Part shown: one piece after another, positions 1 to 64,000 of the stretch
Numbering within the stretch: the first letter of the stretch is position 1
Layout of the letters: the number at the start of each line of letters is the position of its first letter
Source: Synergistaceae bacterium
GTDB lineage: Bacteria > Synergistota > Synergistia > Synergistales > Aminobacteriaceae
Assembly: GCA_017446055.1 (NCBI GenBank)
Contig: JAFSRQ010000079.1
Coordinates: 13,881 to 77,880, forward strand
Direction of reading: 5' to 3'
DNA: 64,000 nucleotides
Position numbers and translations under genes: made by a program
The notes under the pieces: generated by a model
What the model was told of the DNA's origin: nothing
The model's input: only the letters and a program-made list of their open reading frames with translations
Databases searched by the model: none

Positions 1-1
1 C

Positions 2-829
2 TACCAGGAAGCACGCGACTTCCACGAGGGACTCGCCGCCGTGAAATCCGGGGATCGCTGGGGATATGTCGACTATCTCGGACGCATAGCGATTCCGTTT
101 GTCCACAGAGTCCCGGAAGCAGGCGATTTCTCGGAGGGCTTCGCTTTTGTCGGCGACCACTACATCGACAGCGAGGGACAGCCCGCATTCGTCCGAATTG
201 ACCCTGACACTGACGAGCGCACAGAACGGTTCTTCACCAACGGACTCCCATTCTCGCAGGGCATGGCCGCAGTACAGGTTGCGGGGCAGTGGGGGTATAT
301 CGACATGATGGGCAACTACTTAATCCCGCCGCAGTTCGAGAGAGCCGGGAGGTTTGTTGACGGAATCGCACCCGCCCGGAGAAATGGCCTGTGGGGGTAC
401 ATCGACATGCGCGGAAGGTGGGTTATTGAGCCGAAATTCACACGCGCCGGGGAATTTCACGAGGGACTCGCCGCAGTGTATATCCGGGGTCGCTGGGGCT
501 ACATCAACAAGGAAGGCAAGTACGCTATAAGGCCTCAGTACACAGAAGCAGGAGATTTCGCTTACGGTGTCGCTCCCGTCAGAACACGCACAACCTACAG
601 GGGCTGGGGCTACATCGGCCACTGGAACAATAAGGCAATCCCCAAACGCTACAACAACGCCGGGAATTTCGGAGACGGTCTCGCTCCTGTTACTGGTGAT
701 GCCCGCTGGGGGTATGTGAATGTCAGGGGTGAATGGGAGATTTCCGCCCAGTATGAGGACGCACGGACTTTCAGCGAAGGACTTGCGGCTGTTAGGGTCG
801 AGGACAAGTGGGGATATATCCGGCAGTGA
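2..829 (+). CDS. WG/KWG-repeat protein, 5'-truncated by window edge
   Basis: The frame is open from nt 2. About 7 consecutive ~35-aa units each carry [KR]WGY[IV] plus an F.EG[LF]A.V motif. Stop TGA at 827-829. Confidence 0.75.
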   Translation, partial: YQEARDFHEGLAAVKSGDRWGYVDYLGRIAIPFVHRVPEAGDFSEGFAFVGDHYIDSEGQPAFVRIDPDTDERTERFFTNGLPFSQGMAAVQVAGQWGYIDMMGNYLIPPQFERAGRFVDGIAPARRNGLWGYIDMRGRWVIEPKFTRAGEFHEGLAAVYIRGRWGYINKEGKYAIRPQYTEAGDFAYGVAPVRTRTTYRGWGYIGHWNNKAIPKRYNNAGNFGDGLAPVTGDARWGYVNVRGEWEISAQYEDARTFSEGLAAVRVEDKWGYIRQ

Positions 830-952
830 GGCTTGCGACATAGCCGGGGGCAAAGGGTCTGGAACGCATTAGCCCAACATTCGGCAGTGAGGCATGACCC
901 GGCGCAAAGGCTCTGGGACGCATTCACATACAACATCAGACAGTGAGATATA
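821..952. repeat. imperfect ~60-nt tandem repeat (about 2.2 copies) duplicating the stop-codon region of the WG-repeat gene
   Basis: cggcagtgagg...ggcaaagggtctggaacgcatt recurs at 821, 882 and partially at 940. Confidence 0.7.
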
Positions 953-955
953 ATT

Positions 956-1237
956 TTGCCGACAAAGGAGATGAGACTTATGGACGCAGTACTGGACAGG
1001 CCGAAAACATCATGGGTCAAGCCCACAAGGAAGCTGACTGAGGCGGAAATCGAGCAGCTCATAGAGAATTACGATTATGTTTATGATGAGGATGATGACA
1101 GCACAGCACTTGACCCCGTTTATGACGCTTACGGCAACCCGACAGAGTCAACAATACGCGCAATGTACGAGTCCCGTCATGGAATAGGTGAGGAAACAAC
1201 ACTTGATGAGCTTCTAGCTTGGGTGAACAGTCTCTGA
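956..1237 (+). CDS. putative antitoxin with a DinJ/RelB-like C-terminal toxin-binding segment
   Basis: The C-terminus NPTESTIRAMYESRHGIGEETTLDELLAWVNSL resembles the DinJ C-terminal toxin-binding tail. Its stop overlaps the ATG of the downstream YafQ-like ORF (TGATG at 1235-1239). No ribbon-helix-helix was recognised at the N-terminus. The true start is probably ATG 971 or 980 (AGGAG at 966-970). Confidence 0.5.
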   Translation: MPTKEMRLMDAVLDRPKTSWVKPTRKLTEAEIEQLIENYDYVYDEDDDSTALDPVYDAYGNPTESTIRAMYESRHGIGEETTLDELLAWVNSL

Positions 1238-1531
1238 TGCGCAGGATTAAGGAGAGCCGCGAGTTCAAGAAGGCAAAGAGGCGGATAGAAAGAAGCGGAA
1301 GATATGCCAAGGCAATGAATGAAAGATTTTTGCCAGCTCTGATAACTCTTGCGAATGACGGCATACTCGACTATTCATATCACGACCACGAGCTTCACGG
1401 AGATTACGAAGGCAGCCGTGAGTGTCATATATTGTTCGACCTTCTGCTTGTGTACAGGTATGAGGATGAGGACAATGTATTATGTATGGCTTGAGAAACT
1501 GGGAAGCCACAGCGGGATTCTTGGACTGTGA
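1237..1531 (+). pseudogene. yafQ: YafQ/RelE-family mRNA-interferase toxin, disrupted by a 1-nt frameshift near 1480-1484
   Basis: HELHGDYEGSRECHILFDLLLVYRYEDEDNVL (frame of 1219..1494) continues as VWLEKLGSHSGILGL in the +1 frame (to 1531). Joined, the two pieces match the YafQ C-terminus pattern (..RECH..PD.LLIY....L.L.RTGSHS.LF). Confidence 0.6.
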
Positions 1532-1532
1532 C

Positions 1533-3257
1533 TCATTCCCGCCCGAAACGTTTCAGAAGGTCATCATTCTTCAGCTCAATCATCACAGGCCGCCCATGAG
1601 GACACACAAACGGCTGTTCGCACTCATGAAGTTCCCGCCACAAGGTTAACGCCTCGTCCCCCGCCAGCTTTGTGGTGAGTTTCACCGAAGCCTTGCACGC
1701 CATCGTCGCCCAAGTCCGCCACAATATATTTCTCGTATCACCGTCATGATTGCTCTTCAAGGCACGCAGCGATGCCCGCAATAACGCTTCCGGCTCAAAG
1801 TCAACACTCCCTATTGCCGGGACCGCTGTCATCTCTACCCCCGACTCACCGTTCACGAAGTCGAAGCCCGAATCCCTCAAGGACGACTCATATTCAGCAG
1901 TCTCAAGCGCAAGTGTAGGGTGCAGTATCACAGGCATCAACAGCTTCTGCACGTTCCGGGAGTTTTCCGCCGCAGACTTTATACGCTCATAGTTCACACG
2001 TTCATGCGCCGCGTGAGGGTCGACAAGCACAAGCCCCTCTTGAGTGTCATACACCAGATAGCCGCCCGAATTTTGCCCCATGAAGTGAACGCCAGAGTCC
2101 TCCGTTGCAGTCCCAGTGTCAGCAAAAAGAGCAGCCTGAACGTTTCCTGCTGACGGGAAATCACGTGTGCTTGCTGACGGGGTATCACCGAAATTCCAGC
2201 CCGGACGTGTCGATGAGGCTCTGTGAGGTGCGGGTGTCATTGTAGGTGCTGGAGGAGTGAGTCTGACGGGGGCGTTTGTGTTCGTGGGAATATAGGCGGG
2301 ACTTCCGAGTCTTTTCACCGCGTTGTGCAGGCTGGAATATATCTCGTCGGGATAACGGAAGCGGACTTCGGCCTTCGCCGGGTGAATGTTCACGTCAACA
2401 AGAGAAGGCTCAAGCGTGAAGAACAATGCCCAGTTCCCGGCAAGCTCCCTCGCTGCAGTGGCGACCGCAGACTTTATGACCGGGTCATTCACCGCACGGC
2501 CATTCACGAACGACATCACATCACCGCGCCCGGATAGTCCTGCTCTGGACTGAAACCAGCACTCCATAGCGAGATGTTCTCCGATAATGTTGACGGTCTG
2601 AATCTCTGCTCCCTCCGGCCAGATTTTCGCGAGTACTCTCCGCCTGTCCCCAGAGCCGTCCGTGCTGAATATCTCTTTGCCGTCATGCTCAAGGAAGAAT
2701 GACACCGCCGGGCTGCACACAGCGTACTCACGTATGAAGACAGCTGCCCGCCTGAGTTCGCCTGATGCACTCTTGAGGAATTTTCTGCGAGCCGGGAGTC
2801 CTGAGAACAAGTCCGCAACCTGTACGCGGGTTCCCGGTGAACACTTCACGTGTATATGCTCGGTGATTTTGCCGTCATGTGTCCGGACTAATCCGCCGTC
2901 ATCCTCTGAGGGCTTGCGGCTTCGTATCTCAACGTCAGCAACTGCCGCCAGACTCGCGAGTGCTTCACCCCTGTAGCCCAGCGTCATTATCCGCTCAAGG
3001 TCTGAGATCTCACGGAGCTTGCTTGTTGCGTGGTACATCAAGGCTAGGGGCAGGTCGTCAAACGCTATCCCTTCACCGTCATCCTCAACGACAATCCGCA
3101 AACGTCCTCCATCCTTGAGTGAGACAGATATACGTGTTGCTCCTGCGTCTAGTGAGTTCTCGGTGAGTTCCTTCACGGCTGAGGCGGGGCGTTCTACGAC
3201 TTCTCCGGCGGCAATCCGCGACCAGACATTTTCGGGCAGTGAATATATTGCGGGCAT
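1533..3257 (-). CDS. mutL: DNA mismatch repair protein MutL
   Basis: GHKL ATPase motifs (ELTENSLDAG, DDGEGI, LGYRGEALAS) and the C-terminal CPHGRP motif. Confidence 0.95.
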   Translation of the reverse strand: MPAIYSLPENVWSRIAAGEVVERPASAVKELTENSLDAGATRISVSLKDGGRLRIVVEDDGEGIAFDDLPLALMYHATSKLREISDLERIMTLGYRGEALASLAAVADVEIRSRKPSEDDGGLVRTHDGKITEHIHVKCSPGTRVQVADLFSGLPARRKFLKSASGELRRAAVFIREYAVCSPAVSFFLEHDGKEIFSTDGSGDRRRVLAKIWPEGAEIQTVNIIGEHLAMECWFQSRAGLSGRGDVMSFVNGRAVNDPVIKSAVATAARELAGNWALFFTLEPSLVDVNIHPAKAEVRFRYPDEIYSSLHNAVKRLGSPAYIPTNTNAPVRLTPPAPTMTPAPHRASSTRPGWNFGDTPSASTRDFPSAGNVQAALFADTGTATEDSGVHFMGQNSGGYLVYDTQEGLVLVDPHAAHERVNYERIKSAAENSRNVQKLLMPVILHPTLALETAEYESSLRDSGFDFVNGESGVEMTAVPAIGSVDFEPEALLRASLRALKSNHDGDTRNILWRTWATMACKASVKLTTKLAGDEALTLWRELHECEQPFVCPHGRPVMIELKNDDLLKRFGRE

Positions 3258-3288
3258 AATGGACTCCTTTGCTGGTGTTTTTCGTGTG

Positions 3289-5865
3289 CTATATCATTCT
3301 GGCGTTACGGCTCTTCTCCTTGAGCCTGTGAAGTATCTTCAGTGCCTCCATCGGCGTAATGTTGTCCGTGTCAATCCCGGCAAGCTCCTCGACTACAGCA
3401 TCACTTTCCGGCGACAAAAGCATAATCTGCCGTCTCAGCGCAACCTGCGGCAATGGTGCGGGAATATCCTCCGTCCGCAGTCCGTCCTTCTCGAAAATCT
3501 CCAGAAGCTCAAACGATCTCCTCAGCACCACGTCAGGCAGTCCTGCAATCCTCGCGACCTCGATTCCGTATGACCTTCCCGCCGCCCCCCTCACAACCTG
3601 GTGAAGGAACATGATACCCTCTCTGCCTTCTGAGACCGTCATGCTGTAGTTCTTCACGCCGTCTAATCTCTCCTCAAGGCACGTCAATTCATGGTAGTGT
3701 GTCGCAAAAAGCACCCTCGAACGTGAAGCTCCCTGCAAGTATTCCAGTACAGCCCATGCTATGCTCATGCCGTCATATGTCGCAGTCCCGCGCCCTACCT
3801 CATCGAGAATGATTAGGCTTCTGTCGGTTACGTTGTTCAGGATATTGGCGGTCTCTAACATCTCTATCATGAATGTGCTTGACCCCCTCACCAAGTCATC
3901 CCTAGCTCCTATCCGGGTAAATACGCGGTCAACGAGTCCTATCCTTGCTGACTCCGCCGGTATCCACATTCCTGCCTGGGACATTATCACTATCAGCGCG
4001 GTCATACGAAGCCACGTTGATTTTCCGGCCATGTTCGGCCCGGTGAGGATTATCACGCGTCCGTCGGTGTCAATGTTCACGTCATTCGGGACAAAGGCGG
4101 CATCTTTCAGTTCACGCTCAATCACAGGATGACGGCCTGCCCTGATGTCTATCACGTCAGAGTCATCAACGACAGGACAGCAGTAATTCCCCGCTCGCGC
4201 AACCTCGGAGCATGACGCTGTGCAGTCCAGTATTCCCAGAAGGCGAGCCGTAAGCTGCAGCTCCTTGCTGTGTTCGAGGACGTGTGAGACTACAGCCCGG
4301 TACAGTTCCGACTCAATGCGTGAGATTTCAGCCTCAGCGTTCTTCATGCGTGCCTCGAAATTCTTCAGCTCTGGTGTAGTGTAGCGTTTTGCGTTGACGA
4401 GGGTCTGAGTCTGCCTGAAGTAATCCGGCTGATATGACAGTCCTGATTTCCCCGCCTCTAGGTAATAGCCGAAAGCGTTCGTGAAGCCTGCCTTGAGCTT
4501 GGGCGTATTGGTGGCCTGGCGTTCGCGCTCTAGATATTCCTTCAGCCACTCTTCACCCTTCTGTGAGATTTCGCGGACTGATGATAATTCCCCGCTGAAT
4601 GATGAGCGTATGACATCACCATTGCCCAACATGCGCGGTAGTCGTTCCTCTAATGCCCCCTCCAAGTATCCGCTCAACTCTGAGACATCCGGCAATGACT
4701 CCTGCAAGGCCTTCAACGGTTCATTGAGCGTTATAGCTTTCACCGCCGGGATTATACGCAGAGTGTCACGGATTGCTCCGAGGTCCAAAGGATTGCCAGT
4801 GCCGAGTGCCAGACGTGAGAGTGAGCGTTCTATGTCTCTTGTTGACGATAAGCAGTCCTGTAGCTGTGAGCATTCGCGGGGTGATGAGACTAACACGCCG
4901 ATGTATTCCTGACGCTGTGAGATTGCATGAATGTCCATCAATGGCCGCAGTATCCAGTCCTTGAGGGTGCGCCGTCCTGCGCTTGTCCTGCAACGGTCGA
5001 TTGACGCTAGGAGTGATACGCTAGTCCCAGAAGTCTCCGGGATAAGCTCAAGGTTTCTCTGTGCTGACGAGTCGAGGCTCATTCTGTCCTTCACCATGAG
5101 GGGGGCTAGCTTCAGCACGTCATTCAATGAGCTGAACTGAGTCGCTGTGAGATAGTCCAGTGCCGCCCAAGCCGGGCCGGTGCATAAATCCCCGTCAGCA
5201 ATCCCGAAGCCCTCAAGCCTTGAAGTGTGAAGTGCTGACTTGAGCCTGCCGGAAGCGTTCTCAGGCTTGAATGTCTCAGGTGATACAGGACGAAGGTTGT
5301 AGCCGTTCATGAAATCGGGAATGGTCTTGATGTTCGAGGGGTAAAGGATTTCGCCGGGTGTGAAGGCTGACAGCATAGCCTCCGCATCTCTCACGCTCAG
5401 AGTCCCGGCCTCAAGAAGCCCGGTGTTGACCGAAAGCAGAGCCATAGCAACGCGCCCCCTGACAGGCCAGACTGAAGCAAGGTGTGCTGACTCGGAGTTC
5501 TCATCGTCAGGAAGGTATGTACCCGGCGTAACAACACGAATCACCCTGCGCTCAACGATGCCTTTTGCGGACGGCTCACCAATCTGCTCACATATAGCTG
5601 CCCGGCAGCCTGCACGAATCAGCCGCGACAAGTACGAGTTCAGTGCATGATGAGGGATTCCGGCCATCGGGATTTTTTTCTCCGGGTCTCTTGCGGTCAA
5701 TGCTATGTTCAGAACGGAGGCGGCCTGCTTTGCGTCGTCAAAGAACATCTCGTAGAAGTCGCCCATCCTGAAGAGAAGCAATGCGTCAGGGTAATCTTCC
5801 TTGAAGGACTTGTACTGTTCAAGCCACGGGGTAATTTTCACGTCAGAAGGTATAACTTTGCTCAT
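3289..5865 (-). CDS. mutS: DNA mismatch repair protein MutS
   Basis: N-terminal TPWLEQY...FRMGDFYEMF mismatch-binding motif, Walker A GPNMAGKST, and DEVGRGT. Confidence 0.97.
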   Translation of the reverse strand: MSKVIPSDVKITPWLEQYKSFKEDYPDALLLFRMGDFYEMFFDDAKQAASVLNIALTARDPEKKIPMAGIPHHALNSYLSRLIRAGCRAAICEQIGEPSAKGIVERRVIRVVTPGTYLPDDENSESAHLASVWPVRGRVAMALLSVNTGLLEAGTLSVRDAEAMLSAFTPGEILYPSNIKTIPDFMNGYNLRPVSPETFKPENASGRLKSALHTSRLEGFGIADGDLCTGPAWAALDYLTATQFSSLNDVLKLAPLMVKDRMSLDSSAQRNLELIPETSGTSVSLLASIDRCRTSAGRRTLKDWILRPLMDIHAISQRQEYIGVLVSSPRECSQLQDCLSSTRDIERSLSRLALGTGNPLDLGAIRDTLRIIPAVKAITLNEPLKALQESLPDVSELSGYLEGALEERLPRMLGNGDVIRSSFSGELSSVREISQKGEEWLKEYLERERQATNTPKLKAGFTNAFGYYLEAGKSGLSYQPDYFRQTQTLVNAKRYTTPELKNFEARMKNAEAEISRIESELYRAVVSHVLEHSKELQLTARLLGILDCTASCSEVARAGNYCCPVVDDSDVIDIRAGRHPVIERELKDAAFVPNDVNIDTDGRVIILTGPNMAGKSTWLRMTALIVIMSQAGMWIPAESARIGLVDRVFTRIGARDDLVRGSSTFMIEMLETANILNNVTDRSLIILDEVGRGTATYDGMSIAWAVLEYLQGASRSRVLFATHYHELTCLEERLDGVKNYSMTVSEGREGIMFLHQVVRGAAGRSYGIEVARIAGLPDVVLRRSFELLEIFEKDGLRTEDIPAPLPQVALRRQIMLLSPESDAVVEELAGIDTDNITPMEALKILHRLKEKSRNARMI

Positions 5866-6581
5866 GATTGCCAGCTTTCAGAGTCGGATAAATTTTCGAG
5901 TGCGTGTAATATTTTAGCGTATAAGTCGGGGATGTCCTTTCTGAGTCCGGCTATGTAGTCGCGGATTCTCTGGCGTTCTGTGTGTCCGGCAAAAGGGCAG
6001 GGACTGGATATTACCGGGAGACTGAGCCGCTTCACCTCGTCAACAATTGCTGACTCTGTAGCAAGAACAAGCGGCCTGATTACTGTAACACCTGTGCGTG
6101 TCATCAAAACTTTCGGCTGGAAACTTTTCGCCCTCCCTGCGTGAAGGAGGTTCATGAAGAAAGTTTCTGCTGCGTCATCAAGAGTGTGGCCGAGTGCGAG
6201 CTTGTTATAGCCGTTGTGAGATGCCCACGAGCTGATTATTCCCCGCCTCATGTTAGCGCAGAATGAACACGGTGATTTCTCCTGCCTCGCGTTGATGATG
6301 CCGATGATGTCCTGTGCTATGACTGTGTACGGAATGCCGAGTGAGCCGCAGTAATCCTCAAGGGGGGAAGTGTCGAGTCCTGAGAGTTTCACGGTGAGTG
6401 CTGAGACTGAGAACTTGACCGGGCTTCGGTGCTGGAGGTCATGAAGGGCGTGAAGTAGAATGAGGCTGTCCTTTCCGCCGGAGAGGCCGACTAGTATTCT
6501 GTCCCCCCCGGAAATCATTTGCCACCGGGATATTGCTCTGCCTATCTTGCGCCTGAGTGAGTGATTTATCTGTGCATTCAT
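5862..6581 (-). CDS. ttcA: tRNA 2-thiocytidine biosynthesis protein TtcA family (PP-loop ATPase)
   Basis: SGGKDS PP-loop, CSFCANMRRG, LALGHTLDD. ATGA overlap with the mutS start. Confidence 0.85.
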   Translation of the reverse strand: MNAQINHSLRRKIGRAISRWQMISGGDRILVGLSGGKDSLILLHALHDLQHRSPVKFSVSALTVKLSGLDTSPLEDYCGSLGIPYTVIAQDIIGIINARQEKSPCSFCANMRRGIISSWASHNGYNKLALGHTLDDAAETFFMNLLHAGRAKSFQPKVLMTRTGVTVIRPLVLATESAIVDEVKRLSLPVISSPCPFAGHTERQRIRDYIAGLRKDIPDLYAKILHALENLSDSESWQS

Positions 6582-6820
6582 TTCTTGCTGATGATAACGT
6601 GTAAGTCAACAGGGAAAATTCCGAGTCTCAACGTGATTGCTGAGACTGAGAACTTGACCGGGCTTCGGTGCTGGAGGTCATGAAGAGCGTGAAGTAGAAT
6701 GAGGCTGTCCTTTCCGCCGGAGAGGCCGACTAGTATTCTGTCCCCCCCGGAAATCATCTGCCACTGTGATATTGCCCTGCCTATCTTGCGTCTGAGTGAG
6801 TGGTTTATCTGTGTGAGCAT
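6578..6820 (-). pseudogene. tandem remnant copy of the ttcA 5' end (80-aa leftover ORF)
   Basis: The first 61 aa are 58/61 identical to the TtcA N-terminus, including SGGKDS, after which the sequence diverges. Its stop overlaps the real ttcA start (ATGA at 6578-6581). Confidence 0.8.
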
Positions 6821-7065
6821 TTTTTGCGGTACATTATACGCCTCGTGAGTGTGATATAAATCCCGGCCATGAAGATAATGACGGAGCGGGGCAGTGTGCA
6901 GGGGGTATCAGGTGCAAACAGTGAAAGTGTCAGTGTGAGTATGCCAAGAGGCTGGTGAACTGCTGTTTTCCAGAGTGCTACATTGACAGGCATTAAGGGC
7001 TACAAGGGAGCAGGCAGGCCGTAACGGAATTTTGTGGACGCTTATGTTTCAGCGGTCATTGCGCG

Positions 7066-7106
7066 GTAAAAGCAATCCCCCCGTCCGCACATCAGACCGG
7101 GGGATT
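7066..7106 (-). terminator. candidate intrinsic terminator after tspO
   Basis: 8-bp GC-rich stem aatccccc/gggggatt (7074-7081 / 7099-7106), followed on the minus strand by gcttttac. The T-run is short. Confidence 0.4.
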
Positions 7107-7110
7107 CACA

Positions 7111-7569
7111 TCAACCGTTCAGGAAATACACTCCGAGACTCAGATACTCCGCGAACACCAGCCACAGCACATAAGGCAGCTGCAAGTACGCGCTCAAAGG
7201 GTCAATTCTCCTGAAGCACAAGCACATCATCACGACAAGAACCAGCATCACCGCCAGACACAGCGAGGCCAGCAGAAACATCCTCAGCGTGAAGAACACG
7301 AAGCACCACGCAAAATTTATCCCCAGCTGAAACATGAACAGACGCAATCCTCTCGTGCGTTCATCAGACTCAGGGGCGGCGTAAATCCTCGCGGCACTTA
7401 CTCCCATAAGCGCGTAAAGTACCGTCCACACTGCCGGGAAAAGCAGCGCAGGCGGTGAGAGAAACGGCTTCACGATGGAGGAAGCGTAAACCTTTACGTC
7501 CTCACGTGTCAGAAACCCGGCCGCTATGCCGACAGCCTCAGTGAAAGCAATCCAGTACACATATATCAT
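7111..7569 (-). CDS. tspO: TspO/MBR family tryptophan-rich sensory protein
   Basis: Five-TM small protein with KPFLSPPALLFPAVWTVLYALMG and NFAWCFVFF motifs. Confidence 0.8.
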   Translation of the reverse strand: MIYVYWIAFTEAVGIAAGFLTREDVKVYASSIVKPFLSPPALLFPAVWTVLYALMGVSAARIYAAPESDERTRGLRLFMFQLGINFAWCFVFFTLRMFLLASLCLAVMLVLVVMMCLCFRRIDPLSAYLQLPYVLWLVFAEYLSLGVYFLNG

Positions 7570-8063
7570 CGCTTGCTGCCTCCCTGTTTCATTGCCTCAA
7601 GATATGCCCGCAGGTGAGACAAAGCATAATTGATGTCATCGGGCAAAGTTTCAGGAGCATCGGCCATGTACTGCCGGACTCTCTCCTCGTCAGCAATAAT
7701 TCTCCGCCTGACAGTTTTACGCGCATCATTCCTCTTAGCCCTGAAGTACTCCACAATCCTCACCGAGAAATCACCGCTGGACTCATAGCCCAGTCCCGCA
7801 AGAAATCTCAGTATATTTCCCTTCATGAAGAGAATATCTTTCTTGACGAGGTCATTACGAGCCTCTACGGTCAGGAAATTCACACCAAGCACAACAGGCC
7901 GGGAATTTCGCGCGAGTACAGGCTTCTTCACGAGAACATTCCACGAACGCTTCAGCTTCTCCAGAATATCATTGCGCCTCACTGCCTCCGGGAACATTCT
8001 CCGCAAGTCTATCCTGAGTCCGTCATCCTCTGTCATCATTCTTCCTCCGCTCATCACGCGCAA
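7566..8063 (-). CDS. DUF721 domain protein (DciA-like)
   Basis: Pattern LKRSWNVLV...LARNSRPVVLGVNFLTVEARNDLVKKDILFMKGNILRFL resembles DUF721, and the gene lies in a recF/dnaN/mnmG neighbourhood. The true start is probably Met 8039 or 8036. Confidence 0.5.
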   Translation of the reverse strand: MRVMSGGRMMTEDDGLRIDLRRMFPEAVRRNDILEKLKRSWNVLVKKPVLARNSRPVVLGVNFLTVEARNDLVKKDILFMKGNILRFLAGLGYESSGDFSVRIVEYFRAKRNDARKTVRRRIIADEERVRQYMADAPETLPDDINYALSHLRAYLEAMKQGGSKR

Positions 8064-9918
8064 GTATCACCGAAATCAATTGCACGTCAACAGGAGTAAC
8101 ACCCGAAATCCTCAAGGCATGTCCGAGCGACTCCGGCCTGTAACGCTTCAGCTTCTGGAGTGATTCAGCACGAAGTCCCTTCACGCTGTCATAGTCGAAA
8201 TCGTCAGGTATCCTCGCTCCGTCAAGATTCTTCATGCGGGCGGCGACTCTGTTCTCCCGCTCAAGATACCCGGTGTAGCGAAGCTCCGTCTCAACGTGTG
8301 ATTTCTCCTCGCGTGTGAGATTCAGCGGTGAGGGCGACAATCTTTCAGCAAGCTCATACGTTACCCCCCTGTGAGTCATGTATCCGGCAACTGTCATTGT
8401 CTCACTCAGAATTTCAGCGTCATATTCAGCGCAGAGGGACTCGGCTTCTGCTGACGGTGAAATTTTTGCTGACTTCAGACGCGCAATCTCTTCATCCTCA
8501 CGAGAGAACCTATCCTCAAGGAACGCCCAGCGGGAGTCGTCAATCAGTCCTGCCTTCCTGCCGTAACGTGATAGCCTGTGCGCCGCATTGTCCCAGCGTA
8601 ACAGTAATCTATGCTCACATCTCCCCGTAAGCATCCTGTAAGGCTCATCGGTGCTCTTGGTCGTGAGGTCGTCAACAAGAACACCCAGATAGCCCTCATC
8701 GCGTCCCAGTGTCAGAGGCTCTTCACCCTTCGCATACATGGCCGCGTTTATCCCCGCAAGCAATCCCTGAGCGGCGGCTTCCTCGTAGCCACTTGTCCCG
8801 TTGACCTGTCCAGCGCAGAATAGTCCGGGAATGCTCCTGAGTTCGAGAGAGTGCTTCAGCTGGGACGGGAGTATGTACGTGTACTCTATGCCGTAGCCGG
8901 GCCTGATGATTTTCGCGTGTTCACAGCCGGGCAATGAGCGCACCATTTCCGCCTGTACATCATAGGGGAGGCTGGTCGAGAAGTTCTGCACGTAGACTTC
9001 ATCATTTGACGGTGATACAGGCTCGAACACTATCGGGTGCGTTATGTGGTCAGGAAAACGTATGTACTTGTCCTCGATTGACGGGCAATAACGCGGGCCG
9101 TTCGCTGAAACATTACCAGTAACAAGAGGAGAGCGCGAGATATTCCGGGCAAGTATGGAGTAAGTCTCTTCGGTCGTCCGCGAAAACCAGCACGCATAAT
9201 CCGACTCATACACCTTCCCATGCCCCCACAAGTCGAAGCACAGAGGCTCAGGTTCCGACAGTTGCGGCTTCATCCCGGCTCGCGAAAAGTCTATCGTGTG
9301 AATGTTGAGACGGGGAGTCGTGTCCGTTCTCATTTTCCCGGTCTCAATGCCCAAGTCAGCAAGAGAGTCCGCAAGACGCTCCGAGTTCTGTTGACCCATA
9401 GGCCCGGAAGGGAACGAGATTTCCCCCATGAAGACGCGCCCGGCCATGTAGACACCTCCGCATATCACTACAGCCCTGGCACTGTAACATGAGCCATGAC
9501 GAGTCATAACGCCTGAGACCTTGCCGCCCTCCGTGAGAATTGACACTGCTTCGTCCTGGTGAATGTCCAGGTTTGGTGCTGACGTTAGGAGCTTCCTGTA
9601 GTACCTGCTGTACATGAACGGATCACACTGCGCCCTCAATGCCCGGACTGCCGCGCCCTTTGACGTGTTGAGCCAGCGTATCATGAGGGTAGAAGCGTCC
9701 GCCGCACGAGCCTGTTCGCCGCCCAGAGCAGAGACTTCACGCACAAGATGACCCTTTGCCGGGCCGCCTATTGACGGGTTGCAGGGCATCAGGGCTGTGT
9801 TGTCGATGTTGAGGTTCAGCATGAGGGTGCGAAGACAAAGCCGGGAGATTGCAAGTGCCGCCTCACATCCTGCATGGCCGCCGCCGATTACGATTGCGTC
9901 ATATGAGTCTTGGTACAC
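8023..9918 (-). CDS. mnmG: tRNA uridine 5-carboxymethylaminomethyl modification enzyme MnmG (GidA)
   Basis: N-terminal FAD motif YDAIVIGGGHAGCEAA and full-length GidA-like sequence. Confidence 0.95.
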   Translation of the reverse strand: MYQDSYDAIVIGGGHAGCEAALAISRLCLRTLMLNLNIDNTALMPCNPSIGGPAKGHLVREVSALGGEQARAADASTLMIRWLNTSKGAAVRALRAQCDPFMYSRYYRKLLTSAPNLDIHQDEAVSILTEGGKVSGVMTRHGSCYSARAVVICGGVYMAGRVFMGEISFPSGPMGQQNSERLADSLADLGIETGKMRTDTTPRLNIHTIDFSRAGMKPQLSEPEPLCFDLWGHGKVYESDYACWFSRTTEETYSILARNISRSPLVTGNVSANGPRYCPSIEDKYIRFPDHITHPIVFEPVSPSNDEVYVQNFSTSLPYDVQAEMVRSLPGCEHAKIIRPGYGIEYTYILPSQLKHSLELRSIPGLFCAGQVNGTSGYEEAAAQGLLAGINAAMYAKGEEPLTLGRDEGYLGVLVDDLTTKSTDEPYRMLTGRCEHRLLLRWDNAAHRLSRYGRKAGLIDDSRWAFLEDRFSREDEEIARLKSAKISPSAEAESLCAEYDAEILSETMTVAGYMTHRGVTYELAERLSPSPLNLTREEKSHVETELRYTGYLERENRVAARMKNLDGARIPDDFDYDSVKGLRAESLQKLKRYRPESLGHALRISGVTPVDVQLISVILARDERRKNDDRG

Positions 9919-9923
9919 TGGGA

Positions 9924-10585
9924 CTATTCCCCCGCCTCGCCAAGATATTCCTCAAGCGTGAGACCGTCAGCAGTAATTTTCCGGGCTATGTCAGGGCTGT
10001 CAATGTAGCGGATGTGCCAAGGCTCGTAACTGTAGCCTGTGATACTCTCTTTGCCTTCGGGGTAACGCAGGATGAAGCCGTATTCCGCCAGCTTTGCGTG
10101 TATCTTCTGCCAGATTTCAGGGTGCTTGACCATGTCCTCGTTGAGGTAAACGTCCCTGCTGTCCAAGCGGAAATAGAGATCCAGCGCAAGCCCGGTGTGA
10201 TGCTCGGAATATCCCGGTGTCGCGACTGTCCTCCGTGCATAATCCGCGCCGTATTTCTCGGTGAAACGCCTCATTATGTCTCTCTGTTCTGCTACACTGC
10301 GGAAGGCCGAGTCCAGCTCAATGTGTACTCAATGTGTATACCGTCATTCACGGCGAGGTCATCCTTCAGTCTCAGGTAAGCCCCGTATGCTTTCACCTCA
10401 GCAGCAACGTCATCACTCAGTGAGTTTACTGTGCGGACGGTCTCAATTGAAGTCTCCCAGTCAGCAGGAAGCTCGTGATTCTTGTTGACCAGTACCATGT
10501 AGTTGACGGAACTTTTCCCGAAGGCACACACTGCAAGCAGCATGACGGCCAGGACAGCCGCCGGTGAACGAATAAGTTTCCTCAT
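9924..10585 (-). pseudogene. VanY/peptidase M15B D-alanyl-D-alanine carboxypeptidase, split by an 11-nt tandem duplication
   Basis: ORFs 10292..10585 (signal peptide, LVNKNHELP) and 9924..10274 (PGYSEHHTGLALD, EPWHIRY) are the two halves. Removing one copy of the 11-mer restores ..GIHIELDSAFRSVAEQRDIMRRFTE.. Confidence 0.8.
10317..10338. repeat. perfect 11-nt tandem duplication (ctcaatgtgta x2) causing the vanY-like frameshift
   Basis: Read directly: ctcaatgtgtactcaatgtgta. Confidence 0.9.
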
Positions 10586-10633
10586 GATTTCCTCCTGTTT
10601 TCCGTAAAAGGGATTGGGGCATTATATCACCCG

Positions 10634-11665
10634 TCAATGAAGCTCAACCACACCGAATTTCCGCCTCAGTGCAAACGGCTTCTCAGGCGCGGTAACGAAA
10701 GACTGCCATCCTGTAGCAGACAGCTCCCGGTAAATCCACTGCCGTCCTTCAGCGTCAAGTTCAGCGGTGAGGTCATCAAGGAGCAGTACAGGTTCGCGGC
10801 CTAATCTCTGAGCGATGAGCCTTCCTGCCGTGAGTATGAGGTACAGTATCAGCCTCCGCTTTTGTCCCCGGCTCAGTGATATGCTAGCTGGCCTGCCTGT
10901 TTCTGTTACGGTTATGGCGATGTCATCATAGCCGGGACCGCACAAAGGATGCTGGGCGTAAACTTCACGCGCTGAATTTCTCCCGGTCATCTCGCGCATA
11001 TATTCTTCACCGGGCTTGTTCATGGCCGGGACGAACTCAAGCGAGAACTTTTCCGGGGGAATCATCTTCATCATCTCAGCGATTACTGCCCTGCGTATGT
11101 CCATAATCCAGCCTCCCAGACGGAAGAACGGTATATCTGTTGACGCTGGGGATCTTCCCTGCCTGAGCAATGATGTGCGTGAACGTGATACTACCCTGAA
11201 ATCCGCAAGCCTCTTCGCGAACGGAGGCACGAAAAGCGAACACAGCCTGTCAACAAAAAGCCTGCGTGATGACGGAGAGCCGTCTATCAGTGAAAGGTTG
11301 CCTGTGAGGAATATTACGGACGGTACAGCAAGACGCAGCTCCGTGAATGATGTTGACTTCCCGCCAAGCCTCAATGAGATTCGCGATGAGATTTCCGCGC
11401 TGACAGTGAGAGTTTCCTCGCCGGACAATTCCGCGCCTATATACGCCCTGTGAGTCTGACTCTGCCACGAGACAACCCCGGAAGTTTTGTTACCGGGAAA
11501 AACTCCCCAGCCCGTGATTATGCTCAATGCCTCAAGGAGATTGGTCTTGCCCGCGCCGTTATTCCCCAGAATCAAATTGATACCCGGACTCCAGCTTGCA
11601 CTAAAATCCGGGCTCTCTCGTGAAAGATTCCTGAAGTTACGCAGGGTTATTCTGTCTATCTTCAA
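10634..11665 (-). CDS. recF: DNA replication and repair protein RecF
   Basis: Walker A GNNGAGKTNLLEA, SRGQKRRL signature, LLLDDL Walker B. Confidence 0.9.
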   Translation of the reverse strand: MKIDRITLRNFRNLSRESPDFSASWSPGINLILGNNGAGKTNLLEALSIITGWGVFPGNKTSGVVSWQSQTHRAYIGAELSGEETLTVSAEISSRISLRLGGKSTSFTELRLAVPSVIFLTGNLSLIDGSPSSRRLFVDRLCSLFVPPFAKRLADFRVVSRSRTSLLRQGRSPASTDIPFFRLGGWIMDIRRAVIAEMMKMIPPEKFSLEFVPAMNKPGEEYMREMTGRNSAREVYAQHPLCGPGYDDIAITVTETGRPASISLSRGQKRRLILYLILTAGRLIAQRLGREPVLLLDDLTAELDAEGRQWIYRELSATGWQSFVTAPEKPFALRRKFGVVELH

Positions 11666-11667
11666 CG

Positions 11668-12906
11668 CTAAAACGGCGTGTCTGACTCGCTGTTGTTTTC
11701 CTGGGACTGTTCTGCTTCAGGGGCTGGAATGGGCTCATAGGGTGCTTCGGTGAAGTCTGCTGACTCTTCTTCGGTCATAGCGTCCTGAGTGCTTAACCTT
11801 GCGGGCATGAGCATATACAGGAAATCATCACTGCCTTCACGCTTCATTCTGGTCTGGCCTTCCTCGCCGCTGAACTCGATTAACGCCTGTTCGTTGCCTA
11901 GAGCCTTCAAGCCGTCCATGAAGTAGCTTACGTTGAAGCCTACCTGCAAGTTCTTCCCGGTGATTTCGGGCTGCAATGTCTCGCTTGCCGTGCCTAGTTC
12001 GGGAGCGCGGGCGGTAATCCTCATGTCGCCGCCGGGATTCATAGATATGGACATGATATGTGCCGTTGTGGTCTTGGCGATAATATCTATGCGTTCAAGC
12101 ACGGAGAGAAGCTCGCCAGCATTAACGCGGAGTGTTGTGTACTGCTCATCGTTGAGTATGCGCTCAAATTTCGGGAACGATGAGTCCACGCGCCTAACGG
12201 AATACTCTGACGCATCGAGCGCGAACCATGCCATTGACCCGTCAGCAAGAATCCTCACTGTATTATCCTCGCCGAGTGAGGCAATATTCTTCGCCAGATC
12301 CTTTAGCGCACTGGCCGAAAGCAGCAAGTCTTCATCCTTTGAGACCATGCACGGAGCTTTTGAGAGGGACAGCCTTTTACCGTCAGTAGATACTGCTGTG
12401 AGCTGTCCTTCTGATGCTCTGACCAGGCATGTACCCAAATATTTCGGGAAATCCTGGGGCTGTGATGCGGCGGAAGAGCCTTCAGTGATAATCTTGGCCA
12501 GAAGCGGCGCGGCAATCTCACATATGACCTCAGCGGATGAACTTTCCGGGATGTTGGGGAATGTTTCTGACGACATGACAGCAAAACGCATCTTGTTGCG
12601 CCCGGCGTTGAGGAAGCCCCTTGTGGTGTTGACTTCAAGCACAAAGTCTTCCGTGTCCAGCTTCCTTAGGATGCCCCCGAAAATCGCGGCGGGTATCACG
12701 GCTTTTCCCGGTTCGATTACGTTAGCTCCATTAGCGCGGCATTTGATGGACGTGTTCAGGTCGGTGGCCTCAAGTGTTACTGTGCTGTCTTCTGAGGCGG
12801 TTATGAGGACTCCTTTTGCTGACTCGCTGGCTGTTTTTGACGCGGTTAGTTTCTCGGCGTTCTGCCATGCCTTGAGGAAGTCTTGACGTTCAATTTCTAG
12901 TTTCAT
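11668..12906 (-). CDS. dnaN: DNA polymerase III beta sliding clamp with a ~40-aa acidic C-terminal extension
   Basis: Typical DnaN N-terminus (MKLEIERQDFLKAW) and canonical end ..LYMLMPARL, followed by an extra acidic tail. Lies directly upstream of recF. Confidence 0.9.
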   Translation of the reverse strand: MKLEIERQDFLKAWQNAEKLTASKTASESAKGVLITASEDSTVTLEATDLNTSIKCRANGANVIEPGKAVIPAAIFGGILRKLDTEDFVLEVNTTRGFLNAGRNKMRFAVMSSETFPNIPESSSAEVICEIAAPLLAKIITEGSSAASQPQDFPKYLGTCLVRASEGQLTAVSTDGKRLSLSKAPCMVSKDEDLLLSASALKDLAKNIASLGEDNTVRILADGSMAWFALDASEYSVRRVDSSFPKFERILNDEQYTTLRVNAGELLSVLERIDIIAKTTTAHIMSISMNPGGDMRITARAPELGTASETLQPEITGKNLQVGFNVSYFMDGLKALGNEQALIEFSGEEGQTRMKREGSDDFLYMLMPARLSTQDAMTEEESADFTEAPYEPIPAPEAEQSQENNSESDTPF

Positions 12907-13040
12907 GGATGATTTTCCTTTGCGTGATATAAATTTTTTCGTGAATGATAATTATATCTCAACGCCTGCGGTAATATCTGAACTGTAGCAAACGGCTCTA
13001 TAATGGCCGGGAGTAAAATCTTTCTGCATGGAGTGAGGAT

Positions 13041-13214
13041 ATGATGACAAGACAAGAACTCTGGGACAAAATTTGGTATGACAATTCTGACTCTGTGATT
13101 TACCTTACGGCTAGGAGGGCTTTGGCTGCCGGAGCAAAACGTGAGAGAGTCCTGGACGCGCTGATGAGCAGCAATCCAGAAATGGAACTCGCCTACCTCA
13201 TACCCTATGTGTAA
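13041..13214 (+). CDS. hypothetical small protein (57 aa), below the ORF-track cut-off
   Basis: ATG preceded by GGAGTGAGGA. Open frame MMTRQELWDKIWYDNSDSVIYLTARRALAAGAKRERVLDALMSSNPEMELAYLIPYV. No family recognised. Confidence 0.3.
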   Translation: MMTRQELWDKIWYDNSDSVIYLTARRALAAGAKRERVLDALMSSNPEMELAYLIPYV

Positions 13215-13216
13215 GG

Positions 13217-13256
13217 GAGAAAGAAAATCCCCTCTCTGCGCATTCACAGGGAGGGG
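13217..13256 (-). terminator. intrinsic terminator after the rluD-like gene
   Basis: 10-bp stem cccctctctg/cagggagggg (13229-13256), followed on the minus strand by attttctttct. Confidence 0.55.
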
Positions 13257-13269
13257 GCTTGATATTGCT

Positions 13270-14250
13270 TCAGTCAAAATCTCCGTCAATGTCAAAATCT
13301 TCGTTCGCTTCAACAATATCTGAGGTCTCGTTTTCCGTGTAATTGATGGGCTTTCCCTCCCTCAAGAATCTTATGCGCTCCAAGAAATCAGGCGTAAGAG
13401 GCTGGCGGAACTTCATTGCTTCCCCCGTAACAGGATGAGAAAATTCCAGCTTCCACGAATGAAGATATACCCGCCTCAATCCCTCATCATTAGCCCCGTA
13501 CAATTTATCCCCCACCAGAGGACAGCCCAAGGCCGACATGTGTACCCGTATCTGGTGAGTCCTCCCGGTGAACAGCTCGCACTCAGCCAGCGATATACCG
13601 TCAATGCTCCACAGCACTTTGTAGCCCGTCAGTGATGGCTTGCCCCCTTCAGCCACCATCATACGCAGGGGGTTGGCCGGGTCTCTGGCAATCGGCCCGG
13701 AGAGTATTCCCTCTCTTTTCTCCGGGACACCGTGAGCCAGCGCAATATAGTGCTTGTGTACCGTCCGCTCCTTGAACATGTTGATTAGTGCCAGCGTAAC
13801 TTTCTGAGTCCTTGCCACCACCATCAAGCCGGAAGTCCCGCCGTCAAGCCTGTGTACTATTCCCGGACGTAACCAGTTGGGTAGCTCGCGCATTTCCGGG
13901 TAACGGTAGACGAGGCCGTTGACGAGAGTGTTGCGCCAAGAACCGGGAGCAGGGTGGACTACGAGTCCTGAAGGCTTGTTGATGACGAAGATATATTCAT
14001 CCTCGTAGACTACCTCGAACTCTACCGGGTCAGCCTTAAGGTATGTCAGGTTGAGGGATTCGGGAATGTCGGCGGTGAATCTGCGGCCTTCCGGGACTTT
14101 CTTTGAGGGCTTCAGCGAGTCTTTATCATCACACTTAATGCTGCCAGCTTTCAGAAGCCTCTGAACATGCGAGCGTGTCATCTCCAGTTTGTCAGCAAGA
14201 AACACGTCAAGCCTGGGATATTCACGTTCAGCAACTATTTCTGTAATCAC
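13270..14250 (-). CDS. rluD: RluA/RluD-family 23S rRNA pseudouridine synthase
   Basis: N-terminal S4-like RLDVFLADKL..SHVQRLLKAG, catalytic HRLDGGTSGLMVVA, TGRTHQIRVH. Confidence 0.85.
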   Translation of the reverse strand: MITEIVAEREYPRLDVFLADKLEMTRSHVQRLLKAGSIKCDDKDSLKPSKKVPEGRRFTADIPESLNLTYLKADPVEFEVVYEDEYIFVINKPSGLVVHPAPGSWRNTLVNGLVYRYPEMRELPNWLRPGIVHRLDGGTSGLMVVARTQKVTLALINMFKERTVHKHYIALAHGVPEKREGILSGPIARDPANPLRMMVAEGGKPSLTGYKVLWSIDGISLAECELFTGRTHQIRVHMSALGCPLVGDKLYGANDEGLRRVYLHSWKLEFSHPVTGEAMKFRQPLTPDFLERIRFLREGKPINYTENETSDIVEANEDFDIDGDFD

Positions 14251-14495
14251 AGCTTCATCCCCCTCAAGGTGTCGTGAAAGTCAGCCAGGCTAATCACAAA
14301 GTTATCCATGTCCCTCTTTAGCGCACTGACAGCCGCCCTTCTCACCGCAAGAGGCTTATTCCGCAGCAATATCACGAAAATCTCCCTGCGAGTCTCAAGG
14401 AGTCTCTGAACATGCGACCGTGTCATCTCCAGTTTGTCCGCAAGAAACACGTCAAGCCTGGGATATTCCCGGTCAGCAACTATTTCTGTAATCAC
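14247..14495 (-). pseudogene. chimeric in-frame remnant ORF: rluD 5' end fused to cdc48 3' end (junction duplication)
   Basis: aa 1-33 match the RluD N-terminus (32/33). The remainder matches the Cdc48-like C-terminus with a 23-aa internal deletion. GTGA overlaps at both ends (14492-14495 and 14247-14250). Confidence 0.8.
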
Positions 14496-16585
14496 AGCTT
14501 CATCCCCCTCAAGGTGTCGGAAAAGTCAGCAAGCCTAATCACAAAGTTATCCATGTCCCTCTTTAGCGCACTGACAGCTGCCCGCCTCACCGCAAGAGAA
14601 ATATCCCCGCCCGACATACCATCACTCATGGCCGCGAGTGTCTCACCGTCAACATCATCCGCAAGAGGCTTATTCCGCAGCAGTATCCCGAAAATCTCAC
14701 GGCGAGTCTCAGTGTCTGGAAGAGGAAGCTCAAGTTTCAGGTCGAATATTCCCGGAGCAAGAAGCGACTTGTCGAGAAGGTCAATCCTGTTTGTTGACGC
14801 TAGGACTGTTACGCCGTTAAGCTCCTCAATGCCGCGCATCTCAGCCAGGAATTGCGAGGTCAGGCGTGATTCTGTTGACGCAAAAGCCGAACCTGTCCCG
14901 GCTCTCTCAGGGAACAATGACTCTATCTCGTCAAAGTATATGATTGATGGTGCAGCCTGTTTTGCCACGCGGAAAATGTCCCTCAATGCACGTTCTGACT
15001 CGCCTAGGTAACGCGATAATACGTTTGCTGACTGTACGCTGATGAAGTTTACGCCGCTCTCGTGCGCTAATGCTTTTGCGAGGAGAGTCTTTCCCGTCCC
15101 GGAAGCCCCGTAAAGCAGTATTCCCCTTGTCGCCTGGATGCCGTAACGCTGGTAGATTTCGGAGTGATTGAGCGGCCATGTTACCGCCTGCATCAGCTCA
15201 TCCTTAACGGAAGAAAGCCCGCCGACATCGCCCCAAGTAACATCAGGAATCTCAACGAAGACTTCTCTTGTTGCTGACGGCTCGGTCTCAAGCAGTGCGT
15301 TCATGAAGTGCCGCATACATACCTCAAGCCCCGCTATTCTCTCGTAAGGAAGCTCCTGTGTCTGGAAGTCAACGTAAGGCAGTATGTCCCTCACGCAAGA
15401 CATAGCCGCCTCCTTAGCGAGTGCTTCAAGGTCAGCCCCGACAAAGCCATGCGACAAGTCAGCAATTCTCTTGAGGTCAACGTCTGCTGACAGTGGCATA
15501 CCCCGCGTGTGTATCCTGAGTATTTCGAGCCGTCCGTTGCGGTCAGGTGTGGGTATGGAGATTTCGCGGTCAAAGCGTCCCGGTCGTCTGAGTGCCGGGT
15601 CAAGGGAGTTGGGAATGTTGGTCGCGCCTATGACGATGAGCTGTCCGCGGGATTTCAGGCCGTCCATGAGTGCGAGAAGCTGTGCGACTACCCTGCGTTC
15701 AACCTGCTTTTCGCCGCCCATGTCCTCACGCTTGGGTGCGATTGCGTCAATCTCATCGATGAAGATGATTGAGGGTGCGCGGTCTTGAGCCTCCTCGAAG
15801 ATTTTGCGGAGACGTTCTTCCGACTCGCCGTAGAATTTCCCGATTATCTCAGGGCCGGATATGTGGGTGAACCAAGCATCAGTTTCGTTTGCTACAGCGC
15901 GTGCTATGACGGTCTTTCCTGTACCGGGGGGGCCGTACAACAACACTCCGCGCGGGGGCTGAATGCCGAGTCTCTCGAATATCTGCGGGAAGCGTAACGG
16001 AAGCTCTATCATTTCGCGGACTTTGCGTATCTGTGAGCTGAGACCGCCGATGTCCTCATACGTAACTTTGTGGGTGTGCCTGACCTCAAGCGGCTTAAGG
16101 ATATTGAGGTAGGTTGACTTGTTGAGGATTACGACTCCTTCCGGGGTTGTGGCTGTAACCTGGAAATCGCAGACACGAGTCCCGAAAAGCGTTACCCGTA
16201 CCCGGTCGCCTGCGTTCATGGCCTGGCCTTCGAGCATGGAGAGTATGTAGCCTGAGTCATTCTCGCGCTGTGAGAGCTTAACGTCCCCCAAAGGCTGAAG
16301 GGTTGCGCTTCCGGCGAAATGGTGAGTGATTGATGACTCAAGGGTGATGGTTTCGTCCAGTGATGTCCCGGCGTTCTCGCGGATGAGGCCGTCTATCTGG
16401 ATGATGCCGCGTCCTGTCTCGCGGTCTCCTGTTCGGATTCTTGCGGGGGTTGACTTGCGCCCGGCTATGAGGACTAGGTCGCCGTCTGTGAGATTCATTG
16501 CGGCCATGTCGTCAGGATGGATGCGGGCGAGTCCCTTCATTGCGTCCCCTGAATATGCTTCGCTGACTTTGTATGTTCTCTGCAT
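14492..16585 (-). CDS. Cdc48/VCP-type AAA+ ATPase (N-domain plus two AAA modules)
   Basis: Cdc48-N-like start (GLARIHPDDMAAMNLTDGDLVLIAGRK), D1 with GPPGTGKT/IIFIDEID, D2 with GASGTGKT/IIYFDEIE. Confidence 0.9.
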   Translation of the reverse strand: MQRTYKVSEAYSGDAMKGLARIHPDDMAAMNLTDGDLVLIAGRKSTPARIRTGDRETGRGIIQIDGLIRENAGTSLDETITLESSITHHFAGSATLQPLGDVKLSQRENDSGYILSMLEGQAMNAGDRVRVTLFGTRVCDFQVTATTPEGVVILNKSTYLNILKPLEVRHTHKVTYEDIGGLSSQIRKVREMIELPLRFPQIFERLGIQPPRGVLLYGPPGTGKTVIARAVANETDAWFTHISGPEIIGKFYGESEERLRKIFEEAQDRAPSIIFIDEIDAIAPKREDMGGEKQVERRVVAQLLALMDGLKSRGQLIVIGATNIPNSLDPALRRPGRFDREISIPTPDRNGRLEILRIHTRGMPLSADVDLKRIADLSHGFVGADLEALAKEAAMSCVRDILPYVDFQTQELPYERIAGLEVCMRHFMNALLETEPSATREVFVEIPDVTWGDVGGLSSVKDELMQAVTWPLNHSEIYQRYGIQATRGILLYGASGTGKTLLAKALAHESGVNFISVQSANVLSRYLGESERALRDIFRVAKQAAPSIIYFDEIESLFPERAGTGSAFASTESRLTSQFLAEMRGIEELNGVTVLASTNRIDLLDKSLLAPGIFDLKLELPLPDTETRREIFGILLRNKPLADDVDGETLAAMSDGMSGGDISLAVRRAAVSALKRDMDNFVIRLADFSDTLRGMKL

Positions 16586-16814
16586 GGGTTATCCCTCGAT
16601 TTGACGTGCTATAATGAGAGCGTCCGGGGAAGCTGCGGACATTTTTGAAAGTTTGGTTGCCGGAATGAGGGGCGAGCCTCAACCAGCAAAACCAAACCAG
16701 TCTTGGGACGCTACTTCCTCTTTATCAAGTTGATGAGATGGGCAATCGCGTTGATGACTTTCGCAACAGCCTCGAGGAGTTTTATGAAGTCTCTCATAAC
16801 CCTCACCCCCATTC

Positions 16815-17165
16815 TAAGCGGGGAGAAGTTATTTTCCTCTGCGACAACCCCCCGCTTCGAATTGCCGGGGGCTTCCCTGACCCGTGAGATACAGTATCAC
16901 GGACTGCCGTTATTCTATCACAGGCGAAATCGGGTACATTATTCTGCGCGGATTTATCCCTAGCTGAGGACTGCGGCCTTCAACCGATGAAGAAGTTATC
17001 CGTTACCGCAACAGCTTCTAGGACTTCAACAGCAACACACCCGCACTGATTATCGGGGGCTTCCCTAACACGTGAGGCACAATATCATAGACTGGCTATC
17101 GTTCTCTCACAGGCGAAATCGTCTACACTTCCTGCGCGGATTTATCTCTAGCTGAGGACTGCGAC
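16815..17165. repeat. ~187-nt imperfect tandem repeat (about 2.4 copies) duplicating the ROK gene 3' end plus downstream DNA
   Basis: 16867-16976 aligns with 17054-17163 (~80% by eye). 16977-17053 is a degraded copy of 17164-17240, the ROK 3' end. Confidence 0.65.
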
Positions 17166-18059
17166 TCACCAGCCGATCATCCTATCACAGGCATAATACC
17201 CCGCTCCCGCAACACATTTTCCCGGCTCATCGTCAGCATATATCACCCTCAGATTTCCGGCGGGTAAAGGCTTCCTTGTGTGGGCAATAATTTCACGGTG
17301 AAGAGCCTCTCGCGGAAATCCCTTCATGTCAGGCACTCCTCCCCCGACAATCACATAATCCGGGTCGAGTATGTTCACCTCAGCAGATATACACATGGCC
17401 ATGCGCGAAATATACTCCGCAATCCTCACATCATCCCCGTGAAGCGTGAAAGTGTCAGCTATATCCGTCTCAGGCCACACTTCCCGCTGAAGCCGCGCAA
17501 GATACTTCCCGCCCGCAAGATTCTCCATGCACCCGGTGAGTCCGCACCCGCAAGGCTCATCGCTTCCGTCAACCGGGATATGCCCCAGCTCGCCAGCCGC
17601 ACCGTTGCGCCCCGGCAATGGCACTCCGTCAATCATTATCGCGTTGCCTATTCCAGTCCCGAAATATATCCCGCATGTTATACCCTCGTGAGGCACTCCG
17701 TACTTCATCATGTCGTAATACAGCGCGAAGGTTACATCACGTTCCGCAAAAACAGGGACTCCCAATGCTGCCGACAAGTATTCGGTTACGGGCAGGTTCT
17801 CCATGAACGGAAGGTTGGGTGCCTGAAGTATTCTCGTGCGCTCACGGTTGAGGGTCGCGGGGAAGCCTATTGCTACTGCGTCATATACCCGGCCTCCTGC
17901 GTATGATGATATGTAGCCAGCAATATCCTTCAGGACATCAGCGGACTTCAGGACTGACTTCACCGAAACCTTGCGGAAATCTGAGACATTCCCGGAGCCG
18001 TCAGCAATGCCAATCCTGAAATTTGTCCCGCCTATGTCAATGCCGATAATCTCACTCAT
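17166..18059 (-). CDS. ROK family sugar kinase/regulator
   Basis: IGIDIGGTNFRIG ATP-binding start, GELGHIPV, zinc motif CGCGLTGCMEN. Confidence 0.85.
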   Translation of the reverse strand: MSEIIGIDIGGTNFRIGIADGSGNVSDFRKVSVKSVLKSADVLKDIAGYISSYAGGRVYDAVAIGFPATLNRERTRILQAPNLPFMENLPVTEYLSAALGVPVFAERDVTFALYYDMMKYGVPHEGITCGIYFGTGIGNAIMIDGVPLPGRNGAAGELGHIPVDGSDEPCGCGLTGCMENLAGGKYLARLQREVWPETDIADTFTLHGDDVRIAEYISRMAMCISAEVNILDPDYVIVGGGVPDMKGFPREALHREIIAHTRKPLPAGNLRVIYADDEPGKCVAGAGYYACDRMIGW

Positions 18060-19044
18060 CGCCGGGGAAAATTATTCCTGCGTTCTTTCTCGCTCCCTCA
18101 ATCACTGACACAGTGTCAAGAGCAGCGTCAAGAAGCGAGTACGCGCAGCCGTAATCATCAGTCAGCATTAACCGCACAATCTCTTCAACCTCATAATGCC
18201 ACCTGTCCGGGACTGGCTGAAGGTTATACGTGTCATCTGAGTCTCTGGTTACGACTCTAACGCTCTTTATGCCGTTGGGTTCGTCGACATGAATATAGCC
18301 CTGCTCGCCCTCTATCGTGAAGTGATTGATGCCCCAGGTGTCTTTTGCGCCCGCGTTTGTTGACACGAAGCCGTCATACCTCATCACGAACACACCGGAT
18401 GTGTCAGCTAGGCCGGGGCCGGGAAATATGTTCGGGAAATATTCTGCGCTCTCTGGCCGTCCGAATAACGCCACGTTCAGAAGGACGTTGTAGAAGTTTA
18501 TATCCATGAGGCAGCCCCCGGCAAATTCTAAGCTAAAGATGTTGGGACGTTCTCCGCGCAGCACTGCATCGTAGCGGCTGGAATACTGGCTGTAGTTCGA
18601 CATCACCAGCCTCACACGGCCTATGACGGGCAGCTTCTCACGCAATAGTCTGAAGTTAGGCAGGTATACAGTCGGCGCGGCCTGAAAGAGGAACAGCCCT
18701 TTTTCCCGCGCAATATCACGGAGTTCTTGTGCCTGGGCGTAACGTGTAACAAGAGGCTTCTCACAGATTACGTTTTTCCCGGCCATGAGGGCGAGTCTTG
18801 CCTGCTCATAGTGGAGGAGGTTCGGCGAGGCTATGTAGACCGTGTTGACCGTATCATCATTCATCAGCGCGTTGATGTCGGTGTAAGTTTTCCCCGCCCC
18901 GTAAGTTTCCGCGAGGGCTTCAGCCTTCTCACTTGTCCGGGAGTAAACAGCCTCAAGCGAAATCCCGTCAGCGTTCCTCACATTGTCCAGAACAGAGTGA
19001 ACGATTACCCCTGAGCCTATAGTGCCTAGTCTTACTGCTTCCAT
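18052..19044 (-). CDS. Gfo/Idh/MocA family oxidoreductase
   Basis: N-terminal Rossmann fold (RLGTIGSGVI), EKPL motif (VICEKPLV). Confidence 0.8.
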   Translation of the reverse strand: MEAVRLGTIGSGVIVHSVLDNVRNADGISLEAVYSRTSEKAEALAETYGAGKTYTDINALMNDDTVNTVYIASPNLLHYEQARLALMAGKNVICEKPLVTRYAQAQELRDIAREKGLFLFQAAPTVYLPNFRLLREKLPVIGRVRLVMSNYSQYSSRYDAVLRGERPNIFSLEFAGGCLMDINFYNVLLNVALFGRPESAEYFPNIFPGPGLADTSGVFVMRYDGFVSTNAGAKDTWGINHFTIEGEQGYIHVDEPNGIKSVRVVTRDSDDTYNLQPVPDRWHYEVEEIVRLMLTDDYGCAYSLLDAALDTVSVIEGARKNAGIIFPGDE

Positions 19045-20048
19045 GATTTTGCCGCCTCCGTAGCAGTCTCCAGAATCTCAAGAACCTTCACTACCTCGTC
19101 ATCCTTCACGCACTTTTCGCCGCCGTTCTCTATCGCTTCAATGAGGCTGTCGTATATCCTCTCGTAGTGAGCGCAGCCTACAGGGACTCGTTCGGTTATG
19201 CGTTCTCTGCCTGACATGTAGACCAGTGTACCCCAGCGCGATTCGGGGGCGGGATTCCTGTCTATGATGTGCCTTCCTACTGTCTTCTTTTTGCCGGAAT
19301 TGTGGATTACGGGAGGGAGGGTAAAGCTGCCGTTTGTGCCGTGAAGCGTGAAGCGGGGGTAATCTATCATCACGCACATTGATGTGTTCACGCTGGCCTT
19401 GCTATTGCCGTAGAAAAGCTCGATGTCGTAGTAGTCATCGCCGATGCCGGGATGATGTATGCTCCTCACGTCATAGCGGACACTGTCAGGCATTCCCAGA
19501 AGGCTTATGATCTGGTCGGTTGTGTGGACACCGAGATTGTACAGCGTCCCCAGGTGGTCATACCATCCGCCGGGCCTGAAGTAGTCGTAATGACTCTCAA
19601 GCCTCACAAGCTCACCGATTTTCCCGGAGGCTATTACTTCCTTCAGCGCGAGAAAATCAGCGTCAAACCTGCGATTCTGATTCGGCATACACACGAGACC
19701 CTTCTCACGTGCGAGGGCGAAAACTTCACGGGCTTCACGGGCTGTAGGGGCAAACGGCTTCTCGATGAGGGCATGTTTACCTGCGCTGAGTATCTGCTTT
19801 GCGTAAGGTACGTGAAACTTGTCGGGCGCGCTCACTACCACAAGGCTGATTTCCGGGTCATTAAGGATTGAGTCGAAGTCTGCCGTGAATGTCAGCTCAG
19901 GGTAATACGGCTCATACTCCGCGAACTGTGGAATGTCCTCATTGCGGCGGAAGATGTACTTTGCGCGGATGTCGTTCCTGTCCTCGATGTAGGGAAGGTG
20001 ATACTCACGAACGCTGACACCGAAGCCCACGTAAGCAACATTCAGCAT
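19032..20048 (-). CDS. Gfo/Idh/MocA family oxidoreductase
   Basis: VAYVGFGVS Rossmann start and LIEKPFA motif. Overlaps the downstream paralogue by 13 nt. Confidence 0.8.
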   Translation of the reverse strand: MLNVAYVGFGVSVREYHLPYIEDRNDIRAKYIFRRNEDIPQFAEYEPYYPELTFTADFDSILNDPEISLVVVSAPDKFHVPYAKQILSAGKHALIEKPFAPTAREAREVFALAREKGLVCMPNQNRRFDADFLALKEVIASGKIGELVRLESHYDYFRPGGWYDHLGTLYNLGVHTTDQIISLLGMPDSVRYDVRSIHHPGIGDDYYDIELFYGNSKASVNTSMCVMIDYPRFTLHGTNGSFTLPPVIHNSGKKKTVGRHIIDRNPAPESRWGTLVYMSGRERITERVPVGCAHYERIYDSLIEAIENGGEKCVKDDEVVKVLEILETATEAAKSWKQ

Positions 20049-20050
20049 GA

Positions 20051-20908
20051 TTACCCCTCCTTCACGATGTTCATCACAACTTCGCGCAGGTCTTCATCCT
20101 CTAACGCAAGCTGTATGTTCGCACTGAGCCAGCCCTTTTGTGTTCCGCAGTCGAAACGCCGTCCCTCGTACACGACTCCCCAGACAGGTTCGGACTTGGC
20201 CAGCTCGCGTATTGCGTCCGTCAGCTGTATCTCACCGCCTGCTCCGGCCTGCTGTGTGTGCAACAGGGGGAATATTTCAGGCGACAACACATAGCGGCCC
20301 ATGATAGCGTAACGTGAAGGAGCGTCTGCCAGCTTCGGCTTCTCGACCATGTCAGTGATACGGAAGATACCCGGCTCTGCTTCTTCTCCTGCGACTATTC
20401 CGTAGCGTGATACGTCCTTGTCTGCTACATGCTCAAGTGCTACAACGCTTCCGCCCAGTCTCTCATGCACCTTCACGAGCTGGGACAATACAGGCACTTC
20501 ACCCACGAAGACATCATCAGGCAGTATCACACCGAAATATTCATCCTTGCAGACAGGCTCACCGCATAATACAGCATGGCCGAGACCCAACGGTTCACGC
20601 TGGCGGATATACATGATGTCTGCCATCTCCGATATGTGTATCATCTTGTAGTACAGCTCAAGTTTGCCGCGGCTTCTCAGGATTTCCTCAAGCTCGAATG
20701 AACGGTCAAAGTAATTCTCGATTGAACGCTTCGTGCGTCCCGTTATCATCACTATATCCTCACAGCCGGACGCAAGAGCCTCTTCAACTCCGTATGATAT
20801 TATAGGGCGGTTGACGAGGGGCAGCATTTCCTTGGCGATTTCTTTTGTTACGGGAAGGAAGCGAGTCCCCAGTCCCGCAACAGGAAACAAGCATTTCTTC
20901 ACGGTCAT
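20051..20908 (-). CDS. galU: UTP--glucose-1-phosphate uridylyltransferase
   Basis: KCLFPVAGLGTRFLPVTKEIAKEMLPLVNRPII and VEKP motifs. Confidence 0.9.
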   Translation of the reverse strand: MTVKKCLFPVAGLGTRFLPVTKEIAKEMLPLVNRPIISYGVEEALASGCEDIVMITGRTKRSIENYFDRSFELEEILRSRGKLELYYKMIHISEMADIMYIRQREPLGLGHAVLCGEPVCKDEYFGVILPDDVFVGEVPVLSQLVKVHERLGGSVVALEHVADKDVSRYGIVAGEEAEPGIFRITDMVEKPKLADAPSRYAIMGRYVLSPEIFPLLHTQQAGAGGEIQLTDAIRELAKSEPVWGVVYEGRRFDCGTQKGWLSANIQLALEDEDLREVVMNIVKEG

Positions 20909-21065
20909 AATTATTCCTCCTAACAGTATTCTTTCAGCCTCGATGCAACGGGGTATGTGTCTACAGTCCGCGCAAACTTACTTCACGGTCATCCGTCAGC
21001 AAAATCCTTCAAGCCTCGATGTGAAGGTGTCTACAGTCCGCGCAAACTTACTTCACGGTCATCCG
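20909..21065. repeat. triplicated glmM-stop/galU-start junction (units ~70-84 nt)
   Basis: cttcacggtcat (galU start) occurs at 20897, 20981 and 21051. tcagcaa(a/t)at(c/t)cttcaagcct (glmM 3' end) also occurs three times. Confidence 0.8.
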
Positions 21066-22388
21066 TCAGCAATATTCCTCAAGCCTTGACGCTAATTCAG
21101 CAGACAGACTTTCCACCGTCCCGGCGTCGGGAGCTTCAACAAGTATGCGCAATAACGGCTCTGTTCCTGACGTGCGGATGAATATTCTCCCGTTCGTTAC
21201 ACGGCTCTCATATTCGGCGGCTATCTCGTTCACTGCGGCCATGTCTACATTCTCACGCGGACGGGTCAGCGTTATGTTGGTCAGCTTCTGGGGGTAACGT
21301 CCGAAACGGTCAACCAAAGTAGACACATCTTCACCCAAATCATGAATGGCATTCAGGAACAGCATTGCAGTACACAGCCCGTCCCCTGTTGACGTGTATT
21401 CACTCGCTATTATGTGGCCGGACTGCTCACCCCCAAGCCCCGCCCCTGTCTCACGCATCATCTCCAGAACGTAGCGGTCTCCTACAGGACAGCGCAGAGT
21501 CGTTATCCCCTCGTCAGCAAAATGCGCCTCAAGTGCCATGTTCGACATCACCGTAACAACTACCTTGTCATTGCCCGAACGCTTGAGCCAGCGTCCCAGT
21601 ACCCACAAGAGAATATCCCCGTCAATTATCCGCCCCCTGCTGTCTGAGACTAATACACGGTCAGCATCCCCGTCAAACGCAAAGCCCAGAGCAAGCCCCT
21701 TGTCCCTCACGTAACGTGTCAGGGTGTCCATGTGCATAACGCCGCAGTCCTTGTTGATGTTGAGACCGTCATATTCACATGAGATGATTTGTGTGCTGAG
21801 GCCGGCGAATCTTGTCGCGCTGACGAGTACAGGAACGCTCATTGCTGATGCTCCGTTCGCGCAGTCAAAGGCTACCCGGTCAACCGCTGCTTCGGGCTTC
21901 AGGAGTGAGGCCACATGACGCGCATAGTCCTCAACCAGTCCGGGAGCGTCATAAATCCTGCCAACATTGGGAGATGTGCTGTGTTCGTCATGCGATAATA
22001 CCTCCTCGATTGCGAGCTCGTCATCATCACTCAGCTTGCATCCGTCAGGGCCGAGAAACTTTATCCCGTTGTACTCGGCGGGGTTGTGGGACGCGCTGAT
22101 TACCGCTCCTCCGTCAGCATTCAACGCCTTCACTGCATAGCTCACGCCGGGGGTGGGGATTATGCCCGCAAGGTATACGTCAGCACCCTCTGAGCTTATC
22201 CCGGAATACAGCGCACCCTCAAGCATTCTTCCGCTGAGACGGGTATCACTGCCTATCACTATCTTCCGGCCATGTGTGTACCTGATGAATGAACGTCCCA
22301 GTTTCAGCGCAAGCTCAGGGATCATGTTGCCGCTGTTGGCCAAGTCCCGGACTCCGTCTGTGCCGAATAGTTTGCGTTCTTGTGTCAA
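21066..22388 (-). CDS. glmM: phosphoglucosamine mutase
   Basis: FGTDGVRD start and active-site SASHNPAEYNGIKF. TTG start overlapping the upstream stop (TTGA). Confidence 0.93.
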   Translation of the reverse strand: MTQERKLFGTDGVRDLANSGNMIPELALKLGRSFIRYTHGRKIVIGSDTRLSGRMLEGALYSGISSEGADVYLAGIIPTPGVSYAVKALNADGGAVISASHNPAEYNGIKFLGPDGCKLSDDDELAIEEVLSHDEHSTSPNVGRIYDAPGLVEDYARHVASLLKPEAAVDRVAFDCANGASAMSVPVLVSATRFAGLSTQIISCEYDGLNINKDCGVMHMDTLTRYVRDKGLALGFAFDGDADRVLVSDSRGRIIDGDILLWVLGRWLKRSGNDKVVVTVMSNMALEAHFADEGITTLRCPVGDRYVLEMMRETGAGLGGEQSGHIIASEYTSTGDGLCTAMLFLNAIHDLGEDVSTLVDRFGRYPQKLTNITLTRPRENVDMAAVNEIAAEYESRVTNGRIFIRTSGTEPLLRILVEAPDAGTVESLSAELASRLEEYC

Positions 22389-23281
22389 TTCTGTGTATCT
22401 CCTCTCTTGGTCATAAGCGACAATCTTATGCTCTCTATCTGTTCCGGGTTCATTCCGTGTTCACGCAAGAGCCTCACTGTATCCTCTACTGTCGCCAAGC
22501 GTCCGCGTTCTTCACCGATGATTATTCCGCGTTCCTCGCCGATGATTATTCCGCGTTCCTCACCGATTGCTATTCCGCGTTCCTCTGCGTCCTGAATGAG
22601 CGAGTTTCTTTCCAGCGTATCAAGCACGTACTCACGCCTCCATCTCCAGTTATGTTTTGCATATTTGAGCCTGCATTCAAGTTTCTTCACAAATTCATCA
22701 TCCGATGTCCTGCCCTCGACAAAATCAAGAAACGCCTTCAGCCTGTCATCTATTTTCCCGTCCCTGCCCTTAGTGCTGAGGAAAATTGTCGTCTGACCGT
22801 CATCAAGCTCAAGCTCTTTGTCCTCACAGCAAATCTTCCTGAACGTGTATACATGCCGCCCAAGCCCGAACGGGTCAAACTCGCAGATGAATATCACGTA
22901 AACTTCAGGCATGTCTCCGTAGCCGCTGTGCCTGCCGCTTTCACGCGCGTCAAGATCCGCTGACGAATGATAAGCCCTGCTCCGCCTCGCAAGATACTTC
23001 ACCTTCACAACCTGCATCTCAAGGATTATTATTCTCCCCGCATCATCATGAATGTACACGTCAAATCTCACCCCGTGCGTGTCAACAGTCTCGTGCGCGC
23101 TCTTCTGGGTCTCATGCAAGGTTATCCGCTCTATGTCCAGCCAAGGAAGTATCATCCTCACAAGCTCAAGGCTCAAATCTTCATCCTGAAACACTTTCCC
23201 GAACATGAAATCATTGGCCAGCGTCAAATTCTCCCAGCGCAACTCAAACGGCAGGCTTCGGTTCATCTCATCAATATTCAC
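22385..23281 (-). CDS. Rpn-family PD-(D/E)XK recombination-promoting nuclease / putative transposase
   Basis: N-terminal NDFMFGKVF...RFDVYIHDDAGRIIILEMQV core and C-terminal EERGIxIG repeats typical of this family. GTG start with a GGAGGTGA RBS. Confidence 0.7.
   Translation of the reverse strand: MNIDEMNRSLPFELRWENLTLANDFMFGKVFQDEDLSLELVRMILPWLDIERITLHETQKSAHETVDTHGVRFDVYIHDDAGRIIILEMQVVKVKYLARRSRAYHSSADLDARESGRHSGYGDMPEVYVIFICEFDPFGLGRHVYTFRKICCEDKELELDDGQTTIFLSTKGRDGKIDDRLKAFLDFVEGRTSDDEFVKKLECRLKYAKHNWRWRREYVLDTLERNSLIQDAEERGIAIGEERGIIIGEERGIIIGEERGRLATVEDTVRLLREHGMNPEQIESIRLSLMTKRGDTQN
22503..22594. repeat. in-frame 24-nt tandem repeat (3.8 copies) encoding EERGI[IA]IG
   Basis: ccgcgttcctc(a/g)ccgatgattatt units read directly. 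Confidence 0.85.
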
Positions 23282-23338
23282 TTCATCACCTCCGTACTAA
23301 TATTCCCCCTCATGCTGTAACGCACAAAGGGGATATTT

Positions 23339-24568
23339 CTACTGGCTGACCGTAATATTCTGCGGCTCTACCCGCACCGCCCGGAATATATCCGATGACT
23401 GTATTTCCGTCCTCACAGGGAGCATCACAGGAGACATAAATATATTCGTCATGTCCGCATATGCCCTCAATCCCGCGCTCACAGGGTCAAAGCTCTCTAT
23501 CAATGACGGACGGCCCTCTACCGTTACTGTTACGCTGGAAGGGGAAACTGTCCATCCTTCCGGGCTGGCTGTACCGCGCAATTCTACCGGGATATGGCTT
23601 ATCATCTTTTCCGCACGAACTTCACTTAGCTGTATGCTCACCCTTACTGATGACGCATTAGGCAGCGTTACTCCGTCAACATCAGGCTGTCTCAGCGGCA
23701 CTACTATTACCCTGTCAGCATTCATCAGGGATATATCGATAACTTCAGTGTTCACCGCTTCAACTCTGGCTAAGTCCTCAGCTTTTCCCTCAACCTGAAC
23801 ATCGGAAGGGTCGGTTGCTATTGACTTCACCTCATAATCAGCGTCAAGTTTGCCCGCAAGCCTCACCGTAACAGGCACTCTCTTACGCGGCAGTCCACGA
23901 GCAAGTGTCCCCCGGAATCTCACCTGGGGCGGTTCTATGTTCACGCTTCCCTCGAAAGGCTCAGACTGTGAGAGCTTAACCGGGATTAACTGCTCCGTTC
24001 CTTTCTGCAATTCCTCGATTGACGGCGTTATCCTCACACTGCCTACCTTCGCTATGTCATCCTCTGCTCCCTTAAGGCCGACTTCACGCGGAATTATCTC
24101 TACTCCGTCTATGTACTGGCCTTCGGGAATATCCTGGGGCAGCACCGTCTCAACTGTCATAAGCCGTGTAACCTGTCGGACTATATCAAGCGTCGTCTGT
24201 GAGGGGAATACCGACATCAGCATTACCGTGTTCGGACATTCTACGTTTATGCTCACCGTGTAGCGTTTGCCGGGAAGCAGGTTGCGCGCGTCAACATAGG
24301 CTTTCACCGCGTCATAGTTCAGGCTCATTATTGCCGCTTCCGTCCCGCGTATCTCTATGTCGACTTCGGACAATCTTCCCCTCAGCATTGCCTGTGAGTC
24401 TAGTCCGCGATACTCAAGTGGGCAGGAGAATTTGCGCGTTATACTCTCCGCTTCCTCAAGACCAGTAACATATATCCACATCATCACAGAGAGTGTTACG
24501 GAGATTATCCACAAGGTTAACGGCGAGGAAAATATACTGTTGAGGTCAATCCTCTTCCTGCGTGTCAT
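23339..24568 (-). CDS. cdaR: YbbR-domain protein CdaR (regulator of diadenylate cyclase)
   Basis: N-terminal TM helix followed by repeated YbbR-like beta modules. Sits immediately downstream of cdaA. The start is set at Met 24568, giving an ATGA overlap with the cdaA stop (the track ORF runs to 24646). Confidence 0.7.
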   Translation of the reverse strand: MTRRKRIDLNSIFSSPLTLWIISVTLSVMMWIYVTGLEEAESITRKFSCPLEYRGLDSQAMLRGRLSEVDIEIRGTEAAIMSLNYDAVKAYVDARNLLPGKRYTVSINVECPNTVMLMSVFPSQTTLDIVRQVTRLMTVETVLPQDIPEGQYIDGVEIIPREVGLKGAEDDIAKVGSVRITPSIEELQKGTEQLIPVKLSQSEPFEGSVNIEPPQVRFRGTLARGLPRKRVPVTVRLAGKLDADYEVKSIATDPSDVQVEGKAEDLARVEAVNTEVIDISLMNADRVIVVPLRQPDVDGVTLPNASSVRVSIQLSEVRAEKMISHIPVELRGTASPEGWTVSPSSVTVTVEGRPSLIESFDPVSAGLRAYADMTNIFMSPVMLPVRTEIQSSDIFRAVRVEPQNITVSQ

Positions 24569-25416
24569 TTCACCAGTCCTCCGCTGTCCTGCTCGACATT
24601 CTTCACCCAGAATATATTGCTCAGGGTACGGGCAATTTCCTTCCACCCTGTTACTACCTGTTCGCCCGCAAAATAATGATGAAGCAACCGTTCTACCTGG
24701 AAATCCTTGATGTTCTTCGAGAGCTTTCCCTTCACCGCAAGTGATATATCTCCGCGTTCCTCTGAGACTATCAGAACTATTGCGTCTGACACTTCACTTA
24801 TCCCCAATGCCGCCCGATGCCTCGTCCCATACCAGCGTGATATTTCGGGGGCATCAGCTAACGGAAGGTAACAGCCTCCCGCAATGAGCTCGCGCTTGTC
24901 GAGGATTACCGCGCCGTCATGAAGAGGGTTGTCCTTCCAGAATATAGAGATAATAAGCTCCTGCGTTATTCGTGAATGAAGAGGTATAGCCGTGTCTGTG
25001 TACTCTCCCAGCCCTACCTCCTGCTGTAACACCAGCAACGCCCCTATCTTGTGCGCCTTGAGGAAGGTTAACGCCCCGGCTATCTGTGAGACTCTCACTT
25101 CGGCCTCATCGGATGACATTCTGCGCTTCATCAGGTATGACTGACCGCGTCCAAGCTCCTCCAGCATCTTGCGCAATTCCGGCTGAAACACGATAGGTAT
25201 TGCCAGACTGAGAGCCAGCAATGTCGACTGTAGAAACCAAGTCAGCAAACGGAAGTGTAACAGCATGGCCGCTCCAAGTAACAGCGCGAGGAAGAATAAC
25301 CCCTTCAGCAGTTGCACCGCCCTAGTCCCAACAAGCAGCACAAGTATACGGTAGATGATGAATGATACTATGGCTATGTCGACAAGGCTTCGGAAGTTCG
25401 CGAGGTTCACCAGCAT
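24565..25416 (-). CDS. cdaA: diadenylate cyclase CdaA (DisA_N domain)
   Basis: Three N-terminal TM helices, DGAVIL, GTRHRAALGISEVSDAIVLIVSEERG. Confidence 0.9.
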   Translation of the reverse strand: MLVNLANFRSLVDIAIVSFIIYRILVLLVGTRAVQLLKGLFFLALLLGAAMLLHFRLLTWFLQSTLLALSLAIPIVFQPELRKMLEELGRGQSYLMKRRMSSDEAEVRVSQIAGALTFLKAHKIGALLVLQQEVGLGEYTDTAIPLHSRITQELIISIFWKDNPLHDGAVILDKRELIAGGCYLPLADAPEISRWYGTRHRAALGISEVSDAIVLIVSEERGDISLAVKGKLSKNIKDFQVERLLHHYFAGEQVVTGWKEIARTLSNIFWVKNVEQDSGGLVK

Positions 25417-27186
25417 TTACACAACGAGCCTCACTACACCGCGATATACCAGCCCCCTAGTGCCGTCAATAGACACAACATCATCGTCCATCAGCGTCGA
25501 GAATGCATCTGCCACACCAACAATACACGGAAGGTTGTAGTCCATAGCAAGGGAATTGCCCTCAGAGTAGAGTAATCCGCTCTCGAACAGGACAGCTCCA
25601 ACTTTGTCCAGAACAGGACGGTATTCCTCGCTCAACTGTCTGACCACTAGAATACAGCCGGGTGTAACCTTCTCGATTGCCTCCTGAGGTGTGCGGGCTA
25701 TGCAGACTTTGCCGGAAGCGTTCTTGTGGGATAAGGGAGTGCCGGACAGCAATATTGTACCTGTAGTGAGGACTTCGACAACGTTTGTTGAACCGGGGCG
25801 GCCTACCGGGACACCTGCCGTGATTACGACTAACTCGCCTTCAGGAAGCAATTTCTCCCGGACGCATGTCGTTACAGCTTCACGGGCGGCAACGTTAATG
25901 TCGCTCATCTCTGACAGCCTGACGGGGTGAACTCCCCACCACAATGCAAGCTCCCTCCATGTCTGCTGGGACGGTGTGAGACCCAATATCGGGCATTCGG
26001 GGCGGTGCTTGCTGATCATCTTTGCGGTTAGACCTGAGCGTGAGAGTGAGATTATTGCGGGGGCGTTTATCTGCTTGGCGATGAGTACGGCGGCTCCTGA
26101 TACGGCATCGGGGACGGGTATACCTTCAAGCTCAAGGGGATTGGCCTCGTTGTTCTTGTGGTTGCCCCAAATCTGAAGCTCCTTCTCTGCACGGTCAACA
26201 ATCTTGCGCATTGTGGCTACTGCCTGAACCGGGTAAGAGCCTGAAGCTGTCTCGCCTGACAACATCACCGCGTCTGTACCGTCAAGCACGGCATTGGACA
26301 CGTCAGAGGCTTCCGCACGGGTTGGGCGGGGGTTGCGTATCATGCTGTCTAACATCTGAGTCGCAACTATTACGGCCTTTCCTCGAACACGGCACATCTC
26401 GATGATTTTCTTCTGGACTAACGGCACATCCTCAGTAGCAATTTCTACCCCCAAATCACCGCGTGCCACCATCACCCCGTCAACAACATCTACTATCTCT
26501 GCTATGTTGTCGACTGCCTGACGTGTCTCAATCTTAGCGAGTATCTTCATCCCTGAACCGTATTCCTGAATGAGGCGGCGAACTTCTACGATGTCCTGCC
26601 GGGTTTTCACGAATGAGACCGCTAGATATTCCATGCCGTGCTGAATGCCCCAGGCTATGTCTTGCTTGTCCTTGTCGCTGAGAGCTGGAAGGGTTATGTC
26701 CGCACCGGGAAGGTTAATGCCCTTAGTGTTGCGCAGAGACCCTCCTACGATTACCTTGCAGGTTACTTCATCGCCTTCTGACTTGATGACTTCAAGGTTA
26801 AGCGCGCCGTCATCGATATAGATATTCTGACCGGGCTTGACTTCCTGCGCAAGAAGTTTGTAGTTGACCCAGAATCTTTCCGCTGTACCCTCGAACGCCT
26901 CATCACATGAAGATACTGTAACATTAGCCCCCTGCACGAGCTGAACCTCACCGTCCTTCATCAAGCCTGTGCGTATTTCCGGGCCTTTAGTGTCGAGCAA
27001 TGCGGCGATGGGTTTGTGTACGGAGCGTTCAACCCTGCGAATGAGCTTGAGCTTCTTCTCATGGCCGGAATAATCCCCGTGCGAAAAGTTCAGGCGTGCA
27101 ACATTCATCCCGGCTTCAGCCATAGCCTTAAGCGTGTCGAAATTGTCCGAAGCCGGGCCGATAGTGCAGACTATTTTCACGAACAT
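25417..27186 (-). CDS. pyk: pyruvate kinase with C-terminal PEP-utiliser mobile domain
   Basis: TKIVCTIGPAS-type start and MVARGDLGVEI. The ~110-aa C-terminal extension ends ..ISIDGTRGLVY. Confidence 0.95.
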   Translation of the reverse strand: MFVKIVCTIGPASDNFDTLKAMAEAGMNVARLNFSHGDYSGHEKKLKLIRRVERSVHKPIAALLDTKGPEIRTGLMKDGEVQLVQGANVTVSSCDEAFEGTAERFWVNYKLLAQEVKPGQNIYIDDGALNLEVIKSEGDEVTCKVIVGGSLRNTKGINLPGADITLPALSDKDKQDIAWGIQHGMEYLAVSFVKTRQDIVEVRRLIQEYGSGMKILAKIETRQAVDNIAEIVDVVDGVMVARGDLGVEIATEDVPLVQKKIIEMCRVRGKAVIVATQMLDSMIRNPRPTRAEASDVSNAVLDGTDAVMLSGETASGSYPVQAVATMRKIVDRAEKELQIWGNHKNNEANPLELEGIPVPDAVSGAAVLIAKQINAPAIISLSRSGLTAKMISKHRPECPILGLTPSQQTWRELALWWGVHPVRLSEMSDINVAAREAVTTCVREKLLPEGELVVITAGVPVGRPGSTNVVEVLTTGTILLSGTPLSHKNASGKVCIARTPQEAIEKVTPGCILVVRQLSEEYRPVLDKVGAVLFESGLLYSEGNSLAMDYNLPCIVGVADAFSTLMDDDVVSIDGTRGLVYRGVVRLVV

Positions 27187-27265
27187 GATAATCCTGCCTC
27201 CCTCATGAATATATGTGATGACAGAATTATACAGGGCTGATTGATTTTACGTGTATGTGATTCCC

Positions 27266-27449
27266 CGCAGGTAGTTTTACGCCGCCCCGCTGTGAACAGA
27301 AAATGTATCCTGAGACATAATGCGCGACAATGCATCATTGAGCTTCCCCCCGTCAGCATTAGCCCCAAGAAGCACCCGGTATACCTCACCGTTGCCCGAC
27401 AGTTGCAGTATGAGCCGTGAAGCCCCTCTGCCTGACTGTAAGAGTGATG
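27266..27449. repeat. tandem remnant copy of the last ~180 nt of dnaE
   Basis: 27266-27447 aligns with 27449-27625 at ~93% identity by eye. Track ORFs 27177..27389 and 27386..27625 are artefacts of this copy. Confidence 0.85.
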
Positions 27450-30400
27450 TTACGCCGCCCCCGTGTGAACAGCAAATGTATCCTGAGACATAATCCGGGA
27501 CAATGCATCATTGAGCTTCCCCCCGTCAGCATTAGCCCCAAGAAGCACCCGGTACACCTCGCCATTGCCTGACAGTTGCAGTATGAGCCGTGAAGCCCCT
27601 CTGCCTGACTGTAAGGCCGACGCAAAACGCTTCATGCCTACACCCCGCAAAGCCTCAGCGTCAACAGCAAGAGTGATATACCGCCGCGATTTAGCGTCAA
27701 GCTCGGAGGACATAGTGATTTTGTCGGGGATGAACTGATTGCGGTCGTCAGTCCTGCCCTCAATGATACATGCCTGGCCGGGTGTTACCGTAGCCTTCAG
27801 AGCCTCCCACGTCTTGGGGAACAATATCACGTCAACGCTGGCTTCTGTGTCCTCAAGCTGTAACGTACACATGACATCACCCTTCTTAGTGGTCTTCTCC
27901 TTGAGGGACGCGATAATTCCCGCAATGCAGGGCTTGACACTATCACTGCTCCAAGTGGATATTCCCGCAATAGTACAGTTAGTGTAGGGCGATAATTGGG
28001 ACTGGTACGATTCGTACGGATGACCTGAGATATACAGCCCCGTAACACTCTTCTCGTAATCCAGCTTAGTGTGAGCGTCAAAATCCGGCACCTGCGGCAT
28101 GTCTGGTTCTGCTGTAACCGCGCCGTCATCACCGAATAATCCCAACTGGCCGGATGACTTCTGAGCGTTCACGTTCTGCACCGCCTCAAGGTATTTGGGA
28201 AGCACGTTCAACAGCATAGCCCTGTTATTGTTGATTTCGTCAAACGCGCCGGCCTTTATGAGGTTCTCGAAGACCGTCTTGTTCATCAGGCTCATATCAA
28301 CGCGCGTCATGAAGTCCCACAATGACCTGAAAGAGCCGCCCGCATTACGCCGCGATATAATCATGTTGACCGTGTTATGACCCATGCGTGCCACCGCACC
28401 CAGTCCGAAGCGTATAACATCCCCCACAGGAGTGAAATTCTCCATCGATGAATTGATGTCAGGAGGCAGTACCTTTATCCCGCTGTGCCTGACTTCCAGC
28501 ACATAATGACCGAGTACATCACGCTTGGCTTTCATCTGGCTGGTGAGATATGATGCCATGAACTCGGAGGGGTAATGAGCCTTGAGATATGCCGTGTCGT
28601 ATGAGATTAACGCATAGGCCGCGCTGTGGGACTTGTTGAAGCCGTAGCCCGCGAACTTCTCGATGTTGTCGAATATAGCTGATGCTGTCTCAGGCTTAAT
28701 GTCATGATGCTTCGCGCCCTCCATGAACTTGCCGCGCTGTTCCTGCATGACTTCAGCCTTCTTCTTGCCCATAGCCCGCCGTAACAGATCTGCCTCACCT
28801 AACGTATAGCCTGCCAGAACCGAAGCGCACTGCATGACCTGTTCCTGATAGAGTATAACGCCGTAAGTCTGGGACAATACAGGCTCCAGCAGCGGATGAG
28901 GGTAGATCGGCTTGGAGCGTCCGTGCTTGCAGTCAATATACTGGTCGACCATGCCACTATCCAGCGGTCCGGGACGGTACATAGCCAGAGCCGCAATCAA
29001 GTCCTCGAAGCAGTCAGCCCTGAGTTTGCGCAGCATTGCCCTTATGCCGTCCGATTCAAGCTGGAACACGCCCATAGTATCAGCGTCAGCAATAAGCCTG
29101 AAGGTGTCAGCATCATTAAGCTCATCGTTGACTTTGGCCATGTCCGGGACAGTCTTGCCGTTGTTCCTGATGTTGGCTAAAGCCTCCTCTATGATGGAGA
29201 GTGTAGACAGTCCGAGAAAGTCCATCTTAACCAGACCAAGCTCTTCAACCTCGCCCATAGTGAACTGAGTAACAACCTGCCCAGTATCACCTTCACCGAG
29301 ACGCTTGACCGGGACTATGTCTGTTACTGGTACAGGGGTAATGACGACACCGGCGGCGTGCTGTGAACAGTGTCGTGCTAATCCCTCGATGTTCTTTGCC
29401 TTGTCGATGATGTTGCGCTTTGTGGGGTCTGAGTCGTAAGCCTCTTTCAGCTCTGGGGTGTCCTCTATGGCTTGGGATAAGCTCTTGCACATGGCCGGGA
29501 TGAGCTTGGCGGTCTTGTCCATGATGGAATAGTCCATGCCTAAAGCGCGTCCTACATCTTTAACCGACTGCCTGCCCTTCATGCGTCCGAACGTGATAAT
29601 CTGCGCGACATGGTCAGAGCCGTAACGGTCAGAAATATACCGTAGCAACTCCTCACGTCCTTTGTCGGAAACGTCAGTATCAATATCAGGCATGGAGATA
29701 CGCTCCGGGTTAAGGAAACGCTCGAACAGCAAATCATAGCGGAGGGGGTCAAGCTCTGTGATATTGAGCGACCATGCAACGACACTTCCCGCCGCCGAGC
29801 CTCTGCCGGGACCGATAGGGATATTGCGTGATTTAGCGGCCTGAATTATTCCTGAGACTATGAGAAAGTACGAGCTGAAGCCCATTTGCGTAATCACGCC
29901 TAACTCACGCTCCAGTCTGTCGGAATACTCCTGCGGAATGTCAGTGCCTCTCACGGAAAATCTCGCCTTCAGTCCCTCATGAGCGAGCCTGCGCAAATCA
30001 TCATCAGGGTTGCCTCCTCCTGTTTCAGGCAGAAGGTACTTGCGTTCATCGGGAATGAGTTTGACGTTACAGCGTTCGGCGATTGCTGCGGTGTTGGTGA
30101 GGGCATCGGGTGCAATGTCGGCGAAGTGGGAATACATTTCCTCCGGGGACATGAGGTAGAACTCGTTGCGGTCGAAGCCGAATGCGTCATCTGTAGGGTC
30201 AGCGTGAGTGTTAATGCGTAACAATATCTTGTGCCAGTCGTAATCATCGCGGTTGAGGTAATGCGAGTCGCAGGTGGCGATTAGGGGAATACCAGTCTTG
30301 CGTGAGATGTCTATAACGGCCTCGTTGACCTTCTTCTGCTGGGGCAAGGAGTTGGGCATAATCTCAAGGTAGAAGTTATCATCACCCATGATAGTGCGGT

Positions 30401-30878
30401 ATTCTTCTGCGAGCTGAATTGCGCCTGTAATATTGTCAGCAAGTATCAACTGCGGAATTTCCCCGGCGAGGCAGGCGGAACTGGCGATGATGCCCTCGTG
30501 ATAATCCTGGAGAATTTTGCGGTCGATACGCGGCTTATAGTAGAAGCCTTGAGTGTTGGCTATGGAGATTAGCTTCATGAGGTTGTGCCAGCCAGTGATA
30601 TTTTCTGCAAGGAGGATTAGGTGATTAGCACGTTTGTTTGACTTGTCGCCAATGCCGGAAGATGATACATAGGTCTCACAGCCTAGAATAGGTTTGACCC
30701 CTTGAGCGAGGCAGTTCTTGTAGAACTCAACCGCTCCGTACAGAACGCCGTGGTCAGTAATAGCGGCGGCTTTAGTGTCCCACTGTGCTACTTTCTTGGC
30801 GTAATCTTTCGTGCGTATTGCACCGTCAAGCAGGCTGTATTCGGTGTGAACGTGAAGGTGAACAAAGTCGTAACTCAT
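27450..30878 (-). CDS. dnaE: DNA polymerase III alpha subunit
   Basis: PHP domain start FVHLHVHTEYSLLDG and full-length DnaE architecture (1142 aa). Confidence 0.97.
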   Translation of the reverse strand: MSYDFVHLHVHTEYSLLDGAIRTKDYAKKVAQWDTKAAAITDHGVLYGAVEFYKNCLAQGVKPILGCETYVSSSGIGDKSNKRANHLILLAENITGWHNLMKLISIANTQGFYYKPRIDRKILQDYHEGIIASSACLAGEIPQLILADNITGAIQLAEEYRTIMGDDNFYLEIMPNSLPQQKKVNEAVIDISRKTGIPLIATCDSHYLNRDDYDWHKILLRINTHADPTDDAFGFDRNEFYLMSPEEMYSHFADIAPDALTNTAAIAERCNVKLIPDERKYLLPETGGGNPDDDLRRLAHEGLKARFSVRGTDIPQEYSDRLERELGVITQMGFSSYFLIVSGIIQAAKSRNIPIGPGRGSAAGSVVAWSLNITELDPLRYDLLFERFLNPERISMPDIDTDVSDKGREELLRYISDRYGSDHVAQIITFGRMKGRQSVKDVGRALGMDYSIMDKTAKLIPAMCKSLSQAIEDTPELKEAYDSDPTKRNIIDKAKNIEGLARHCSQHAAGVVITPVPVTDIVPVKRLGEGDTGQVVTQFTMGEVEELGLVKMDFLGLSTLSIIEEALANIRNNGKTVPDMAKVNDELNDADTFRLIADADTMGVFQLESDGIRAMLRKLRADCFEDLIAALAMYRPGPLDSGMVDQYIDCKHGRSKPIYPHPLLEPVLSQTYGVILYQEQVMQCASVLAGYTLGEADLLRRAMGKKKAEVMQEQRGKFMEGAKHHDIKPETASAIFDNIEKFAGYGFNKSHSAAYALISYDTAYLKAHYPSEFMASYLTSQMKAKRDVLGHYVLEVRHSGIKVLPPDINSSMENFTPVGDVIRFGLGAVARMGHNTVNMIISRRNAGGSFRSLWDFMTRVDMSLMNKTVFENLIKAGAFDEINNNRAMLLNVLPKYLEAVQNVNAQKSSGQLGLFGDDGAVTAEPDMPQVPDFDAHTKLDYEKSVTGLYISGHPYESYQSQLSPYTNCTIAGISTWSSDSVKPCIAGIIASLKEKTTKKGDVMCTLQLEDTEASVDVILFPKTWEALKATVTPGQACIIEGRTDDRNQFIPDKITMSSELDAKSRRYITLAVDAEALRGVGMKRFASALQSGRGASRLILQLSGNGEVYRVLLGANADGGKLNDALSRIMSQDTFAVHTGAA

Positions 30879-32476
30879 TCGTCAGTCTCTCCTTCCAGAG
30901 TATCGGTGTCAGTATCCTCGCTGTCTGTCTGTATGTGCTGTATGATTTCGGGCTTAAGTCCATAGGAAGCCAGTCCGCGCAATATCTCCCCTATTGATGA
31001 TGACGGCTTGTCTGTTTCTGCTGACGGCTGGGTGATTTCTGGGGCTGTTACCGTGATTTCCGGGACTGTTACTGGGACTGCTGGAGCTTGGTGCTTACGC
31101 GGGCATATATATTCCTCGTCCCTGTAACGCAGTATTACGCTGGAATACTCGCTGAATGCGGATGATATTTCCGGGGACAACTGCTCGTTCTTCATGACGC
31201 TGTAGCAGTAACGGTGAGCCACATCAAGCACGAGGTCATTTCCTCTGACGGACGGATTGACATCAAGCATGGCGCACCACATCAAGAAGCTGCGTTCATG
31301 CATTCGGGACAGCAAATCATCCTTCAGGTTTGTTACTGTGCTGCTGACAGGTGAAGTGTGTGTTGCGTTGTTGACTGGTGAAGTGTGTGCTACTGTGCTG
31401 TTGACTGGTGAAGGCTCTGCGTCAATCATGAACATACCCAGTAGAATATCCGGCTTCATTCCCGTTCTGGCCTGAGTAAGTATTCGCAGAGTTAATCGCA
31501 TGAGGCGGTGAATGTCATGTATCTTCCAGTGTTTTACTTCATCAGCGAGGAACATCTTTTCCGGCTCTGACAGGTTGAGAGCGTCAGCCGCATTCCCCCA
31601 ATTAGCCGCAATCAGCATATCGCGTAACAGCGTGAACATTTCCTCGAACACTCTTACAGGAGAAGCCCCGTCAAGCATATTCCGCAAGGTCATGAAAGCC
31701 TGTCCTCTGTCATTCCTGAACGCGACAATCCATCGCTCGAAAGCCGGACGACTTCCCGCGCCTAATATGGCCTCAACGTTAGCGAGAGTAACATTGCCCG
31801 AAGCTGATACCTGCTCCAGCAGCGATAATGCGTCCCTCAATGCGCCGTCAGCCTGCCGTGAGACCTCGCGCAGTGCATCAGGCTCAAACGCAATGCCTTC
31901 CTGGTTGCAGACGTACTCAAGCCTTGTGAATATGTCAGCGGGAGTAATGCTTCTGAAGGGAATATGCTGGCATCGTGAGCGGATAGTAACGGGTACTTTG
32001 TGAGGCTCAGTAGTGGCCATGATGAAAATGACGTGTTCGGGAGGCTCTTCCAGTGTCTTGAGGAGGGCGTTGAATGCTCCCTGTGATAACATGTGAACCT
32101 CATCGATGATGTAAATCTTGTATCGTGAGTTGAATGGGGATAATGTAACGTTCTCCTTGAGGCCGCGAATGTTGTCGACCCCGTTGTTAGATGCACCGTC
32201 AATCTCTATCACATCGAGGCTTTCACCGGCGGTAATCTCTGTGCAGTTCCGGCAAGTTCCGCAAGGCTCGAAGTTATCACGGCTGGTACAGTTGAGGGCT
32301 TTGGCGAAAATTCTTGCCGCTGAGGTTTTCCCGCACCCCCTTGACCCTGAGAACAGGTAAGCATGTCCGACCCTGTTGCGCGATATGGAGTTGGTGAGTA
32401 CGGCAACGGCTGAGACCTGGCCGATAACGTCCGCGAAAGTCTGAGGGCGGTATTTCCTGTACAGTGATACGCTCAT
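30875..32476 (-). CDS. dnaX: DNA polymerase III gamma/tau subunit
   Basis: YRKYRPQTFADVIGQ, Walker A GSRGCGKTS, zinc module CGTCRNC, IIDEVHMLS. Confidence 0.92.
   Translation of the reverse strand: MSVSLYRKYRPQTFADVIGQVSAVAVLTNSISRNRVGHAYLFSGSRGCGKTSAARIFAKALNCTSRDNFEPCGTCRNCTEITAGESLDVIEIDGASNNGVDNIRGLKENVTLSPFNSRYKIYIIDEVHMLSQGAFNALLKTLEEPPEHVIFIMATTEPHKVPVTIRSRCQHIPFRSITPADIFTRLEYVCNQEGIAFEPDALREVSRQADGALRDALSLLEQVSASGNVTLANVEAILGAGSRPAFERWIVAFRNDRGQAFMTLRNMLDGASPVRVFEEMFTLLRDMLIAANWGNAADALNLSEPEKMFLADEVKHWKIHDIHRLMRLTLRILTQARTGMKPDILLGMFMIDAEPSPVNSTVAHTSPVNNATHTSPVSSTVTNLKDDLLSRMHERSFLMWCAMLDVNPSVRGNDLVLDVAHRYCYSVMKNEQLSPEISSAFSEYSSVILRYRDEEYICPRKHQAPAVPVTVPEITVTAPEITQPSAETDKPSSSIGEILRGLASYGLKPEIIQHIQTDSEDTDTDTLEGETDE
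31332..31418. repeat. three imperfect 27-30-nt in-frame repeats in the dnaX linker
   Basis: Encodes PSPVNSTVAHTSPVNNATHTSPVSSTVTN. Confidence 0.6.
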
Positions 32477-32553
32477 GATGAAGTCCTCCCGTGAAATATG
32501 CAGATAAGTTTATCACGTCAATGTGCTAGAATTTCACCAATCACACAGAGAGG

Positions 32554-32982
32554 ATGAATATATATATGCCAATGCAGATAGGACTGGATGAACTGCTGGG
32601 TATGTTAGTCTCACGGGTGGAAGACTTAGCCGTTGACAGCGAGAACCAGAAATCGCGCTTCAACGTAATGTTCCGAATGTTATACCGCAAGGGACTGTTC
32701 AGCGACAAGGACGCGCTCGAAGCAATCCGTGAGGAGAACAAGATACTGCTTGAGCTGGGCCTCATTAAGTCGATGCCGGACGACAAGACCCTGAAGGCCG
32801 CCGCGGATAATCTCATGCTGTGGATTAAGGGTGATACAGGCGAGATAAAGCGTTCAATCGAGGAGTTGCAGAAGCGCATCAAGGAGGCCGAGCAGAAGAG
32901 CAGTCAGCCGAAGATAGAGACAGCTCCGGCCGGAGTGCTGAACGAGTTAGACAGAATGGGCGGGAAGAAGTTAATCCTGTAA
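32554..32982 (+). CDS. hypothetical protein (helical, C-terminal coiled-coil-like)
   Basis: Clean 142-aa ORF divergent from dnaX and abutting the next gene. No family recognised. The start may be ATG 32566 or 32572. Confidence 0.5.
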   Translation: MNIYMPMQIGLDELLGMLVSRVEDLAVDSENQKSRFNVMFRMLYRKGLFSDKDALEAIREENKILLELGLIKSMPDDKTLKAAADNLMLWIKGDTGEIKRSIEELQKRIKEAEQKSSQPKIETAPAGVLNELDRMGGKKLIL

Positions 32983-32984
32983 CG

Positions 32985-34811
32985 ATGAGGCAGTATCTGC
33001 GTGTAATCCTTCAGCGCAAAGGTGTAATAGCTTTTGCTGACTATGTCCTGTTAGCGTTTGCTGTTTACTTGGGCTATGCTCTGAGGCTGGGAATAATCAT
33101 CCCCCGTTACGTGAACGACTGGCTGTATGTGATGGGACTGCTGCCTGCGTTCTGCGTTACAGGCTTCATGCTGTCGGGGCAGTACATCACGATATGGCCT
33201 CATGCAGGGCCGGAAGATTACGTGCGCTTCATGTGGACATACACAGTAAGTTTCTTCTCGTTCCTTGTGGTGAATGCATTGCTGAAGATAGCTGTGTTCC
33301 CTAAAACGTCATTCGCCGTAACATTCTTCGCAGGATTATTCCTGACTGGGGGCTTCCGAACGTCCTGGCTGATGATGAAGTCGATACATTTCACGCACAA
33401 GTCGCAGAAATTAGCGGCTCTCATAGTGGGAGCTGGTGAGGCTGGCGCGTCATTGGCACGGGAACTTCTGCATAATGACACGGAATTATACCCGGCAGGT
33501 TTTGTTGACGATGACGAGAGGAAATCAGGCCGTCAGGTTTCAGGCGTTAGGGTATTGGGTACAACGGCCGACTTGCAGGACATAGTTGCGCGCGGAAACA
33601 TTCAGGTAGTCCTCATAGCTATACCGTCAGTGTCAGGCACGAAGCGGAGGCAGATATACGACATACTAGCCCCTCTTGGCGTAAAGGTAAGGACACTGCC
33701 AAGCCTGCGTGAATTAGCCGGGGGGAAAATATCAGTCTCAGGATTACGGCGGATTAAGCTGGAAGACCTCTTAGGCCGTGAGCCAGTCAGGATCGACATA
33801 GAAGCCTCGATGAATTACGTGAAGGGCAAGAGAGTGCTGATTACGGGCGCGGGAGGGTCAATAGGCAGTGAGATAGTCAGGCAGGTAATCCACAACAGTC
33901 CTGCGGAAATAATAGCATTGGGACATGGTGAGCAGTCTATATATTTGCTGACTGAGGAAATTTCCCGCATGAACGTGAATATCCCTGTACACCCGGTAAT
34001 AGCAGACGTAGCCGACAATGTAGCCGCAGAATACATCTTCAGTCAACACAAGCCGCAGGTAATCTTCCACGCCGCCGCGCACAAGCATGTTCCCCTGATG
34101 GAATATTCCCCTAGGGAGGCAATGAGGGTCAACGATTTGGGTACGAGGACAATAGCCCGGTGTGCCGGAATGTTTCACGCCGAGCGTATGGTGATGATTT
34201 CGACCGATAAGGCGGTGAACCCATCAAGCATAATGGGAGCGACAAAGAGGCTGGCGGAGAAGATACTAGAGCATGAGCAGGGCAATTACCCGGAGACAAA
34301 GTATATGGCTGTGCGTTTCGGTAATGTCTTAGGCAGTCGCGGAAGTGTAATCCCCAAGTTTGAGGAACAGATAGCCTCAGGAGGCCCGGTAACAGTAACA
34401 CACCCTGACATGAAGCGTTACTTTATGCTGATACCTGAAGCGGTCAGTCTGGTGATACAGGCGGGGGCATTGGGACACGGCGGGGAACTGTTTGTGCTGG
34501 ACATGGGCGAGCCTGTACTGATACGGGAGATGGCAGAGTTATTGATACGTTTGTGCGGTTATGAGCCGGGGAAGGATATACAGATAACGTACACTGGTAT
34601 AAGGCCGGGTGAAAAGCTCTATGAGGAGTTATTCTACGATGAGAACAGTGTAAACAGCACTCTTCACCCGAAAATCTACGTCAGCAAAATCAAGTCCGGC
34701 AATCCCACAAGCAATGAAGATATTGATACCGGGCTGGAATATGCCTTGCGTTATCCCGATGATGCGTTGACGGTCCTGAAGAGGTTAGTCCCTGAGTTCA
34801 CGCACGAATGA
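32985..34811 (+). CDS. membrane-anchored polysaccharide biosynthesis dehydratase, CapD/PglF/WbpM family
   Basis: Four N-terminal TM helices, LIVGAGEAG and VLITGAGGSIGSE Rossmann motifs, and a GSVIPKF segment. Confidence 0.85.
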   Translation: MRQYLRVILQRKGVIAFADYVLLAFAVYLGYALRLGIIIPRYVNDWLYVMGLLPAFCVTGFMLSGQYITIWPHAGPEDYVRFMWTYTVSFFSFLVVNALLKIAVFPKTSFAVTFFAGLFLTGGFRTSWLMMKSIHFTHKSQKLAALIVGAGEAGASLARELLHNDTELYPAGFVDDDERKSGRQVSGVRVLGTTADLQDIVARGNIQVVLIAIPSVSGTKRRQIYDILAPLGVKVRTLPSLRELAGGKISVSGLRRIKLEDLLGREPVRIDIEASMNYVKGKRVLITGAGGSIGSEIVRQVIHNSPAEIIALGHGEQSIYLLTEEISRMNVNIPVHPVIADVADNVAAEYIFSQHKPQVIFHAAAHKHVPLMEYSPREAMRVNDLGTRTIARCAGMFHAERMVMISTDKAVNPSSIMGATKRLAEKILEHEQGNYPETKYMAVRFGNVLGSRGSVIPKFEEQIASGGPVTVTHPDMKRYFMLIPEAVSLVIQAGALGHGGELFVLDMGEPVLIREMAELLIRLCGYEPGKDIQITYTGIRPGEKLYEELFYDENSVNSTLHPKIYVSKIKSGNPTSNEDIDTGLEYALRYPDDALTVLKRLVPEFTHE

Positions 34812-34823
34812 CAGGGAGGCCGC

Positions 34824-36053
34824 TTAACGTTTGAGCCTCCTGTTGATTTCGTCAAATTCCGCCCTGAGATTGCCGCCCTCGAAAATCTTCAGCTCCGGCA
34901 TAGCCAGCTTCATCACCGCGTCAATAGTATTCAGCCCCGAATGTATCAGCCCGCGCAATTCCCCCGAACTTCTCACCGTCCTGTAAGTATTCTCCGCTAA
35001 GTCCCGGTTCAGTCTCAGAGACTTTATGCTGTCCATGAGGGATAATTTCTGAGCGTCAAGGAGCTGGCCGTACAGTTTCGCCGCCTGAATAGTTGCCGCG
35101 TTGGACTTTGCATTGAGGGCAAACGATTTCCTCTGTGATGACGTGTAAGCGCGGTTGTTGCTTCGGGATAATGCTTCCTTCCTGAGAGCTTCTGCCTCAG
35201 TGCGAATGTCTGACAGCTTGGGCTTGTAGTCGCCGTCCATCTTGCGCACTAACTCCTCCTGAGTGTGTATCAGTATGTCGTTGAGGACTAGGTACATTCC
35301 TGCGTAACGCTTGACGATTTCGGGATTGTTAGTGTCCTGCTGTGAGAGTTCCTCAAGTTTAGCTGTTACAGCTTTGACGTTCTCGAATATGACTGTGTTG
35401 TGAAGTATGTCCTCACCAGTAACGGAATTGATGAGAATATCGGCCTGTTCATCAGTGAGAGTGATGCCGAGTTTAGACAGCTCATCGGTAACTCTGGAAT
35501 TTACCGCTGTCAGTTCGTGTTCAATGCGTGAGATTTCGTGTTCAGCCTGAGAGATTTTAGCGTCAACTTTCGACTTGGTATCACGCCAGAAAAGATAAGT
35601 GCTTTCGGGGGCATTAATGCGGCTGTTCCTGAGGGTGTCAAGCTCCGAGCGCAAAGCCGTAAGCCTGGCTCTAAGTTTCACGGCCTCCGAACGGGCAGTG
35701 CCAGCGTTACCGTCCGACAGTATCACTAATGCCCGGTCTAAGAGGGCGTTAATCTTCGCGGAATTGCTGACCTTGTCCTCACCGAACCACGCCGAATTGG
35801 GCAGTGTCTCCTGCTTGTCGCGCAAGGTCAGGGCATCGTTGAGTGTGTCAGTGAGCTTGTCCCATTTCCCCGCGATATTTTCCGGCAATGTATCATCGGC
35901 GGCTTTCTGTGAGTCGTCAGCAAACCATCCTGACACGTATTGAGTTGTGTCGTTCCACATGCCTGACACGTAATCGCACACATCATCCCACATGCCCGCA
36001 CTAGCTGATGATGCCTGTAACAGTAATATGATGACGGCAATAGATTTCTTCAT
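34824..36053 (-). CDS. secreted coiled-coil protein, unknown function
   Basis: Signal peptide MKKSIAVIILLLQASSASA with an AGGAGGGA RBS. Long heptad-like helical sequence. No family recognised. Confidence 0.65.
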   Translation of the reverse strand: MKKSIAVIILLLQASSASAGMWDDVCDYVSGMWNDTTQYVSGWFADDSQKAADDTLPENIAGKWDKLTDTLNDALTLRDKQETLPNSAWFGEDKVSNSAKINALLDRALVILSDGNAGTARSEAVKLRARLTALRSELDTLRNSRINAPESTYLFWRDTKSKVDAKISQAEHEISRIEHELTAVNSRVTDELSKLGITLTDEQADILINSVTGEDILHNTVIFENVKAVTAKLEELSQQDTNNPEIVKRYAGMYLVLNDILIHTQEELVRKMDGDYKPKLSDIRTEAEALRKEALSRSNNRAYTSSQRKSFALNAKSNAATIQAAKLYGQLLDAQKLSLMDSIKSLRLNRDLAENTYRTVRSSGELRGLIHSGLNTIDAVMKLAMPELKIFEGGNLRAEFDEINRRLKR

Positions 36054-36084
36054 GGTAATCCCTCCTGATGATATTTTCGGTTAG

Positions 36085-36480
36085 ACTTCTACTCGTCAAC
36101 ACACACAAGGGTGAAACGTTCTGTGAGTCGTCAGCAAGCCCTCCTGACACGTAACGCCCGCACTAGTGATTAGACTTCCATTCGTCAACAGCACAAGGGT
36201 GAAACGTTCTGTGAGTCATCGGCAAGCCCTTCTGACACGTAACGCCCGCACTAGTGATTAGACTTCCATTCGTTAACACACAAGGGTGAAACGTTCTGTG
36301 AGTCATCGGCAAACCACCCTGACACGTAACGCCCGCACTAGTGATTAGACCGCCATTCGCCAACAGCACAAAGATGAAACGTTCTGTGAGTCGCCAGCAA
36401 GCCCTCCTGACACGTAACGCCCGCACTAGTGATTAGACCGTCATTCGCCAACACACACAAAGGTGAAACGTCTTCCGCAA
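36085..36480. repeat. ~88-nt imperfect tandem array (about 4.5 copies) upstream of the coiled-coil gene
   Basis: gtgaaacg anchor at 36111, 36199, 36286, 36373 and 36463. Each unit fuses upstream DNA with fragments of codons ~16-50 of the adjacent CDS. Confidence 0.85.
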
Positions 36481-36565
36481 CCCCTCCTTAAAGTGTTATG
36501 GTAATTAATCCCTGTGAAGTTTTTGTGTCATGCGCTATTATATCGGCATATCCTGAAATCAGAAG

Positions 36566-37684
36566 GTGAGTTTTTTGCGCGTAACAATTCTCACAAACGG
36601 ACCCGGCGAATTATGGGGCTGGGTACGCCCTGTGTGTTCCGAATTACGCAGGAGGGGGCATTCCATCTCACTGTGGCTATTGCCCTGCCCTTTCTCGTCC
36701 GGCCTGGAGCGTGAAGCCGCCTCCCTCTTAGGTGTCGACAAACTCGAAGGCCCTTCATCATTCTCCGTAACATGGCGCGAGATTGCCCGTGAGCATACTG
36801 ACACAATCATTCAGCTTGGCGGTGATGTCTCATTCGGCGCAAGAATGGCCGACTGTTCACACGTCCCCCTGACCGTATACAGCTACAGGCACAGCAGGGT
36901 CATACGGGGCGCGAAACTCCTAACAGCTTACCGCGAGCAGGCTACATTCACTCAGCAGCAGGTAACACCTATAGGCGACCTCGTGAAGGATGCCGTGAAG
37001 CTGGACATCACACCCTCAGCCGTAAATTCATGGGACTGGTACAGGGATGACGACAGCCCCCGCATATTGTTCCTCCCGGGAAGCCGCCCTAAGATACGTT
37101 CAGCCGTAATATCATGGCTGTGTGAACTCCGCGACAGCATCACCCGCCTCATACCCAACGCAAGAATACGCTCACTGTTCCCCCAGTTTATGCCCGAACA
37201 AGAGATGTCCTTGTGGCGCAAGGAGGGACTGAACCCGGTAAAGGCAGGAGCAGGCGCGGCCATGAGGGAGGCAGATTACGCCATAACCCAGCCCGGCACC
37301 AACAACTTCGAGATGATGCACTCAGGCTTGCCCGGTCTGGTGGTAGTCCCCGAAAAATTCCTCGCATATATCCCCGTCTCAGGAGTTGCCAGCTTCTTCA
37401 CCGGGCTTCCTCTTCTCGGAGGAATAATCCGGCGCAAGGCTCTCATGCATACGGTCAGCAAGTGGAACGGCTATATCTCCCTGCCCAACAGGACATTCCA
37501 GCGCGACATTCTCACGGAATTGTGGGGCAACATCACTCCAGTAACAATAGCGGAGAAAGTGAGAGCGGAAATTGCTGACAGGGATAAACTTTCAGCGTTA
37601 CGCAAGGAGCTTCTCGGGCTTTCTGGGACTGGGGGGGCTGCTTCAAGGCTTGTTGACATAGCAGCAGGCTCGGAGGAATTGTAG
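36566..37684 (+). CDS. lipid-A-disaccharide synthase-like glycosyltransferase (GT19/LpxB-like)
   Basis: LTNGPGE start, FLPGSRPKI, ADYAITQPGTNNFEMM..P.VVVP and YISLPNR..ILTEL match conserved LpxB blocks. Lies next to msbA/lpxK. Confidence 0.6.
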   Translation: MSFLRVTILTNGPGELWGWVRPVCSELRRRGHSISLWLLPCPFSSGLEREAASLLGVDKLEGPSSFSVTWREIAREHTDTIIQLGGDVSFGARMADCSHVPLTVYSYRHSRVIRGAKLLTAYREQATFTQQQVTPIGDLVKDAVKLDITPSAVNSWDWYRDDDSPRILFLPGSRPKIRSAVISWLCELRDSITRLIPNARIRSLFPQFMPEQEMSLWRKEGLNPVKAGAGAAMREADYAITQPGTNNFEMMHSGLPGLVVVPEKFLAYIPVSGVASFFTGLPLLGGIIRRKALMHTVSKWNGYISLPNRTFQRDILTELWGNITPVTIAEKVRAEIADRDKLSALRKELLGLSGTGGAASRLVDIAAGSEEL

Positions 37685-37688
37685 CTCA

Positions 37689-39392
37689 ATGTCGACGGCA
37701 CAGTTTCTCTACTCTTACGCGCGGCCTTACAGGGTGAAGATACTTCTTGCGGTGATATTCATGCTGGCTTCATCCGGGCTTAACACATTGCCTCCTCTGC
37801 TGTTCAAGTATGTGGTTGACGATGTACTAATCTCGCGCAACATATTCATCCTCAACGTGATATGTGTGTGTGTGATAGTGATATTCGGTCTCAAGGCTGT
37901 AACTATGTACCTTCAGCGTTACTGCATGAACGAGGCCGGGCAGGGCGTGGTTATGGACATCAGGAACGCACTCTATGACCACATGATGCGCATGAAGCTG
38001 GGGTATATATATTCATCGAGGACGGGCGACCTGATGAGCAGGATTACGGGTGATGCGGCGACATTGCAGAACATAGTAACGTCAACCTTCATCGATATGA
38101 TGTTCAACCTGATAACCTTTCTGGGTATGCTTGCGTTCATCATCTACATCAACTGGAAGCTGACCAGCCTTATAGTGATAGTGCTTCCGTTTGTGGGGCT
38201 TCTGCTGTCATTTGCCGGGAAAAAGCTCCGGGTAGCCGGGCATAACGTCCAGGAGCATTTAGCCGACATAACCGCAACGGCTCAGGAGGCATTCTCGGCG
38301 GTGAGGGTAGTGCGCTCATTCGCCAACGAGGACGCAGAGATGGAGCGTTTCCGTGAGGCAGGGCGGGGGAATTACGCGGCATTGCTTCAGGCGGTAAGCG
38401 TTCAGGGGATACTTGCGGGAGTGATTGAGGTCTTCCTGATTGTGGCACTGGCTGTAGTGTTCCGTGTTGGGGGAATGAGCGTGATTGACGGTGAGCTTAC
38501 ACCGGGGGAATTGATTTCCTTCACGGGATATATTGCGTTCATGGTACAGCCTATACGCAGCGTGATGAACCAGATGAGCTACATACAGACGGGCATAGCC
38601 AGCGCGGAACGTATACAGTCAATACTTGCAGTCCCGGTTGAGGAGGATACATCCGGCCATGAACATATCCCTGTAACAGGAGCTATAACTTTCCGCAATG
38701 TGTCATTCAGCTATGACGCTCAGGAGATATTGCACGGGGTAAGCCTTGAGGTTAATGCAGGCGGGAAAATCGCTATCGTAGGGCCGACGGGTTCAGGCAA
38801 GTCGACAATAGCCGACCTCATACCGCGTTTCTACGAGCCATCTTCGGGTGAAATCCTCATAGACGGGAGGAACATTCATGATTTCGGCCTGAAGGATTTG
38901 CGTCGGCAGATTGGGATTGTCCCGCAGGAATGTGTATTGATGCGCGGGAGTATTGCGTTCAACATTGCTTACGGCATGAGTGATATTGACATGGTGAAGG
39001 TGAGGCAGGCGGCGGAGATTGCTGACATAAGCGCGTTCATTGAGAGTTTGCCGGAAGGTTATGATACTGTTGTGGGCGAACGTGGCGTAACACTCTCAGG
39101 GGGTCAGCGTCAGAGGATAGCAATAGCCCGGGCAGTGATACGGGATCCTCGTATACTGATACTTGACGAGGCTACAAGCTCACTTGACACGGCATCGGAA
39201 CAGGCGGTGCAGAAAGCACTGAACCAGGCCATGAAGGGACGCACATCAATCATCATAGCCCACAGGTTAAGCACGATAAGGAACGCTGATATGATATACG
39301 TACTGAGTGAGGGGAAATTCATTGAGGCAGGGACACATGAACAGCTTTTGCTGACGGGGGGATTGTATGCTGACTTGTACGGCAATATGTGA
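37689..39392 (+). CDS. msbA: ABC transporter permease/ATPase, MsbA-like lipid A exporter
   Basis: Six-TM domain plus NBD with GPTGSGKST, LSGGQRQRIAIARA and ILILDEATS. LPS gene context. Confidence 0.8.
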   Translation: MSTAQFLYSYARPYRVKILLAVIFMLASSGLNTLPPLLFKYVVDDVLISRNIFILNVICVCVIVIFGLKAVTMYLQRYCMNEAGQGVVMDIRNALYDHMMRMKLGYIYSSRTGDLMSRITGDAATLQNIVTSTFIDMMFNLITFLGMLAFIIYINWKLTSLIVIVLPFVGLLLSFAGKKLRVAGHNVQEHLADITATAQEAFSAVRVVRSFANEDAEMERFREAGRGNYAALLQAVSVQGILAGVIEVFLIVALAVVFRVGGMSVIDGELTPGELISFTGYIAFMVQPIRSVMNQMSYIQTGIASAERIQSILAVPVEEDTSGHEHIPVTGAITFRNVSFSYDAQEILHGVSLEVNAGGKIAIVGPTGSGKSTIADLIPRFYEPSSGEILIDGRNIHDFGLKDLRRQIGIVPQECVLMRGSIAFNIAYGMSDIDMVKVRQAAEIADISAFIESLPEGYDTVVGERGVTLSGGQRQRIAIARAVIRDPRILILDEATSSLDTASEQAVQKALNQAMKGRTSIIIAHRLSTIRNADMIYVLSEGKFIEAGTHEQLLLTGGLYADLYGNM

Positions 39393-40008
39393 ATGCTACA
39401 TCAATTACGCAACACCGATTACCCGTATCATCATGGCCGCTACAGTCTCACACGCACTAATCTCAACAGGAGGACTACATGCTGACTTACACCGCAATAA
39501 CACCGATTACCCGTATCATCATGGCCGCAACACTCACACGCACTAATCTCAACAGGAGGAATATATGCTGACTTGTACGGCAATATGTGAACGCTGCAAC
39601 TACGTAACACCGATTACCCGCTTCATCATGGCCGCTACAGTCTCACACACACTAATCTCAATGGGAGGACTATATGCTGACTTACACCGCAATCTGTGAA
39701 CGCTGCAACTACGCAACACCGATTACCCGTGTCATCATGGCCGCTACACTCACACACACTAATCTCAATGGGAGGACTATATGCTGACTTACACCGCAAT
39801 CTGTGAACGCTGCAACTACGTAACACCGATTACCCGCTTCATCATGGCCGCTACACTCACACGGACAGAACAACGCGCTAATCTCAACAGGAGGACTATA
39901 TGCTGACTTATACGGCAATCTGTGAACACTACAACTACGCAACACCGATTACCCGTGTCATCATGGCCGCGACACTCTCACACGCGCTAATCTCAACAGG
40001 AGGACTAT
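39367..40008. repeat. six tandem imperfect copies (86-119 nt) of the lpxK translation-initiation region
   Basis: ATGCTGACTT at 39367, 39479, 39565, 39674, 39781 and 39900, before the real start at 40009. All but the first, which lies inside the msbA 3' end, are preceded by AGGAGGA-type or GGGAGGA RBS. Confidence 0.9.
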
Positions 40009-42207
40009 ATGCTGACTTACACCGCAGTCTATGAACGCTACATCAACTACGCAAAGGGCAGACGTAACAGCCTATTGCTTGATGTTATCCTCACACCATG
40101 CTCGTGGATAACCCGCGTCATCATGGCCGCAACTGACTTCCTCCACTCTCACGGCCTACTCAATGCCTCACTGCCTCCTGTCCCGGTAATCAGCGTAGGC
40201 AACCTCACTTACGGCGGCACCAACAAGACACCATTCACCATAATGCTCGCGGAATATGCACTCTCACGTGGGCTGAAAGCCGGAATAGTTACACGCGGCT
40301 ACATGGGCAGCAACAAGTCCCAGGACGCAATCATCATCACTAACGGCAATGTTCCCCGTGATATTGCAGGCGATGAGGCGGTCATGATTTCGCGCAAACT
40401 CCCTCATGTCCCGGTCGCTGTCTCTAAGCACAGGATTGACGGCGTTAATGCCCTTCGCGATTTGGGCGTTGAGCTGGTCATAGCTGATGATGCCTTCCAG
40501 CACAGAAACATGAAGCGTGATTGTGATATTGTTCTGGTTGACGCACTGTGTCCTTTCGGGAACGGCAAACTCACCCCTGCCGGAATTATGCGGGAGAATG
40601 TATCTGCCCTGCGCCGCGCTCACATGGTCGTCATCACTAAATCGTCAATGGTATCACCTGCCGCTCTCAGGAATATATATCACACACTCAGCAGGTACAC
40701 AGAGCCGGAAAATATATTCATGTCGGATATTTCTGCTGATGGCTGGAACTTCACAGAGCCTTCACCGGGGGCAAGAGTTTATGCGTTCTCTGCGACTGGA
40801 AGCCCTGAGACATTCACGCGCTCACTTGCCGACAGGGGATGTGTCATCACAGGCAGCACTGCATTCCGAGACCATCACAGATATACTCACGATGACATTC
40901 ACCAGCTCAATGAGAAGTCGACACAAACACAAGCACAGTACATCGTCTGCACGGAGAAAGACCTCGCCAACATGGACGGCATTTCACCCGGAGAGTTCGT
41001 GCTTCCTCTGGCAGTCCCCAAAATCAGAGTAGCTATCCATGAGCCTGAACGTTTTTACTCACACTTAGCTGGCGTTCTCAGGCCGGAAATAGTGATTGCC
41101 TCAAACGGTTACGGTGAGGACGCTATAGCCTCTGTGTTAGCCCGCAAGATGATTGCCGCTTATCCCCTGTCGAAAGTCTCAGCATTCCCCTTAGTCGGAA
41201 GCGGAGAAGCATTCATCAAGGCCGGGGTAAATATACTGTCAGCAAAATCCGTAACACCTTCAGCGGGCATCTTCAAGTACTCATTGCGTGAACTGTGGAA
41301 TGATTTGCGGGCCGGGCTTCTCGGTCAGGTTCGTGAACAGCTCAGGGACTGGCGCAGTGTCTCACGTAAGATACTGCCTCCTGTGTGTGTGGGTGATGTC
41401 TACCTTCTGGCTAATACTTTGTGGGGTTCAGGACTGCGGCCTGTTTTTGTTGCTACGGCTAAGACGGTGTATATCTCCGGGCATTGGAGGACTGAGAGAA
41501 TGATGATACGGAAATTCACTCTCAGGACTTGGACGAGGGACGAGCCTACAGCGTTGCAGATTGGTGATAAGGCTGTGTACTCAGGAAGTCCCATAATGGA
41601 TTTGCTTGGCGACAATGTATCAGCCTCAGGAGATGTGATACTGCTCCTGCCCGGAAGCCGTAAGTCAGCCGGGAGAAATGCGGCAATATTGCTGGGAGCT
41701 GCAGAAATCCTCTGTGAGCATGGGCATAAACTCTTCAGGATGGTGCTTGCTCCTACGGTAGATACTGCGTCATTCTTCAGGGAGTGTGAGTCTGTCGACT
41801 GGAAACATGAAGGTGATGCTCTCACTAAGTCGGGGGTAACGATAAGCCTAACCGCTGAGGAAATTTCGCGGGCAGCCATCGGGGGGAAATTACTCTTGGG
41901 CATGGGAGGGACGGCTAACCAGTTATGCGCGGGAATGGGTATTCCTGTAATCGCTCCTGATGACAAGGGCAAGAGGGTGCAGAAAAAGTTATTGGGCAAT
42001 GCTGAGATACTCACACACGCTTCATCTGCGGCTATGGCTGAATGTGCCTTGAGGGTTCTTGCTGACGAGGGGCTGTACGGCTTCATGAGTGATACGGGGC
42101 GCAGGAGGATGGGCAGACCTGGCGCGGGTGATGATGTGGTGCGTTATACTCGTGATGTGCTGGGCTGGGGGATTAGGGAGAAGGTTTACAGGATGCTGAC
42201 ACCGTAG
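40009..42207 (+). CDS. lpxK: tetraacyldisaccharide 4'-kinase LpxK fused to a lipid-A-disaccharide-synthase-related domain
   Basis: The N-terminal half carries VGNLTYGGTNKTP and VTRGY LpxK motifs. The C-terminal half (from ~aa 365) carries SNGYGEDAIA, LLPGSRKS and GGTANQLCAGMGIPVI, which are LpxB-related. Confidence 0.8.
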   Translation: MLTYTAVYERYINYAKGRRNSLLLDVILTPCSWITRVIMAATDFLHSHGLLNASLPPVPVISVGNLTYGGTNKTPFTIMLAEYALSRGLKAGIVTRGYMGSNKSQDAIIITNGNVPRDIAGDEAVMISRKLPHVPVAVSKHRIDGVNALRDLGVELVIADDAFQHRNMKRDCDIVLVDALCPFGNGKLTPAGIMRENVSALRRAHMVVITKSSMVSPAALRNIYHTLSRYTEPENIFMSDISADGWNFTEPSPGARVYAFSATGSPETFTRSLADRGCVITGSTAFRDHHRYTHDDIHQLNEKSTQTQAQYIVCTEKDLANMDGISPGEFVLPLAVPKIRVAIHEPERFYSHLAGVLRPEIVIASNGYGEDAIASVLARKMIAAYPLSKVSAFPLVGSGEAFIKAGVNILSAKSVTPSAGIFKYSLRELWNDLRAGLLGQVREQLRDWRSVSRKILPPVCVGDVYLLANTLWGSGLRPVFVATAKTVYISGHWRTERMMIRKFTLRTWTRDEPTALQIGDKAVYSGSPIMDLLGDNVSASGDVILLLPGSRKSAGRNAAILLGAAEILCEHGHKLFRMVLAPTVDTASFFRECESVDWKHEGDALTKSGVTISLTAEEISRAAIGGKLLLGMGGTANQLCAGMGIPVIAPDDKGKRVQKKLLGNAEILTHASSAAMAECALRVLADEGLYGFMSDTGRRRMGRPGAGDDVVRYTRDVLGWGIREKVYRMLTP

Positions 42208-42395
42208 GCCGCAAGCATTCTCCCCAGTGTACACAGAGGAAGACCCACAACGTTACAGTAATCGCCCTTTATCCCCTCTATCATCAATGAACCTATACCC
42301 TGCACTGCATACCCCCCGGCTTTGTCGTATGGCTCGCAGGTTTGGGTGTAGGCTTCTATCTCCCATTCGGACAACTCGCGGTAACAACTTCGAGC
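42186..42395 (-). pseudogene. tandem remnant copy of the maf 3' end
   Basis: The 62-aa ORF is 56/62 identical to Maf residues 128-189. Its end overlaps the lpxK 3' end convergently by 22 nt. Confidence 0.85.
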
Positions 42396-42401
42396 GTGTA
42401 T

Positions 42402-42971
42402 CTATATGAGACTGACCCCATAACCCGCAAGCATTCTCCCCAGTGTACACAAAGGAAGCCCCACAACGTTATAGTAATCGCCCTTTATGCCCTCTATCAT
42501 CAATGACCCTATACCCTGCACTGCATACCCCCCGGCTTTGTCGTATGGCTCGCAGGTTTGGGTGTAGGCTTCTATCTCGAGTTCGGACAACTCACGGAAC
42601 TTCACCAGCGTATGAACGTCAGCAATACTCACACGTTCACCGCAACTCACACACAGCCCCGTAACCACTTCATGCACTCTTCCTGAGAGCAGCCGCAGCA
42701 TCCTCACAGCGTCATCATGTCCTGAAGGCTTGCCGAGAATTTCTCCGCCGTCAGCAACTACTATAGTATCAGCGGCTATGACTGCATCATCAGGATATAC
42801 ACGTGAGCCTGCTTCAGCCTTGAGACGTGATAACCTCCTGCATAATTCTGCGGGACTTTCGCCGGGTAAATGCTCCTCGTTCACGTCAGGGTGATACACG
42901 GTGAAGTCAAGCCCTATGCTTTCGAGTAATGACTTCCTGCGCGGACTTCCTGAAGCTAGAATTATCTTCAT
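42402..42971 (-). CDS. maf: Maf-family nucleoside triphosphate pyrophosphatase
   Basis: ILASGSPRR start and KAGGYAVQG motif. Confidence 0.9.
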   Translation of the reverse strand: MKIILASGSPRRKSLLESIGLDFTVYHPDVNEEHLPGESPAELCRRLSRLKAEAGSRVYPDDAVIAADTIVVADGGEILGKPSGHDDAVRMLRLLSGRVHEVVTGLCVSCGERVSIADVHTLVKFRELSELEIEAYTQTCEPYDKAGGYAVQGIGSLMIEGIKGDYYNVVGLPLCTLGRMLAGYGVSLI

Positions 42972-43750
42972 GACAGGAATATTACAGCCAGACCGACAGC
43001 AAGACAGTAGACACCGAAATACGCCCAGTTCTTTGCGCTGGCTATTCTCCGCATCAGGACTAACGACGCTAATCCCAGCACAAACGCCACTACAGCCGCA
43101 ACAATATAGCCTTCAGGGAGGAACACAGCACCGCCGGATTTCAGGAACTTCACGCACTCAAGCAGCGTTGCTCCAAGCACAGCAGGTATAGATATGAGGA
43201 ACGAGAAACGGAATGCCTCACTCATTCCCAGTCCCATGAACAGACCCATTGCTATAGACATCCCCGAACGTGATACACCCGGCAAGACCGCTATACCCTG
43301 AGCAATACCCACGAATATAGCCGTCTTCAGGAGTGATGAGTTTCTGCGTGATGACGATAATACCGGGATTAGCACAAGGATTATCCCCGTGAAGATTTCT
43401 CCTGCTCCCACAAGGATAACGTTCTGCGAGAATTTCTCAGCTGTTGACTTCAGTCCCAAGCCGATAACAGCCGTGATGAATGACGCAATGATTACCGCCC
43501 AGCCGTATGACCATCCCGAACGCCTTCTGCCCGTCCAGCCTCCGAACCATTCGCGCAATATCTGCCATATGTCCCGCCAGAAATACAGAATGACCGCAAG
43601 CAATGTCGCGAAATGAAGAAGTATGTCGAACGTCAGCATGTTCCCGCCGAAGCCCATGAATACCTGGAACAGCGCGAGATGTCCCGAACTGCTCACAGGC
43701 AGGAACTCACATAATCCCTGCACCGCTCCTAATATTATTGACTGTAACAC
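42968..43750 (-). CDS. uppP: undecaprenyl-diphosphate phosphatase
   Basis: EFLPVSSSGHL and PGVSRSG motifs. Polytopic membrane protein. Confidence 0.92.
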   Translation of the reverse strand: MLQSIILGAVQGLCEFLPVSSSGHLALFQVFMGFGGNMLTFDILLHFATLLAVILYFWRDIWQILREWFGGWTGRRRSGWSYGWAVIIASFITAVIGLGLKSTAEKFSQNVILVGAGEIFTGIILVLIPVLSSSRRNSSLLKTAIFVGIAQGIAVLPGVSRSGMSIAMGLFMGLGMSEAFRFSFLISIPAVLGATLLECVKFLKSGGAVFLPEGYIVAAVVAFVLGLASLVLMRRIASAKNWAYFGVYCLAVGLAVIFLS

Positions 43751-45490
43751 CTAGAAAAACTCCTTCTCGAAGATATTATTGTTGTCTCTGGCTTTGACTG
43801 AGACTATTGGCATCACTACGGCGAATGAAGAGTTGCGCTTCCTGAGTACATCACGCACCCGCGTCTTTATCGTGCTGCGTATTGCGTCAGGATTAGCCCT
43901 CTTGAGGCCGGATAATTCCTGTACTGCCTGCTCACTTACTGCGTACAGCTCCTTGAAGATGTCTCTGCTGTCCTCCGAAATGAAAACGCCCTGTGTCTCT
44001 ATTGCCGGAGGGGCTAGCAAGTTCCCCCGGTCGTCTACTGCCACTGCCACCGCTATCACACCGTCCTCTGAGATTTCGCGGCGTTCCTTGAGGACTTCAG
44101 ACTTTATGCTTCCGGCGGCGTTACCGTCAACAATTACTGCCCCTGCCTGAACATGGCCGTGCTTCTTGGGGGGATTGTTGCGCGTGAATGTGAGAATATC
44201 GCCGTTGACCATCAGGAATATGTTGTGAGGATTTATGCCGACTTCCTGCGCTAACTGTGAGTGCCGGACAAGGTGCTTGTACTCGCCGTGAACAGGGACA
44301 AAATACTGAGGCCGCGTAAGGTTCAGCATTATCTTCAGCTCCTCGCTCGATGCATGGCCGGAGACGTGAATATTCCTGTCCTTCTCGTAGACCACCTCAC
44401 AGCCCTGCGCAAAGAGACGGTTAATCGTATTGTTGACGAGCTTCTCATTGCCCGGTATCACTGAGGCCAGAAGGAACACTACATCATGTTCACCAAGATC
44501 GATAGCTTTGTTCTCGCCCCGGCTCATAGTAACAAGCCCGGAAAAAGGCTCGCCCTGGCTCCCGGTCGTAACAATAACAAGCTGGTTGTCTGAATACTTC
44601 CAGATTTCCTCAACCTGAATAATCATCTTGCTGTCAATCTTCAGGTAACCAGTCTCACGCGCAAGCTCCGCGTTACGTATCATGCTCCGTCCGAGAAAGG
44701 CTATCTTCCTGTTGAAGCGTGATGCTACGTCTGCTACCTGCTGTATTCGGTGTACGTTGCTGGCGAATGAGGATATGATTATGCGCTTGGTTCTGTACGT
44801 CCTGAAGAGGGTATCCAGCGTTGACGATATTATCCGTTCTGACGGGGTGAAACCTTTGCGTTCTGCGTTGGTGCTGTCGGAACACAGTAACATTATGCCC
44901 TTGTCGCCCTCCTCGGCAAACGCTCCGTAATCCGTAACCCGTCCGTCAACTGGAGTGCTGTCGAGCTTGAAGTCCCCCGTGTGAACTATACGGCCTAAAG
45001 GTGTCTCGATACTCAGCGCAACACAGTCGGGGATTGAGTGTGCCACTGCGATAAATCTCACGGTGAAAGAGCCTATCTTGATGACATCTCCCGCTCTAAT
45101 CTCGCGCATATCGGGGCGGAACGTAGGCAGGTCATCCTGTAGCTTGTTGCGGATTAGTCCGAGGGTAAGCTGTGTGCCGTACAGGGGGACATTGAGACGG
45201 GGCAGGACGTAAGGCAGTCCGCCAACGTGGTCTTCATGGCCGTGCGTGATGATGATGGCAAGTATCTTGTCCCTGTTCTGCTCCAGGTACGATATATCCG
45301 GCACAATGTAATCTATTCCAGGCAATTCGCTGTCAGGGAACTTCAGCCCGGAGTCTATCACTATAATCTGGCCGTCATACTCGATGACATACATGTTCTT
45401 GCCGATTTCACCCAGTCCGCCGAGAGGGATAAAGCATAACTTTTCGCGGTCGAAGTCATTGCGCCGCCTGTGTGATTGGTTTCTGGTCAT
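43751..45490 (-). CDS. rnj: ribonuclease J
   Basis: Metallo-beta-lactamase motif ITHGHEDHVGG plus beta-CASP and a C-terminal domain. 579 aa. Confidence 0.93.
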   Translation of the reverse strand: MTRNQSHRRRNDFDREKLCFIPLGGLGEIGKNMYVIEYDGQIIVIDSGLKFPDSELPGIDYIVPDISYLEQNRDKILAIIITHGHEDHVGGLPYVLPRLNVPLYGTQLTLGLIRNKLQDDLPTFRPDMREIRAGDVIKIGSFTVRFIAVAHSIPDCVALSIETPLGRIVHTGDFKLDSTPVDGRVTDYGAFAEEGDKGIMLLCSDSTNAERKGFTPSERIISSTLDTLFRTYRTKRIIISSFASNVHRIQQVADVASRFNRKIAFLGRSMIRNAELARETGYLKIDSKMIIQVEEIWKYSDNQLVIVTTGSQGEPFSGLVTMSRGENKAIDLGEHDVVFLLASVIPGNEKLVNNTINRLFAQGCEVVYEKDRNIHVSGHASSEELKIMLNLTRPQYFVPVHGEYKHLVRHSQLAQEVGINPHNIFLMVNGDILTFTRNNPPKKHGHVQAGAVIVDGNAAGSIKSEVLKERREISEDGVIAVAVAVDDRGNLLAPPAIETQGVFISEDSRDIFKELYAVSEQAVQELSGLKRANPDAIRSTIKTRVRDVLRKRNSSFAVVMPIVSVKARDNNNIFEKEFF

Positions 45491-45625
45491 ACATTGCCTT
45501 CCTTTGCTGTGAATTTTGGTTCATATGTTGGATTAGGCAATATTATAGTACACGGGGGTGATTAGCGTCTGGTCATATATTGCTGTCCTTTGCGGTGATT
45601 TCGGCATCTCATGCTGTAGTATACG
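45479..45625. repeat. duplicated rnj start region (~87-nt unit, 2 copies, ~75-80% identity)
   Basis: tctggtcata(c/t)attgc..cctttgc.gtga recurs at 45483 and 45568. The second copy carries a pseudo-start atgaccaga. Confidence 0.6.
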
Positions 45626-47800
45626 CTAGAACAACTTTTCACCCATCGGCCTTTTACCGGGAGTGTAAACCTTCACATTAACCGCTGAAGTCCTGCCAGC
45701 CTCGTCAACCGCGCTCACTGTATGCTCGCCGTCATCAAGCGCATGGATGTATGACGATTTCCCCTGAGACATTCCGCAATATTCCCCGTCAACATACCAC
45801 CATATTCTTCCGTCAGTGCCCTCTGCCTTGAACGGTATAGCCCTCTGTGTGTCCAGCGGCGCGTAATAGTATGAGGCTCCCGGTATAGGGGATATTATGC
45901 TGAAGGATGAGTTTTTCCCGCCCGTTACGCTGAGTTCACGCGGCATGTTTACGGCTGACTTCACCCCGTGAATGTCGCAAGGCGTTGTGTGTGTTACGCC
46001 GTCTATAGCCCATTCGAGTTTTGCTGACGGACATAAAGCGGTAGGGGGCTTGCCTGATACTGTGCATACCCTCCGTGTGATGAGATTGCCGGGACGCTCA
46101 TACCACGGTGAATTGGGGAGCATTCGGTGTATCTTCACGGCTGTAGGTGCGGATATTCTTGCGCCTACGAGACCCTCCCACGACGCTCCTTCAGGATTTC
46201 CCGCCCACACGCAAACAGTGTAGCCCGGCCGCCATGAACACGCCCAAGCATCACGGAGGCCGTATGATGTCCCGGTCTTGAGGGATAACTTGCGTCCGCC
46301 CGAAAATGTCCCGTCATGCCTCAGTATGTCCCCGATAATCCAGCAGCCCGCAGAAGTCGCTAGCCTCTCACGCGAAACTGTCTCATCCGTCAGCACCTTC
46401 AAGCCCCGGTGTACTCCCTCTGAAGCAAGGAACGTATACGCCTCCAGCTGTTCCAGCAGAGTAACATCACACCCTCCCAGTATCAGAGAGTCGCCGTAAA
46501 ATTCTGCTGACTGCGTGAGATGCCTGTAGCCCGCCGACCTCATCAGAGACAATACACGGTCATTGCCTGAACGCCTCAGTACCCTTACCGCCGGGGCATT
46601 CAGTGACTCGTGAAGTGCCGTGCGCGCTGTTACCGCTCCTCGATAGGTCAGGTCGAAGTTCCTCGGTGCCCTCCCGGAGAATGCCGCTGAACTGTCAGCA
46701 AGAAGGGTTGACGGTGTGAGTATTCCCGCCTCAATAGCTGTGAGGTACGCAAAAGGTTTCAGGGTTGAACCGGGTGAACGCAAAGCCCTTCCGCAGTCCA
46801 CCCATGATGAAGGCTCTGTGCTGTAACCGAACCTTGCATTGCCGCACCACGCCACTATTCCGCCTGTACGGTTGTCCGTAATCCCTGCCGCTATTGTTAC
46901 GTTTGACGGGACATCGTTCAGTGCCTGGCCTATTATCCCCTCAAGTTTAGTCTGTATCTCCAGGTCAAGCGTAGTGTCATAGCGGGATGACTTGTGTTCG
47001 GGGTTCTGAGACAGTACCAGCTCCGAGAAGTGGAAAGCCCGTGAAGGCAGGGGGAATTTCCGTCTGGGCAGCTCCTCAAGCCTTGCGCGTGATGCCTCGT
47101 CATGTGTGAATACCTTTTTGCGCTCCATGAGGGATATGATTTCGTTGCGGCGGGTTATTGCGGCTTTGGGCTTGGTGTCAGGTCGGAAAAGTGCCGGGCC
47201 TTTCAGCATCCCAATCAGAAGACATGCCTCGCCCGGTGAAATCTGTGAGGCGGTCTTCCCGAAATATATCATGCTTGCCGCCTGTACTCCGCGTATATTT
47301 CCCCCGAATGGCGCAAGGTTGAGGTAGCACTCCAGTATTTGCGGCTTGGTGAGTACTCTCTCAATCTTCACGGCCATGATGAACTCGCGCAGTTTCGTGA
47401 GCAGGTTGCGCTTCCTGTGTTCACGTTCGGAGACAGATAAGCGGATTACCTGTGCTGTTATCGTTGATGCCCCTGATACCGTCTTCATGCGCAGGATGTC
47501 CTGAACTATTGCCCGGCCTAACGCTATAGGGTCGAGGCCGAAGTGCCGGTAAAATCTGCCGTCCTCAGCATTAACCGCCACAACTGGAAGCCACTTGCCC
47601 ATGTCGCTTAACGGTACGGGTATGTGCCACTCTGACGCAGGCGACAATCTCACGTGGTACAGGCGGCCTTCTGTGTCATAGAGTGCCGGAGAGCCGTCAA
47701 TTGTCGTTACCCGTTCGGGGCTGACTGTTACAGTAGCAAACACGAACGCGCACGGTGTCAGCAGCAGTAGCAGTAACAGGAGCATCAATACTTTCTTCAT
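45626..47800 (-). CDS. pbpC: bifunctional penicillin-binding protein, PBP1C-like
   Basis: GT51 motifs (EDGRFYRHFGLDP, GASTITAQ), transpeptidase SxxK (STLKP), and a C-terminal PBP1C-type domain. Confidence 0.85.
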   Translation of the reverse strand: MKKVLMLLLLLLLLTPCAFVFATVTVSPERVTTIDGSPALYDTEGRLYHVRLSPASEWHIPVPLSDMGKWLPVVAVNAEDGRFYRHFGLDPIALGRAIVQDILRMKTVSGASTITAQVIRLSVSEREHRKRNLLTKLREFIMAVKIERVLTKPQILECYLNLAPFGGNIRGVQAASMIYFGKTASQISPGEACLLIGMLKGPALFRPDTKPKAAITRRNEIISLMERKKVFTHDEASRARLEELPRRKFPLPSRAFHFSELVLSQNPEHKSSRYDTTLDLEIQTKLEGIIGQALNDVPSNVTIAAGITDNRTGGIVAWCGNARFGYSTEPSSWVDCGRALRSPGSTLKPFAYLTAIEAGILTPSTLLADSSAAFSGRAPRNFDLTYRGAVTARTALHESLNAPAVRVLRRSGNDRVLSLMRSAGYRHLTQSAEFYGDSLILGGCDVTLLEQLEAYTFLASEGVHRGLKVLTDETVSRERLATSAGCWIIGDILRHDGTFSGGRKLSLKTGTSYGLRDAWACSWRPGYTVCVWAGNPEGASWEGLVGARISAPTAVKIHRMLPNSPWYERPGNLITRRVCTVSGKPPTALCPSAKLEWAIDGVTHTTPCDIHGVKSAVNMPRELSVTGGKNSSFSIISPIPGASYYYAPLDTQRAIPFKAEGTDGRIWWYVDGEYCGMSQGKSSYIHALDDGEHTVSAVDEAGRTSAVNVKVYTPGKRPMGEKLF

Positions 47801-47979
47801 GACCTAGTGTTGAGGGCTATAACGTCAACGCTGATGTGCCGGGAAAAAGCATTAACCGCTACAACAGGTAGCCGCGAGCCGTCAATTGTCGTTACTCGTT
47901 CGGGGCTGACTGTTACAGTAGCAAACACGAACACGCACGGTGTCAGTAACAGTAGCAGGAGCATCAACGCCTTCTTCAT
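47797..47979 (-). pseudogene. tandem remnant of the pbpC 5' end (60-aa leftover ORF with signal peptide)
   Basis: MKKALMLLLLLLTPCVFVFATVTVSPERVTTIDGS matches the PBP N-terminus, followed by an internal deletion. ATGA overlaps at both ends (47976-47979 and 47797-47800). Confidence 0.8.
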
Positions 47980-49598
47980 GCCTTCTTGTTGAGCGCGAGA
48001 ATGTCCAGAGTGTACCCGGCTATGTTGTTGCTGTGGTCGCCAATACGCTCAAGGTTCGACAACAGGGTGATGAAGTTCACGCCTTTTTCCGGGTCGCACT
48101 CGCCGCGGTTCAGTCGGTCAATATGCTTCTTGCGGTACGTCTTCTCCTGGCCGTCAATCTTCTTCTCGATGTCGCTGATTACCTCCCAGGCTTCTTCGCT
48201 GTCTTCATGCTGTATTGATGACAGGGACAAGTCTATTGCACGGCAGGTCGTCTCGTACATGTCGCGGAACTCTTCAACGGCCTCATCACTCAGGTAATGG
48301 TTCATGACATCGGCGCGTTCGATGAGGTTTTCTGCACGGTCGCCAATCCTTTCGAGGTCAAGCGAGGCGTTCACGTAACAGCCTAATACGGTTGACACTT
48401 CATCACTCACCCCCCGCTGCCATATCTCAGACGAATATTCAGAGATTGCCCGTGTGATTTTGTTGACCGAGTCCTCTAGGCTGTCGAACTTCTTGCGCCT
48501 GTCCTCCATCTTTCCCGCGTCAAACTCGAAGAACGTCGTCCGTATCAGCTCGAACATCCTCTGTACTATATTGCCCATGTGAAGAAGCTCATCCTTGACC
48601 GCCTCGACTGCGCTGGCTGAGGATATGGTGATCAGGTTCTTGTCCAGGTACATGACATCTTCGGGCTTGTCTTCAGGGCGTAAGGGAATGATTGTTGATA
48701 TGAGCTTGGCCAGCAGGGAAATGAACGGGAAGAATATTATCGTGTTCAGGAGGTTGAATATTGTGTGGGCGTTGGCTATCTGCCGTCCTATGTCGGGGCT
48801 TGTGGCTGTTACTATCTCACGGTAGACAGGTAATATCGTCAGGAATATCACCGTACCAATCAGGTTGAACAGAACGTGCCCTAACGCCGCCTGTTTTGCC
48901 GGGCGTGAGGCGTTGAGCGAGGCTACTATTGCCGTAAGTGTCGTGCCGATGTTGTCGCCCAGTATTATCGGTATCGCCGCGTCAAGTGTGATTAGTCCCT
49001 GTGAGGCCACCGCTATTGTGAGACCGATTGTAGCCGCTGACGACTGAATGAGCGCAGTGAGTATCATTCCCGCTAACACTCCGCTTACGGGATTACGGCT
49101 GAGTACGAGCAGCAATTCCCGGTGCTGTGAAATGATGTGCGAGGCTGTCTTCATCGTCTGCATTCCCATGAAGACGAGTCCCAGCCCTATGAGTCCGCTT
49201 GCGAGGTAGCCCATCTGTTTCCGGCTGAACAGCATAGACATGAACACACCGAACGCCAGAAGAGGAAGCGCGAGTGCGTCAATGTTGAACGCGATTAACT
49301 GAGCCGTAACAGTCGTGCCTATGTTCGCTCCCATAATGAGACCTAACGCCTGCTTCAGCGACAACAGCCCGGTGTTCACGAATGAGACCGTCATAACCGT
49401 AGTCCCGGCCGATGACTGTATCAGTACTGTTACGATTATTCCGACAAGGATGCCGCGCAGGGGCGTTTTCGTGAGAGTGCCTAACAGATGACGGAGCTGA
49501 TTTCCCGCGAGAGACTGAAGGGCTGACGACAATAATTTGATGCCGTAAAGGAAGAGGGCGACTCCTCCGGCAATGGTGAAGAAGGTCTTAATGTCCAC
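47976..49598 (-). CDS. Na/Pi cotransporter family protein with PhoU-like C-terminal domain
   Basis: Two Na_Pi_cotrans repeats (QSSAGTTV / QSSAATIG) and PhoU-like helices. The start is set at GTG 49598 behind AAGGAGGA (the track ORF extends to 49703). Confidence 0.85.
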   Translation of the reverse strand: MDIKTFFTIAGGVALFLYGIKLLSSALQSLAGNQLRHLLGTLTKTPLRGILVGIIVTVLIQSSAGTTVMTVSFVNTGLLSLKQALGLIMGANIGTTVTAQLIAFNIDALALPLLAFGVFMSMLFSRKQMGYLASGLIGLGLVFMGMQTMKTASHIISQHRELLLVLSRNPVSGVLAGMILTALIQSSAATIGLTIAVASQGLITLDAAIPIILGDNIGTTLTAIVASLNASRPAKQAALGHVLFNLIGTVIFLTILPVYREIVTATSPDIGRQIANAHTIFNLLNTIIFFPFISLLAKLISTIIPLRPEDKPEDVMYLDKNLITISSASAVEAVKDELLHMGNIVQRMFELIRTTFFEFDAGKMEDRRKKFDSLEDSVNKITRAISEYSSEIWQRGVSDEVSTVLGCYVNASLDLERIGDRAENLIERADVMNHYLSDEAVEEFRDMYETTCRAIDLSLSSIQHEDSEEAWEVISDIEKKIDGQEKTYRKKHIDRLNRGECDPEKGVNFITLLSNLERIGDHSNNIAGYTLDILALNKKA

Positions 49599-49659
49599 GC
49601 AAAAATCCTCCTTGGTGTATTTGGGATAGTTTATTGGACAGAGTATAACAGAAAATCGA

Positions 49660-49688
49660 TTGACAGCCGATAAACATTCAAGTACCAT
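49660..49688 (+). promoter_or_regulatory. candidate sigma70-type promoter for the giant surface-protein gene
   Basis: TTGACA (49660-49665), 17-nt spacer, TACCAT (49683-49688), located 45 nt upstream of ATG 49733. Confidence 0.4.
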
Positions 49689-49732
49689 GCAGATTATCCG
49701 CAAAAATTTATCGGAAGGAGAAGGATTTTGTC

Positions 49733-52700
49733 ATGCGCAAAATATTCGTGTGTGTGATGGCGGCCATGATGGTTTTCACGGCAGCTGTCACTCATGCCGC
49801 GGAAGTCCCTGCAAACCCCTTCAGCGGTTTCGGGCTTTACACCAGCTACGTAACAAGCGGAAGTGTGAAGCTCAACGCTGTAGGACTGCCGGATTATTCC
49901 GAGGTTAAGTCGTTCAGGGGCGACGGTGTAACACTGGGAGGAACTCTCAAGCCCGGTGCTGACACGTCATCATTGCCAGTGGGAACAGTAACGATACTCA
50001 GCGGGGACAACGCCGGGAAACGTTACAGGTTCACGCCCGGAGGAAGCTCGCGAGGCTCATCGTTCGTGGGCTACAATGCGGATTACTCGTACTATGACTC
50101 CTACGGCAACTATCACAGCGGTGAACTTCCAGCAGGCAGCAGGGTTATGTGGAATCTCTACACCTCGCCTGATGTTGTGGCGGGGGCGGCTGACATCAAG
50201 AGTGCTTCAGACATTGACCCGGTCAGTATAGGCAGGAATGATATTGTCCCGTTCGTCAAGTCAACTCAGACAAGCAGCTATACTTACCGCTATGATGTCT
50301 ACTTCGTGAAGTCGGGCGATTGGGGGGTGCCTGTAGCTGTCGATTATGACTCGGTGGCCGTCAACGGATATGTTGTGCCAGATTTCAGCAACCCCTATCC
50401 GGTCAGGCATACTATCGGCAGGAGTTATTACTACGACACTACTATTGCTGTAACATGCACCAAAGGCAGAGCCAGTTACACGTGGAACTTTGAGCTGACA
50501 TCAAGCCTTATCGAATGGGGGAAATTATCGCTTGACCTTCAGCCCTTCACACTTAAGGCTGGTGAGTCCCAGACCGTAACCGTAAAGCTGCCTTCCCGCT
50601 ATGACCTGAGAGAGGCTTACGCAAGCGCAGACATTACAGATCGGTATCTTGAAGTTGGCGATGCGTCAGTCCTTGAGGCCGGGAATATCACCTTCACACA
50701 GGGTGCAGGCTGGCACGGTGATAATGAGGAGAAATCTACGCTTGAGTTCGTGCTTACGGGGCTTGAGCCGGGACGTTCTGCTCTTGGGATATATATTCCT
50801 CGCATAGGGACATATTACCGTGAGATTCATGTTACGGATGAGAACGGAAGCATGAACATCGCCGGGGGGACAACGAGCCTTTACCCCATCATCACACATA
50901 CAACCCGCGCACGCTACGTTGAAGGCCGTCCATATTACCCGTCAGCAGAAGATTACGAGGCAAGGCTTACGGGGTTTGGCGGGTTCACGGGTGCTACTCT
51001 TGCGGTCAGCACATCGACTAGTTCAAGCGGGGATGTCAAAGAGTACTCATACTACACCGGGCCTCATGGCTATTTGGGGACTGTCAGAGATTCGCGCCGC
51101 ACTATCTCAGAGCTTACTGTTGACGGCGAGACGGGCAAATCCTACAACGTATCATCCTACTCAGGTGTACGCTACACTACCCTCAGCACAGACAGCTATT
51201 ACAACTCAGAATATCCCGGCGACATCTCATTTTCCCTTGATGCATCTGAAGACATAGAGATATGGCTGGAATTTCCCGCCAGCTACGATATGAACCTGTC
51301 ATCAGCAAAACTCTCATCACTGGTCTCACTCGACAAAATCAGGTCAACCTCCGTACAGCTTGAAGACTTTGCGCCATACTTCCAGCTTCATCATGCCTCC
51401 AATGACCTAGATGTGATAACTTCTGTTGACTGGTCATTCGTCAAGCCTGCCACTATGGAGAAAGTTACCCCTTCCGGCCTCACAGACATAACCATAGGCG
51501 GCCATACCGTAACAGGCACAAGCGGTACAGTTGCGGCTGACGGATATTTTTACCCCCGCATCAGCTACACCTACAACGGAACGGTCTACGAGTGGGAGTT
51601 CTCGCGAATGAACTCGACCAACTACACCACCTCCGCAGTTCTTGTAGGGACGGGTAAAACTGTGAGTGTTGACCTGCCTATAACGATAGACAGCGGGCAG
51701 ATATACATTTTCGACAGCGATATACTCAGTGCAGACCCGACAGCATTCACGTCCGCCGACTTCCAGTCCCGCACGGATGAAGCAGTAACAACTGTAATCC
51801 TTTCACAGCCAGTAATAAACACTAGTGCGCAAAAGTCAGCAGTAATTCATACGTTCAGCCAGGCACAGCAGACGGTAACAGGAGCATTAACCAGTGAGGC
51901 ATTGCAGGCGGTTGACGGCTACACTCCTGCACTTGCGGCGGTGTGGTCAGCAAAGGCATCACAGGTTGACGAGGCAATAACATCTGCATTAACCGGGATA
52001 GCATTCAATGCCGCGGCAAGGTCTCAATTCTTCCCTAGACTTGATACGGCAGGTGTCATATTCCCGCGCGACAACTCAACGCTGAAGTCCGGCACATCAT
52101 CGGTATCATCAGGAGCGTCAACAGCGGAGAAATTAGCGGCGGCGACCTCCCAGCTCAACGGAATGGGACAGGCATTATCGGCAACGGAAGCTGTAGTACC
52201 TGCTGAATATGGACTGTATGTTTTCCCGATGACATTCGGCAGTGAGCTTTACGGTGTCAGGATTGCGGGTGCAATAGGCAACAGGTCAGACAAGAGCAAT
52301 AATTTTGCTGACGGGACAAGTATAGCCTTCGTGAACAGTTCGGGGGATATTATTGACACAATCCCTGATGCATCACTCTCACAGGACATCATGCCCGGAT
52401 TTGTCGGTGTACTCACTGTGCTTGAGGCTGGGAAAACATATGAGCCTACGGTATACGCCGCCAACGACAGCCTTGCTGCAGCAGGAATTACCTTAACGGA
52501 GGCTGTTACGGCGGAAGTGAACCTGATAGAAACTCTTACGTCTGACAGCACGGTATCATTCCGTGTGAAGGGCATCAAGGACGGCCTGAGCAGCCTCAGC
52601 CTAATTCACCCGTACAGTGAGAGTTCAAGCCCCTACTACAGGTACAGCGCGTACAGGTGGAATGTTACTGTCGGTGAAGTCTCAGAGGACATCACCCCGG

Positions 52701-55700
52701 CGACTGCTACAGCGACATTCTCCATGAATGCGAACTATGCTCCGATGATTGAGGGCAGACCGTATTACGGAGGAAGCAGTGTATCATTCCCGGACTATGT
52801 ATCTATACGTCTTGATACTGGCCTTGAGCTTTCAGAAAGTGAATACGAGGCTAAACGCGATGACCTTACGGGGATAATGTATGTCTCCGGCGATAAAGAT
52901 ACGCAGGTAACACTGTATCCGTATGCCAATTACTCACGTTATGACAACGGCACATACTACAGGACGGTGTACTATGATGTCAGCTCCACCTACTTCACAT
53001 CAGGGAAAACGGTAAGGTGGGAATTTTCTTCCGGCCTCATAAAGAGTGGCAGCGCAACAATTCCCACGTTCGACAGCAGGAAAGCCGCTGACACTATACC
53101 CAGTCTCACACTTAACCGGGACGGCATCAACGCAGAGACCCTCGAATGGTCGTTCACAGACTCAAAGGATAACCCTGTAACAGCACCGTCAAATGTTAGA
53201 GTGTGGGTCAACAACTACCAGCGCGAGATTTCCAGCGACAAAGGCACGGGCAATATCAGCGTCAATCTCCCGGAAGCCTTCATCAACAACATTGATATCA
53301 GCTACGAGCAGGACGGCCTCACCTACACGTGGAACTTCAGACCCGTTGACAGCCCTTCATATAGCTGGAACGGAGACATTTTCACGTGGAACGCCGCGAG
53401 CAATGACCTTCCTCTGGCCATGAAGAAGGGTGAGACTCGTGAAGTCCTCCTCAGTGTCAGTGATGATTACGGCAACATCACTCCGTTAATCGGCAACCCC
53501 GGCATAGTCTCAATGTCAGTAGTCTCAAGCACAGACAGCACGGTTACAGTGAGGCTAACGGCAAAAGAGGCAGGAATGACTACTCTCGGCATGAGATACC
53601 AGCGCAAGGAGACATACACAGTATACCCGACAATCCCGGACAACTCTGGAAGTTACCCGGTCGCGGCAGTATACGGCGGTGATGTTGCTACAGTCTCAAG
53701 CGTCAGCCTCGATGACAGTGATGTGATTGACATCGTGCTTAACCCGGACGGTTCAGCAACAGCAGGAGGCGCGGAAGTTCCGACCTACAATTACGTGTGG
53801 CACGCAGACCCACAGCACCCGGCGGAATACTGGACTGACGGAATGACCGGGACGGAAGAGCTAGACTCAGACGCATACGAGGCGGCAATCACCAGCACCA
53901 ACAACGGACTGTACATAGCCCGCGATATACGCTACACGCCCAACACGCTGGACTTCACCACGTCCCAGACAGCACAGAAGGACGAAGATACAGAGTATGT
54001 TGTGTACTACGACTCATCGTCCCCGGCAGTAGCGGCGGCAATAGCGGCACTTGGTGAGACATACGGCACGGCCTACAGCACGGACAGGTACATATTCGCT
54101 ACCCTGCCCATGAGCAATGGAGGGATGCCCGGAGGCGACTTCCCCGGCGGCAATCCCCAGAGCGGAGATATACCTGACTTCCCCGGCGGAATGCCCAGCA
54201 GCGGAGACATACCCGACTTCCCCGGCGGAATGCCCGGCAGCGGAGACACACCTCCAGATTTCCCCGGCGGCAACATGCCCAGCGGCGATGTACCCGGCAC
54301 ACCCGGAGCTGGTGATACCCGGCTTCCTGTGATGACTACGGCGGCATCTGACAGTGAGAGTATTGCGGCCATGTCGACAATGACGCATTCGGCTGAAGAT
54401 GCCTACAACAACCCTGTGCTCCACATCACAGAGCCCGGCACTTACAGGATTTCGGGTACGTGGCATGGTCAGATATGGGTTGAGACTGGAGCGAAGGCAA
54501 AGCACAAAGTCAACATCATCCTTAACGGCGTTGATGTGTCATGTGATGTAGCTCCTGCTATCGTCTTCTACAAGGTCTACAAGTGGGCGGAAGATAACGG
54601 TTACGATGACCAGTCAACACTAACTGCCAATAACCTGTGGCGGAACATTGGCGGCGAAATGGTCAGTGCGGACGGAAGCTATAACGTTGGCGCGGTCGTT
54701 GAGATTGCTGACGGCACGACTAACACGTTCACGGGGTCTAACGTCTACAGGCTTCTTGAGCTTTGCCCGAAACTTGACGATGACGACAACCCCAAGTACA
54801 CAGGCTCAGGAATTGGTACTGACATCAGCGAGCAGGAGAAGATGTACAAGCTCGATGGTGCGTTCCACTCACGGAGGACTATGGTAATCGGCGGCAATGG
54901 CACGCTCAATATCACGTCAACGACATGCGAGGGCCTCGACAGTGAGATGCATATGCTTGTTGACGGCGGGAACATCTCCGTAACAGCCCCCGATGACGGA
55001 ATCAACGTGAATGAGGACTATGTATCAGTCTTCCAGATGGACAGCGGAACACTCACAGTCTCATCAACAAATGCTGACGGCATAGACTCTAACGGCTGGA
55101 TTGCCTTCAACGGAGGAACGCTCAACATTTCTGCGGGCAATCAGTCTCAGAACTCAGCTGGCGAGGCAGGGCTTGACGCGGAGAATGAGGTCTACATTTA
55201 CGACTCAAGCGCATACAACTGGACATCAGCAGGCGGCAGCTTCCCGTCAACACCAGACGTACCCACGCCTACAAGCCCGGACATTCCCACACCAACGCCA
55301 GAAAGCCCGGACGTACCATCGCCAACACCAACAAGCCCGGACGTACCATCGCCAACACCAACAAGCCCGGACATTCCCACGCCCATTAGCCCGGACGTTC
55401 CTGCAACGCCTGAAACCCGCGTAACATATTACGGGGACTATATAGCATGGCCGCGTGAAATCTGGGTGTCTGAGCTGGATTCGTCAACAGGAAAGTACAG
55501 AGTGCCTCACCTCACGGATGACATTGATGCGCTGATGGACACGCTGAAGCCCGGCGGCTCTGACTGGACGGAATACAGCACTGCTTCAGGCGACAAGTCA
55601 GCAACAGCAAGCGATGAGCCTGAATATGACCAGTCAGCAAAAGATGTAGGCTATCAGGGTCTCTCCGTATATCCTCGTTTCGCCATGCCTCAAGACCCGT

Positions 55701-56965
55701 CAGCAGACGCATACAAAGCAGTGTGGGAGTTCTCGGACGCTATGAATACTCCTTACGGCGTGAGCATGTTCAGCAGTGAGAATATGACGGTTACCGCCTC
55801 GCGTGATGCCGTTGAAGTGTGGCAGGCCATGAAGGATGAGCTACTGAGCAAGGATATTCCCCAGCTTGTCGCAATAGTCCTTCCTGAGATGGATATTGAG
55901 GATGATGGCTTCTACGTGTTCAGGCTTCCGGCGGACAACATAACGGGCAGCAATCAGGCTGTATTCTGGAGGGCGGAACGTTCCGGCGATGTCGACTACG
56001 AACGCTACGAGTACTACTACGGCCTGACTTCGGCGGATCTGGACACGATGATATTCCTTGACGACGGCGGGAATTTGACGGGGGCAGTTTCGGGTGATGA
56101 CTACATCAACGTTGCGGCATACTTCACGAGCGGCGTATACCGTCCTGTGATAACTGCTGCGGCGACCTCGCGCGACTTGGAGATACTCAGCGGCATTCCT
56201 TCACCCATAAGCCCAGATACCAGACCCATAAGCCCGGACATTATCCCGACAAGCCCGGACACCAGGCCAGTTAGCCCGGACATCAGACCCACCAGCCCGG
56301 ATACCAGGCCGACTAGCCCCGACATTAACCCGACTAGCCCGGATGTCAGACCGACAAGCCCGGACGTTACCCCGACTAGCCCGGACGTTGCGCCAGTCTC
56401 AGCAAGAACGACAAGGCCGAGCATCAACGTTCAGGAGACAGCCTCAGCACTGCGCACTATTCTGGGACGTTCGGACGCTGCTGTTACTGAGCTTCCGGCA
56501 ACATCAACAGGCACGGCACGCACGGTTTCAGACCTCTCAGCCAATCAGCTCACGGCAATATCAGCGCAGGGACGTGAAGCGGCGGCGGTGCTTCCTGAGA
56601 TTACGGTTGAGACGGCGGCGATATACGTATTCGGTGTGAGCCTCGACAACCTCGCTCCGGGGGCGGCAATATTCCTCGACATGACCACAACGCCGATCAA
56701 TGCGGGAAGCCTTGAAGCCTCAGAGAATTACACGGGGGATTACACGTTCCTTGACGACAGCGGCAATGAGGTCTACACGGTCCCGGCAAACCGTCATGTG
56801 AATGTTGCGGCATACCTTGAGCCTGATTATGTCTATTCACCCGTCATCACCACCAGCAGCAGCGGCACTCCGTCTGTAGTCGGCTCATCAAGCGGAGGAT
56901 GCAGTTCGGTGTACGGCGGTCTTCTTCTTGCGGGACTTGCCTTAGTCATTCGCAGGAAACGCTAG
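49733..56965 (+). CDS. 2410-aa secreted, repeat-rich surface protein with Cthe_2159-like beta-helix domain and Synerg-CTERM-like sorting tail
   Basis: Signal peptide MRKIFVCVMAAMMVFTAAVTHAA. The segment EPGTYRISGTWHGQIWVE..VNIILNGVDVSCDVAPAIVF...DGINVNED..ADGIDSNGWIAFNGGTLNISAG resembles the Cthe_2159 carbohydrate-binding family. The C-terminus is SSSGGCSSVYGGLLLAGLALVIRRKR. Confidence 0.85.
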   Translation: MRKIFVCVMAAMMVFTAAVTHAAEVPANPFSGFGLYTSYVTSGSVKLNAVGLPDYSEVKSFRGDGVTLGGTLKPGADTSSLPVGTVTILSGDNAGKRYRFTPGGSSRGSSFVGYNADYSYYDSYGNYHSGELPAGSRVMWNLYTSPDVVAGAADIKSASDIDPVSIGRNDIVPFVKSTQTSSYTYRYDVYFVKSGDWGVPVAVDYDSVAVNGYVVPDFSNPYPVRHTIGRSYYYDTTIAVTCTKGRASYTWNFELTSSLIEWGKLSLDLQPFTLKAGESQTVTVKLPSRYDLREAYASADITDRYLEVGDASVLEAGNITFTQGAGWHGDNEEKSTLEFVLTGLEPGRSALGIYIPRIGTYYREIHVTDENGSMNIAGGTTSLYPIITHTTRARYVEGRPYYPSAEDYEARLTGFGGFTGATLAVSTSTSSSGDVKEYSYYTGPHGYLGTVRDSRRTISELTVDGETGKSYNVSSYSGVRYTTLSTDSYYNSEYPGDISFSLDASEDIEIWLEFPASYDMNLSSAKLSSLVSLDKIRSTSVQLEDFAPYFQLHHASNDLDVITSVDWSFVKPATMEKVTPSGLTDITIGGHTVTGTSGTVAADGYFYPRISYTYNGTVYEWEFSRMNSTNYTTSAVLVGTGKTVSVDLPITIDSGQIYIFDSDILSADPTAFTSADFQSRTDEAVTTVILSQPVINTSAQKSAVIHTFSQAQQTVTGALTSEALQAVDGYTPALAAVWSAKASQVDEAITSALTGIAFNAAARSQFFPRLDTAGVIFPRDNSTLKSGTSSVSSGASTAEKLAAATSQLNGMGQALSATEAVVPAEYGLYVFPMTFGSELYGVRIAGAIGNRSDKSNNFADGTSIAFVNSSGDIIDTIPDASLSQDIMPGFVGVLTVLEAGKTYEPTVYAANDSLAAAGITLTEAVTAEVNLIETLTSDSTVSFRVKGIKDGLSSLSLIHPYSESSSPYYRYSAYRWNVTVGEVSEDITPATATATFSMNANYAPMIEGRPYYGGSSVSFPDYVSIRLDTGLELSESEYEAKRDDLTGIMYVSGDKDTQVTLYPYANYSRYDNGTYYRTVYYDVSSTYFTSGKTVRWEFSSGLIKSGSATIPTFDSRKAADTIPSLTLNRDGINAETLEWSFTDSKDNPVTAPSNVRVWVNNYQREISSDKGTGNISVNLPEAFINNIDISYEQDGLTYTWNFRPVDSPSYSWNGDIFTWNAASNDLPLAMKKGETREVLLSVSDDYGNITPLIGNPGIVSMSVVSSTDSTVTVRLTAKEAGMTTLGMRYQRKETYTVYPTIPDNSGSYPVAAVYGGDVATVSSVSLDDSDVIDIVLNPDGSATAGGAEVPTYNYVWHADPQHPAEYWTDGMTGTEELDSDAYEAAITSTNNGLYIARDIRYTPNTLDFTTSQTAQKDEDTEYVVYYDSSSPAVAAAIAALGETYGTAYSTDRYIFATLPMSNGGMPGGDFPGGNPQSGDIPDFPGGMPSSGDIPDFPGGMPGSGDTPPDFPGGNMPSGDVPGTPGAGDTRLPVMTTAASDSESIAAMSTMTHSAEDAYNNPVLHITEPGTYRISGTWHGQIWVETGAKAKHKVNIILNGVDVSCDVAPAIVFYKVYKWAEDNGYDDQSTLTANNLWRNIGGEMVSADGSYNVGAVVEIADGTTNTFTGSNVYRLLELCPKLDDDDNPKYTGSGIGTDISEQEKMYKLDGAFHSRRTMVIGGNGTLNITSTTCEGLDSEMHMLVDGGNISVTAPDDGINVNEDYVSVFQMDSGTLTVSSTNADGIDSNGWIAFNGGTLNISAGNQSQNSAGEAGLDAENEVYIYDSSAYNWTSAGGSFPSTPDVPTPTSPDIPTPTPESPDVPSPTPTSPDVPSPTPTSPDIPTPISPDVPATPETRVTYYGDYIAWPREIWVSELDSSTGKYRVPHLTDDIDALMDTLKPGGSDWTEYSTASGDKSATASDEPEYDQSAKDVGYQGLSVYPRFAMPQDPSADAYKAVWEFSDAMNTPYGVSMFSSENMTVTASRDAVEVWQAMKDELLSKDIPQLVAIVLPEMDIEDDGFYVFRLPADNITGSNQAVFWRAERSGDVDYERYEYYYGLTSADLDTMIFLDDGGNLTGAVSGDDYINVAAYFTSGVYRPVITAAATSRDLEILSGIPSPISPDTRPISPDIIPTSPDTRPVSPDIRPTSPDTRPTSPDINPTSPDVRPTSPDVTPTSPDVAPVSARTTRPSINVQETASALRTILGRSDAAVTELPATSTGTARTVSDLSANQLTAISAQGREAAAVLPEITVETAAIYVFGVSLDNLAPGAAIFLDMTTTPINAGSLEASENYTGDYTFLDDSGNEVYTVPANRHVNVAAYLEPDYVYSPVITTSSSGTPSVVGSSSGGCSSVYGGLLLAGLALVIRRKR
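54118..54320. repeat. in-frame Pro/Gly-rich repeats (DFPGG[MN]P.SGD[IV]P)
   Basis: About 4.5 units of ~42 nt, read directly. Confidence 0.8.
55251..55412. repeat. in-frame SPD[IV]P[TS]PTP repeats, including two perfect 30-nt copies
   Basis: agcccggacgtaccatcgccaacaccaaca occurs at 55304 and 55334. Confidence 0.85.
56203..56400. repeat. in-frame 21-nt repeat (~9.5 copies) encoding [TI]SPDxxP heptads
   Basis: ISPDTRPISPDIIPTSPDTRPVSPDIRPTSPDTRPTSPDINPTSPDVRPTSPDVTPTSPDVAP. Confidence 0.85.
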
Positions 56966-56978
56966 CAGTGATTCACAG

Positions 56979-57010
56979 GCTCCGTTCTATCACAGGACGG
57001 GGCTTTTTTT
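56979..57010 (+). terminator. intrinsic terminator after the giant gene
   Basis: Stem gctccgt/acggggc (one G-U pair), 11-nt loop, then TTTTTTT (57004-57010). Confidence 0.7.
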
Positions 57011-57058
57011 GTGTGCTATCATTATTCACAAAATCACACGAAAGGATTTAACTCTACA

Positions 57059-58163
57059 ATGAATCCCAGCATAAAGACAGAACAGGAAGAACTGCACGGC
57101 ATGTTAAGCGTCATGCAGGACAGCCTTTGACATAGGCACATTAGAAGCACGGTCTCAGGAACTCACACAGAAGTCATCAAGCCCGGATTTCTGGAGCAGT
57201 GAAGGCCATGAAGACACACTCAAAGAGTTATCGCAGGTCAACTCGCGGCTTGCCTCAGTCAGGCGCATTATCTCGGAGTACGAAGAGCTGTCCACGATAA
57301 GCGAGCTTCTGGCGGAGACGGACGACCAAGAGCTTGAGGCAGAATTTTTCCGGCTGGCCTCTGACATGCGGGGGGAAGTTGAGCGGGTCAACCTTCTTCT
57401 GCTGCTCAATGACCCGTACGACTCCTCAAACGCTATACTGATGATACATTCGGGGTCGGGCGGACTTGACTCACAGGACTGGGCCGGGATGCTACTGCGT
57501 ATGTACCTGCGTTACTGTGAGCGCGAAGGTTTTTCCGCAAAAGTCATAGAGGCTACAGCAGATGACGGTGAAGGGATAAAGAGTGCTACGGTTATGATTG
57601 AGGGTGATTACGCTTACGGTATGCTGAAGGCTGAACGCGGAGTGCACCGCCTTGTGAGGATTTCACCATTTGACTCTGCTCACAGGAGGCACACCAGTTT
57701 TGCCAGCGTGTTAGTATCACCTGAGTTCAGCGATGACGTTGACATTGACATACGCCCGGAGGACTTGAAGATTGACACCTTCAGGGCATCGGGCGCGGGA
57801 GGGCAGTACGTCAACAGGACAGACTCAGCCGTCAGGATAACCCACATACCGACAGGAATAGTTGTTACGTGCCAGAACGAACGCTCCCAGCACATGAACA
57901 GGGCTACCGCTCTTCACGTCCTCAAGAGCCGCTTGTACGACATGGCCGAACAGCAGCGGCAGGCTGAATTGTCGTCAGTAGTCGGCGAGAAGAAAGAGTC
58001 CACATGGGGAAGCCAGATACGAAGCTACGTCCTTCACCCTTACACCCTCGTGAAAGACCACCGCACGGGCTACGAGAAGGGCAATATTCAGTCAGTCCTT
58101 GACGGGGATATAGGCGGCTTCATCATGGAGTACCTGAGGCAGAAAGCGAGAGGCAATGCTTAA
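57059..58163 (+). CDS. prfB: peptide chain release factor 2, requires programmed +1 frameshift at 57128
   Basis: Frame 0 gives MNPSIKTEQEELHGMLSVMQDSL then TGA. The +1 frame continues DIGTLEARSQELT..PDFW.. into track ORF 57366..58163, which carries the SPF and GGQ motifs. Confidence 0.92.
57117..57131 (+). promoter_or_regulatory. RF2 autoregulatory +1 frameshift site
   Basis: AGGA cagc CTT TGA C: canonical CUU UGA C with an upstream SD-like AGGA. Confidence 0.85.
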
Positions 58164-59859
58164 GCGGATACTCCTGTTACTGATGATGATACTGCTGACT
58201 GTCCCGGCTTACGGCGCGTTTGTCCCGACAGACCCTGTAATCCCGGTGAACAGTCTCAAGCCCGGCATGAGCGGCTACATGCTTACGGTGATACGTGGCA
58301 CGGAGCCTTCACGGATTCCTGTGCGCATAGTCAGCGTAGTCCCCCAGAAACCGGGCAGGCAGTACAGCAACCTAGTACTCATTCGCCTGACGGGAGGCAC
58401 TAAGCTGGCACAGGGCATGAGCGGCTCGCCCGTCTACATCAGCGGAAGACTCGCGGGGGCAGTCCGAAGCGGCTGGAAGGATGCCGACCACACTATAGCC
58501 GTAATGATGCCGATAGAATACATGTGCAGTATCACCGAACACGAGTCCCCCTCACCAACCTTAGCGGCACTCAGCGCAGTAACAGTATCAGGTCTCAATC
58601 CTACAGGCCCGGCAATGTCGGAGTTGTCGCGCAAGCTCGGCGTAACGTTCACGCAGGGCATAAGCTCGTCATCAGGCGGGACTCTTGCGGGCGGCTCATC
58701 ACTCAGGCCGGGAGACTCACTTGCGGCTATGCTGGTGTGGGGGGATGTGGAGCTGTCAGCTTTTGGGACTGTTACGGCTGTTGACAGGCACGGGAGATTT
58801 CTTGCGTTCGGCCATGAGTTCATGAAGCGGGGAAATTCAGCGTATCCTTCTGCGGGCGCGTATGTTCATGAGACGGTCGACAGTGTGTCATTCCCCTTCA
58901 AGATTGCGTCAACACTCGGCATAAACGGCACTATCACACAGGACAGGGAGTCGGCGGTTGCTGGCAGGTTCGGCGTATATCCTCCGTCAATATCGGGCGA
59001 GTTTGTGTTCCGTGACAATGATGCTGGCACTGAGGACAGGTACAAGTTCCGAACTGTTACCGATGCCTTTATGACCGCTGACTTGTTCGAGGGTATCTGC
59101 AAGGGGCTGGCTGAAGATTCGTGGGGTCGAAAGGGTCAGGGGACTATGAGCGTAACACTTAGGCTTGACGGAAGGAACGTGCCTAACGGATGGACGCGCA
59201 AAGATATATTCTACTCGGACGAGAATATAATTGATGAGGCGTTCAAGCAGGTGAAACTTTTGCTGACGGCATACATGACTCAGCCCTTCAGCGACATATT
59301 GCCGGTTGGCTTCAGGATTACGGCGGAGGCTACACAGTCCCCCAAGGTGCTGCTGATTGATGACGTTACAGTGTCGGAGGACGCGAGTCCCGGCTCTGAT
59401 GTCGAGGTGTCAGTCAGGCTCAGGGGATGGAGGACGGACCCGGTAACACGCAAGTTCACCCTCAAGATTCCCGATGACGCTTCCGGGGTTGTTGAGCTTA
59501 TCGTGCGCGGAGGGGGTACTCAGTCATTCGGCCAGGCAGGTATTGACGGAGGGTGGCGGACTATAACCAGCCTTGAGAGAATGCTGTCGGAGTTCAAAGC
59601 GGCTGACAGTAACAACCAGCTTGTTATAGAGCTTAACGCCGACAGGACCGGGGAATTCCTGAACAGGATAACGAAATCCGGCAAGAAGGGTACAAGTCCC
59701 AAGAGCAGCAAGACACGTGAGCCTGACCTGCTGCCGGAAGAGGAAGAATACCTCAGCGAGACCAAAGAACGCCGCATCAAAGAAGGAACGCTGAAGATAT
59801 ACAGCTCCGACTACTACATTGACGGACTGATGAGAAGGGTAATCCACGTTGAGAAATAG
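58156..59859 (+). CDS. secreted SpoIVB-type peptidase S55 domain protein
   Basis: Signal peptide, and AQGMSGSPVYISGRLAGAV resembling the S55 catalytic-serine block. The C-terminal remainder is unassigned. Confidence 0.55.
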   Translation: MLKRILLLLMMILLTVPAYGAFVPTDPVIPVNSLKPGMSGYMLTVIRGTEPSRIPVRIVSVVPQKPGRQYSNLVLIRLTGGTKLAQGMSGSPVYISGRLAGAVRSGWKDADHTIAVMMPIEYMCSITEHESPSPTLAALSAVTVSGLNPTGPAMSELSRKLGVTFTQGISSSSGGTLAGGSSLRPGDSLAAMLVWGDVELSAFGTVTAVDRHGRFLAFGHEFMKRGNSAYPSAGAYVHETVDSVSFPFKIASTLGINGTITQDRESAVAGRFGVYPPSISGEFVFRDNDAGTEDRYKFRTVTDAFMTADLFEGICKGLAEDSWGRKGQGTMSVTLRLDGRNVPNGWTRKDIFYSDENIIDEAFKQVKLLLTAYMTQPFSDILPVGFRITAEATQSPKVLLIDDVTVSEDASPGSDVEVSVRLRGWRTDPVTRKFTLKIPDDASGVVELIVRGGGTQSFGQAGIDGGWRTITSLERMLSEFKAADSNNQLVIELNADRTGEFLNRITKSGKKGTSPKSSKTREPDLLPEEEEYLSETKERRIKEGTLKIYSSDYYIDGLMRRVIHVEK

Positions 59860-59860
59860 C

Positions 59861-60481
59861 ATGTTCATCACACTGGAAGGTATAGACGGCTGCGGCAAGT
59901 CAACACAGTCGGCAAAACTGGCGCAATGGCTTGAAGCCCGCACGGGTCAGAAAACAGTATGCACATATGAGCCCGGCGGATGGCCTGATGGACAGTCATT
60001 CAGGGATTTCATACTGGGAGGGGGGAAATTGGCGGCAATGACAGAGCTGTTACTGTTTCTTGCTGACCGAAGCGAACACGTGAACCGCGTCATTCTCCCG
60101 GCACTGCGCCAAGGCTACAGCGTAATCTGCGAACGATGGAACGAGTCGACAATGGCATACCAGGCGGGCGGCCATGAGCTGAATATCTCCCACGTGAAGC
60201 GCATAATACGTGCCTGCAATTTTCCCGAACCTGACGCAAAAATCTTCCTCGACATTTCCCCGCAGACTGCAATTCAGCGCATAAACTCCCGCGGCGGAAA
60301 GGGCGACAAGTTCGAGGCTGAAGGACTGCCCTTCATGATGAACGTAGCGAGTTTCTACAGGCTCATAGCAGAGGACGACAAACAGAGATTCATACGCATT
60401 CCGTGTGATGACATGGACGAGTCCGAAGTATTTTCCGCGATAACCTCACGCTTAGAGGCTCATTTATGGCAATCCAGATAA
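59861..60481 (+). CDS. tmk: thymidylate kinase
   Basis: MFITLEGIDGCGKSTQ P-loop and DRS motif (LADRSEH). The start is set at ATG 59861, just after the upstream stop. Confidence 0.9.
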   Translation: MFITLEGIDGCGKSTQSAKLAQWLEARTGQKTVCTYEPGGWPDGQSFRDFILGGGKLAAMTELLLFLADRSEHVNRVILPALRQGYSVICERWNESTMAYQAGGHELNISHVKRIIRACNFPEPDAKIFLDISPQTAIQRINSRGGKGDKFEAEGLPFMMNVASFYRLIAEDDKQRFIRIPCDDMDESEVFSAITSRLEAHLWQSR

Positions 60482-60921
60482 AGCGCGGCGGAAGCGACCC
60501 GTCAGCAGCCTCACAGCCCCGAATAGAATACGGAGGCCACAGCGGAAGCCATGCAGGCCCGGCAAATGCTATAGCCTCGTCAGCATTCAGCTTTGAGTCT
60601 GCGATGGAGGCCACCGAGCTTGAAGAACTCCTTGACCGATTGTATGAGTTATCCGACAAGCTGTCAGTGTTTCCCGGCGGAAGGCTCATCGAGGAATACA
60701 GGAATGTGCTACACGAACTCCTGAAACGTGCCGCAAAGGGTCTCAGGATAAAGCGTGATATGCGCTGGCGGAAGACTGACCGCAAGATGTACGTAACGAT
60801 AGAACGGGCAGGCCAGGCGATGGACGAGCTGGAAGAAGCCTTCAAGTATGAGGGGGACAGGACGAAGGCACTTGCATTGATGGAGGAAATAAAGGGTTGT
60901 CTGATCTCACTGCTAATGTAA
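60466..60921 (+). CDS. yaaR: YaaR/DUF327 family protein
   Basis: Its size and position between tmk and holB match Bacillus-type synteny. The helical sequence ends ..IKGCLISLLM. Confidence 0.55.
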   Translation: MAIQIKRGGSDPSAASQPRIEYGGHSGSHAGPANAIASSAFSFESAMEATELEELLDRLYELSDKLSVFPGGRLIEEYRNVLHELLKRAAKGLRIKRDMRWRKTDRKMYVTIERAGQAMDELEEAFKYEGDRTKALALMEEIKGCLISLLM

Positions 60922-61646
60922 CGTGGCGTGAAATTCTTTCTGAGACTGAGACCGGGAATATCCCGCACTGCCGGGCAATCTCAGCACCCGTAAAATATCA
61001 CGCGGAAATCATAGAGACACTCTCACGCATGATACTGGGGACATACCGCCCCTCACATCCTGACCTGCTGATAATCGGAACAACGGACAAAGCACCCCCA
61101 ATCGGTGAATCTGGCTATGATGGTTCATGCCGCTGGCTAATCGAGAACATAGCCTTGAAGCCTCTCGAAGCGTCCCGGAGATTAGCTGTGATACAGTGCG
61201 CGGACAAACTCAGCAAGGCCGCCGGAAACTCACTGCTCAAGCTCACCGAAGAGCCTCCCGGATATGCCTTCCTGCTGTACCTTATGGAGGACGGAAGATT
61301 ATTCCTGCCGACCCTGAAGAGCCGCTCACGTTTCAGCGCAATCACCATCAGCGACCCAATCACCCCCGTGAAAATTCCTCTTGACGCTCACGAGTGGGTG
61401 CAATGGCTGGCGCGGGCCCGGAAAAGCACCAGCGACAACGACACAATAACGCCTGAGCTTGAAGCATGGAGCAAGTACGCCCTTGACACAGGGAACATTG
61501 AGCTTGCGGAGAAATGCGGGGAACTGAGAGTAATATCATCACGTAAGAATTTATCAGTGCCGATGCTTTGCGACATAATACTGCTGGCACTAATGGAGGG
61601 AAATACAGACATTGAACACATACTTGACGATATTCGGCAAGCCTAG
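60897..61646 (+). CDS. holB: DNA polymerase III delta' subunit
   Basis: GNSLLKLTEEPP and PTLKSRS motifs. TTG start. Confidence 0.8.
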   Translation: MSDLTANVTWREILSETETGNIPHCRAISAPVKYHAEIIETLSRMILGTYRPSHPDLLIIGTTDKAPPIGESGYDGSCRWLIENIALKPLEASRRLAVIQCADKLSKAAGNSLLKLTEEPPGYAFLLYLMEDGRLFLPTLKSRSRFSAITISDPITPVKIPLDAHEWVQWLARARKSTSDNDTITPELEAWSKYALDTGNIELAEKCGELRVISSRKNLSVPMLCDIILLALMEGNTDIEHILDDIRQA

Positions 61647-62751
61647 GTACTTAGGTTTTGCTGACATAGATACGGATGAAGGCTTTGACTTGGAGCGGCC
61701 TAAATGGGCGGTGATAAGGACATCGCGGGGCTATGAGATGGGGCTTCCTGGTGGAATAGTTACGCCGGAACAGCAAGAGATGTACAGGAGGACGACCGCG
61801 AAATTTGATGACACTTCGGAGGCTATGCTTCAGGACGTGGAATTTGTGCGCGAGGCTGACGCTGAAGACATCGAGAACTACTACAACTGTCGGCACGAAG
61901 AGGAAGAAGCACTGCTTGTAGGGCGTGATATTCTTGCGGAATACGGGCTGAATATGAAGCTGGTTGACGTGGAATATATGCTTGACCGAAGGAGGCTGTA
62001 CTTCTACTTTACGGCAACACAGCGGGTAGATTTCCGTGAATATGTGCGTGAGCTGGCGTATGAGTTCCGTACCCGTATAGAGATGCGGCAGATAGGAAGC
62101 CGGGACGAGGCGCGAATAGTGCAGGGCATAGCCTCATGCGGAAGGCCGTGCTGCTGCGGTTACTGGCTAAGGGGATTTTCATCGATAAGCATACGTATCG
62201 TGAAGGAGCAGAGATCCGCGCTTAACCCGACGAAAATATCAGGGATATGCGGACGCTTGATGTGCTGTATGTCCTACGAGAAGGAATTATATTCAGAATT
62301 GTGGTCAAAGCTGCCCGGTCCAGGCACGAAGATTAAGACGGAGAGAGGGATATATACGCTTGAGAGTCTTGATGTTGGACAAGAGCAGGTGAATATACGA
62401 TTTCCGACTGGGCGACTGATTCCCGTAGCGATAAGTGAGTTCCCAGACTTCAGGGACACGGTTCTGCGCGGAGAGGAATGGGGCGAGGACAAAGAATTAG
62501 CCGAGAAGAAGCGCAAGGCCGCCGAGAGAATAGCTGCGATAAAGGCACGTTCTGAACGCCTGAGAGCCTCACGAGTAAGCCGGAGCAGTGCCAAGCCTCC
62601 GAAGACCAGATCCGACAGCCCTGACAGTCCCAACAAGCCAGGCAGGAAGCCCCGTCCCAAGCCCAGACAGGCTAAACCCGCAGGCGAGTCATCCCCGAAG
62701 CCCAAGCCCAGACGACACCGCAAGCCCAATCCGCCCAAACCCGAAGAATGA
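61612..62751 (+). CDS. yaaT: PSP1 domain protein YaaT/RicT with Lys/Pro-rich C-terminal tail
   Basis: PSP1 C-terminal block with Cys cluster GRPCCCGYWL...GICGRLMCCMSYE. Sits downstream of holB. Confidence 0.85.
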   Translation: MNTYLTIFGKPRYLGFADIDTDEGFDLERPKWAVIRTSRGYEMGLPGGIVTPEQQEMYRRTTAKFDDTSEAMLQDVEFVREADAEDIENYYNCRHEEEEALLVGRDILAEYGLNMKLVDVEYMLDRRRLYFYFTATQRVDFREYVRELAYEFRTRIEMRQIGSRDEARIVQGIASCGRPCCCGYWLRGFSSISIRIVKEQRSALNPTKISGICGRLMCCMSYEKELYSELWSKLPGPGTKIKTERGIYTLESLDVGQEQVNIRFPTGRLIPVAISEFPDFRDTVLRGEEWGEDKELAEKKRKAAERIAAIKARSERLRASRVSRSSAKPPKTRSDSPDSPNKPGRKPRPKPRQAKPAGESSPKPKPRRHRKPNPPKPEE

Positions 62752-62800
62752 TACGCACACGAAATCCCCCCGGCCATGAACCGAGGGGATAATTTCTGCC

Positions 62801-63067
62801 TCAATGGTCGCCGTAATGACTCCCGCACTCGACAATACTCACCTGCAAGTCGTCAACGCTGAAGACCAGCCTGTTCTTCTTGTCGATTTTGACGCTAGCA
62901 AGCCCCGATAAAATATTCCTCAGCATTTCGGGCTTGCCATAAGAACACTTATAGCCGTTGCGCTGAATGTCCTTGATGAGCGCATTAACTTTCTTCAAGA
63001 GCTTATGTTCCGACTGCATATCAATGTAATCGTCCCAAGCTCCCGGTGTCCAGAATACTCCGCGCAT
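62801..63067 (-). CDS. yoeB: YoeB/Txe-family toxin
   Basis: FWTPGAWDDYIDMQSEHKLLKKVNALIKDIQRNG...GKPEMLRNILSGLASVKIDKKNRLVF...HY closely follows the YoeB pattern. Confidence 0.85.
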   Translation of the reverse strand: MRGVFWTPGAWDDYIDMQSEHKLLKKVNALIKDIQRNGYKCSYGKPEMLRNILSGLASVKIDKKNRLVFSVDDLQVSIVECGSHYGDH

Positions 63068-63068
63068 A

Positions 63069-63344
63069 TTACTTCACCGCTTCCGCATACATTTTGTCGC
63101 GCATAGCTTTCAACTCCTCCCAGCGTCTCCTGAGTTCGGCGGCTTCCTTAGGCGTAAAACCGTTCAGATCCAGGGATGACAGCCTGACTTCCTGCTTCCT
63201 TACGGCCTGGCTCATGAGCGCGCTCACCACAGCGGACACAGGCAGGCCAATATCCTCACAGAGCTGGGCAAACTCCTTCTTCATCTGCTTGTCGATTGTT
63301 ACGGTCAGCTTGGCTTTCTCCGTCTCACGCTTCATCATTATCAC
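63069..63344 (-). CDS. RelB/DinJ-family ribbon-helix-helix antitoxin
   Basis: KLTVTIDKQMKKEFAQLCEDIGLPVSAVVSALMSQAV fits the DinJ RHH pattern. It ends 1 nt before the yoeB start. Confidence 0.7.
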   Translation of the reverse strand: MIMMKRETEKAKLTVTIDKQMKKEFAQLCEDIGLPVSAVVSALMSQAVRKQEVRLSSLDLNGFTPKEAAELRRRWEELKAMRDKMYAEAVK

Positions 63345-63369
63345 CTCCCTTCATCCAGTGCTGGGGAGT

Positions 63370-63588
63370 TCATGCGGTCGCGGGTATGGCTTCGGCGGGT
63401 TCTTCTTCAAGTCCTTCATCAAGGTTATACAGCTCAAGCCCCATCCCTATCTCATTAAGGCCGTTCATGGAAAAAGTAATCGCCTCAACAAGACGGTCGA
63501 GCTTCTCCATTTCTGCCTTTGCTTCAGGGCTTGTTGACTTGGCGTATTCCTCGAAATCGTCCCACGTTCTTATGTCCTCGTATCTCAA
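63370..63588 (-). CDS. hypothetical acidic protein, possible partner of the upstream HigB-like toxin
   Basis: The TTG start overlaps the toxin stop (TTGA at 63585-63588). The N-terminus RTWDDFEEYAKSTSPEAKAEMEKLDRL resembles the leader of HigA-type antitoxins, but no HTH was recognised. Confidence 0.35.
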   Translation of the reverse strand: MRYEDIRTWDDFEEYAKSTSPEAKAEMEKLDRLVEAITFSMNGLNEIGMGLELYNLDEGLEEEPAEAIPATA

Positions 63589-63958
63589 TTTTCATACCTC
63601 CTCAAATAATCGTCGCGCTCACGTTTTGCCTTCTCAACCTCACGGCGCGGAGTTTTATCCGTTGTCTTGCGGAAATAGTGAAGCAGCACAAATCCGTCAT
63701 CAAGCATGCAGAAGTAAAGTATCTTGTTTTTGCCCGGCCTGAGCTCCCATATATCTTCCTCGATATGCTTCGTATACTTTGCGGGAAGATTCGTTCCATT
63801 TTCGCGGAGAAGCCCTATCTCTGTGAGTAGATTTTGTCATACTGTATGCGGGCATCTTTGCTTGTTGCTGACGACATGAGAAGCCCACTGATAAAATCCA
63901 GCAGCTCACTTCTTCCGTCCTTGTCCCTGTAGAAATCAATCCTGTACACACGATTCAC
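63585..63958 (-). pseudogene. HigB/Gp49-like RelE-superfamily toxin, frameshifted near 63825-63832
   Basis: Not in the ORF track. One frame gives VYRIDFYRDKDGRSELLDFISGLLMSSATSKDARIQYDKI, ending at TAG 63815-63817. Another frame continues LTEIGLLRENGTNLPAKYTKHIEEDIWELRPGKNKILYFCMLDDGFVLLHYFRKTTDKTPRREVEKAKRERDDYLRRYEN. Confidence 0.7.
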
Positions 63959-64000
63959 CTCTCTTCACGCACACAAAAAAGCGGGACTCCCACACTCGGA

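Follow-up and report, generated by a model that had tools for sequence, protein, structure and literature searches.

The window analysed here is a stretch of 64 kb from an uncultured Synergistaceae of the ruminant gut or rumen, in which duplicated loci were sought by self-BLAST, repeat search and TRF. Tandem duplications at gene junctions are real and unusually dense in this window. All 12 loci for which the original prediction claimed locally derived tandem duplications are borne out, 10 of them strongly (by BLAST or TRF) and 2 in a weak but readable form. The claims that the duplicated segments span gene ends and that the copies have diverged and sustained internal deletions are also upheld. 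These loci, together with in-frame repeats inside genes, are as follows:

818–947 (+): 3' end of the WG-repeat gene (stop at 827–829) and downstream DNA, in units of 61, 56 and 13 nt (sequence read directly), between the WG gene and a YafQ-type toxin–antitoxin pair
6384–6827 (−): ttcA 5' end duplicated, period 239 nt, 92% identity over 205 nt; 6384–6588 is the functional copy within ttcA (5862–6581) and 6623–6827 the remnant; 6578–6820 is an 80-aa remnant ORF whose TGA overlaps the ttcA ATG (ATGA)
10317–10338 (−): two copies of 11 nt, 100% identical (TRF), which frameshift a VanY-like gene (9924–10585)
14153–14711 (−): cdc48 stop and rluD start duplicated, period 245 nt, 93.5% identity; 14247–14495 is an 82-aa putative relay ORF in which rluD codons 1–33 run in frame into the cdc48 C-terminus and 69 nt are deleted
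16866–17163 (−): non-coding duplication directly 3' of the ROK stop, in the ROK–cdc48 spacer, period 188 nt, 83% identity
20926–21096 (−): glmM stop and galU start, 70-nt unit, three copies
22502–22585 (−): in-frame 24-nt repeat, 3.5 copies, in an Rpn-family nuclease gene
27277–27615 (−): final 166 nt of dnaE, its stop codon included, duplicated together with about 7 nt past it, period 173 nt, 94.6% identity
31032–31413 (−): in-frame 21-nt and 27-nt tandem repeats in dnaX
35905–36471 (−): array of 4.4 units of 88 nt (36081–36471) in the divergent spacer upstream of a 409-aa ORF (34824–36053)
39354–40054 (+): msbA stop/lpxK start junction present as six remnant units, followed by the true lpxK start at 40009
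42187–42597 (−): maf 3' end duplicated, period 216 nt, 93% identity
45472–45621 (−): rnj upstream region and first ~25 nt, period 86 nt, 73% identity
47691–48005 (−): Na/Pi-cotransporter (NaPi) stop and pbpC start duplicated, period 185 nt, 85% identity; 47797–47979 is a 60-aa putative relay ORF with the pbpC N-terminus, deletions of 96 and 12 nt, and ATGA overlaps at both ends
54137–56389 (+): in-frame 39-, 30- and 21/42/63-nt tandem repeats in a 2410-aa Cthe_2159-family protein

The repeats at 818–947 fall below the TRF and BLAST thresholds because of indels. The two ttcA copies share an identical run of 71 nt, and the remnant still matches the PP-loop family. At glmM/galU (20957–21089; period 70 nt, 94% identity), the third copy, at galU, is the functional one, and both remnant copies contain a mini-ORF (MTVK-stop); the rnj remnant contains another (MTRR-stop). 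The source of the 88-nt array is a 5' coding segment of the 409-aa ORF (35905–35939 and adjacent sequence). The msbA/lpxK remnant units are 112, 86, 109, 107, 119 and 109 nt long, and every one has a GGAGG, an ATG and an ORF of 30–59 aa that ends just past the next ATG. The downstream copy of maf overlaps the final 21 nt of the convergent lpxK. Deletion of one 11-nt copy at 10317–10338 gives back a 216-aa VanY-like ORF, and the split gene is present in all assemblies covering the site.

All assemblies used were short-read metagenome assemblies, and in other assemblies 100-N scaffold gaps coincide with three repeat loci, including that at 16866–17163; some seeming length differences between assemblies consist of these gaps alone. 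Stutter, or strain haplotypes placed in tandem, could be suspected, but independently made assemblies concur, which effectively rules out an assembly artefact; such an origin of the repeats is extremely unlikely. Across the repeats, contigs (MEGAHIT) and scaffolds, made with two assemblers from over 10 samples of the ruminant gut, match the window at 99.9–100% identity. MEGAHIT contigs without gaps agree at every base with independently made scaffolds of other samples, novel joints included. The copies differ by 5–17%, which is enough for k-mers to resolve, and the gene-end placement, in-frame chimeric ORFs, repeat-flanked deletions and hybrid middle copies (see below) are biological signatures.

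A comparison set of ~114 kb, made up of seven loci with conserved synteny from some five related species, had almost no local repeats and a single comparable duplication. The density in the window is far above background: by one method, there are 11 loci per 64 kb here and 0.34 per 64 kb elsewhere (1.33 Mb from 80 other genomes). TRF coverage is 3.0% in the window, 0.02% in the close relatives (114 kb) and 0.18% in distant loci; duplications defined by BLAST make up ~6% of the window. Although the predicted loci stand, their supposed spread throughout the window does not: the density is regional, not uniform. Within the portion of this genome covered, only ~81 kb, junction duplications are absent from window positions 48–64 kb and from 8.5 kb past each window end, and 11 of ~36 junctions are affected in 0.8–48 kb compared with 0 of ~33 in the adjoining 34 kb. 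Both mutS and mutL are intact, as originally stated.

The orthologous junctions of relatives are single-copy and compact, and the claim that the duplications separate genes which overlap in relatives was confirmed. In relative L091, msbA and lpxK do overlap by the predicted 26 nt, and 4-nt overlaps are found at cdc48/rluD (relatives L112 and L113) and at NaPi/pbpC (relatives L011, L091 and L093). The convergent lpxK and maf overlap by 63 nt in L093 and are 37 nt apart in L091. The spacer with the 88-nt array is 512 nt here and 115 nt in L091, and the rnj spacer is 135 nt here and 54–66 nt in relatives. At cdc48/rluD, the two copies share 94% identity, but they reach just 65% against the corresponding junctions in relatives. 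Copies are nearest to one another, and the duplications arose within this genome and lineage.

Copy number varies among near-identical strains at four junction loci (three directly shown) and one intragenic repeat. In the three-copy variants of cdc48/rluD and, in strain L001, of NaPi/pbpC, the middle copy is an exact hybrid of the left part of the downstream copy and the right part of the upstream copy, and unequal crossing-over is directly visible in these hybrids. The msbA–lpxK array is one unit shorter in other strains; the difference is a single mosaic unit, the remaining units being identical throughout. L001 is ~93 nt longer across the 88-nt array, which is consistent, as judged from overlapping alignments, with one extra unit. 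Mismatches between copies are clustered, leaving identical runs of 46–71 nt, synonymous sites included, a pattern that speaks for gene conversion. The 69-nt deletion in the cdc48/rluD remnant is flanked by a 9-nt direct repeat, CTCTTGCGG, and an imperfect direct repeat (12 of 18) is present at the NaPi/pbpC endpoints; both are signatures of slippage.

The repeats are genuine short tandem segmental duplications (~60–300 nt). They probably built up in a single Synergistaceae lineage through duplication and recombination of the ordinary kind, on which selection then acted; a new genetic element is not what best explains them. A segment would first be duplicated by slipped mispairing, or by illegitimate recombination, at short direct repeats that match imperfectly. 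Unequal homologous crossing-over between the copies then raises or lowers the copy number, giving arrays of up to six units, and gene conversion homogenises the copy interiors. The starting DNA was ~96% coding and its gene ends overlapped; a duplication in it would be harmless only if it spanned a gene end, leaving an intact copy of each gene, or if it inserted a short in-frame stretch into a protein that tolerates it.

Statistics bear on this last step. Without the extra copies the window is 96% coding; for each event, the chance that a random duplication is non-disruptive is 0.08–0.22, and the joint P is 3.5e-10, so that the junction-only placement is best read as survivorship under purifying selection. 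The intragenic repeats fit the same filter: periods are divisible by 3 at 6 of 6 intragenic repeat loci and at 1 of 11 junction loci, and the sole out-of-frame intragenic event, the 11 nt in the VanY-like gene, produced a pseudogene. The original count of only one event inside a gene was too low, as at least six further in-frame tandem repeats lie in the rpn-family gene, dnaX and the gene for the 2410-aa protein; that in the rpn-family gene varies in copy number between strains (298 aa and 306 aa).

Survivorship alone, however, does not predict that events cluster. They are strongly concentrated in the ~25 kb to each side of the rpn-family gene and absent from the 34-kb flanks, which could point to a junction- or region-targeted mechanism in which breaks or fork stalling at gene ends are repaired with duplication, caused by transcription/translation–replication conflicts or by a nuclease acting in cis, for instance the Rpn-family protein (22385–23281). 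Rpn proteins promote RecA-independent recombination in E. coli, an analogy that may favour such a role. Targeting is nevertheless quite unlikely: the position of the endpoints with respect to start and stop codons is highly variable (7 to >250 nt into genes), the endpoints have no common sequence motif, in-frame repeats also occur well within genes, up to 56 kb, and the placement is already explained by the survivorship model.

At co-directional, translationally coupled junctions, a second filter may operate, whereby a leftover ORF must take over ribosomes at the stop of the upstream gene and deliver them to a stop that overlaps the start of the downstream gene. Coupled overlapping genes use termination–reinitiation at ATGA or GTGA. 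The ancestral junctions are of this type and, as predicted, leftover ORFs keep these 4-nt overlaps with their neighbours: the remnants at cdc48/rluD (GTGA) and NaPi/pbpC (ATGA), which repeat the overlap on both sides, and at ttcA are open ORFs with such overlaps. At the ttcA start the overlap exists only after duplication. The known arrangement differs in having no extra 60–82-aa ORF, or chain of six, between the coupled genes, where coupling would have to pass through these ORFs. The periods at the 4-nt-overlap junctions (245 and 185) and at ttcA (239) are all 2 mod 3. Clear remnant-specific deletions, polarised by the relatives' proteins, are multiples of 3 in at least 5 of 5 cases (96, 12, 69, 39 and 9 nt), whereas the non-coding arrays have indels of 1–5 nt. 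In-frame chimeric ORFs and such deletions, which the second filter would account for, suggest that the leftover ORFs were retained as translational relays.

The consequences are that overlapping genes are separated, that new intergenic DNA and small ORFs arise, and that a canonical Shine–Dalgarno site can evolve without constraint in the gene-proximal copy. AGGAGG precedes the functional lpxK and galU starts (at galU, within the third copy), the site embedded in msbA is GGGGGG, and the canonical AGGAGG is found only in gene-proximal copies. This distribution, the preserved frames, the low pN/pS (see below), the variable copy number and the absence of a collapsed single-copy allele from 8–10 assemblies would also be expected if the duplications had been positively selected to free the downstream ribosome-binding site from upstream coding sequence, with copy-variable short-ORF arrays tuning genes such as lpxK, pbpC and rluD. 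Such adaptive tuning is an unlikely, if the least unlikely, alternative, because there is no plausible regulatory logic for the dnaE and maf 3'-end duplicates or the non-coding units downstream of ROK and the WG gene, stop codons come early in two remnants, the overlapping junctions of relatives are functional, and purifying selection against polar effects predicts frame preservation equally.

Between functional and remnant copies, pN/pS is 0.19 and differences by codon position are 14:9:38, enriched at the third position. As at least 0.5 is expected of freely decaying remnants, a simple neutral-remnant picture is incomplete. Synonymous divergence is rather uniform across loci (0.15–0.23), and no very young copies were seen among them, which may be an ascertainment bias because short-read assemblers would collapse near-identical copies. 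Both values are also what orthologous alleles would show, and strains do show mosaicism (the identity of L001 is 99.96% to one side and 98.4–99.2% to the other). One copy per locus might then be a diverged sister-lineage allele placed beside the resident by homology-facilitated illegitimate recombination, the copies being already different when joined. This is improbable: among 5.8 billion proteins no lineage shows the required divergence, identity falling from 100% to 75% for LpxK and from 99.9% to 92% for Cdc48; remnants are altered at residues conserved in relatives (e.g., R-to-S in the cdc48 part); mismatches are clustered, not uniform; and arrays of 4–6 units would be hard to build in this way.

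Superficially, a diverged repeat beside a gene 3' end recalls a DGR template/variable repeat, and the regular arrays recall CRISPR or REP/MITE/IS elements. Membership of such a class is rejected as scarcely credible, in agreement with the original view that locally derived units are not IS, MITE, REP or CRISPR. Each unit is unique to its own locus, with no dispersed copies within the window by self-BLAST; the arrays lack unique spacers; the mismatch spectrum is ordinary (46 transitions, 41 transversions) and shows no adenine bias or DGR signature; there are no Rfam matches or tRNAs; and, the Rpn-family gene apart, no reverse transcriptase or transposase domain was found among the ORFs scanned.

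Ehrlichia ruminantium reportedly carries actively variable tandem repeats; truncated gene fragments are associated with these repeats, and slipped-strand mispairing has been invoked. These mostly non-coding repeats (PMC7343930) appear to be the closest analogue, with tandem units of ~100–300 nt, roughly 90% internal match, and copy numbers that vary between and within isolates (PMC3287509). TRF repeats occupy 6.3% of the E. ruminantium genome (PMC3287509, Table 4) and 0.38% of that of E. coli; the window is similar at ~6% (BLAST-defined) or 3.0% (TRF with the PMC3287509 parameters), the E. ruminantium figure being genome-wide and those given here covering the 64-kb window. E. ruminantium is, however, an obligate intracellular alphaproteobacterium with a low coding density of ~65% (PMC7343930), whereas the present organism is a gut Synergistaceae with tightly packed relatives, in which duplications create spacers by splitting overlapping genes and remnants form in-frame putative relay ORFs. 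Given this described analogue and the visible unequal crossing-over, neither the implication that no described mechanism or class fits nor novelty of kind is supported (PMC3287509; PMC7343930).

Wolbachia VNTR-105 and VNTR-141 are likewise long-period (105–141 nt) intergenic arrays with internal unit deletions and copy numbers polymorphic between close strains, for which slippage and concerted evolution have been proposed (PMC3287509). Their units differ in being 98–99% identical and containing hairpins, and they occupy few loci per genome and are not described as derived from flanking gene ends. In the lpl tandem paralog clusters of Staphylococcus aureus, whole paralogous genes are involved, not partial duplications of unrelated neighbours, but the units of unequal crossing-over also span adjacent genes, each consisting of the 3' part of an ORF, the spacer and the 5' part of the next ORF (PMC2568036).

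Almost all significant self-similarity within the 64-kb window is local and direct, as found by TRF, repeat search and self-BLAST. Ten of the 12 loci at which the original prediction had placed tandem duplications were recovered outright by these methods, and the other two are weaker and still readable. The loci, in window coordinates, are as follows.

818-947: weaker readable locus
6384-6827: tandem duplication, period 239 nt, 92% identity
10317-10338: short tandem duplication, 11 nt x 2
14153-14711: tandem duplication, period 245 nt, 93.5% identity
16866-17163: tandem duplication, period 188 nt, 83% identity
20957-21089: tandem duplication, period 70 nt, 94% identity
27277-27615: tandem duplication, period 173 nt, 94.6% identity
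36081-36471: tandem array, 88 nt x 4.4
39354-40054: tandem array, six remnant units followed by the real lpxK start
42187-42597: tandem duplication, period 216 nt, 93% identity
45472-45621: weaker readable locus
47691-48005: tandem duplication, period 185 nt, 85% identity

The junction loci (11 of 11) sit between intact genes, and their units are arranged head-to-tail with periods of 56-245 nt and 73-95% identity. Remnants, i.e., diverged gene pieces left in the extra copies, are recognisable for ttcA, rluD, cdc48, dnaE, lpxK, maf, pbpC, galU and rnj. At 10317-10338, removal of one 11-nt copy regains a VanY-like ORF of 216 aa. By the same method, 11 such loci per 64 kb are found in the window versus 0.34 in other genomes (1.33 Mb, 80 genomes). 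With the TRF settings of PMC3287509, tandem repeats occupy 3.0% of the window, 0.02% of close relatives (114 kb) and 0.18% of distant loci. BLAST-defined copies total about 3.9 kb, or 6% of the window. The maf 3' remnant, from 42402-42404 downstream to 42187 (minus strand), is open and in frame with maf, the period of 216 nt being a multiple of three; translation past the TAG stop of maf would append about 72 residues duplicating the Maf C-terminus.

Exact-protein look-ups returned contigs from more than 10 ruminant gut metagenome samples. An assembly artefact, a concern attached to the original prediction, is contradicted by gap-free MEGAHIT contigs and independent scaffolds, which show 99.9-100% identity straight across the repeat loci. 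Apparent '+100 nt' polymorphisms between assemblies proved to be runs of N and were discarded. These scaffold gaps of exactly 100 N (L001 10665-10764, L096 6879-6978, L097 2708-2807 and L100 7124-7223, all in other assemblies) fall within the maf, ROK-downstream and cdc48/rluD repeat loci and mimic length polymorphism; gaps in these three loci show that the loci are hard to assemble, not that they are unreal. With N-gap differences left out of the comparison, copy number was directly shown to vary among strains at least 98.4% identical for the 245-nt, 185-nt, msbA-lpxK and rpn 24-nt units. For the 88-nt array we infer, from alignment lengths only, a difference of one unit between strains. The 11 nt x 2 event is identical in every covering assembly and is thus non-variable among them. 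Copies more than 95% identical were not seen in these short-read assemblies; this may reflect ascertainment bias, as short-read assemblers would collapse such copies.

The origin of the duplications was considered against seven syntenic loci of about five related species (about 114 kb), found by LpxK at 66-75% identity (L091/L092, L093, L094/L095), by Cdc48 at 91% identity (L112, L113/L114) and by RNase J at 84% identity (L011). Among GTDB representatives, an uncultured MAG of the Synergistales is nearest (RNase J, 84% identity). In all seven loci the junctions are compact and single-copy. The ancestral msbA/lpxK overlap that had been deduced from the window was found at exactly 26 nt in relatives; NaPi/pbpC and cdc48/rluD overlap there by 4 nt each, and lpxK/maf converge, either overlapping by 63 nt or standing 37 nt apart. 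The two cdc48/rluD copies share 94% identity with one another and 65% with the orthologous junctions, indicating that the duplications arose in this lineage after its split from the sampled relatives. An equal density in related genomes had been named as grounds for abandoning the observation; one comparable intergenic duplication was found in the relatives' 114 kb or so. In L113, a locus of a related species from similar samples whose Cdc48 is 91% identical, a diverged intergenic tandem duplication (9308-9790, period about 356 nt, 83% identity) lies upstream of cdc48, and from this case the wider clade may share the duplication tendency at a lower level.

In the relatives' proteins P0218, P0221 and P0235, Cdc48 and RluD are called as one protein of about 1010 aa with AAA and PseudoU_synth_2 domains; in some related Synergistaceae the 4-nt-overlap junction has apparently been fused, or was misread. 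LpxK of the window (40009-42207, plus strand) carries a fused C-terminal region of about 370 aa without a Pfam match, and this architecture of about 730 aa is common to Synergistaceae including Fretibacterium.

Strain variants reveal how copies are gained and altered. Three-copy variants occur for the 245-nt unit (L096 and another assembly, L098) and for the 185-nt unit (L001), and in each the middle copy is an exact hybrid that equals the downstream copy on the left and the upstream copy on the right, as unequal homologous crossing-over would produce. In the msbA-lpxK array, strains differ by one mosaic unit, the remaining units being identical. Inter-copy mismatches are clustered and leave identical runs of 46-71 nt, synonymous sites included (P = 0.013-0.021 at three loci); this pattern points to probable gene conversion. 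The cdc48-derived remnant has lost 69 nt at a site flanked by the 9-nt direct repeat CTCTTGCGG, and the endpoints of the NaPi/pbpC duplication have a common imperfect repeat (12 of 18), both being features typical of slipped mispairing. At most duplication endpoints the copy edges are too diverged for microhomology to be read. The original prediction was confirmed as an observation and largely right as a description; its statement that no mechanism fits was not borne out, as hybrid copies match unequal crossing-over and the repeats match slippage.

Several other described repeat classes do not account for the units. A diversity-generating retroelement (DGR) would be expected to leave mismatches at template adenines near a reverse transcriptase; the 87 inter-copy mismatches are ordinary and spread over all classes (46 transitions, 41 transversions) with no adenine bias, a spectrum that rules out a DGR, and none of the scanned ORFs showed an RT domain. 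Against a CRISPR array, whole units stand head-to-tail without unique spacers, and the scanned ORFs contain no cas domains. IS, MITE and REP/BIME elements are contradicted by self-BLAST (plus strand only), in which matches are local only and each unit resembles its own flanking genes. Simple-sequence contingency loci, which underlie phase variation, have units of 1-9 nt in a promoter or ORF, versus 56-245 nt here. The repeats have no Rfam or tRNA matches, and no direct precedent for junction duplications in bacteria was found in the literature searched.

The placement of the duplications at junctions was set against random placement. After collapsing of the extra copies, the window is 96.3% coding, and only 8-22% of random duplications of the observed sizes would avoid falling wholly within a gene; under random placement, the joint probability for all 11 junction placements is 3.5e-10. 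Six intragenic tandem repeats are present, in the rpn-family gene, dnaX and a gene for a 2410-aa protein, and their periods (24, 21, 27, 39, 30 and 21/42/63 nt) are all multiples of three (6/6), compared with 1/11 of the junction periods. The sole out-of-frame intragenic event has produced a pseudogene. Frequent duplication in general, with purifying selection acting as the filter, would yield this pattern. Duplication endpoints lie inside genes at depths between 7 nt and over 250 nt, and such widely varying distances argue against a mechanism targeted to start or stop codons.

The events are also clustered regionally: in 0.8-48 kb, 11 of about 36 junctions carry duplications, versus none of about 33 across the neighbouring 34 kb, which comprise window 48-64 kb and about 8.5 kb past each end (L104 12390-21140 and L108 13258-21725, the flanking contig stretches), within a total reachable genome of about 81 kb. 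As a landmark for the clustering, neither a DnaA-box cluster nor anything else obvious was found. As dnaN, recF and gidA lie in the window, a link to the origin of replication was considered; it was rejected, since a DnaA-box cluster is absent and the GC skew simply tracks gene strand. In the middle of the duplication cluster lies a gene for an Rpn-family recombination-promoting nuclease/putative transposase (22385-23281, minus strand; TIGR01784, 98.7 bits), which itself holds an in-frame 24-nt x 3.5 repeat of strain-variable copy number (298 aa versus 306 aa). One may speculate that this nuclease is behind the high duplication rate.

Where co-directional genes are coupled, what is left over at the junction is an in-frame chimera, as in the following ORFs.

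6820..6578: 80 aa, ttcA N-terminus, terminates in ATGA
14495..14247: 82 aa, rluD codons 1-33 followed by the C-terminus of cdc48, GTGA overlaps on both flanks
39367-40034: lpxK array, chain of six short ORFs, each with its stop just past the next ATG
47979..47797: 60 aa, pbpC N-terminus, reaches ATGA at the pbpC start

At all four (14247-14495, 47797-47979, 6578-6820 and the 39367-40034 chain), the remnant ORF starts at or over the upstream stop, stops at or over the downstream start and keeps its frame. The periods at the 4-nt-overlap junctions (239, 245 and 185) are all 2 mod 3, the value that brings the stop of the upstream gene in frame. Also, remnant-specific deletions, polarised against relatives' proteins, are of 96, 12, 69, 39 and 9 nt, all multiples of three (P about 0.004); indels in the non-coding arrays are of 1-5 nt. 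These remnant ORFs might be translational relays under frame selection, passing ribosomes on by termination-reinitiation; selection would keep ribosomes moving on from the stop of the upstream gene to the start of the next, avoiding polarity on rluD, pbpC and lpxK. For lpxK and galU, the copy of the start that lies next to the gene has AGGAGG, whereas the site embedded in msbA is GGGGGG, suggesting that gene separation permitted, or went along with, an optimised ribosome-binding site.

Remnants decaying freely should show pN/pS of at least 0.5. Between functional copies (those within intact genes) and remnants at 6384-6827, 14153-14598, 27277-27615, 42187-42597 and 47701-47964, pN/pS is 0.19 (33.7 synonymous and 20.3 non-synonymous differences), which is lower than expected for unconstrained remnants, and differences by codon position are 14:9:38, enriched at the third. 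AT-biased decay of the remnants was looked for and not seen. Three explanations are candidates. Gene conversion with the functional copy could impose selection indirectly. Imported diverged alleles could carry the differences; a foreign-allele origin of the copies found no support against relatives' junctions or in a search for a sister lineage, in which none of intermediate, suitable divergence was found. JGI metagenome scans, one for a novel joint and the other for LpxK relatives, returned nothing useful. Lastly, putatively translated remnants could themselves be constrained. Because deletions preserve frame and pN/pS is 0.19, selection on remnants can be proposed, and the broadest reading, which we regard as improbable, is that junction duplication is a systematic evolutionary route in this lineage instead of neutral debris. 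On this reading, overlapping, translationally coupled genes would be pulled apart, giving rise to intergenic DNA, new ribosome-binding sites and series of small, putatively translated relay ORFs, and the remnants would stay under selection; regional recombination activity such as that of the Rpn-family nuclease might drive the process.

The closest described analogue is the actively variable tandem repeats of Ehrlichia ruminantium, which have a mean period of 139 nt and 91.6% internal match and are mostly non-coding (PMC3287509 Table 4; PMC7343930). Tandem repeats make up 6.3% of that genome and 0.38% of that of E. coli (PMC3287509 Table 4), the former described as the highest bacterial content reported as of 2012 (PMC3287509). 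A second analogue is the Wolbachia VNTR loci, for which slippage and concerted evolution were proposed (PMC3287509). Like these systems, the present loci, known from about 81 kb, have tandem units of long period, a copy number that varies between strains, a non-coding location and associated gene fragments. Unlike E. ruminantium, the host here is of a different lineage and lifestyle, the duplications create spacers that split overlapping genes of an otherwise compact genome, and relay ORFs are preserved in frame.

If the pattern is genome-wide, an uncultured rumen Synergistaceae would rival E. ruminantium in tandem-repeat load, and this load would sit in the compact genome of a non-intracellular lineage. 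The loci would offer a natural series of intermediates for the separation of overlapping, translationally coupled genes and for the birth of bacterial intergenic DNA and small ORFs, and would bear on how selection for reading frame and coupling decides which structural mutations survive, all of which are usually only modelled. In practice, such loci break or gap short-read assemblies and yield spurious small gene calls in MAG annotation.

A separate recoding site is present in prfB (release factor 2; 57060-58163, plus strand), where the ORF from ATG 57060 stops at a classic programmed +1 frameshift site (CTT TGA C, 57125-57131) and the PCRF/RF-1 domains go on in the +1 frame.

Follow-up and report, generated by a model that had tools for sequence, protein, structure and literature searches.

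A close counterpart of the array reported here is the MIRU-VNTR in the senX3-regX3 intergenic region of Mycobacterium tuberculosis (Supply et al., 1997, as cited in PMC12548453 and PMC4213456). There, tandem units in a similar size class lie inside an operon between two co-oriented genes, each with a short ORF whose overlap couples it to the start that follows, and strains differ in copy number. All of this resembles the array that separates the lipid A genes msbA and lpxK in a rumen Synergistaceae bacterium. Other features set the two apart. MIRUs are a dispersed, apparently mobile family inserting at start codons, whereas the array unit is a local copy of the flanking gene ends found at a single locus. 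The overlaps given for the MIRU are of 4 nt, compared with 7 or 26 nt in the array, and promoter activity is reported for the senX3-regX3 repeats, whereas none is predicted here. The array thus shares with MIRUs the site within an operon and the internal ORF overlapping the neighbouring stop and start, but not the dispersal: its unit recurs nowhere else in the window (the whole 64-kb stretch analysed), the 92 loci compared, plasmids or phages.

Long-period repeats are also known from intracellular Alphaproteobacteria with reduced genomes, where non-coding units of ~100-300 nt occur in strain-variable number (Frutos et al., 2006; PMC10710844; PMC3287509). The array unit falls within that size range and likewise expands and contracts between strains, although its host is a free-living rumen Synergistaceae. 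The alphaproteobacterial repeats were reportedly linked by Collins et al. in 2005 to duplicated, truncated gene ends. The array unit differs in being an overlapping stop/SD/start junction, and each copy is therefore a complete translation-initiation module. This brings it close to coupled overlapping genes and to ribosome delivery by a uORF or 'bicistronic design' (PMC12548453): msbA and lpxK ancestrally shared 26 nt, and the last mini-ORF of the array would resemble a short ORF that delivers ribosomes to the downstream gene. Differently from known coupled pairs, the array is a chain of six ORFs generated by duplication, in which coupling is putative. Searching the literature for translational coupling together with duplicated junctions gave no match.

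The two flanking genes lie on the plus strand. The first, msbA (37689-39392), encodes a 567-aa protein with Pfam ABC_membrane and ABC_tran domains (NCBIfam MsbA_lipidA, E = 7e-158). The second, lpxK (40009-42207; 732 aa; Pfam LpxK, 1.3e-77; TIGR00682 and TIGR03492), is fused to a lipid-A-disaccharide-synthase-related domain. Its true start is at 40009, with AGGAGGA in front (39998-40004) and an N-terminus, MLTYTAVYERYINYAKG..., that is conserved among homologues. A C-rich, G-poor spacer of 616 nt separates this start from the msbA stop (39392), and the two genes are accordingly not an overlapping pair in this genome. The first-pass annotation had placed six tandem units with periods of 86-119 nt ahead of lpxK, and they are indeed present: ATGCTGACTT occurs seven times (39367, 39479, 39565, 39674, 39781, 39900 and 40009), in register and head to tail as in a VNTR, with periods of 112, 86, 109, 107, 119 and 109 nt. 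TRF describes the array as period 109 x 4.9 copies (86% matches, score 757), together with a period-86 sub-array, and the unit cores, found 5-6 times in the window, are expected 0 times from 100 shuffles.

In unit 1 (39367-39478, 112 nt) the genuine end of msbA, with its stop at 39390-39392, precedes an lpxK' fragment; the ATG of this unit lies within the last 26 nt of msbA and is preceded by GGGGGGA (39356-39362). An AGGAGGA or GGGAGGA SD stands 4 nt upstream of each later ATG, including that of lpxK, so that the distinction drawn earlier between the first unit and the rest was correct. Unit 2 (39479-39564, 86 nt; AGGAGGA at 39468-39474) has an extra 24-column internal gap, while units 3 (39565-39673; AGGAGGA at 39554-39560) and 6 (39900-40008; AGGAGGA at 39889-39895) are both 109 nt long. 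GGGAGGA serves unit 4 (39674-39780, 107 nt; SD at 39663-39669), which is polymorphic, and unit 5 (39781-39899, 119 nt; SD at 39770-39776), where the msbA-derived tail is ~10-12 nt longer.

Each unit joins the 3' end of msbA to the 5' end of lpxK. The LpxK N-terminus has its homologue in the head, MLTYTAICERCNYA..ITRVIMAAT, and the msbA C-terminus of this genome (GGLYADLYGNM*) and of its relatives (GGLYAELYGNL*) in the tail, ...LIS(T/M)GGLYADLHRNL*. The units had been read as copies of the lpxK start without some codons; 18 codons, KGRRNSLLLDVILTPCSW, prove to be missing from all six, and the msbA end is copied too. Homology to both adjacent gene ends, with a junction that is single-copy in relatives, points to a local origin. 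The units are 87-93.5% identical to one another and mosaic, with all four gametes at 18 of 55 site pairs.

Six plus-strand mini-ORFs of 30-59 codons occupy the distance from the msbA stop to the lpxK start: 39367-39546 (59 aa), 39479-39571 (30 aa), 39565-39699 (44 aa, with the msbA-like tail GGLYADLHRNL* at its end), 39674-39787 (37 aa), 39781-39906 (41 aa) and 39900-40034 (44 aa). Short ORFs in all six units had been described, with 37-59 codons for the five translated at that stage; the lower limit is 30. The last one does enter lpxK out of frame, as first described, but overlaps it by 26 nt rather than ~20. It thereby takes the place of msbA as the ORF overlapping the lpxK start and reproduces the ancestral geometry. 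Five of the six mini-ORFs stop 7 or 26 nt beyond the next ATG, just as the msbA stop lies 26 nt beyond the first; the exception is the first mini-ORF, which stops 19 nt before the third ATG. Stops occur in both other frames shortly past each ATG. The description of the decoys as strong pseudo-initiation sites agrees with their sharing SD, spacing and first 10 nt with lpxK, and with similar predicted accessibility (opening energies of 4.3-6.8 kcal/mol vs 4.36 for lpxK).

Every relative sampled, the three nearest species among them (LpxK identity 73-75%), has a single msbA/lpxK junction. The 26-nt overlap is present in L008, L010, L012-L015, L030, L032, L069 and L091, the last being the nearest species (75% identity); in L092 (74%) the junction is single. 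In such overlapping pairs the SD sits in the Gly-Gly codons of msbA. The 26-nt ancestral overlap proposed in the first-pass annotation holds, since most of the closest relatives show it, and the ancestral state was in all probability one such junction. At this junction, 69 loci from Synergistaceae genomes (577 kb) and, in an LpxK-based scan, 80 metagenome loci (414 kb) showed no tandem repeat, and a search of the metagenome collection with the unit core gave no match. Among ~100 related loci, the array is seen in this species only.

Within the species, copy number varies, as had been suggested: across what are short-read assemblies throughout, the window, L088 and L090 have six units, whereas L001/L087, L002, L003, L004, L006 and L089 have five. 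The flanks of the two forms are identical (0/2400 and 0/4704 mismatches, the latter between L088 and the window), as in a VNTR that differs in copy number. The unit absent from the five-unit forms is exactly unit 4, which is flanked by an exact repeat of ~68 nt (39647-39714 and 39754-39821, read from the unit sequences); a small residual chance remains that short-read assemblers collapsed it. Its loss leaves the msbA and lpxK ORFs unaltered. Judged by reading frames and promoter prediction, phase variation, in which repeat number shifts a frame or changes promoter spacing, does not describe the array. An apparent difference between the window and L001/L002 on the 3' side of lpxK was discarded as a polymorphism, being a 100-N scaffold gap.

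How did the array arise? The reading we favour, at a probability of roughly 70%, is that of a species-specific VNTR, tolerated and passive, which arose when the overlapping msbA/lpxK junction was serially duplicated in tandem. The steps are reconstructed from unit anatomy. A segment starting ~55 nt ahead of the msbA stop and reaching roughly codon 42 in lpxK would have been duplicated, and the upstream lpxK' copy, being dispensable, would next have lost 54 nt. The resulting unit of ~109 nt may then have been amplified through slipped-strand mispairing or unequal recombination into 5-6 extra copies, which would later have diverged and exchanged segments. Such an array could be tolerated because every unit has stop, SD and start signals: msbA finishes in the first unit, intact lpxK begins after the last, and in-register contraction of any kind would restore both genes. 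Junction duplications would in this way belong to the class that purifying selection lets through.

The 616-nt spacer is probably translated as a relay, because each unit offers a strong, accessible SD and ATG with off-frame stops after the ATGs. Judged from its sequence, this relay would be a chain of six out-of-frame mini-ORFs holding ribosomes on the spacer and limiting Rho-type polarity, and the last of them would restore the ancestral termination 26 nt downstream of the lpxK start. Relay and restored geometry together would therefore keep up lpxK expression passively, without regulation. Neutrality, mini-ORF translation and the anti-polarity effect are what we infer, and the most likely view of the array is that DNA slippage created it and that it is tolerated as a by-product, rather than serving as a dedicated control device.

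Could the array instead be an artefact of assembly, made of concatenated strain-variant bubbles or a mis-resolved repeat? Short-read metagenome assemblies do have trouble in this region: the contigs L090, L005 and L006 start or stop within the array, and scaffolds carry N gaps at a neighbouring 216-nt repeat. The same diverged units, however, with substitutions and indels between them, recur in fixed order in at least eight independent metagenome assemblies from different samples and with two contig-naming styles, which makes such an origin highly improbable. A mobile intergenic repeat (MIRU-, REP- or MITE-like) that was inserted and amplified here, with an ORF carried by chance, would account for the MIRU-like layout, with an internal ORF coupled to the downstream gene (PMC12548453), but is an extremely improbable source for a unit homologous to the two flanking gene ends, without inverted repeats and without the further copies sought above. 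A mobile-element origin was rejected when BLAST of the spacer against plasmids and phages gave no match. It is also very unlikely that the units act as an array of promoters, encode small proteins with a function or give rise to a structured regulatory RNA, even though the spacer is non-annotated and has open frames of 30-59 codons. Rfam gave nothing relevant at E <= 1 over 38800-40600 (the sole match being a chance snoRNA in msbA), and the structured-RNA reading was rejected on folding, the sense strand folding less than shuffles (z = +6.25) and the antisense strand like them. The sigma-70 and terminator scan of the array found neither a plus-strand promoter nor a terminator. The mini-peptides are plainly fragments of LpxK and MsbA without the hydrophobic portion of the LpxK N-terminal segment, no called gene on record corresponds to the 37-aa ORF of unit 4, and the excess of third-position variation in the lpxK' frame (6/12 variable sites, p = 0.18) is not significant.

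A selected translational device deserves closer weighing. The first-pass annotation had suggested a ribosome sponge, a re-initiation ladder or a copy-number switch; here the decoy SD and ATG units would load or re-initiate ribosomes, or titrate them, so that unit number tunes the LpxK:MsbA ratio. The likeness of the decoys to the lpxK start, the overlap of successive mini-ORF stops and starts, the unstructured, CA-rich leader, the presence of five or six units by assembly and a second VNTR in the upstream region of the operon (36081-36471) are all as such a device would have them. No sampled related species has the array, however, and the initiation modules are conserved no better than the remainder of the unit (3/21 columns variable vs 17/101 elsewhere, Fisher p = 1); on this comparison they appear to show no sign of selection. 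The chaining of ORFs is automatic once an overlap junction is duplicated, and like duplications occur at gene 3' ends without start sites. Bacterial ribosomes load independently at internal SDs, and titration by upstream decoys is therefore not expected on general grounds. Neither the ~100 related loci nor SD/ATG conservation provided comparative evidence for a selected sponge, ladder or switch, and we consider the device unlikely. A related possibility, which seems quite unlikely, is that the array, possibly with the 88-nt VNTR, is a selected tunable module: the relay would cover a Rho-prone, C-rich spacer and uncouple LpxK from MsbA synthesis, and recombination, by adding or removing units, would tune the output of lipid A kinase from strain to strain. 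Were this true, the array would be a long-period contingency locus acting on translation and not on reading frame.

Some observations lean away from tolerated, passive duplication. Although the units have diverged from one another by 7-13%, no decoy ATG (of six) or SD (of five) has been lost. Not one of the periods is divisible by 3 (chance (2/3)^6 = 0.09), so that no decoy reads through, and there is the third-position lean. A host-associated bacterium, moreover, has two VNTRs in a single lipid A operon. Weak and non-significant as these hints are, they would fit selection in favour of translated units or of tunable expression.

As it stands, the array reveals no new regulatory principle. An overlapping gene pair separated by duplication with its signals kept is nevertheless a natural test case, and the array offers a 0-to-6-unit series for tests of termination-reinitiation and polarity. 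Long-period repeats of this sort could be strain markers; they fool gene callers through decoy starts and break short-read assemblies, leaving broken contigs, N gaps and possibly collapsed units.

Tandem duplication of gene ends is a generic process here rather than a one-off, and is frequent in this genome. The second VNTR of the lipid A operon, in a divergent intergenic region upstream of an lpxB-like gene, has 4.4 copies of 88 nt in the window and 3.3 or 5.3 in other assemblies. Together with the array, this suggests that long-period repeats at gene boundaries are actively variable at several sites in this rumen Synergistaceae lineage. Rfam (35900-36700) gave nothing relevant for that region, and the sigma-70 and terminator scan of the 88-nt array found nothing. 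In the window, gene 3' ends have been duplicated at 27277-27615 and 42209-42597; like the second VNTR, these duplications show no start-site logic. Elsewhere, L050 has a 293-nt duplication at the lpxK 3' end and L009 an 18-nt duplication at the msbA/lpxK overlap, and in L031, from another species, the lpxB'/msbA junction is duplicated over 257 nt, which creates a decoy msbA start.

Between msbA (37689-39392) and the lpxK fusion gene (40009-42207) lies a genuine tandem array, in which the decamer ATGCTGACTT recurs at 39367, 39479, 39565, 39674, 39781 and 39900 (units 1-6) and once more at the real lpxK start, 40009, with successive periods of 112, 86, 109, 107, 119 and 109 nt. TRF resolves it as 4.9 copies of period 109 (86% matches, score 757). 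Its unit cores are present 5-6 times, with 0 expected, and are absent from the rest of the 64-kb window. In base composition the array is rich in C (0.31) and poor in G (0.175). Every ATG but the first carries an SD (AGGAGGA or GGGAGGA) 4 nt upstream; the first (39367) lies within msbA and is preceded by GGGGGGA. The six upstream ATGs open mini-ORFs of 59, 30, 44, 37, 41 and 44 codons, five of which terminate 7 nt (ATGCTGA) or 26 nt (..TGTGA or ..TATGA) beyond the next ATG, the exception being the first, which ends 19 nt upstream of the third ATG. The last overlaps lpxK out of frame by 26 nt. The first-pass annotation had described such an array of decoy initiation sites, and its description holds overall; its range of ORF lengths (37-59 codons for the five translated) is extended here to 30-59, and its figure of about 20 nt for the final overlap is replaced.

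The upstream gene encodes an MsbA-type ABC exporter (Pfam ABC_membrane and ABC_tran; TIGR02203, E = 7e-158) and the downstream gene LpxK (PF02606, 1.3e-77; TIGR00682) fused to a lipid-A-disaccharide-synthase-related domain (TIGR03492), a fusion present throughout this Synergistaceae clade. The source organism is an uncultured rumen Synergistaceae, as NCBI names it for the identical protein P0001, and its relatives are MAGs from goat, deer and sheep gut. The lpxK start is placed at 40009 because the N-terminus ML(T/N)(Y/F)T..Y.RYI.(H/Y)AKG is conserved in many homologues. At the aligned position, four related species have ACG (L008, L032) or ATT (L013, L069) while the LpxK residues downstream are still conserved, which suggests a non-canonical lpxK start or another start site. 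The gene 5' of msbA (36566-37684) matches LpxB only below threshold (19.2 bits vs a cutoff of 22.6).

What was duplicated can be read from the units. In the lpxK frame, a unit encodes MLTYTAICERCNYATPITRVIMAAT..., that is, LpxK residues 1-15 joined to 34-42, the 18 codons for KGRRNSLLLDVILTPCSW being absent. In the msbA frame, the 3' part of a unit together with the first 26 nt of the next encodes ..H(T)LIS(T/M)GGLYADLHRNL*; this is the C-terminus of MsbA, whose form in relatives is (E/Q)LIS.GGLYAELYGNL*. Being homologous to both the MsbA end and the LpxK start, each unit therefore copies the entire msbA-end/lpxK-start junction rather than the lpxK start alone. The codon ATC (..YINYA) is kept in unit 1 and in the real lpxK head and is absent from units 3-6; thus the edges of the array are its least derived parts. 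The units are mosaic: 18/55 site pairs show four gametes, which exchange within an array would be expected to produce.

In the closest relatives (L008, L010, L012-L015, L030, L032, L069) there is a single junction, and the msbA stop lies 26 nt beyond the lpxK ATG. The same single junction and 26-nt overlap are found in the nearest species recovered (L091, 75% LpxK identity), which confirms the ancestral overlap of this size proposed in the first-pass annotation. L092 (74% LpxK identity) also has a single junction, and more distant relatives show other small msbA/lpxK overlaps. In the closest relatives, the lpxK SD is made by MsbA Gly-Gly codons, as GG.GG.CTTTATGCTGAACTTTACGGAAATCTATAA. The junction was free of TRF repeats across 577 kb of Synergistaceae genomes (69 loci) and 414 kb from metagenomes (80 loci). 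The array arose after the window's species split from its nearest sampled relatives. In L009, an 18-nt tandem duplication (CGAAGCTTGCTTACGGAA x 2, ~3960-4000) sits exactly at the msbA/lpxK overlap.

Within the species the array varies in copy number. Independent assemblies that agree exactly in LpxK and MsbA are of two kinds by unit count: six upstream units are present in the window, L088 (0 mismatches over 4704 nt) and L090, and unit 4 (39674-39780) is exactly absent from the otherwise identical L001/L087, L002, L003, L004, L006 and L089. Unit 4 is flanked by an exact repeat of ~68 nt (39647-39714 and 39754-39821), read by eye from the unit sequences; if it is so bracketed, a simple homologous event suffices to lose or gain it. 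Could the five-unit form be a simple assembler collapse? This is unlikely, because the k = 141 contigs exceed 68 nt. In sample ERZ27256806, contigs L090 and L005 both break at the unit 4 point, which an allele mixture would explain. The sequences show an array of junction copies that is local in origin, specific to this species and variable in number among assemblies; slippage or unequal recombination probably created it.

Does the array do anything? The decoy initiation signals match those of lpxK. Opening the 25 nt around the start costs 4.3-5.1 kcal/mol at four decoys and 6.7-6.8 at the other two, compared with 4.36 at lpxK and a mean of 6.8 in flanking sequence; judged by sequence, initiation at the decoys should therefore be roughly as efficient as at lpxK. 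On the sense strand the RNA folds markedly less than shuffles (z = +6.25), and the antisense strand is ordinary. Neither a plus-strand promoter nor a terminator was found in the array, and an Rfam scan gave no relevant match. Conservation of the module from the SD to ATG+10 does not exceed that of the remaining unit sequence (3/21 vs 17/101 variable columns, p = 1), and third codon positions hold no significant excess of variable sites (6/12, p = 0.18). None of the six periods is a multiple of 3, with a chance probability of ~0.09 by our own arithmetic. The first-pass annotation had proposed a ribosome sponge, a re-initiation ladder or a copy-number switch, ideas for which the loci compared here offer no comparative support. 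The array is probably near-neutral instead, and its mini-ORFs are probably translated; they would then passively cover a rut-like spacer and passively restore, at lpxK, the termination geometry of the ancestral overlap.

Among known systems, the nearest parallel is a mycobacterial one, the MIRU-VNTR in the senX3-regX3 spacer: its units, which vary in number among strains, contain ORFs coupled to the start that follows (PMC12548453; PMC4213456). Unlike MIRU, the msbA/lpxK units are not a dispersed family, as examined in the window, the other loci, plasmids and phages. The array is a real, neatly structured junction VNTR, and adds to a kind of element already known. Duplications at gene boundaries recur in the window and in relatives, so that events of this kind are general to the genome and its clade. 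A duplication spanning a stop, a start or both leaves one intact copy of each gene and is therefore expected to survive. The genome-wide picture resembles the long-period repeats of Ehrlichia ruminantium and Wolbachia. Such repeats were reportedly associated with truncated gene copies by Collins et al. 2005. In both organisms they actively expand and contract (PMC10710844; PMC3287509).

An 88-nt tandem array (36081-36471; 4.4 copies, 89% matches) sits between divergently oriented genes, upstream of the lpxB-like/msbA/lpxK operon; it has 3.3, 4.4 or 5.3 copies across same-species assemblies and contains no sigma-70 consensus or Rfam match. At 27277-27615, a 173 nt x 2 tandem duplication (94% matches) covers the 3' end and stop of a 1142-aa ORF (27450..30878, minus). 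At 42209-42597, maf (42402..42971, minus) has its 3' end duplicated (~173 nt, plus a 43-nt filler now holding the maf stop), and the dead copy adjoins the lpxK stop; scaffolds L001 and L002 have 100-N gaps within this repeat, and in the relative L092 the convergent maf and lpxK overlap. L031 belongs to another Synergistaceae species (RGIG3476); its lpxB-like (lpxB')/msbA junction is spanned by a 257-nt tandem duplication (1776-2253), which yields both a decoy GTG start for msbA at 1976 and an ORF of 89 aa repeating the LpxB-like C-terminus; this is the same kind of event as the window array, one junction upstream. L050 carries 293 nt x 2 at the 3' end of the lpxK fusion (6102-6695), and contig-end arrays occur in L031 (6744-7233, 113 nt x 4.3) and L016 (6065-6496, 132 nt x 3.4). 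Finally, a 2410-aa ORF (49733-56965) contains several in-frame short-period coding repeats (periods of 30, 39, 42 and 63 nt; 54137-54287, 55271-55383, 56209-56386), Pro/Asp/Lys-rich by the look of the consensus, and its product may be a repetitive surface protein.

Follow-up and report, generated by a model that had tools for sequence, protein, structure and literature searches.

A mosaic, fibrillar-adhesin-like protein of 2410 residues with a Synerg-CTERM-like tail in an uncultured Synergistaceae bacterium

The window, which is the whole stretch of 64,000 nucleotides that was analysed, comes from contig JAFSRQ010000079.1 of a MAG with 149 contigs and 85% completeness (GCA_017446055.1). The nearest named relatives of this genome are Synergistaceae and Synergistales MAGs, and the host is an uncultured ruminant-gut Synergistaceae bacterium. 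On the forward strand, which carries all features described here, an open reading frame of 2410 amino acids runs from 49733 to 56965, stop codon included. An earlier note, made from the letters alone, had described it as a modular surface protein and had considered that the frame might prove broken. The translation has no stops, the identical frame is present in other assemblies, and judged from the contigs of these assemblies it is not broken. The start codon is backed by the orthologues, in which the N-terminus starting with MRK is conserved.

A purine-rich ribosome-binding site, read directly from the sequence (GGAAGGAGAAGGA, 49713 to 49725), lies 7 nt before the ATG. Further upstream, 45 nt from the ATG, there is a promoter-like site, TTGACA-17-TACCAT (49660 to 49688), which agrees with the consensus at 10 of 12 positions and is a consensus match only. 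The gene is followed by an intrinsic-terminator-like hairpin with a 12-pair stem and a T-run (56977 to 57005). The neighbouring genes encode a Na/Pi symporter-PhoU fusion, PBP1C, RNase J, prfB and tmk, which rules out an operon with the sorting machinery discussed below. The 2410-aa frame is real, intact and monocistronic.

As had been proposed, the protein starts with a Sec signal peptide (aa 1-22, 49733 to 49798), recognised by inspection from an n-region MRK, a hydrophobic core and the site THA/A. Three large super-modules follow. Super-module 1 spans aa 24-395 (49802 to 50917) and is a beta-sandwich, Ig-like region according to AF2, Foldseek and hhalign. Super-module 2 is split: its first part, delimited by AF2 and hhalign, covers aa 396-676 (50918 to 51760) up to an FTSAD strand, and its remainder, aa 940-1000 (52550 to 52732), is the rest of an interrupted Ig-like domain, as found by alignment with the genome G095 and the orthologues. 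Super-module 3, aa 1001-1297 (52733 to 53623), was placed by hhalign and is collinear with the orthologues.

Judged by their sequence profiles, the three super-modules are homologous. The hhalign probabilities are 99.1% for modules 1 and 3 (E 1e-18), 99.0% for modules 2 and 3 (E 3e-18) and 97.1% for modules 1 and 2 (E 6.5e-11). The landmarks that the earlier note thought common to all three fare unequally: Y[TE]W[NE]F does occur three times, at aa 249, 619 and 1198, but EGRPYY only twice, at aa 397 and 1007. A BLAST of the whole protein against itself gave only the identity match; the internal repeats were detected by piecewise BLAST and hhalign.

The AF2 model of the N-terminal region is all-beta, with a mean pLDDT of 81. 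Its Foldseek matches are multi-Ig chains and S-layer proteins (8OPR, SbsC, HPI), all at low TM-scores. The S-layer matches are ascribed to tandem sandwich domains and not to an S-layer role. On the model, the super-modules are chains of Ig-like beta-sandwich domains, where Ig-like applies at the level of the fold only. When eight separate segments were searched against Pfam, PF14262 alone came out above threshold and no Big, Fn3 or CBM family did; the best Big family, Big_3_5, reached 10.8 bits against a cut-off of 35.5, and Fn3-like 13.6 bits against 25. Outside its Cthe_2159 domain the protein is, by these sequence searches, novel.

That domain is, by sequence, a right-handed beta-helix of the Cthe_2159 family (PF14262, aa 1562-1836, 54416 to 55240), and here the earlier suggestion is borne out. 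PF14262 reaches 92.3 bits when the whole protein is searched and 101.3 bits with the segment alone; the Pfam gathering threshold is 25.8. The match comes in two stretches, profile positions 4-56 and 60-205, which are most of the profile. The solved structures 4PEU and 4PHB match by sequence with E 4.6e-8, also in two stretches and at low identity. PF14262 is annotated as a carbohydrate-binding family, and beta-solenoid domains related to Cthe_2159 have been linked to fibrillar adhesins (PMC9210967). As cited in bioRxiv 10.1101/401869, the founding member binds cellulose and polygalacturonic acid. By analogy, the beta-helix is likely the ligand-binding unit of the present protein, and its putative ligand would be a polysaccharide. 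Synergistaceae are generally amino-acid fermenters, so that plant fibre is not a self-evident ligand.

Towards the C-terminus lie two copies of what is here called the stalk module. The first, C1, together with an N-terminal extension, spans aa 1895-2148 (55415 to 56176); it was found by BLAST and is ordered in the AF2 model (pLDDT about 70-90). The second, C2, spans aa 2215-2379 (56375 to 56869), with a pLDDT of about 90 in the core. In the model, C2 has a helical part and a 7-strand beta-sandwich, and it is the last folded domain before the anchor. Residues 1979-2145 and 2219-2377 share 29% identity (BLAST, E 1e-10), which confirms that the module is duplicated, but there are three copies rather than the two that had been described: a divergent third one sits at aa ~770-911, inside the first of the two inserts discussed below, with a module match of 69 bits.

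Foldseek against the PDB gave nothing better than E 0.066 for the stalk region, all of it generic sandwich and cupin noise, and a related-locus search of genome contigs with the C2 core found nothing. Among 1.84 billion representative proteins the stalk module occurs in 244, and it is confined essentially to two genera, the host genus and one sister genus. Of 143 representative proteins, nearly all have it as their last folded domain: in roughly 110 it lies directly before the tail, within 29-90 residues of the C-terminus, and in about 15 more it is the very C-terminus.

The protein ends in a Cys-type tripartite tail, SSSGGC-SSVYGGLLLAGLALVI-RRKR (aa 2385-2410, 56885 to 56962). A Ser/Gly-rich motif with a single Cys is followed, with no spacer, by a TM segment and an Arg/Lys cluster. 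The earlier note had likened this to the Synerg-CTERM sorting signal. The architecture stands, but the curated model TIGR04564 scores only 11.6 bits (hmmscan) or 13.2 bits (six-frame) against a cut-off of 22.5, although its alignment is full length (profile positions 1-27) and at the extreme C-terminus. NCBIfam gave no match at E<=0.01 on the isolated 38-aa tail. The Pro in the TM segment that is described as invariant in Synerg-CTERM (bioRxiv 10.1101/2023.06.07.544157) was looked for in aa 2391-2406, which hold none.

The tail is one of a family. About 25 ORFs of the genome end in SSGGC, a TM segment and basic residues; only ~9 of them have Pro in the TM segment and only 2 pass the curated TIGR04564. 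A leave-one-out profile of ~24 sister tails from the same genome gives this tail 34.2 bits, against at most 10.5 bits for background ORF ends. The host genus therefore uses a relaxed form of the signal in which Pro is optional. The stalk module is present in only 4-5 of the roughly 25 tail-bearing proteins, so it is not required for sorting.

The sorting enzyme need no longer be called unknown, as it had been, since the genome encodes both MrtS and a Synergist-type T2SS. MrtS (NF040589), the predicted protease, lies on another contig, reaches 243 bits (cut-off 130) and has the motifs EExxxR, FxxxH and HxxxN. The Synergist-type GspC scores 226.9 bits against 200, and GspL 195.1 against 150. Of 268 Synergistota genomes, 183 have an MrtS above the cut-off, and in the host genus a match at E<=1e-10 is present in 45 of 47 genomes. 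It is a CPBP intramembrane protease, and sorting by MrtS and T2SS has been predicted in silico (bioRxiv 10.1101/2023.06.07.544157).

Two stretches of the gene have a different history from the rest. Insert 1 (aa 677-939, 51761 to 52549) lies within super-module 2, nested in its last Ig-like domain. It is missing from all orthologues, including the syntenic one in G095, the closest species, and is 40% identical in amino acids to a paralogue in the same genome (C96:104708-106669). Insert 2, the Cthe_2159 cassette (aa 1298-1894, 53624 to 55414), is absent from the orthologues P0003-P0010 and from G095. It is made up of a head domain, a DFPGG linker, the beta-helix and an SPDVP linker. Its closest relative is in the same genome: aa 1337-1833 are 71% identical to a lipobox lipoprotein paralogue (C78:7273-9477). 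The cassette is 45-48% identical to P0012 and P0013.

On these sequence comparisons the protein is an evolutionary mosaic, in which both inserts are absent from orthologues and both have paralogues in the genome. An ancestral protein of ~1500 aa, a form that sister species still have at the same locus, would have received two in-frame domain insertions, copied from the genome's own repertoire of surface proteins. The mosaic structure was not among the claims of the earlier note. The base composition matches the flanks. Recent horizontal transfer was considered and rejected because GC and GC3 match those of neighbouring housekeeping genes.

Extended Pro-rich linkers total roughly 190 residues, and all three tandem arrays that had been reported in them were found. 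The DFPGGMPxSGDxP linker has a 39-nt unit repeated 3.7 times (54137 to 54287), with DFPGG four times. The SPDxPxPTPx linker has a 30-nt unit repeated 3.8 times (55271 to 55383), within which the SPDVPSPTPT copies form a perfect stretch of 70 nt, or 2.33 units (55303 to 55372). Between the stalk copies C1 and C2 lies a 21-nt repeat of about 9 copies (56189 to 56397), encoding nine [TIV]SPDxxP heptads, where about 9.5 of the form [TI]SPDxxP had been counted.

The gene is found at full length on 13 contigs, as two alleles: one of 2410 aa (P0001) on seven of them and one of 2400 aa (P0002) on six. A DNA comparison of six contigs with the window gave 0 SNPs over 7.2 kb, and the sole difference is one 30-nt SPDVPSPTPT unit; the unit missing from the 2400-aa allele aligns at 55303 to 55332. 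The expectation that the linkers vary in length thus holds for one 30-nt unit, between assemblies, and for the SPDVPSPTPT linker only. The same samples may have been assembled more than once; the two alleles may therefore not be independent and may owe something to the assembler. The perfect 30-nt repeat would gain or lose a unit in an otherwise clonal population.

Two of the competing explanations concern the assemblies. The 2400/2410-aa difference may be an artefact, with the perfect tandem repeat collapsed in one assembly or expanded in another. The difference falls exactly inside the perfect 70-nt stretch, a classic place for assembler errors, and the record names suggest that different pipelines may have re-assembled the same ruminant samples. 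The perfect self-overlap is just 40 nt, however, so that k-mers of at least 41 are unique. The k141_ in contig names points to a final k of 141 in MEGAHIT, at which no ambiguity is left. Between them, k141 contigs of the neighbouring accessions ERZ27256806 and ERZ27256812 show both alleles, and each allele recurs on six or seven contigs. An artefact is therefore unlikely, while being the strongest of the rivals. The two-insert mosaic could also itself be a chimera, joined by mis-assembly from reads of paralogous genes. The MAG is fragmented and does contain a paralogue of each insert, but at 71% and 40% amino acid identity these cannot be the same DNA. All insert junctions are in frame, and six or more further contigs, produced by different assemblers in different assemblies, carry the complete gene unchanged. 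This leaves a chimera barely credible.

The other two rivals concern what the protein does. The central beta-helix could be a catalytic polysaccharide lyase or hydrolase, which would make the protein a surface-tethered enzyme and not an adhesin. Cthe_2159 belongs to a pectate-lyase-like superfamily and resembles PL9 lyases, according to bioRxiv 10.1101/401869. The scaffold does display enzymes: P0014 has a papain-like peptidase on the same stalk and tail. Against this, both PMC9210967 and bioRxiv 10.1101/401869 describe Cthe_2159 as binding only, the PF14262 annotation is carbohydrate-binding, and no CAZy-type catalytic family is among the Pfam matches. An enzyme here seems improbable. It is less probable still that the tail is simply a stop-transfer anchor and that the protein stays uncleaved on the periplasmic side of the inner membrane, never reaching the cell surface. 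The tail does fall below the TIGR04564 cut-off and has no TM proline, and Synerg-CTERM processing is as yet a bioinformatic prediction. But in ~25 proteins of the genome the TM segment comes straight after the same invariant Gly/Ser-Cys motif, and across the genus a single-copy MrtS and a dedicated T2SS are conserved. In addition, a 2400-aa Ig-like array with ~190 linker residues would probably be far longer than the periplasm could accommodate.

The preferred reading, to which we give a probability of roughly 0.7, is that of a monocistronic, Sec-exported, fibrillar-adhesin-like mosaic surface protein, with a Cys-type tail that is sorted via MrtS and T2SS. The core of the earlier proposal, an exported modular protein with a beta-helix, Pro-rich linkers and a Synerg-CTERM-like anchor, is retained. 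The three homologous Ig-like super-modules would form the distal tip. Next would come the beta-helix, held by two flexible Pro-rich linkers, and then the two genus-specific stalk modules with the SPDxxP heptad linker between them, with the Cys-containing tail at the membrane. The tail would hold the exported protein in the inner membrane, its invariant Cys would be modified, MrtS would remove the TM/Arg segment, and the Synergist-type T2SS would carry the protein to the cell surface.

As adhesin-like proteins go, this is an ordinary one, of note chiefly for its mosaic origin and for the copy-number difference, between assemblies, in one of its linkers. From sequence and model it has the signal peptide, stalk domains, putative adhesive domain and anchor that mark fibrillar adhesins (PMC9210967). 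It resembles those of Gram-positive bacteria, like for example the SRRP of Lactobacillus reuteri, in its long repetitive stalk, Ig-like domains with linkers, beta-solenoid binding region, C-terminal sorting signal, rapid evolution and repeat-number variation (PMC9210967). The host here is a diderm, however, and where the Gram-positive proteins have an LPXTG anchor it has a Cys-type tail, whose predicted processing involves an intramembrane protease and T2SS instead of a sortase. The binding domain is also central and not N-terminal, with the three Ig-like super-modules distal to it.

The Synerg-CTERM/MrtS system (TIGR04564, NF040589) agrees in its tripartite tail, Synergistales host, MrtS and Synergist-type GspC and GspL; the tail here differs in lying below the TIGR04564 cut-off and in lacking Pro in the TM segment. 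MYXO-CTERM with myxosortase and GlyGly-CTERM with rhombosortase follow the same logic of a C-terminal tripartite signal, an intramembrane protease and T2SS-dependent display (bioRxiv 10.1101/2023.06.07.544157), but their signature motifs, protease subfamilies and lineages all differ. The Cthe_2159 protein of Clostridium thermocellum (PF14262; 4PEU/4PHB) shares the beta-helix domain, well over cut-off; in the present protein this domain is an internal cassette that has a head domain of its own and Pro-rich linkers on either side, set in an Ig-like scaffold of 2410 aa.

A bolder proposal, which we consider speculative and on balance doubtful, is that the 165-aa stalk module is an undescribed, lineage-restricted domain that works together with the Cys-type tail, either to dock the protein in the envelope or to make it competent for export. 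In that role it would be akin to the C-terminal domain of T9SS cargo or to a wall-binding domain. Its position before the tail, its rarity, its distribution over essentially two genera and the absence of a PDB fold match speak for this; the small share of tail-bearing proteins that carry the module speaks against it. The locus family would then be a scaffold for shuffled binding cassettes, and slippage in the perfect linker repeats would tune the reach of the binding domain. If true, this would mean fast surface variation in a gut symbiont.

The findings extend known systems and do not overturn current ideas. For a whole genus of Synergistaceae from the ruminant gut, the curated Synerg-CTERM model misses most of the cargo; because only 2 of ~25 tails pass it, annotation pipelines undercount the surface proteome of the host genus, and a Pro-optional Synerg-CTERM model is needed. 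The N-terminal super-module and the stalk module are defined here as two domain families that so far lack annotation, and both could be taken up in structural studies and in new Pfam or NCBIfam models. The locus also offers a clean, datable case of domain shuffling, with an insert-free syntenic orthologue, paralogues of the inserts still in the genome, and one insert, itself an entire domain, that lies within an Ig-like domain. The 30-nt linker unit is the only polymorphism in a SNP-free gene of 7.2 kb and, if reads confirm it, would be the fastest-changing character of the locus.

The gene at 49733-56965 (+) is an open ORF of 2410 codons, and its product is best read as a fibrillar-adhesin-like surface protein. 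Ahead of the ORF lie a promoter-like TTGACA-17-TACCAT (49660-49688, +) and, 7 nt short of the ATG, a purine-rich RBS; a terminator-like 12-pair hairpin with T-run (56977-57005, +) follows it, so the gene looks like a self-contained transcription unit. It lies among housekeeping genes. A Na/Pi symporter-PhoU fusion, PBP1C and RNase J sit upstream in divergent orientation; prfB, a functionally unassigned 567-aa ORF, tmk, holB and ricT follow downstream. GC and GC3 are similar to the flanks in each part of the gene.

The prfB (RF2) gene at 57059-58163 (+) is read in two frames. From the ATG at 57059 it runs for 22 codons to the shift site CTT TGA C (57125-57131), after which the +1 frame goes on as DIGTLEARSQ. 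The gene is not broken; its arrangement is that of the canonical programmed +1 frameshift. The 567-aa ORF (58156-59859, +) overlaps the end of prfB, which it also adjoins in other assemblies; apart from a weak local hit on SpoIVB peptidase (24 bits), it has no family assignment.

The full-length family comprises about 12 clusters, from Synergistaceae MAGs only, and occurs in 12 of the 47 species of the genus, in none of them with an ORF above 1874 aa. Every orthologue aligns with aa 1-676, 940-1297 and 1895-2410, and none with aa 677-939 (insert 1, 51761-52549) or aa 1298-1894 (insert 2, 53624-55414). In G095, the closest species representative (58-73% identity), the gene is divided between two contig ends; it is followed by prfB and so is syntenic. 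Here the FTSAD strand runs straight into the (R/T)VSF strand, so insert 1 is nested inside an Ig-like domain. Likewise, the third N-terminal super-module runs straight into TRVYYSG..PREIWV, without insert 2. Insert 1 shares 40% identity with a portion of a 654-aa Synerg-CTERM protein encoded on contig C96 of the window's own genome. Insert 2 is a complete Cthe_2159 cassette, including both flanking Pro-rich linkers, and over aa 1337-1833 it shares 71% identity with a 735-aa lipoprotein (C78:7273-9477, +), the sole other Cthe_2159 protein in this genome. That paralogue has a classical N-terminal lipobox (AMSGC) and no C-terminal tail; thus one binding cassette has two tethering modes within a single genome.

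All three claimed repeat classes were found on the + strand: a 39-nt repeat (x3.7, four DFPGG units, 54137-54287), a 30-nt repeat (x3.8, 55271-55383) that includes a perfect 70-nt stretch starting at 55303, and a 21-nt repeat of nine [TIV]SPDxxP heptads (56189-56397). The earlier note named such linkers as candidates for length variation. This is seen in the 30-nt array, between assemblies, but not in the other two. The 90% cluster has two full-length sequences, of 2410 aa (7 contigs) and 2400 aa (6 contigs), which differ solely by one SPDVPSPTPT unit. The DNA of six contigs from other assemblies (MEGAHIT k141 contigs and XIEF21-1-labelled scaffolds) carries no substitution across 7.2 kb and its flanks; in three of these contigs 30 nt are missing, aligned at 55303-55332. 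One contig, ena:ERZ28018705:k141_323648, has 39 mismatches to the window in the 453 nt past the stop (ungapped), with none in the other five; an indel or an artefact of the contig end is the probable cause. In G095, the orthologous linker (contig C14) has ten SPD[IV]RP[TI] heptads, several consecutive units being identical. Repeat linkers in this family evolve fast and hinder assembly.

Could assembly explain these results? A chimeric assembly is the less likely account of the mosaic, and mis-assembly of the gene was ruled out because the inserts diverge from their paralogues and because other assemblies contain the whole gene in identical form. This recurrence, with the uninterrupted frame, also speaks against a broken ORF. 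An assembler artefact is likewise the less likely source of the two alleles: samples may overlap between pipelines, but with a perfect self-overlap of 40 nt the copies should be told apart by an assembler running at k=141. The length variation is probably real.

The proposed Cthe_2159-like beta-helix was borne out by Pfam (92 bits for the full-length protein and 101 for the segment; aa 1562-1615 and 1655-1836) and by a match to the solved structure 4PEU/4PHB (E 4.6e-8). By analogy it is probably a glycan-binding unit; that it is catalytic is less likely. A Pfam scan of eight segments put no other family above threshold, so about 85% of the protein is unannotated at the sequence level. The three super-modules (aa 24-395; 396-676 with 940-1000; 1001-1297) are indeed homologous in profile-profile comparison of orthologue alignments: first-third 99.1% (E 1e-18), second-third 99.0%, first-second 97.1%. 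Their landmark Y[TE]W[NE]F is present at aa 249, 619 and 1198, but EGRPYY occurs twice and not in all three. An AlphaFold2 model of aa 24-680, built on a 12-sequence alignment, is an all-beta chain of sandwich domains (mean pLDDT 81). Against the PDB, Foldseek matched it with low TM-scores to generic multi-Ig chains only (such as S-layer proteins EA1 and SbsC, alpha-2-macroglobulin MG domains, titin) and found no enzyme fold.

The duplicated module near the C-terminus, here called the stalk module, was recovered (aa 1979-2145 versus 2219-2377, E 1e-10), as was its NVAAY/PVIT landmark (aa 2126/2138 and 2357/2370). Iterative search adds a divergent third copy at aa ~770-911. The AlphaFold2 model of aa 1890-2385 has two ordered modules with disordered linkers between, each module being a few helices and then a seven-strand sandwich (core pLDDT ~90 in the second). 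The stalk region gave no significant fold match in the PDB (best E 0.066). The module is present in 244 of 1.84 billion representative proteins (E<=1e-3). Among 268 Synergistota species genomes it is in 46/47 of this genus, 4/4 of one sister genus and 1 other, often in 13 or more copies per genome. In 143 representative proteins, a set selected by similarity to the tail-adjacent copy and so somewhat biased towards module-tail association, a Gly/Ser-Cys tail follows the module in 103 by strict pattern and at least 10 more by eye, with 29-90 residues (median 38) after the module; about 15 further proteins end directly after it. In the window's genome it precedes the tail in 4-5 proteins and is the extreme C-terminus of five others. 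The module is thus the anchor-proximal domain of many different passengers, one of them a papain-like peptidase (P0014). The tail does not require the module.

The five module-terminated ORFs (C63:1336-7806 (-), C113:3-515, C21:3-989, C90:1-459, C75:3-518; one of 2157 aa) end in Y.PVIAV[KR] without the Cys tail, and some relatives in the representative library have an acidic extension (PVIAVK...EE..AE). They appear to form a second class of proteins with the module, one that is unanchored.

The tail itself (aa 2385-2410) is SSSGGC, a hydrophobic segment and RRKR. The claimed Synerg-CTERM anchor aligns with TIGR04564 from end to end at the extreme C-terminus, yet its 11.6-13.2 bits fall short of the cut-off of 22.5. 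The signal is described with an invariant Pro in the TM segment (bioRxiv 10.1101/2023.06.07.544157), which this tail lacks. The curated definition therefore excludes it. Some 25 ORFs in this genome end in [GS]n-C, a hydrophobic segment and a basic cluster (e.g. C96:106592-106642, C31:2354-2422, C83:37164-37235); two reach the cut-off and about nine have the Pro, so the curated model undercounts Synerg-CTERM cargo in the genus. A leave-one-out profile of 24 other tails scores this one at 34.2 bits (E 3e-9), within the member range of 28-45; the best unrelated ORF end has 10.5.

The sorting enzyme, thought unknown in the earlier note, has a candidate in the predicted protease MrtS (NF040589), encoded on contig C137 with a score of 243 bits (cut-off 130). 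It has EExxxR, FxxxH and HxxxN, the usual motifs of CPBP proteases. MrtS is single-copy; 183 of 268 Synergistota genomes have it over cut-off, and it is detected (E<=1e-10) in 45 of the 47 of this genus. Synergist-type GspC and GspL are on contig C39. By analogy, the tail would retain the protein, its Cys would be modified with cleavage by MrtS, and display would depend on the T2SS; this mechanism comes from in-silico work and cited experimental analogies (bioRxiv 10.1101/2023.06.07.544157). Retention in the inner membrane is less likely than display.

Contigs carrying the gene come from ruminant gastrointestinal metagenomes, named homologues are from "Synergistaceae bacterium" MAGs, and the window's RNase J shares 84% identity with its counterpart in an uncultured Synergistales MAG from red deer. 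The window's own MAG is 85% complete, in 149 contigs.

Surface adhesins with a C-terminal sorting tail are already known as a kind of system. The novelty lies in the variant class of tail, in two domain families that lack annotation, in the domain insertions documented here and in the polymorphic linker. On the best reading, a Cthe_2159 beta-helix was inserted into an older Ig-like scaffold, and the resulting protein would be displayed via a Pro-optional variant of the Synerg-CTERM/MrtS/T2SS route.
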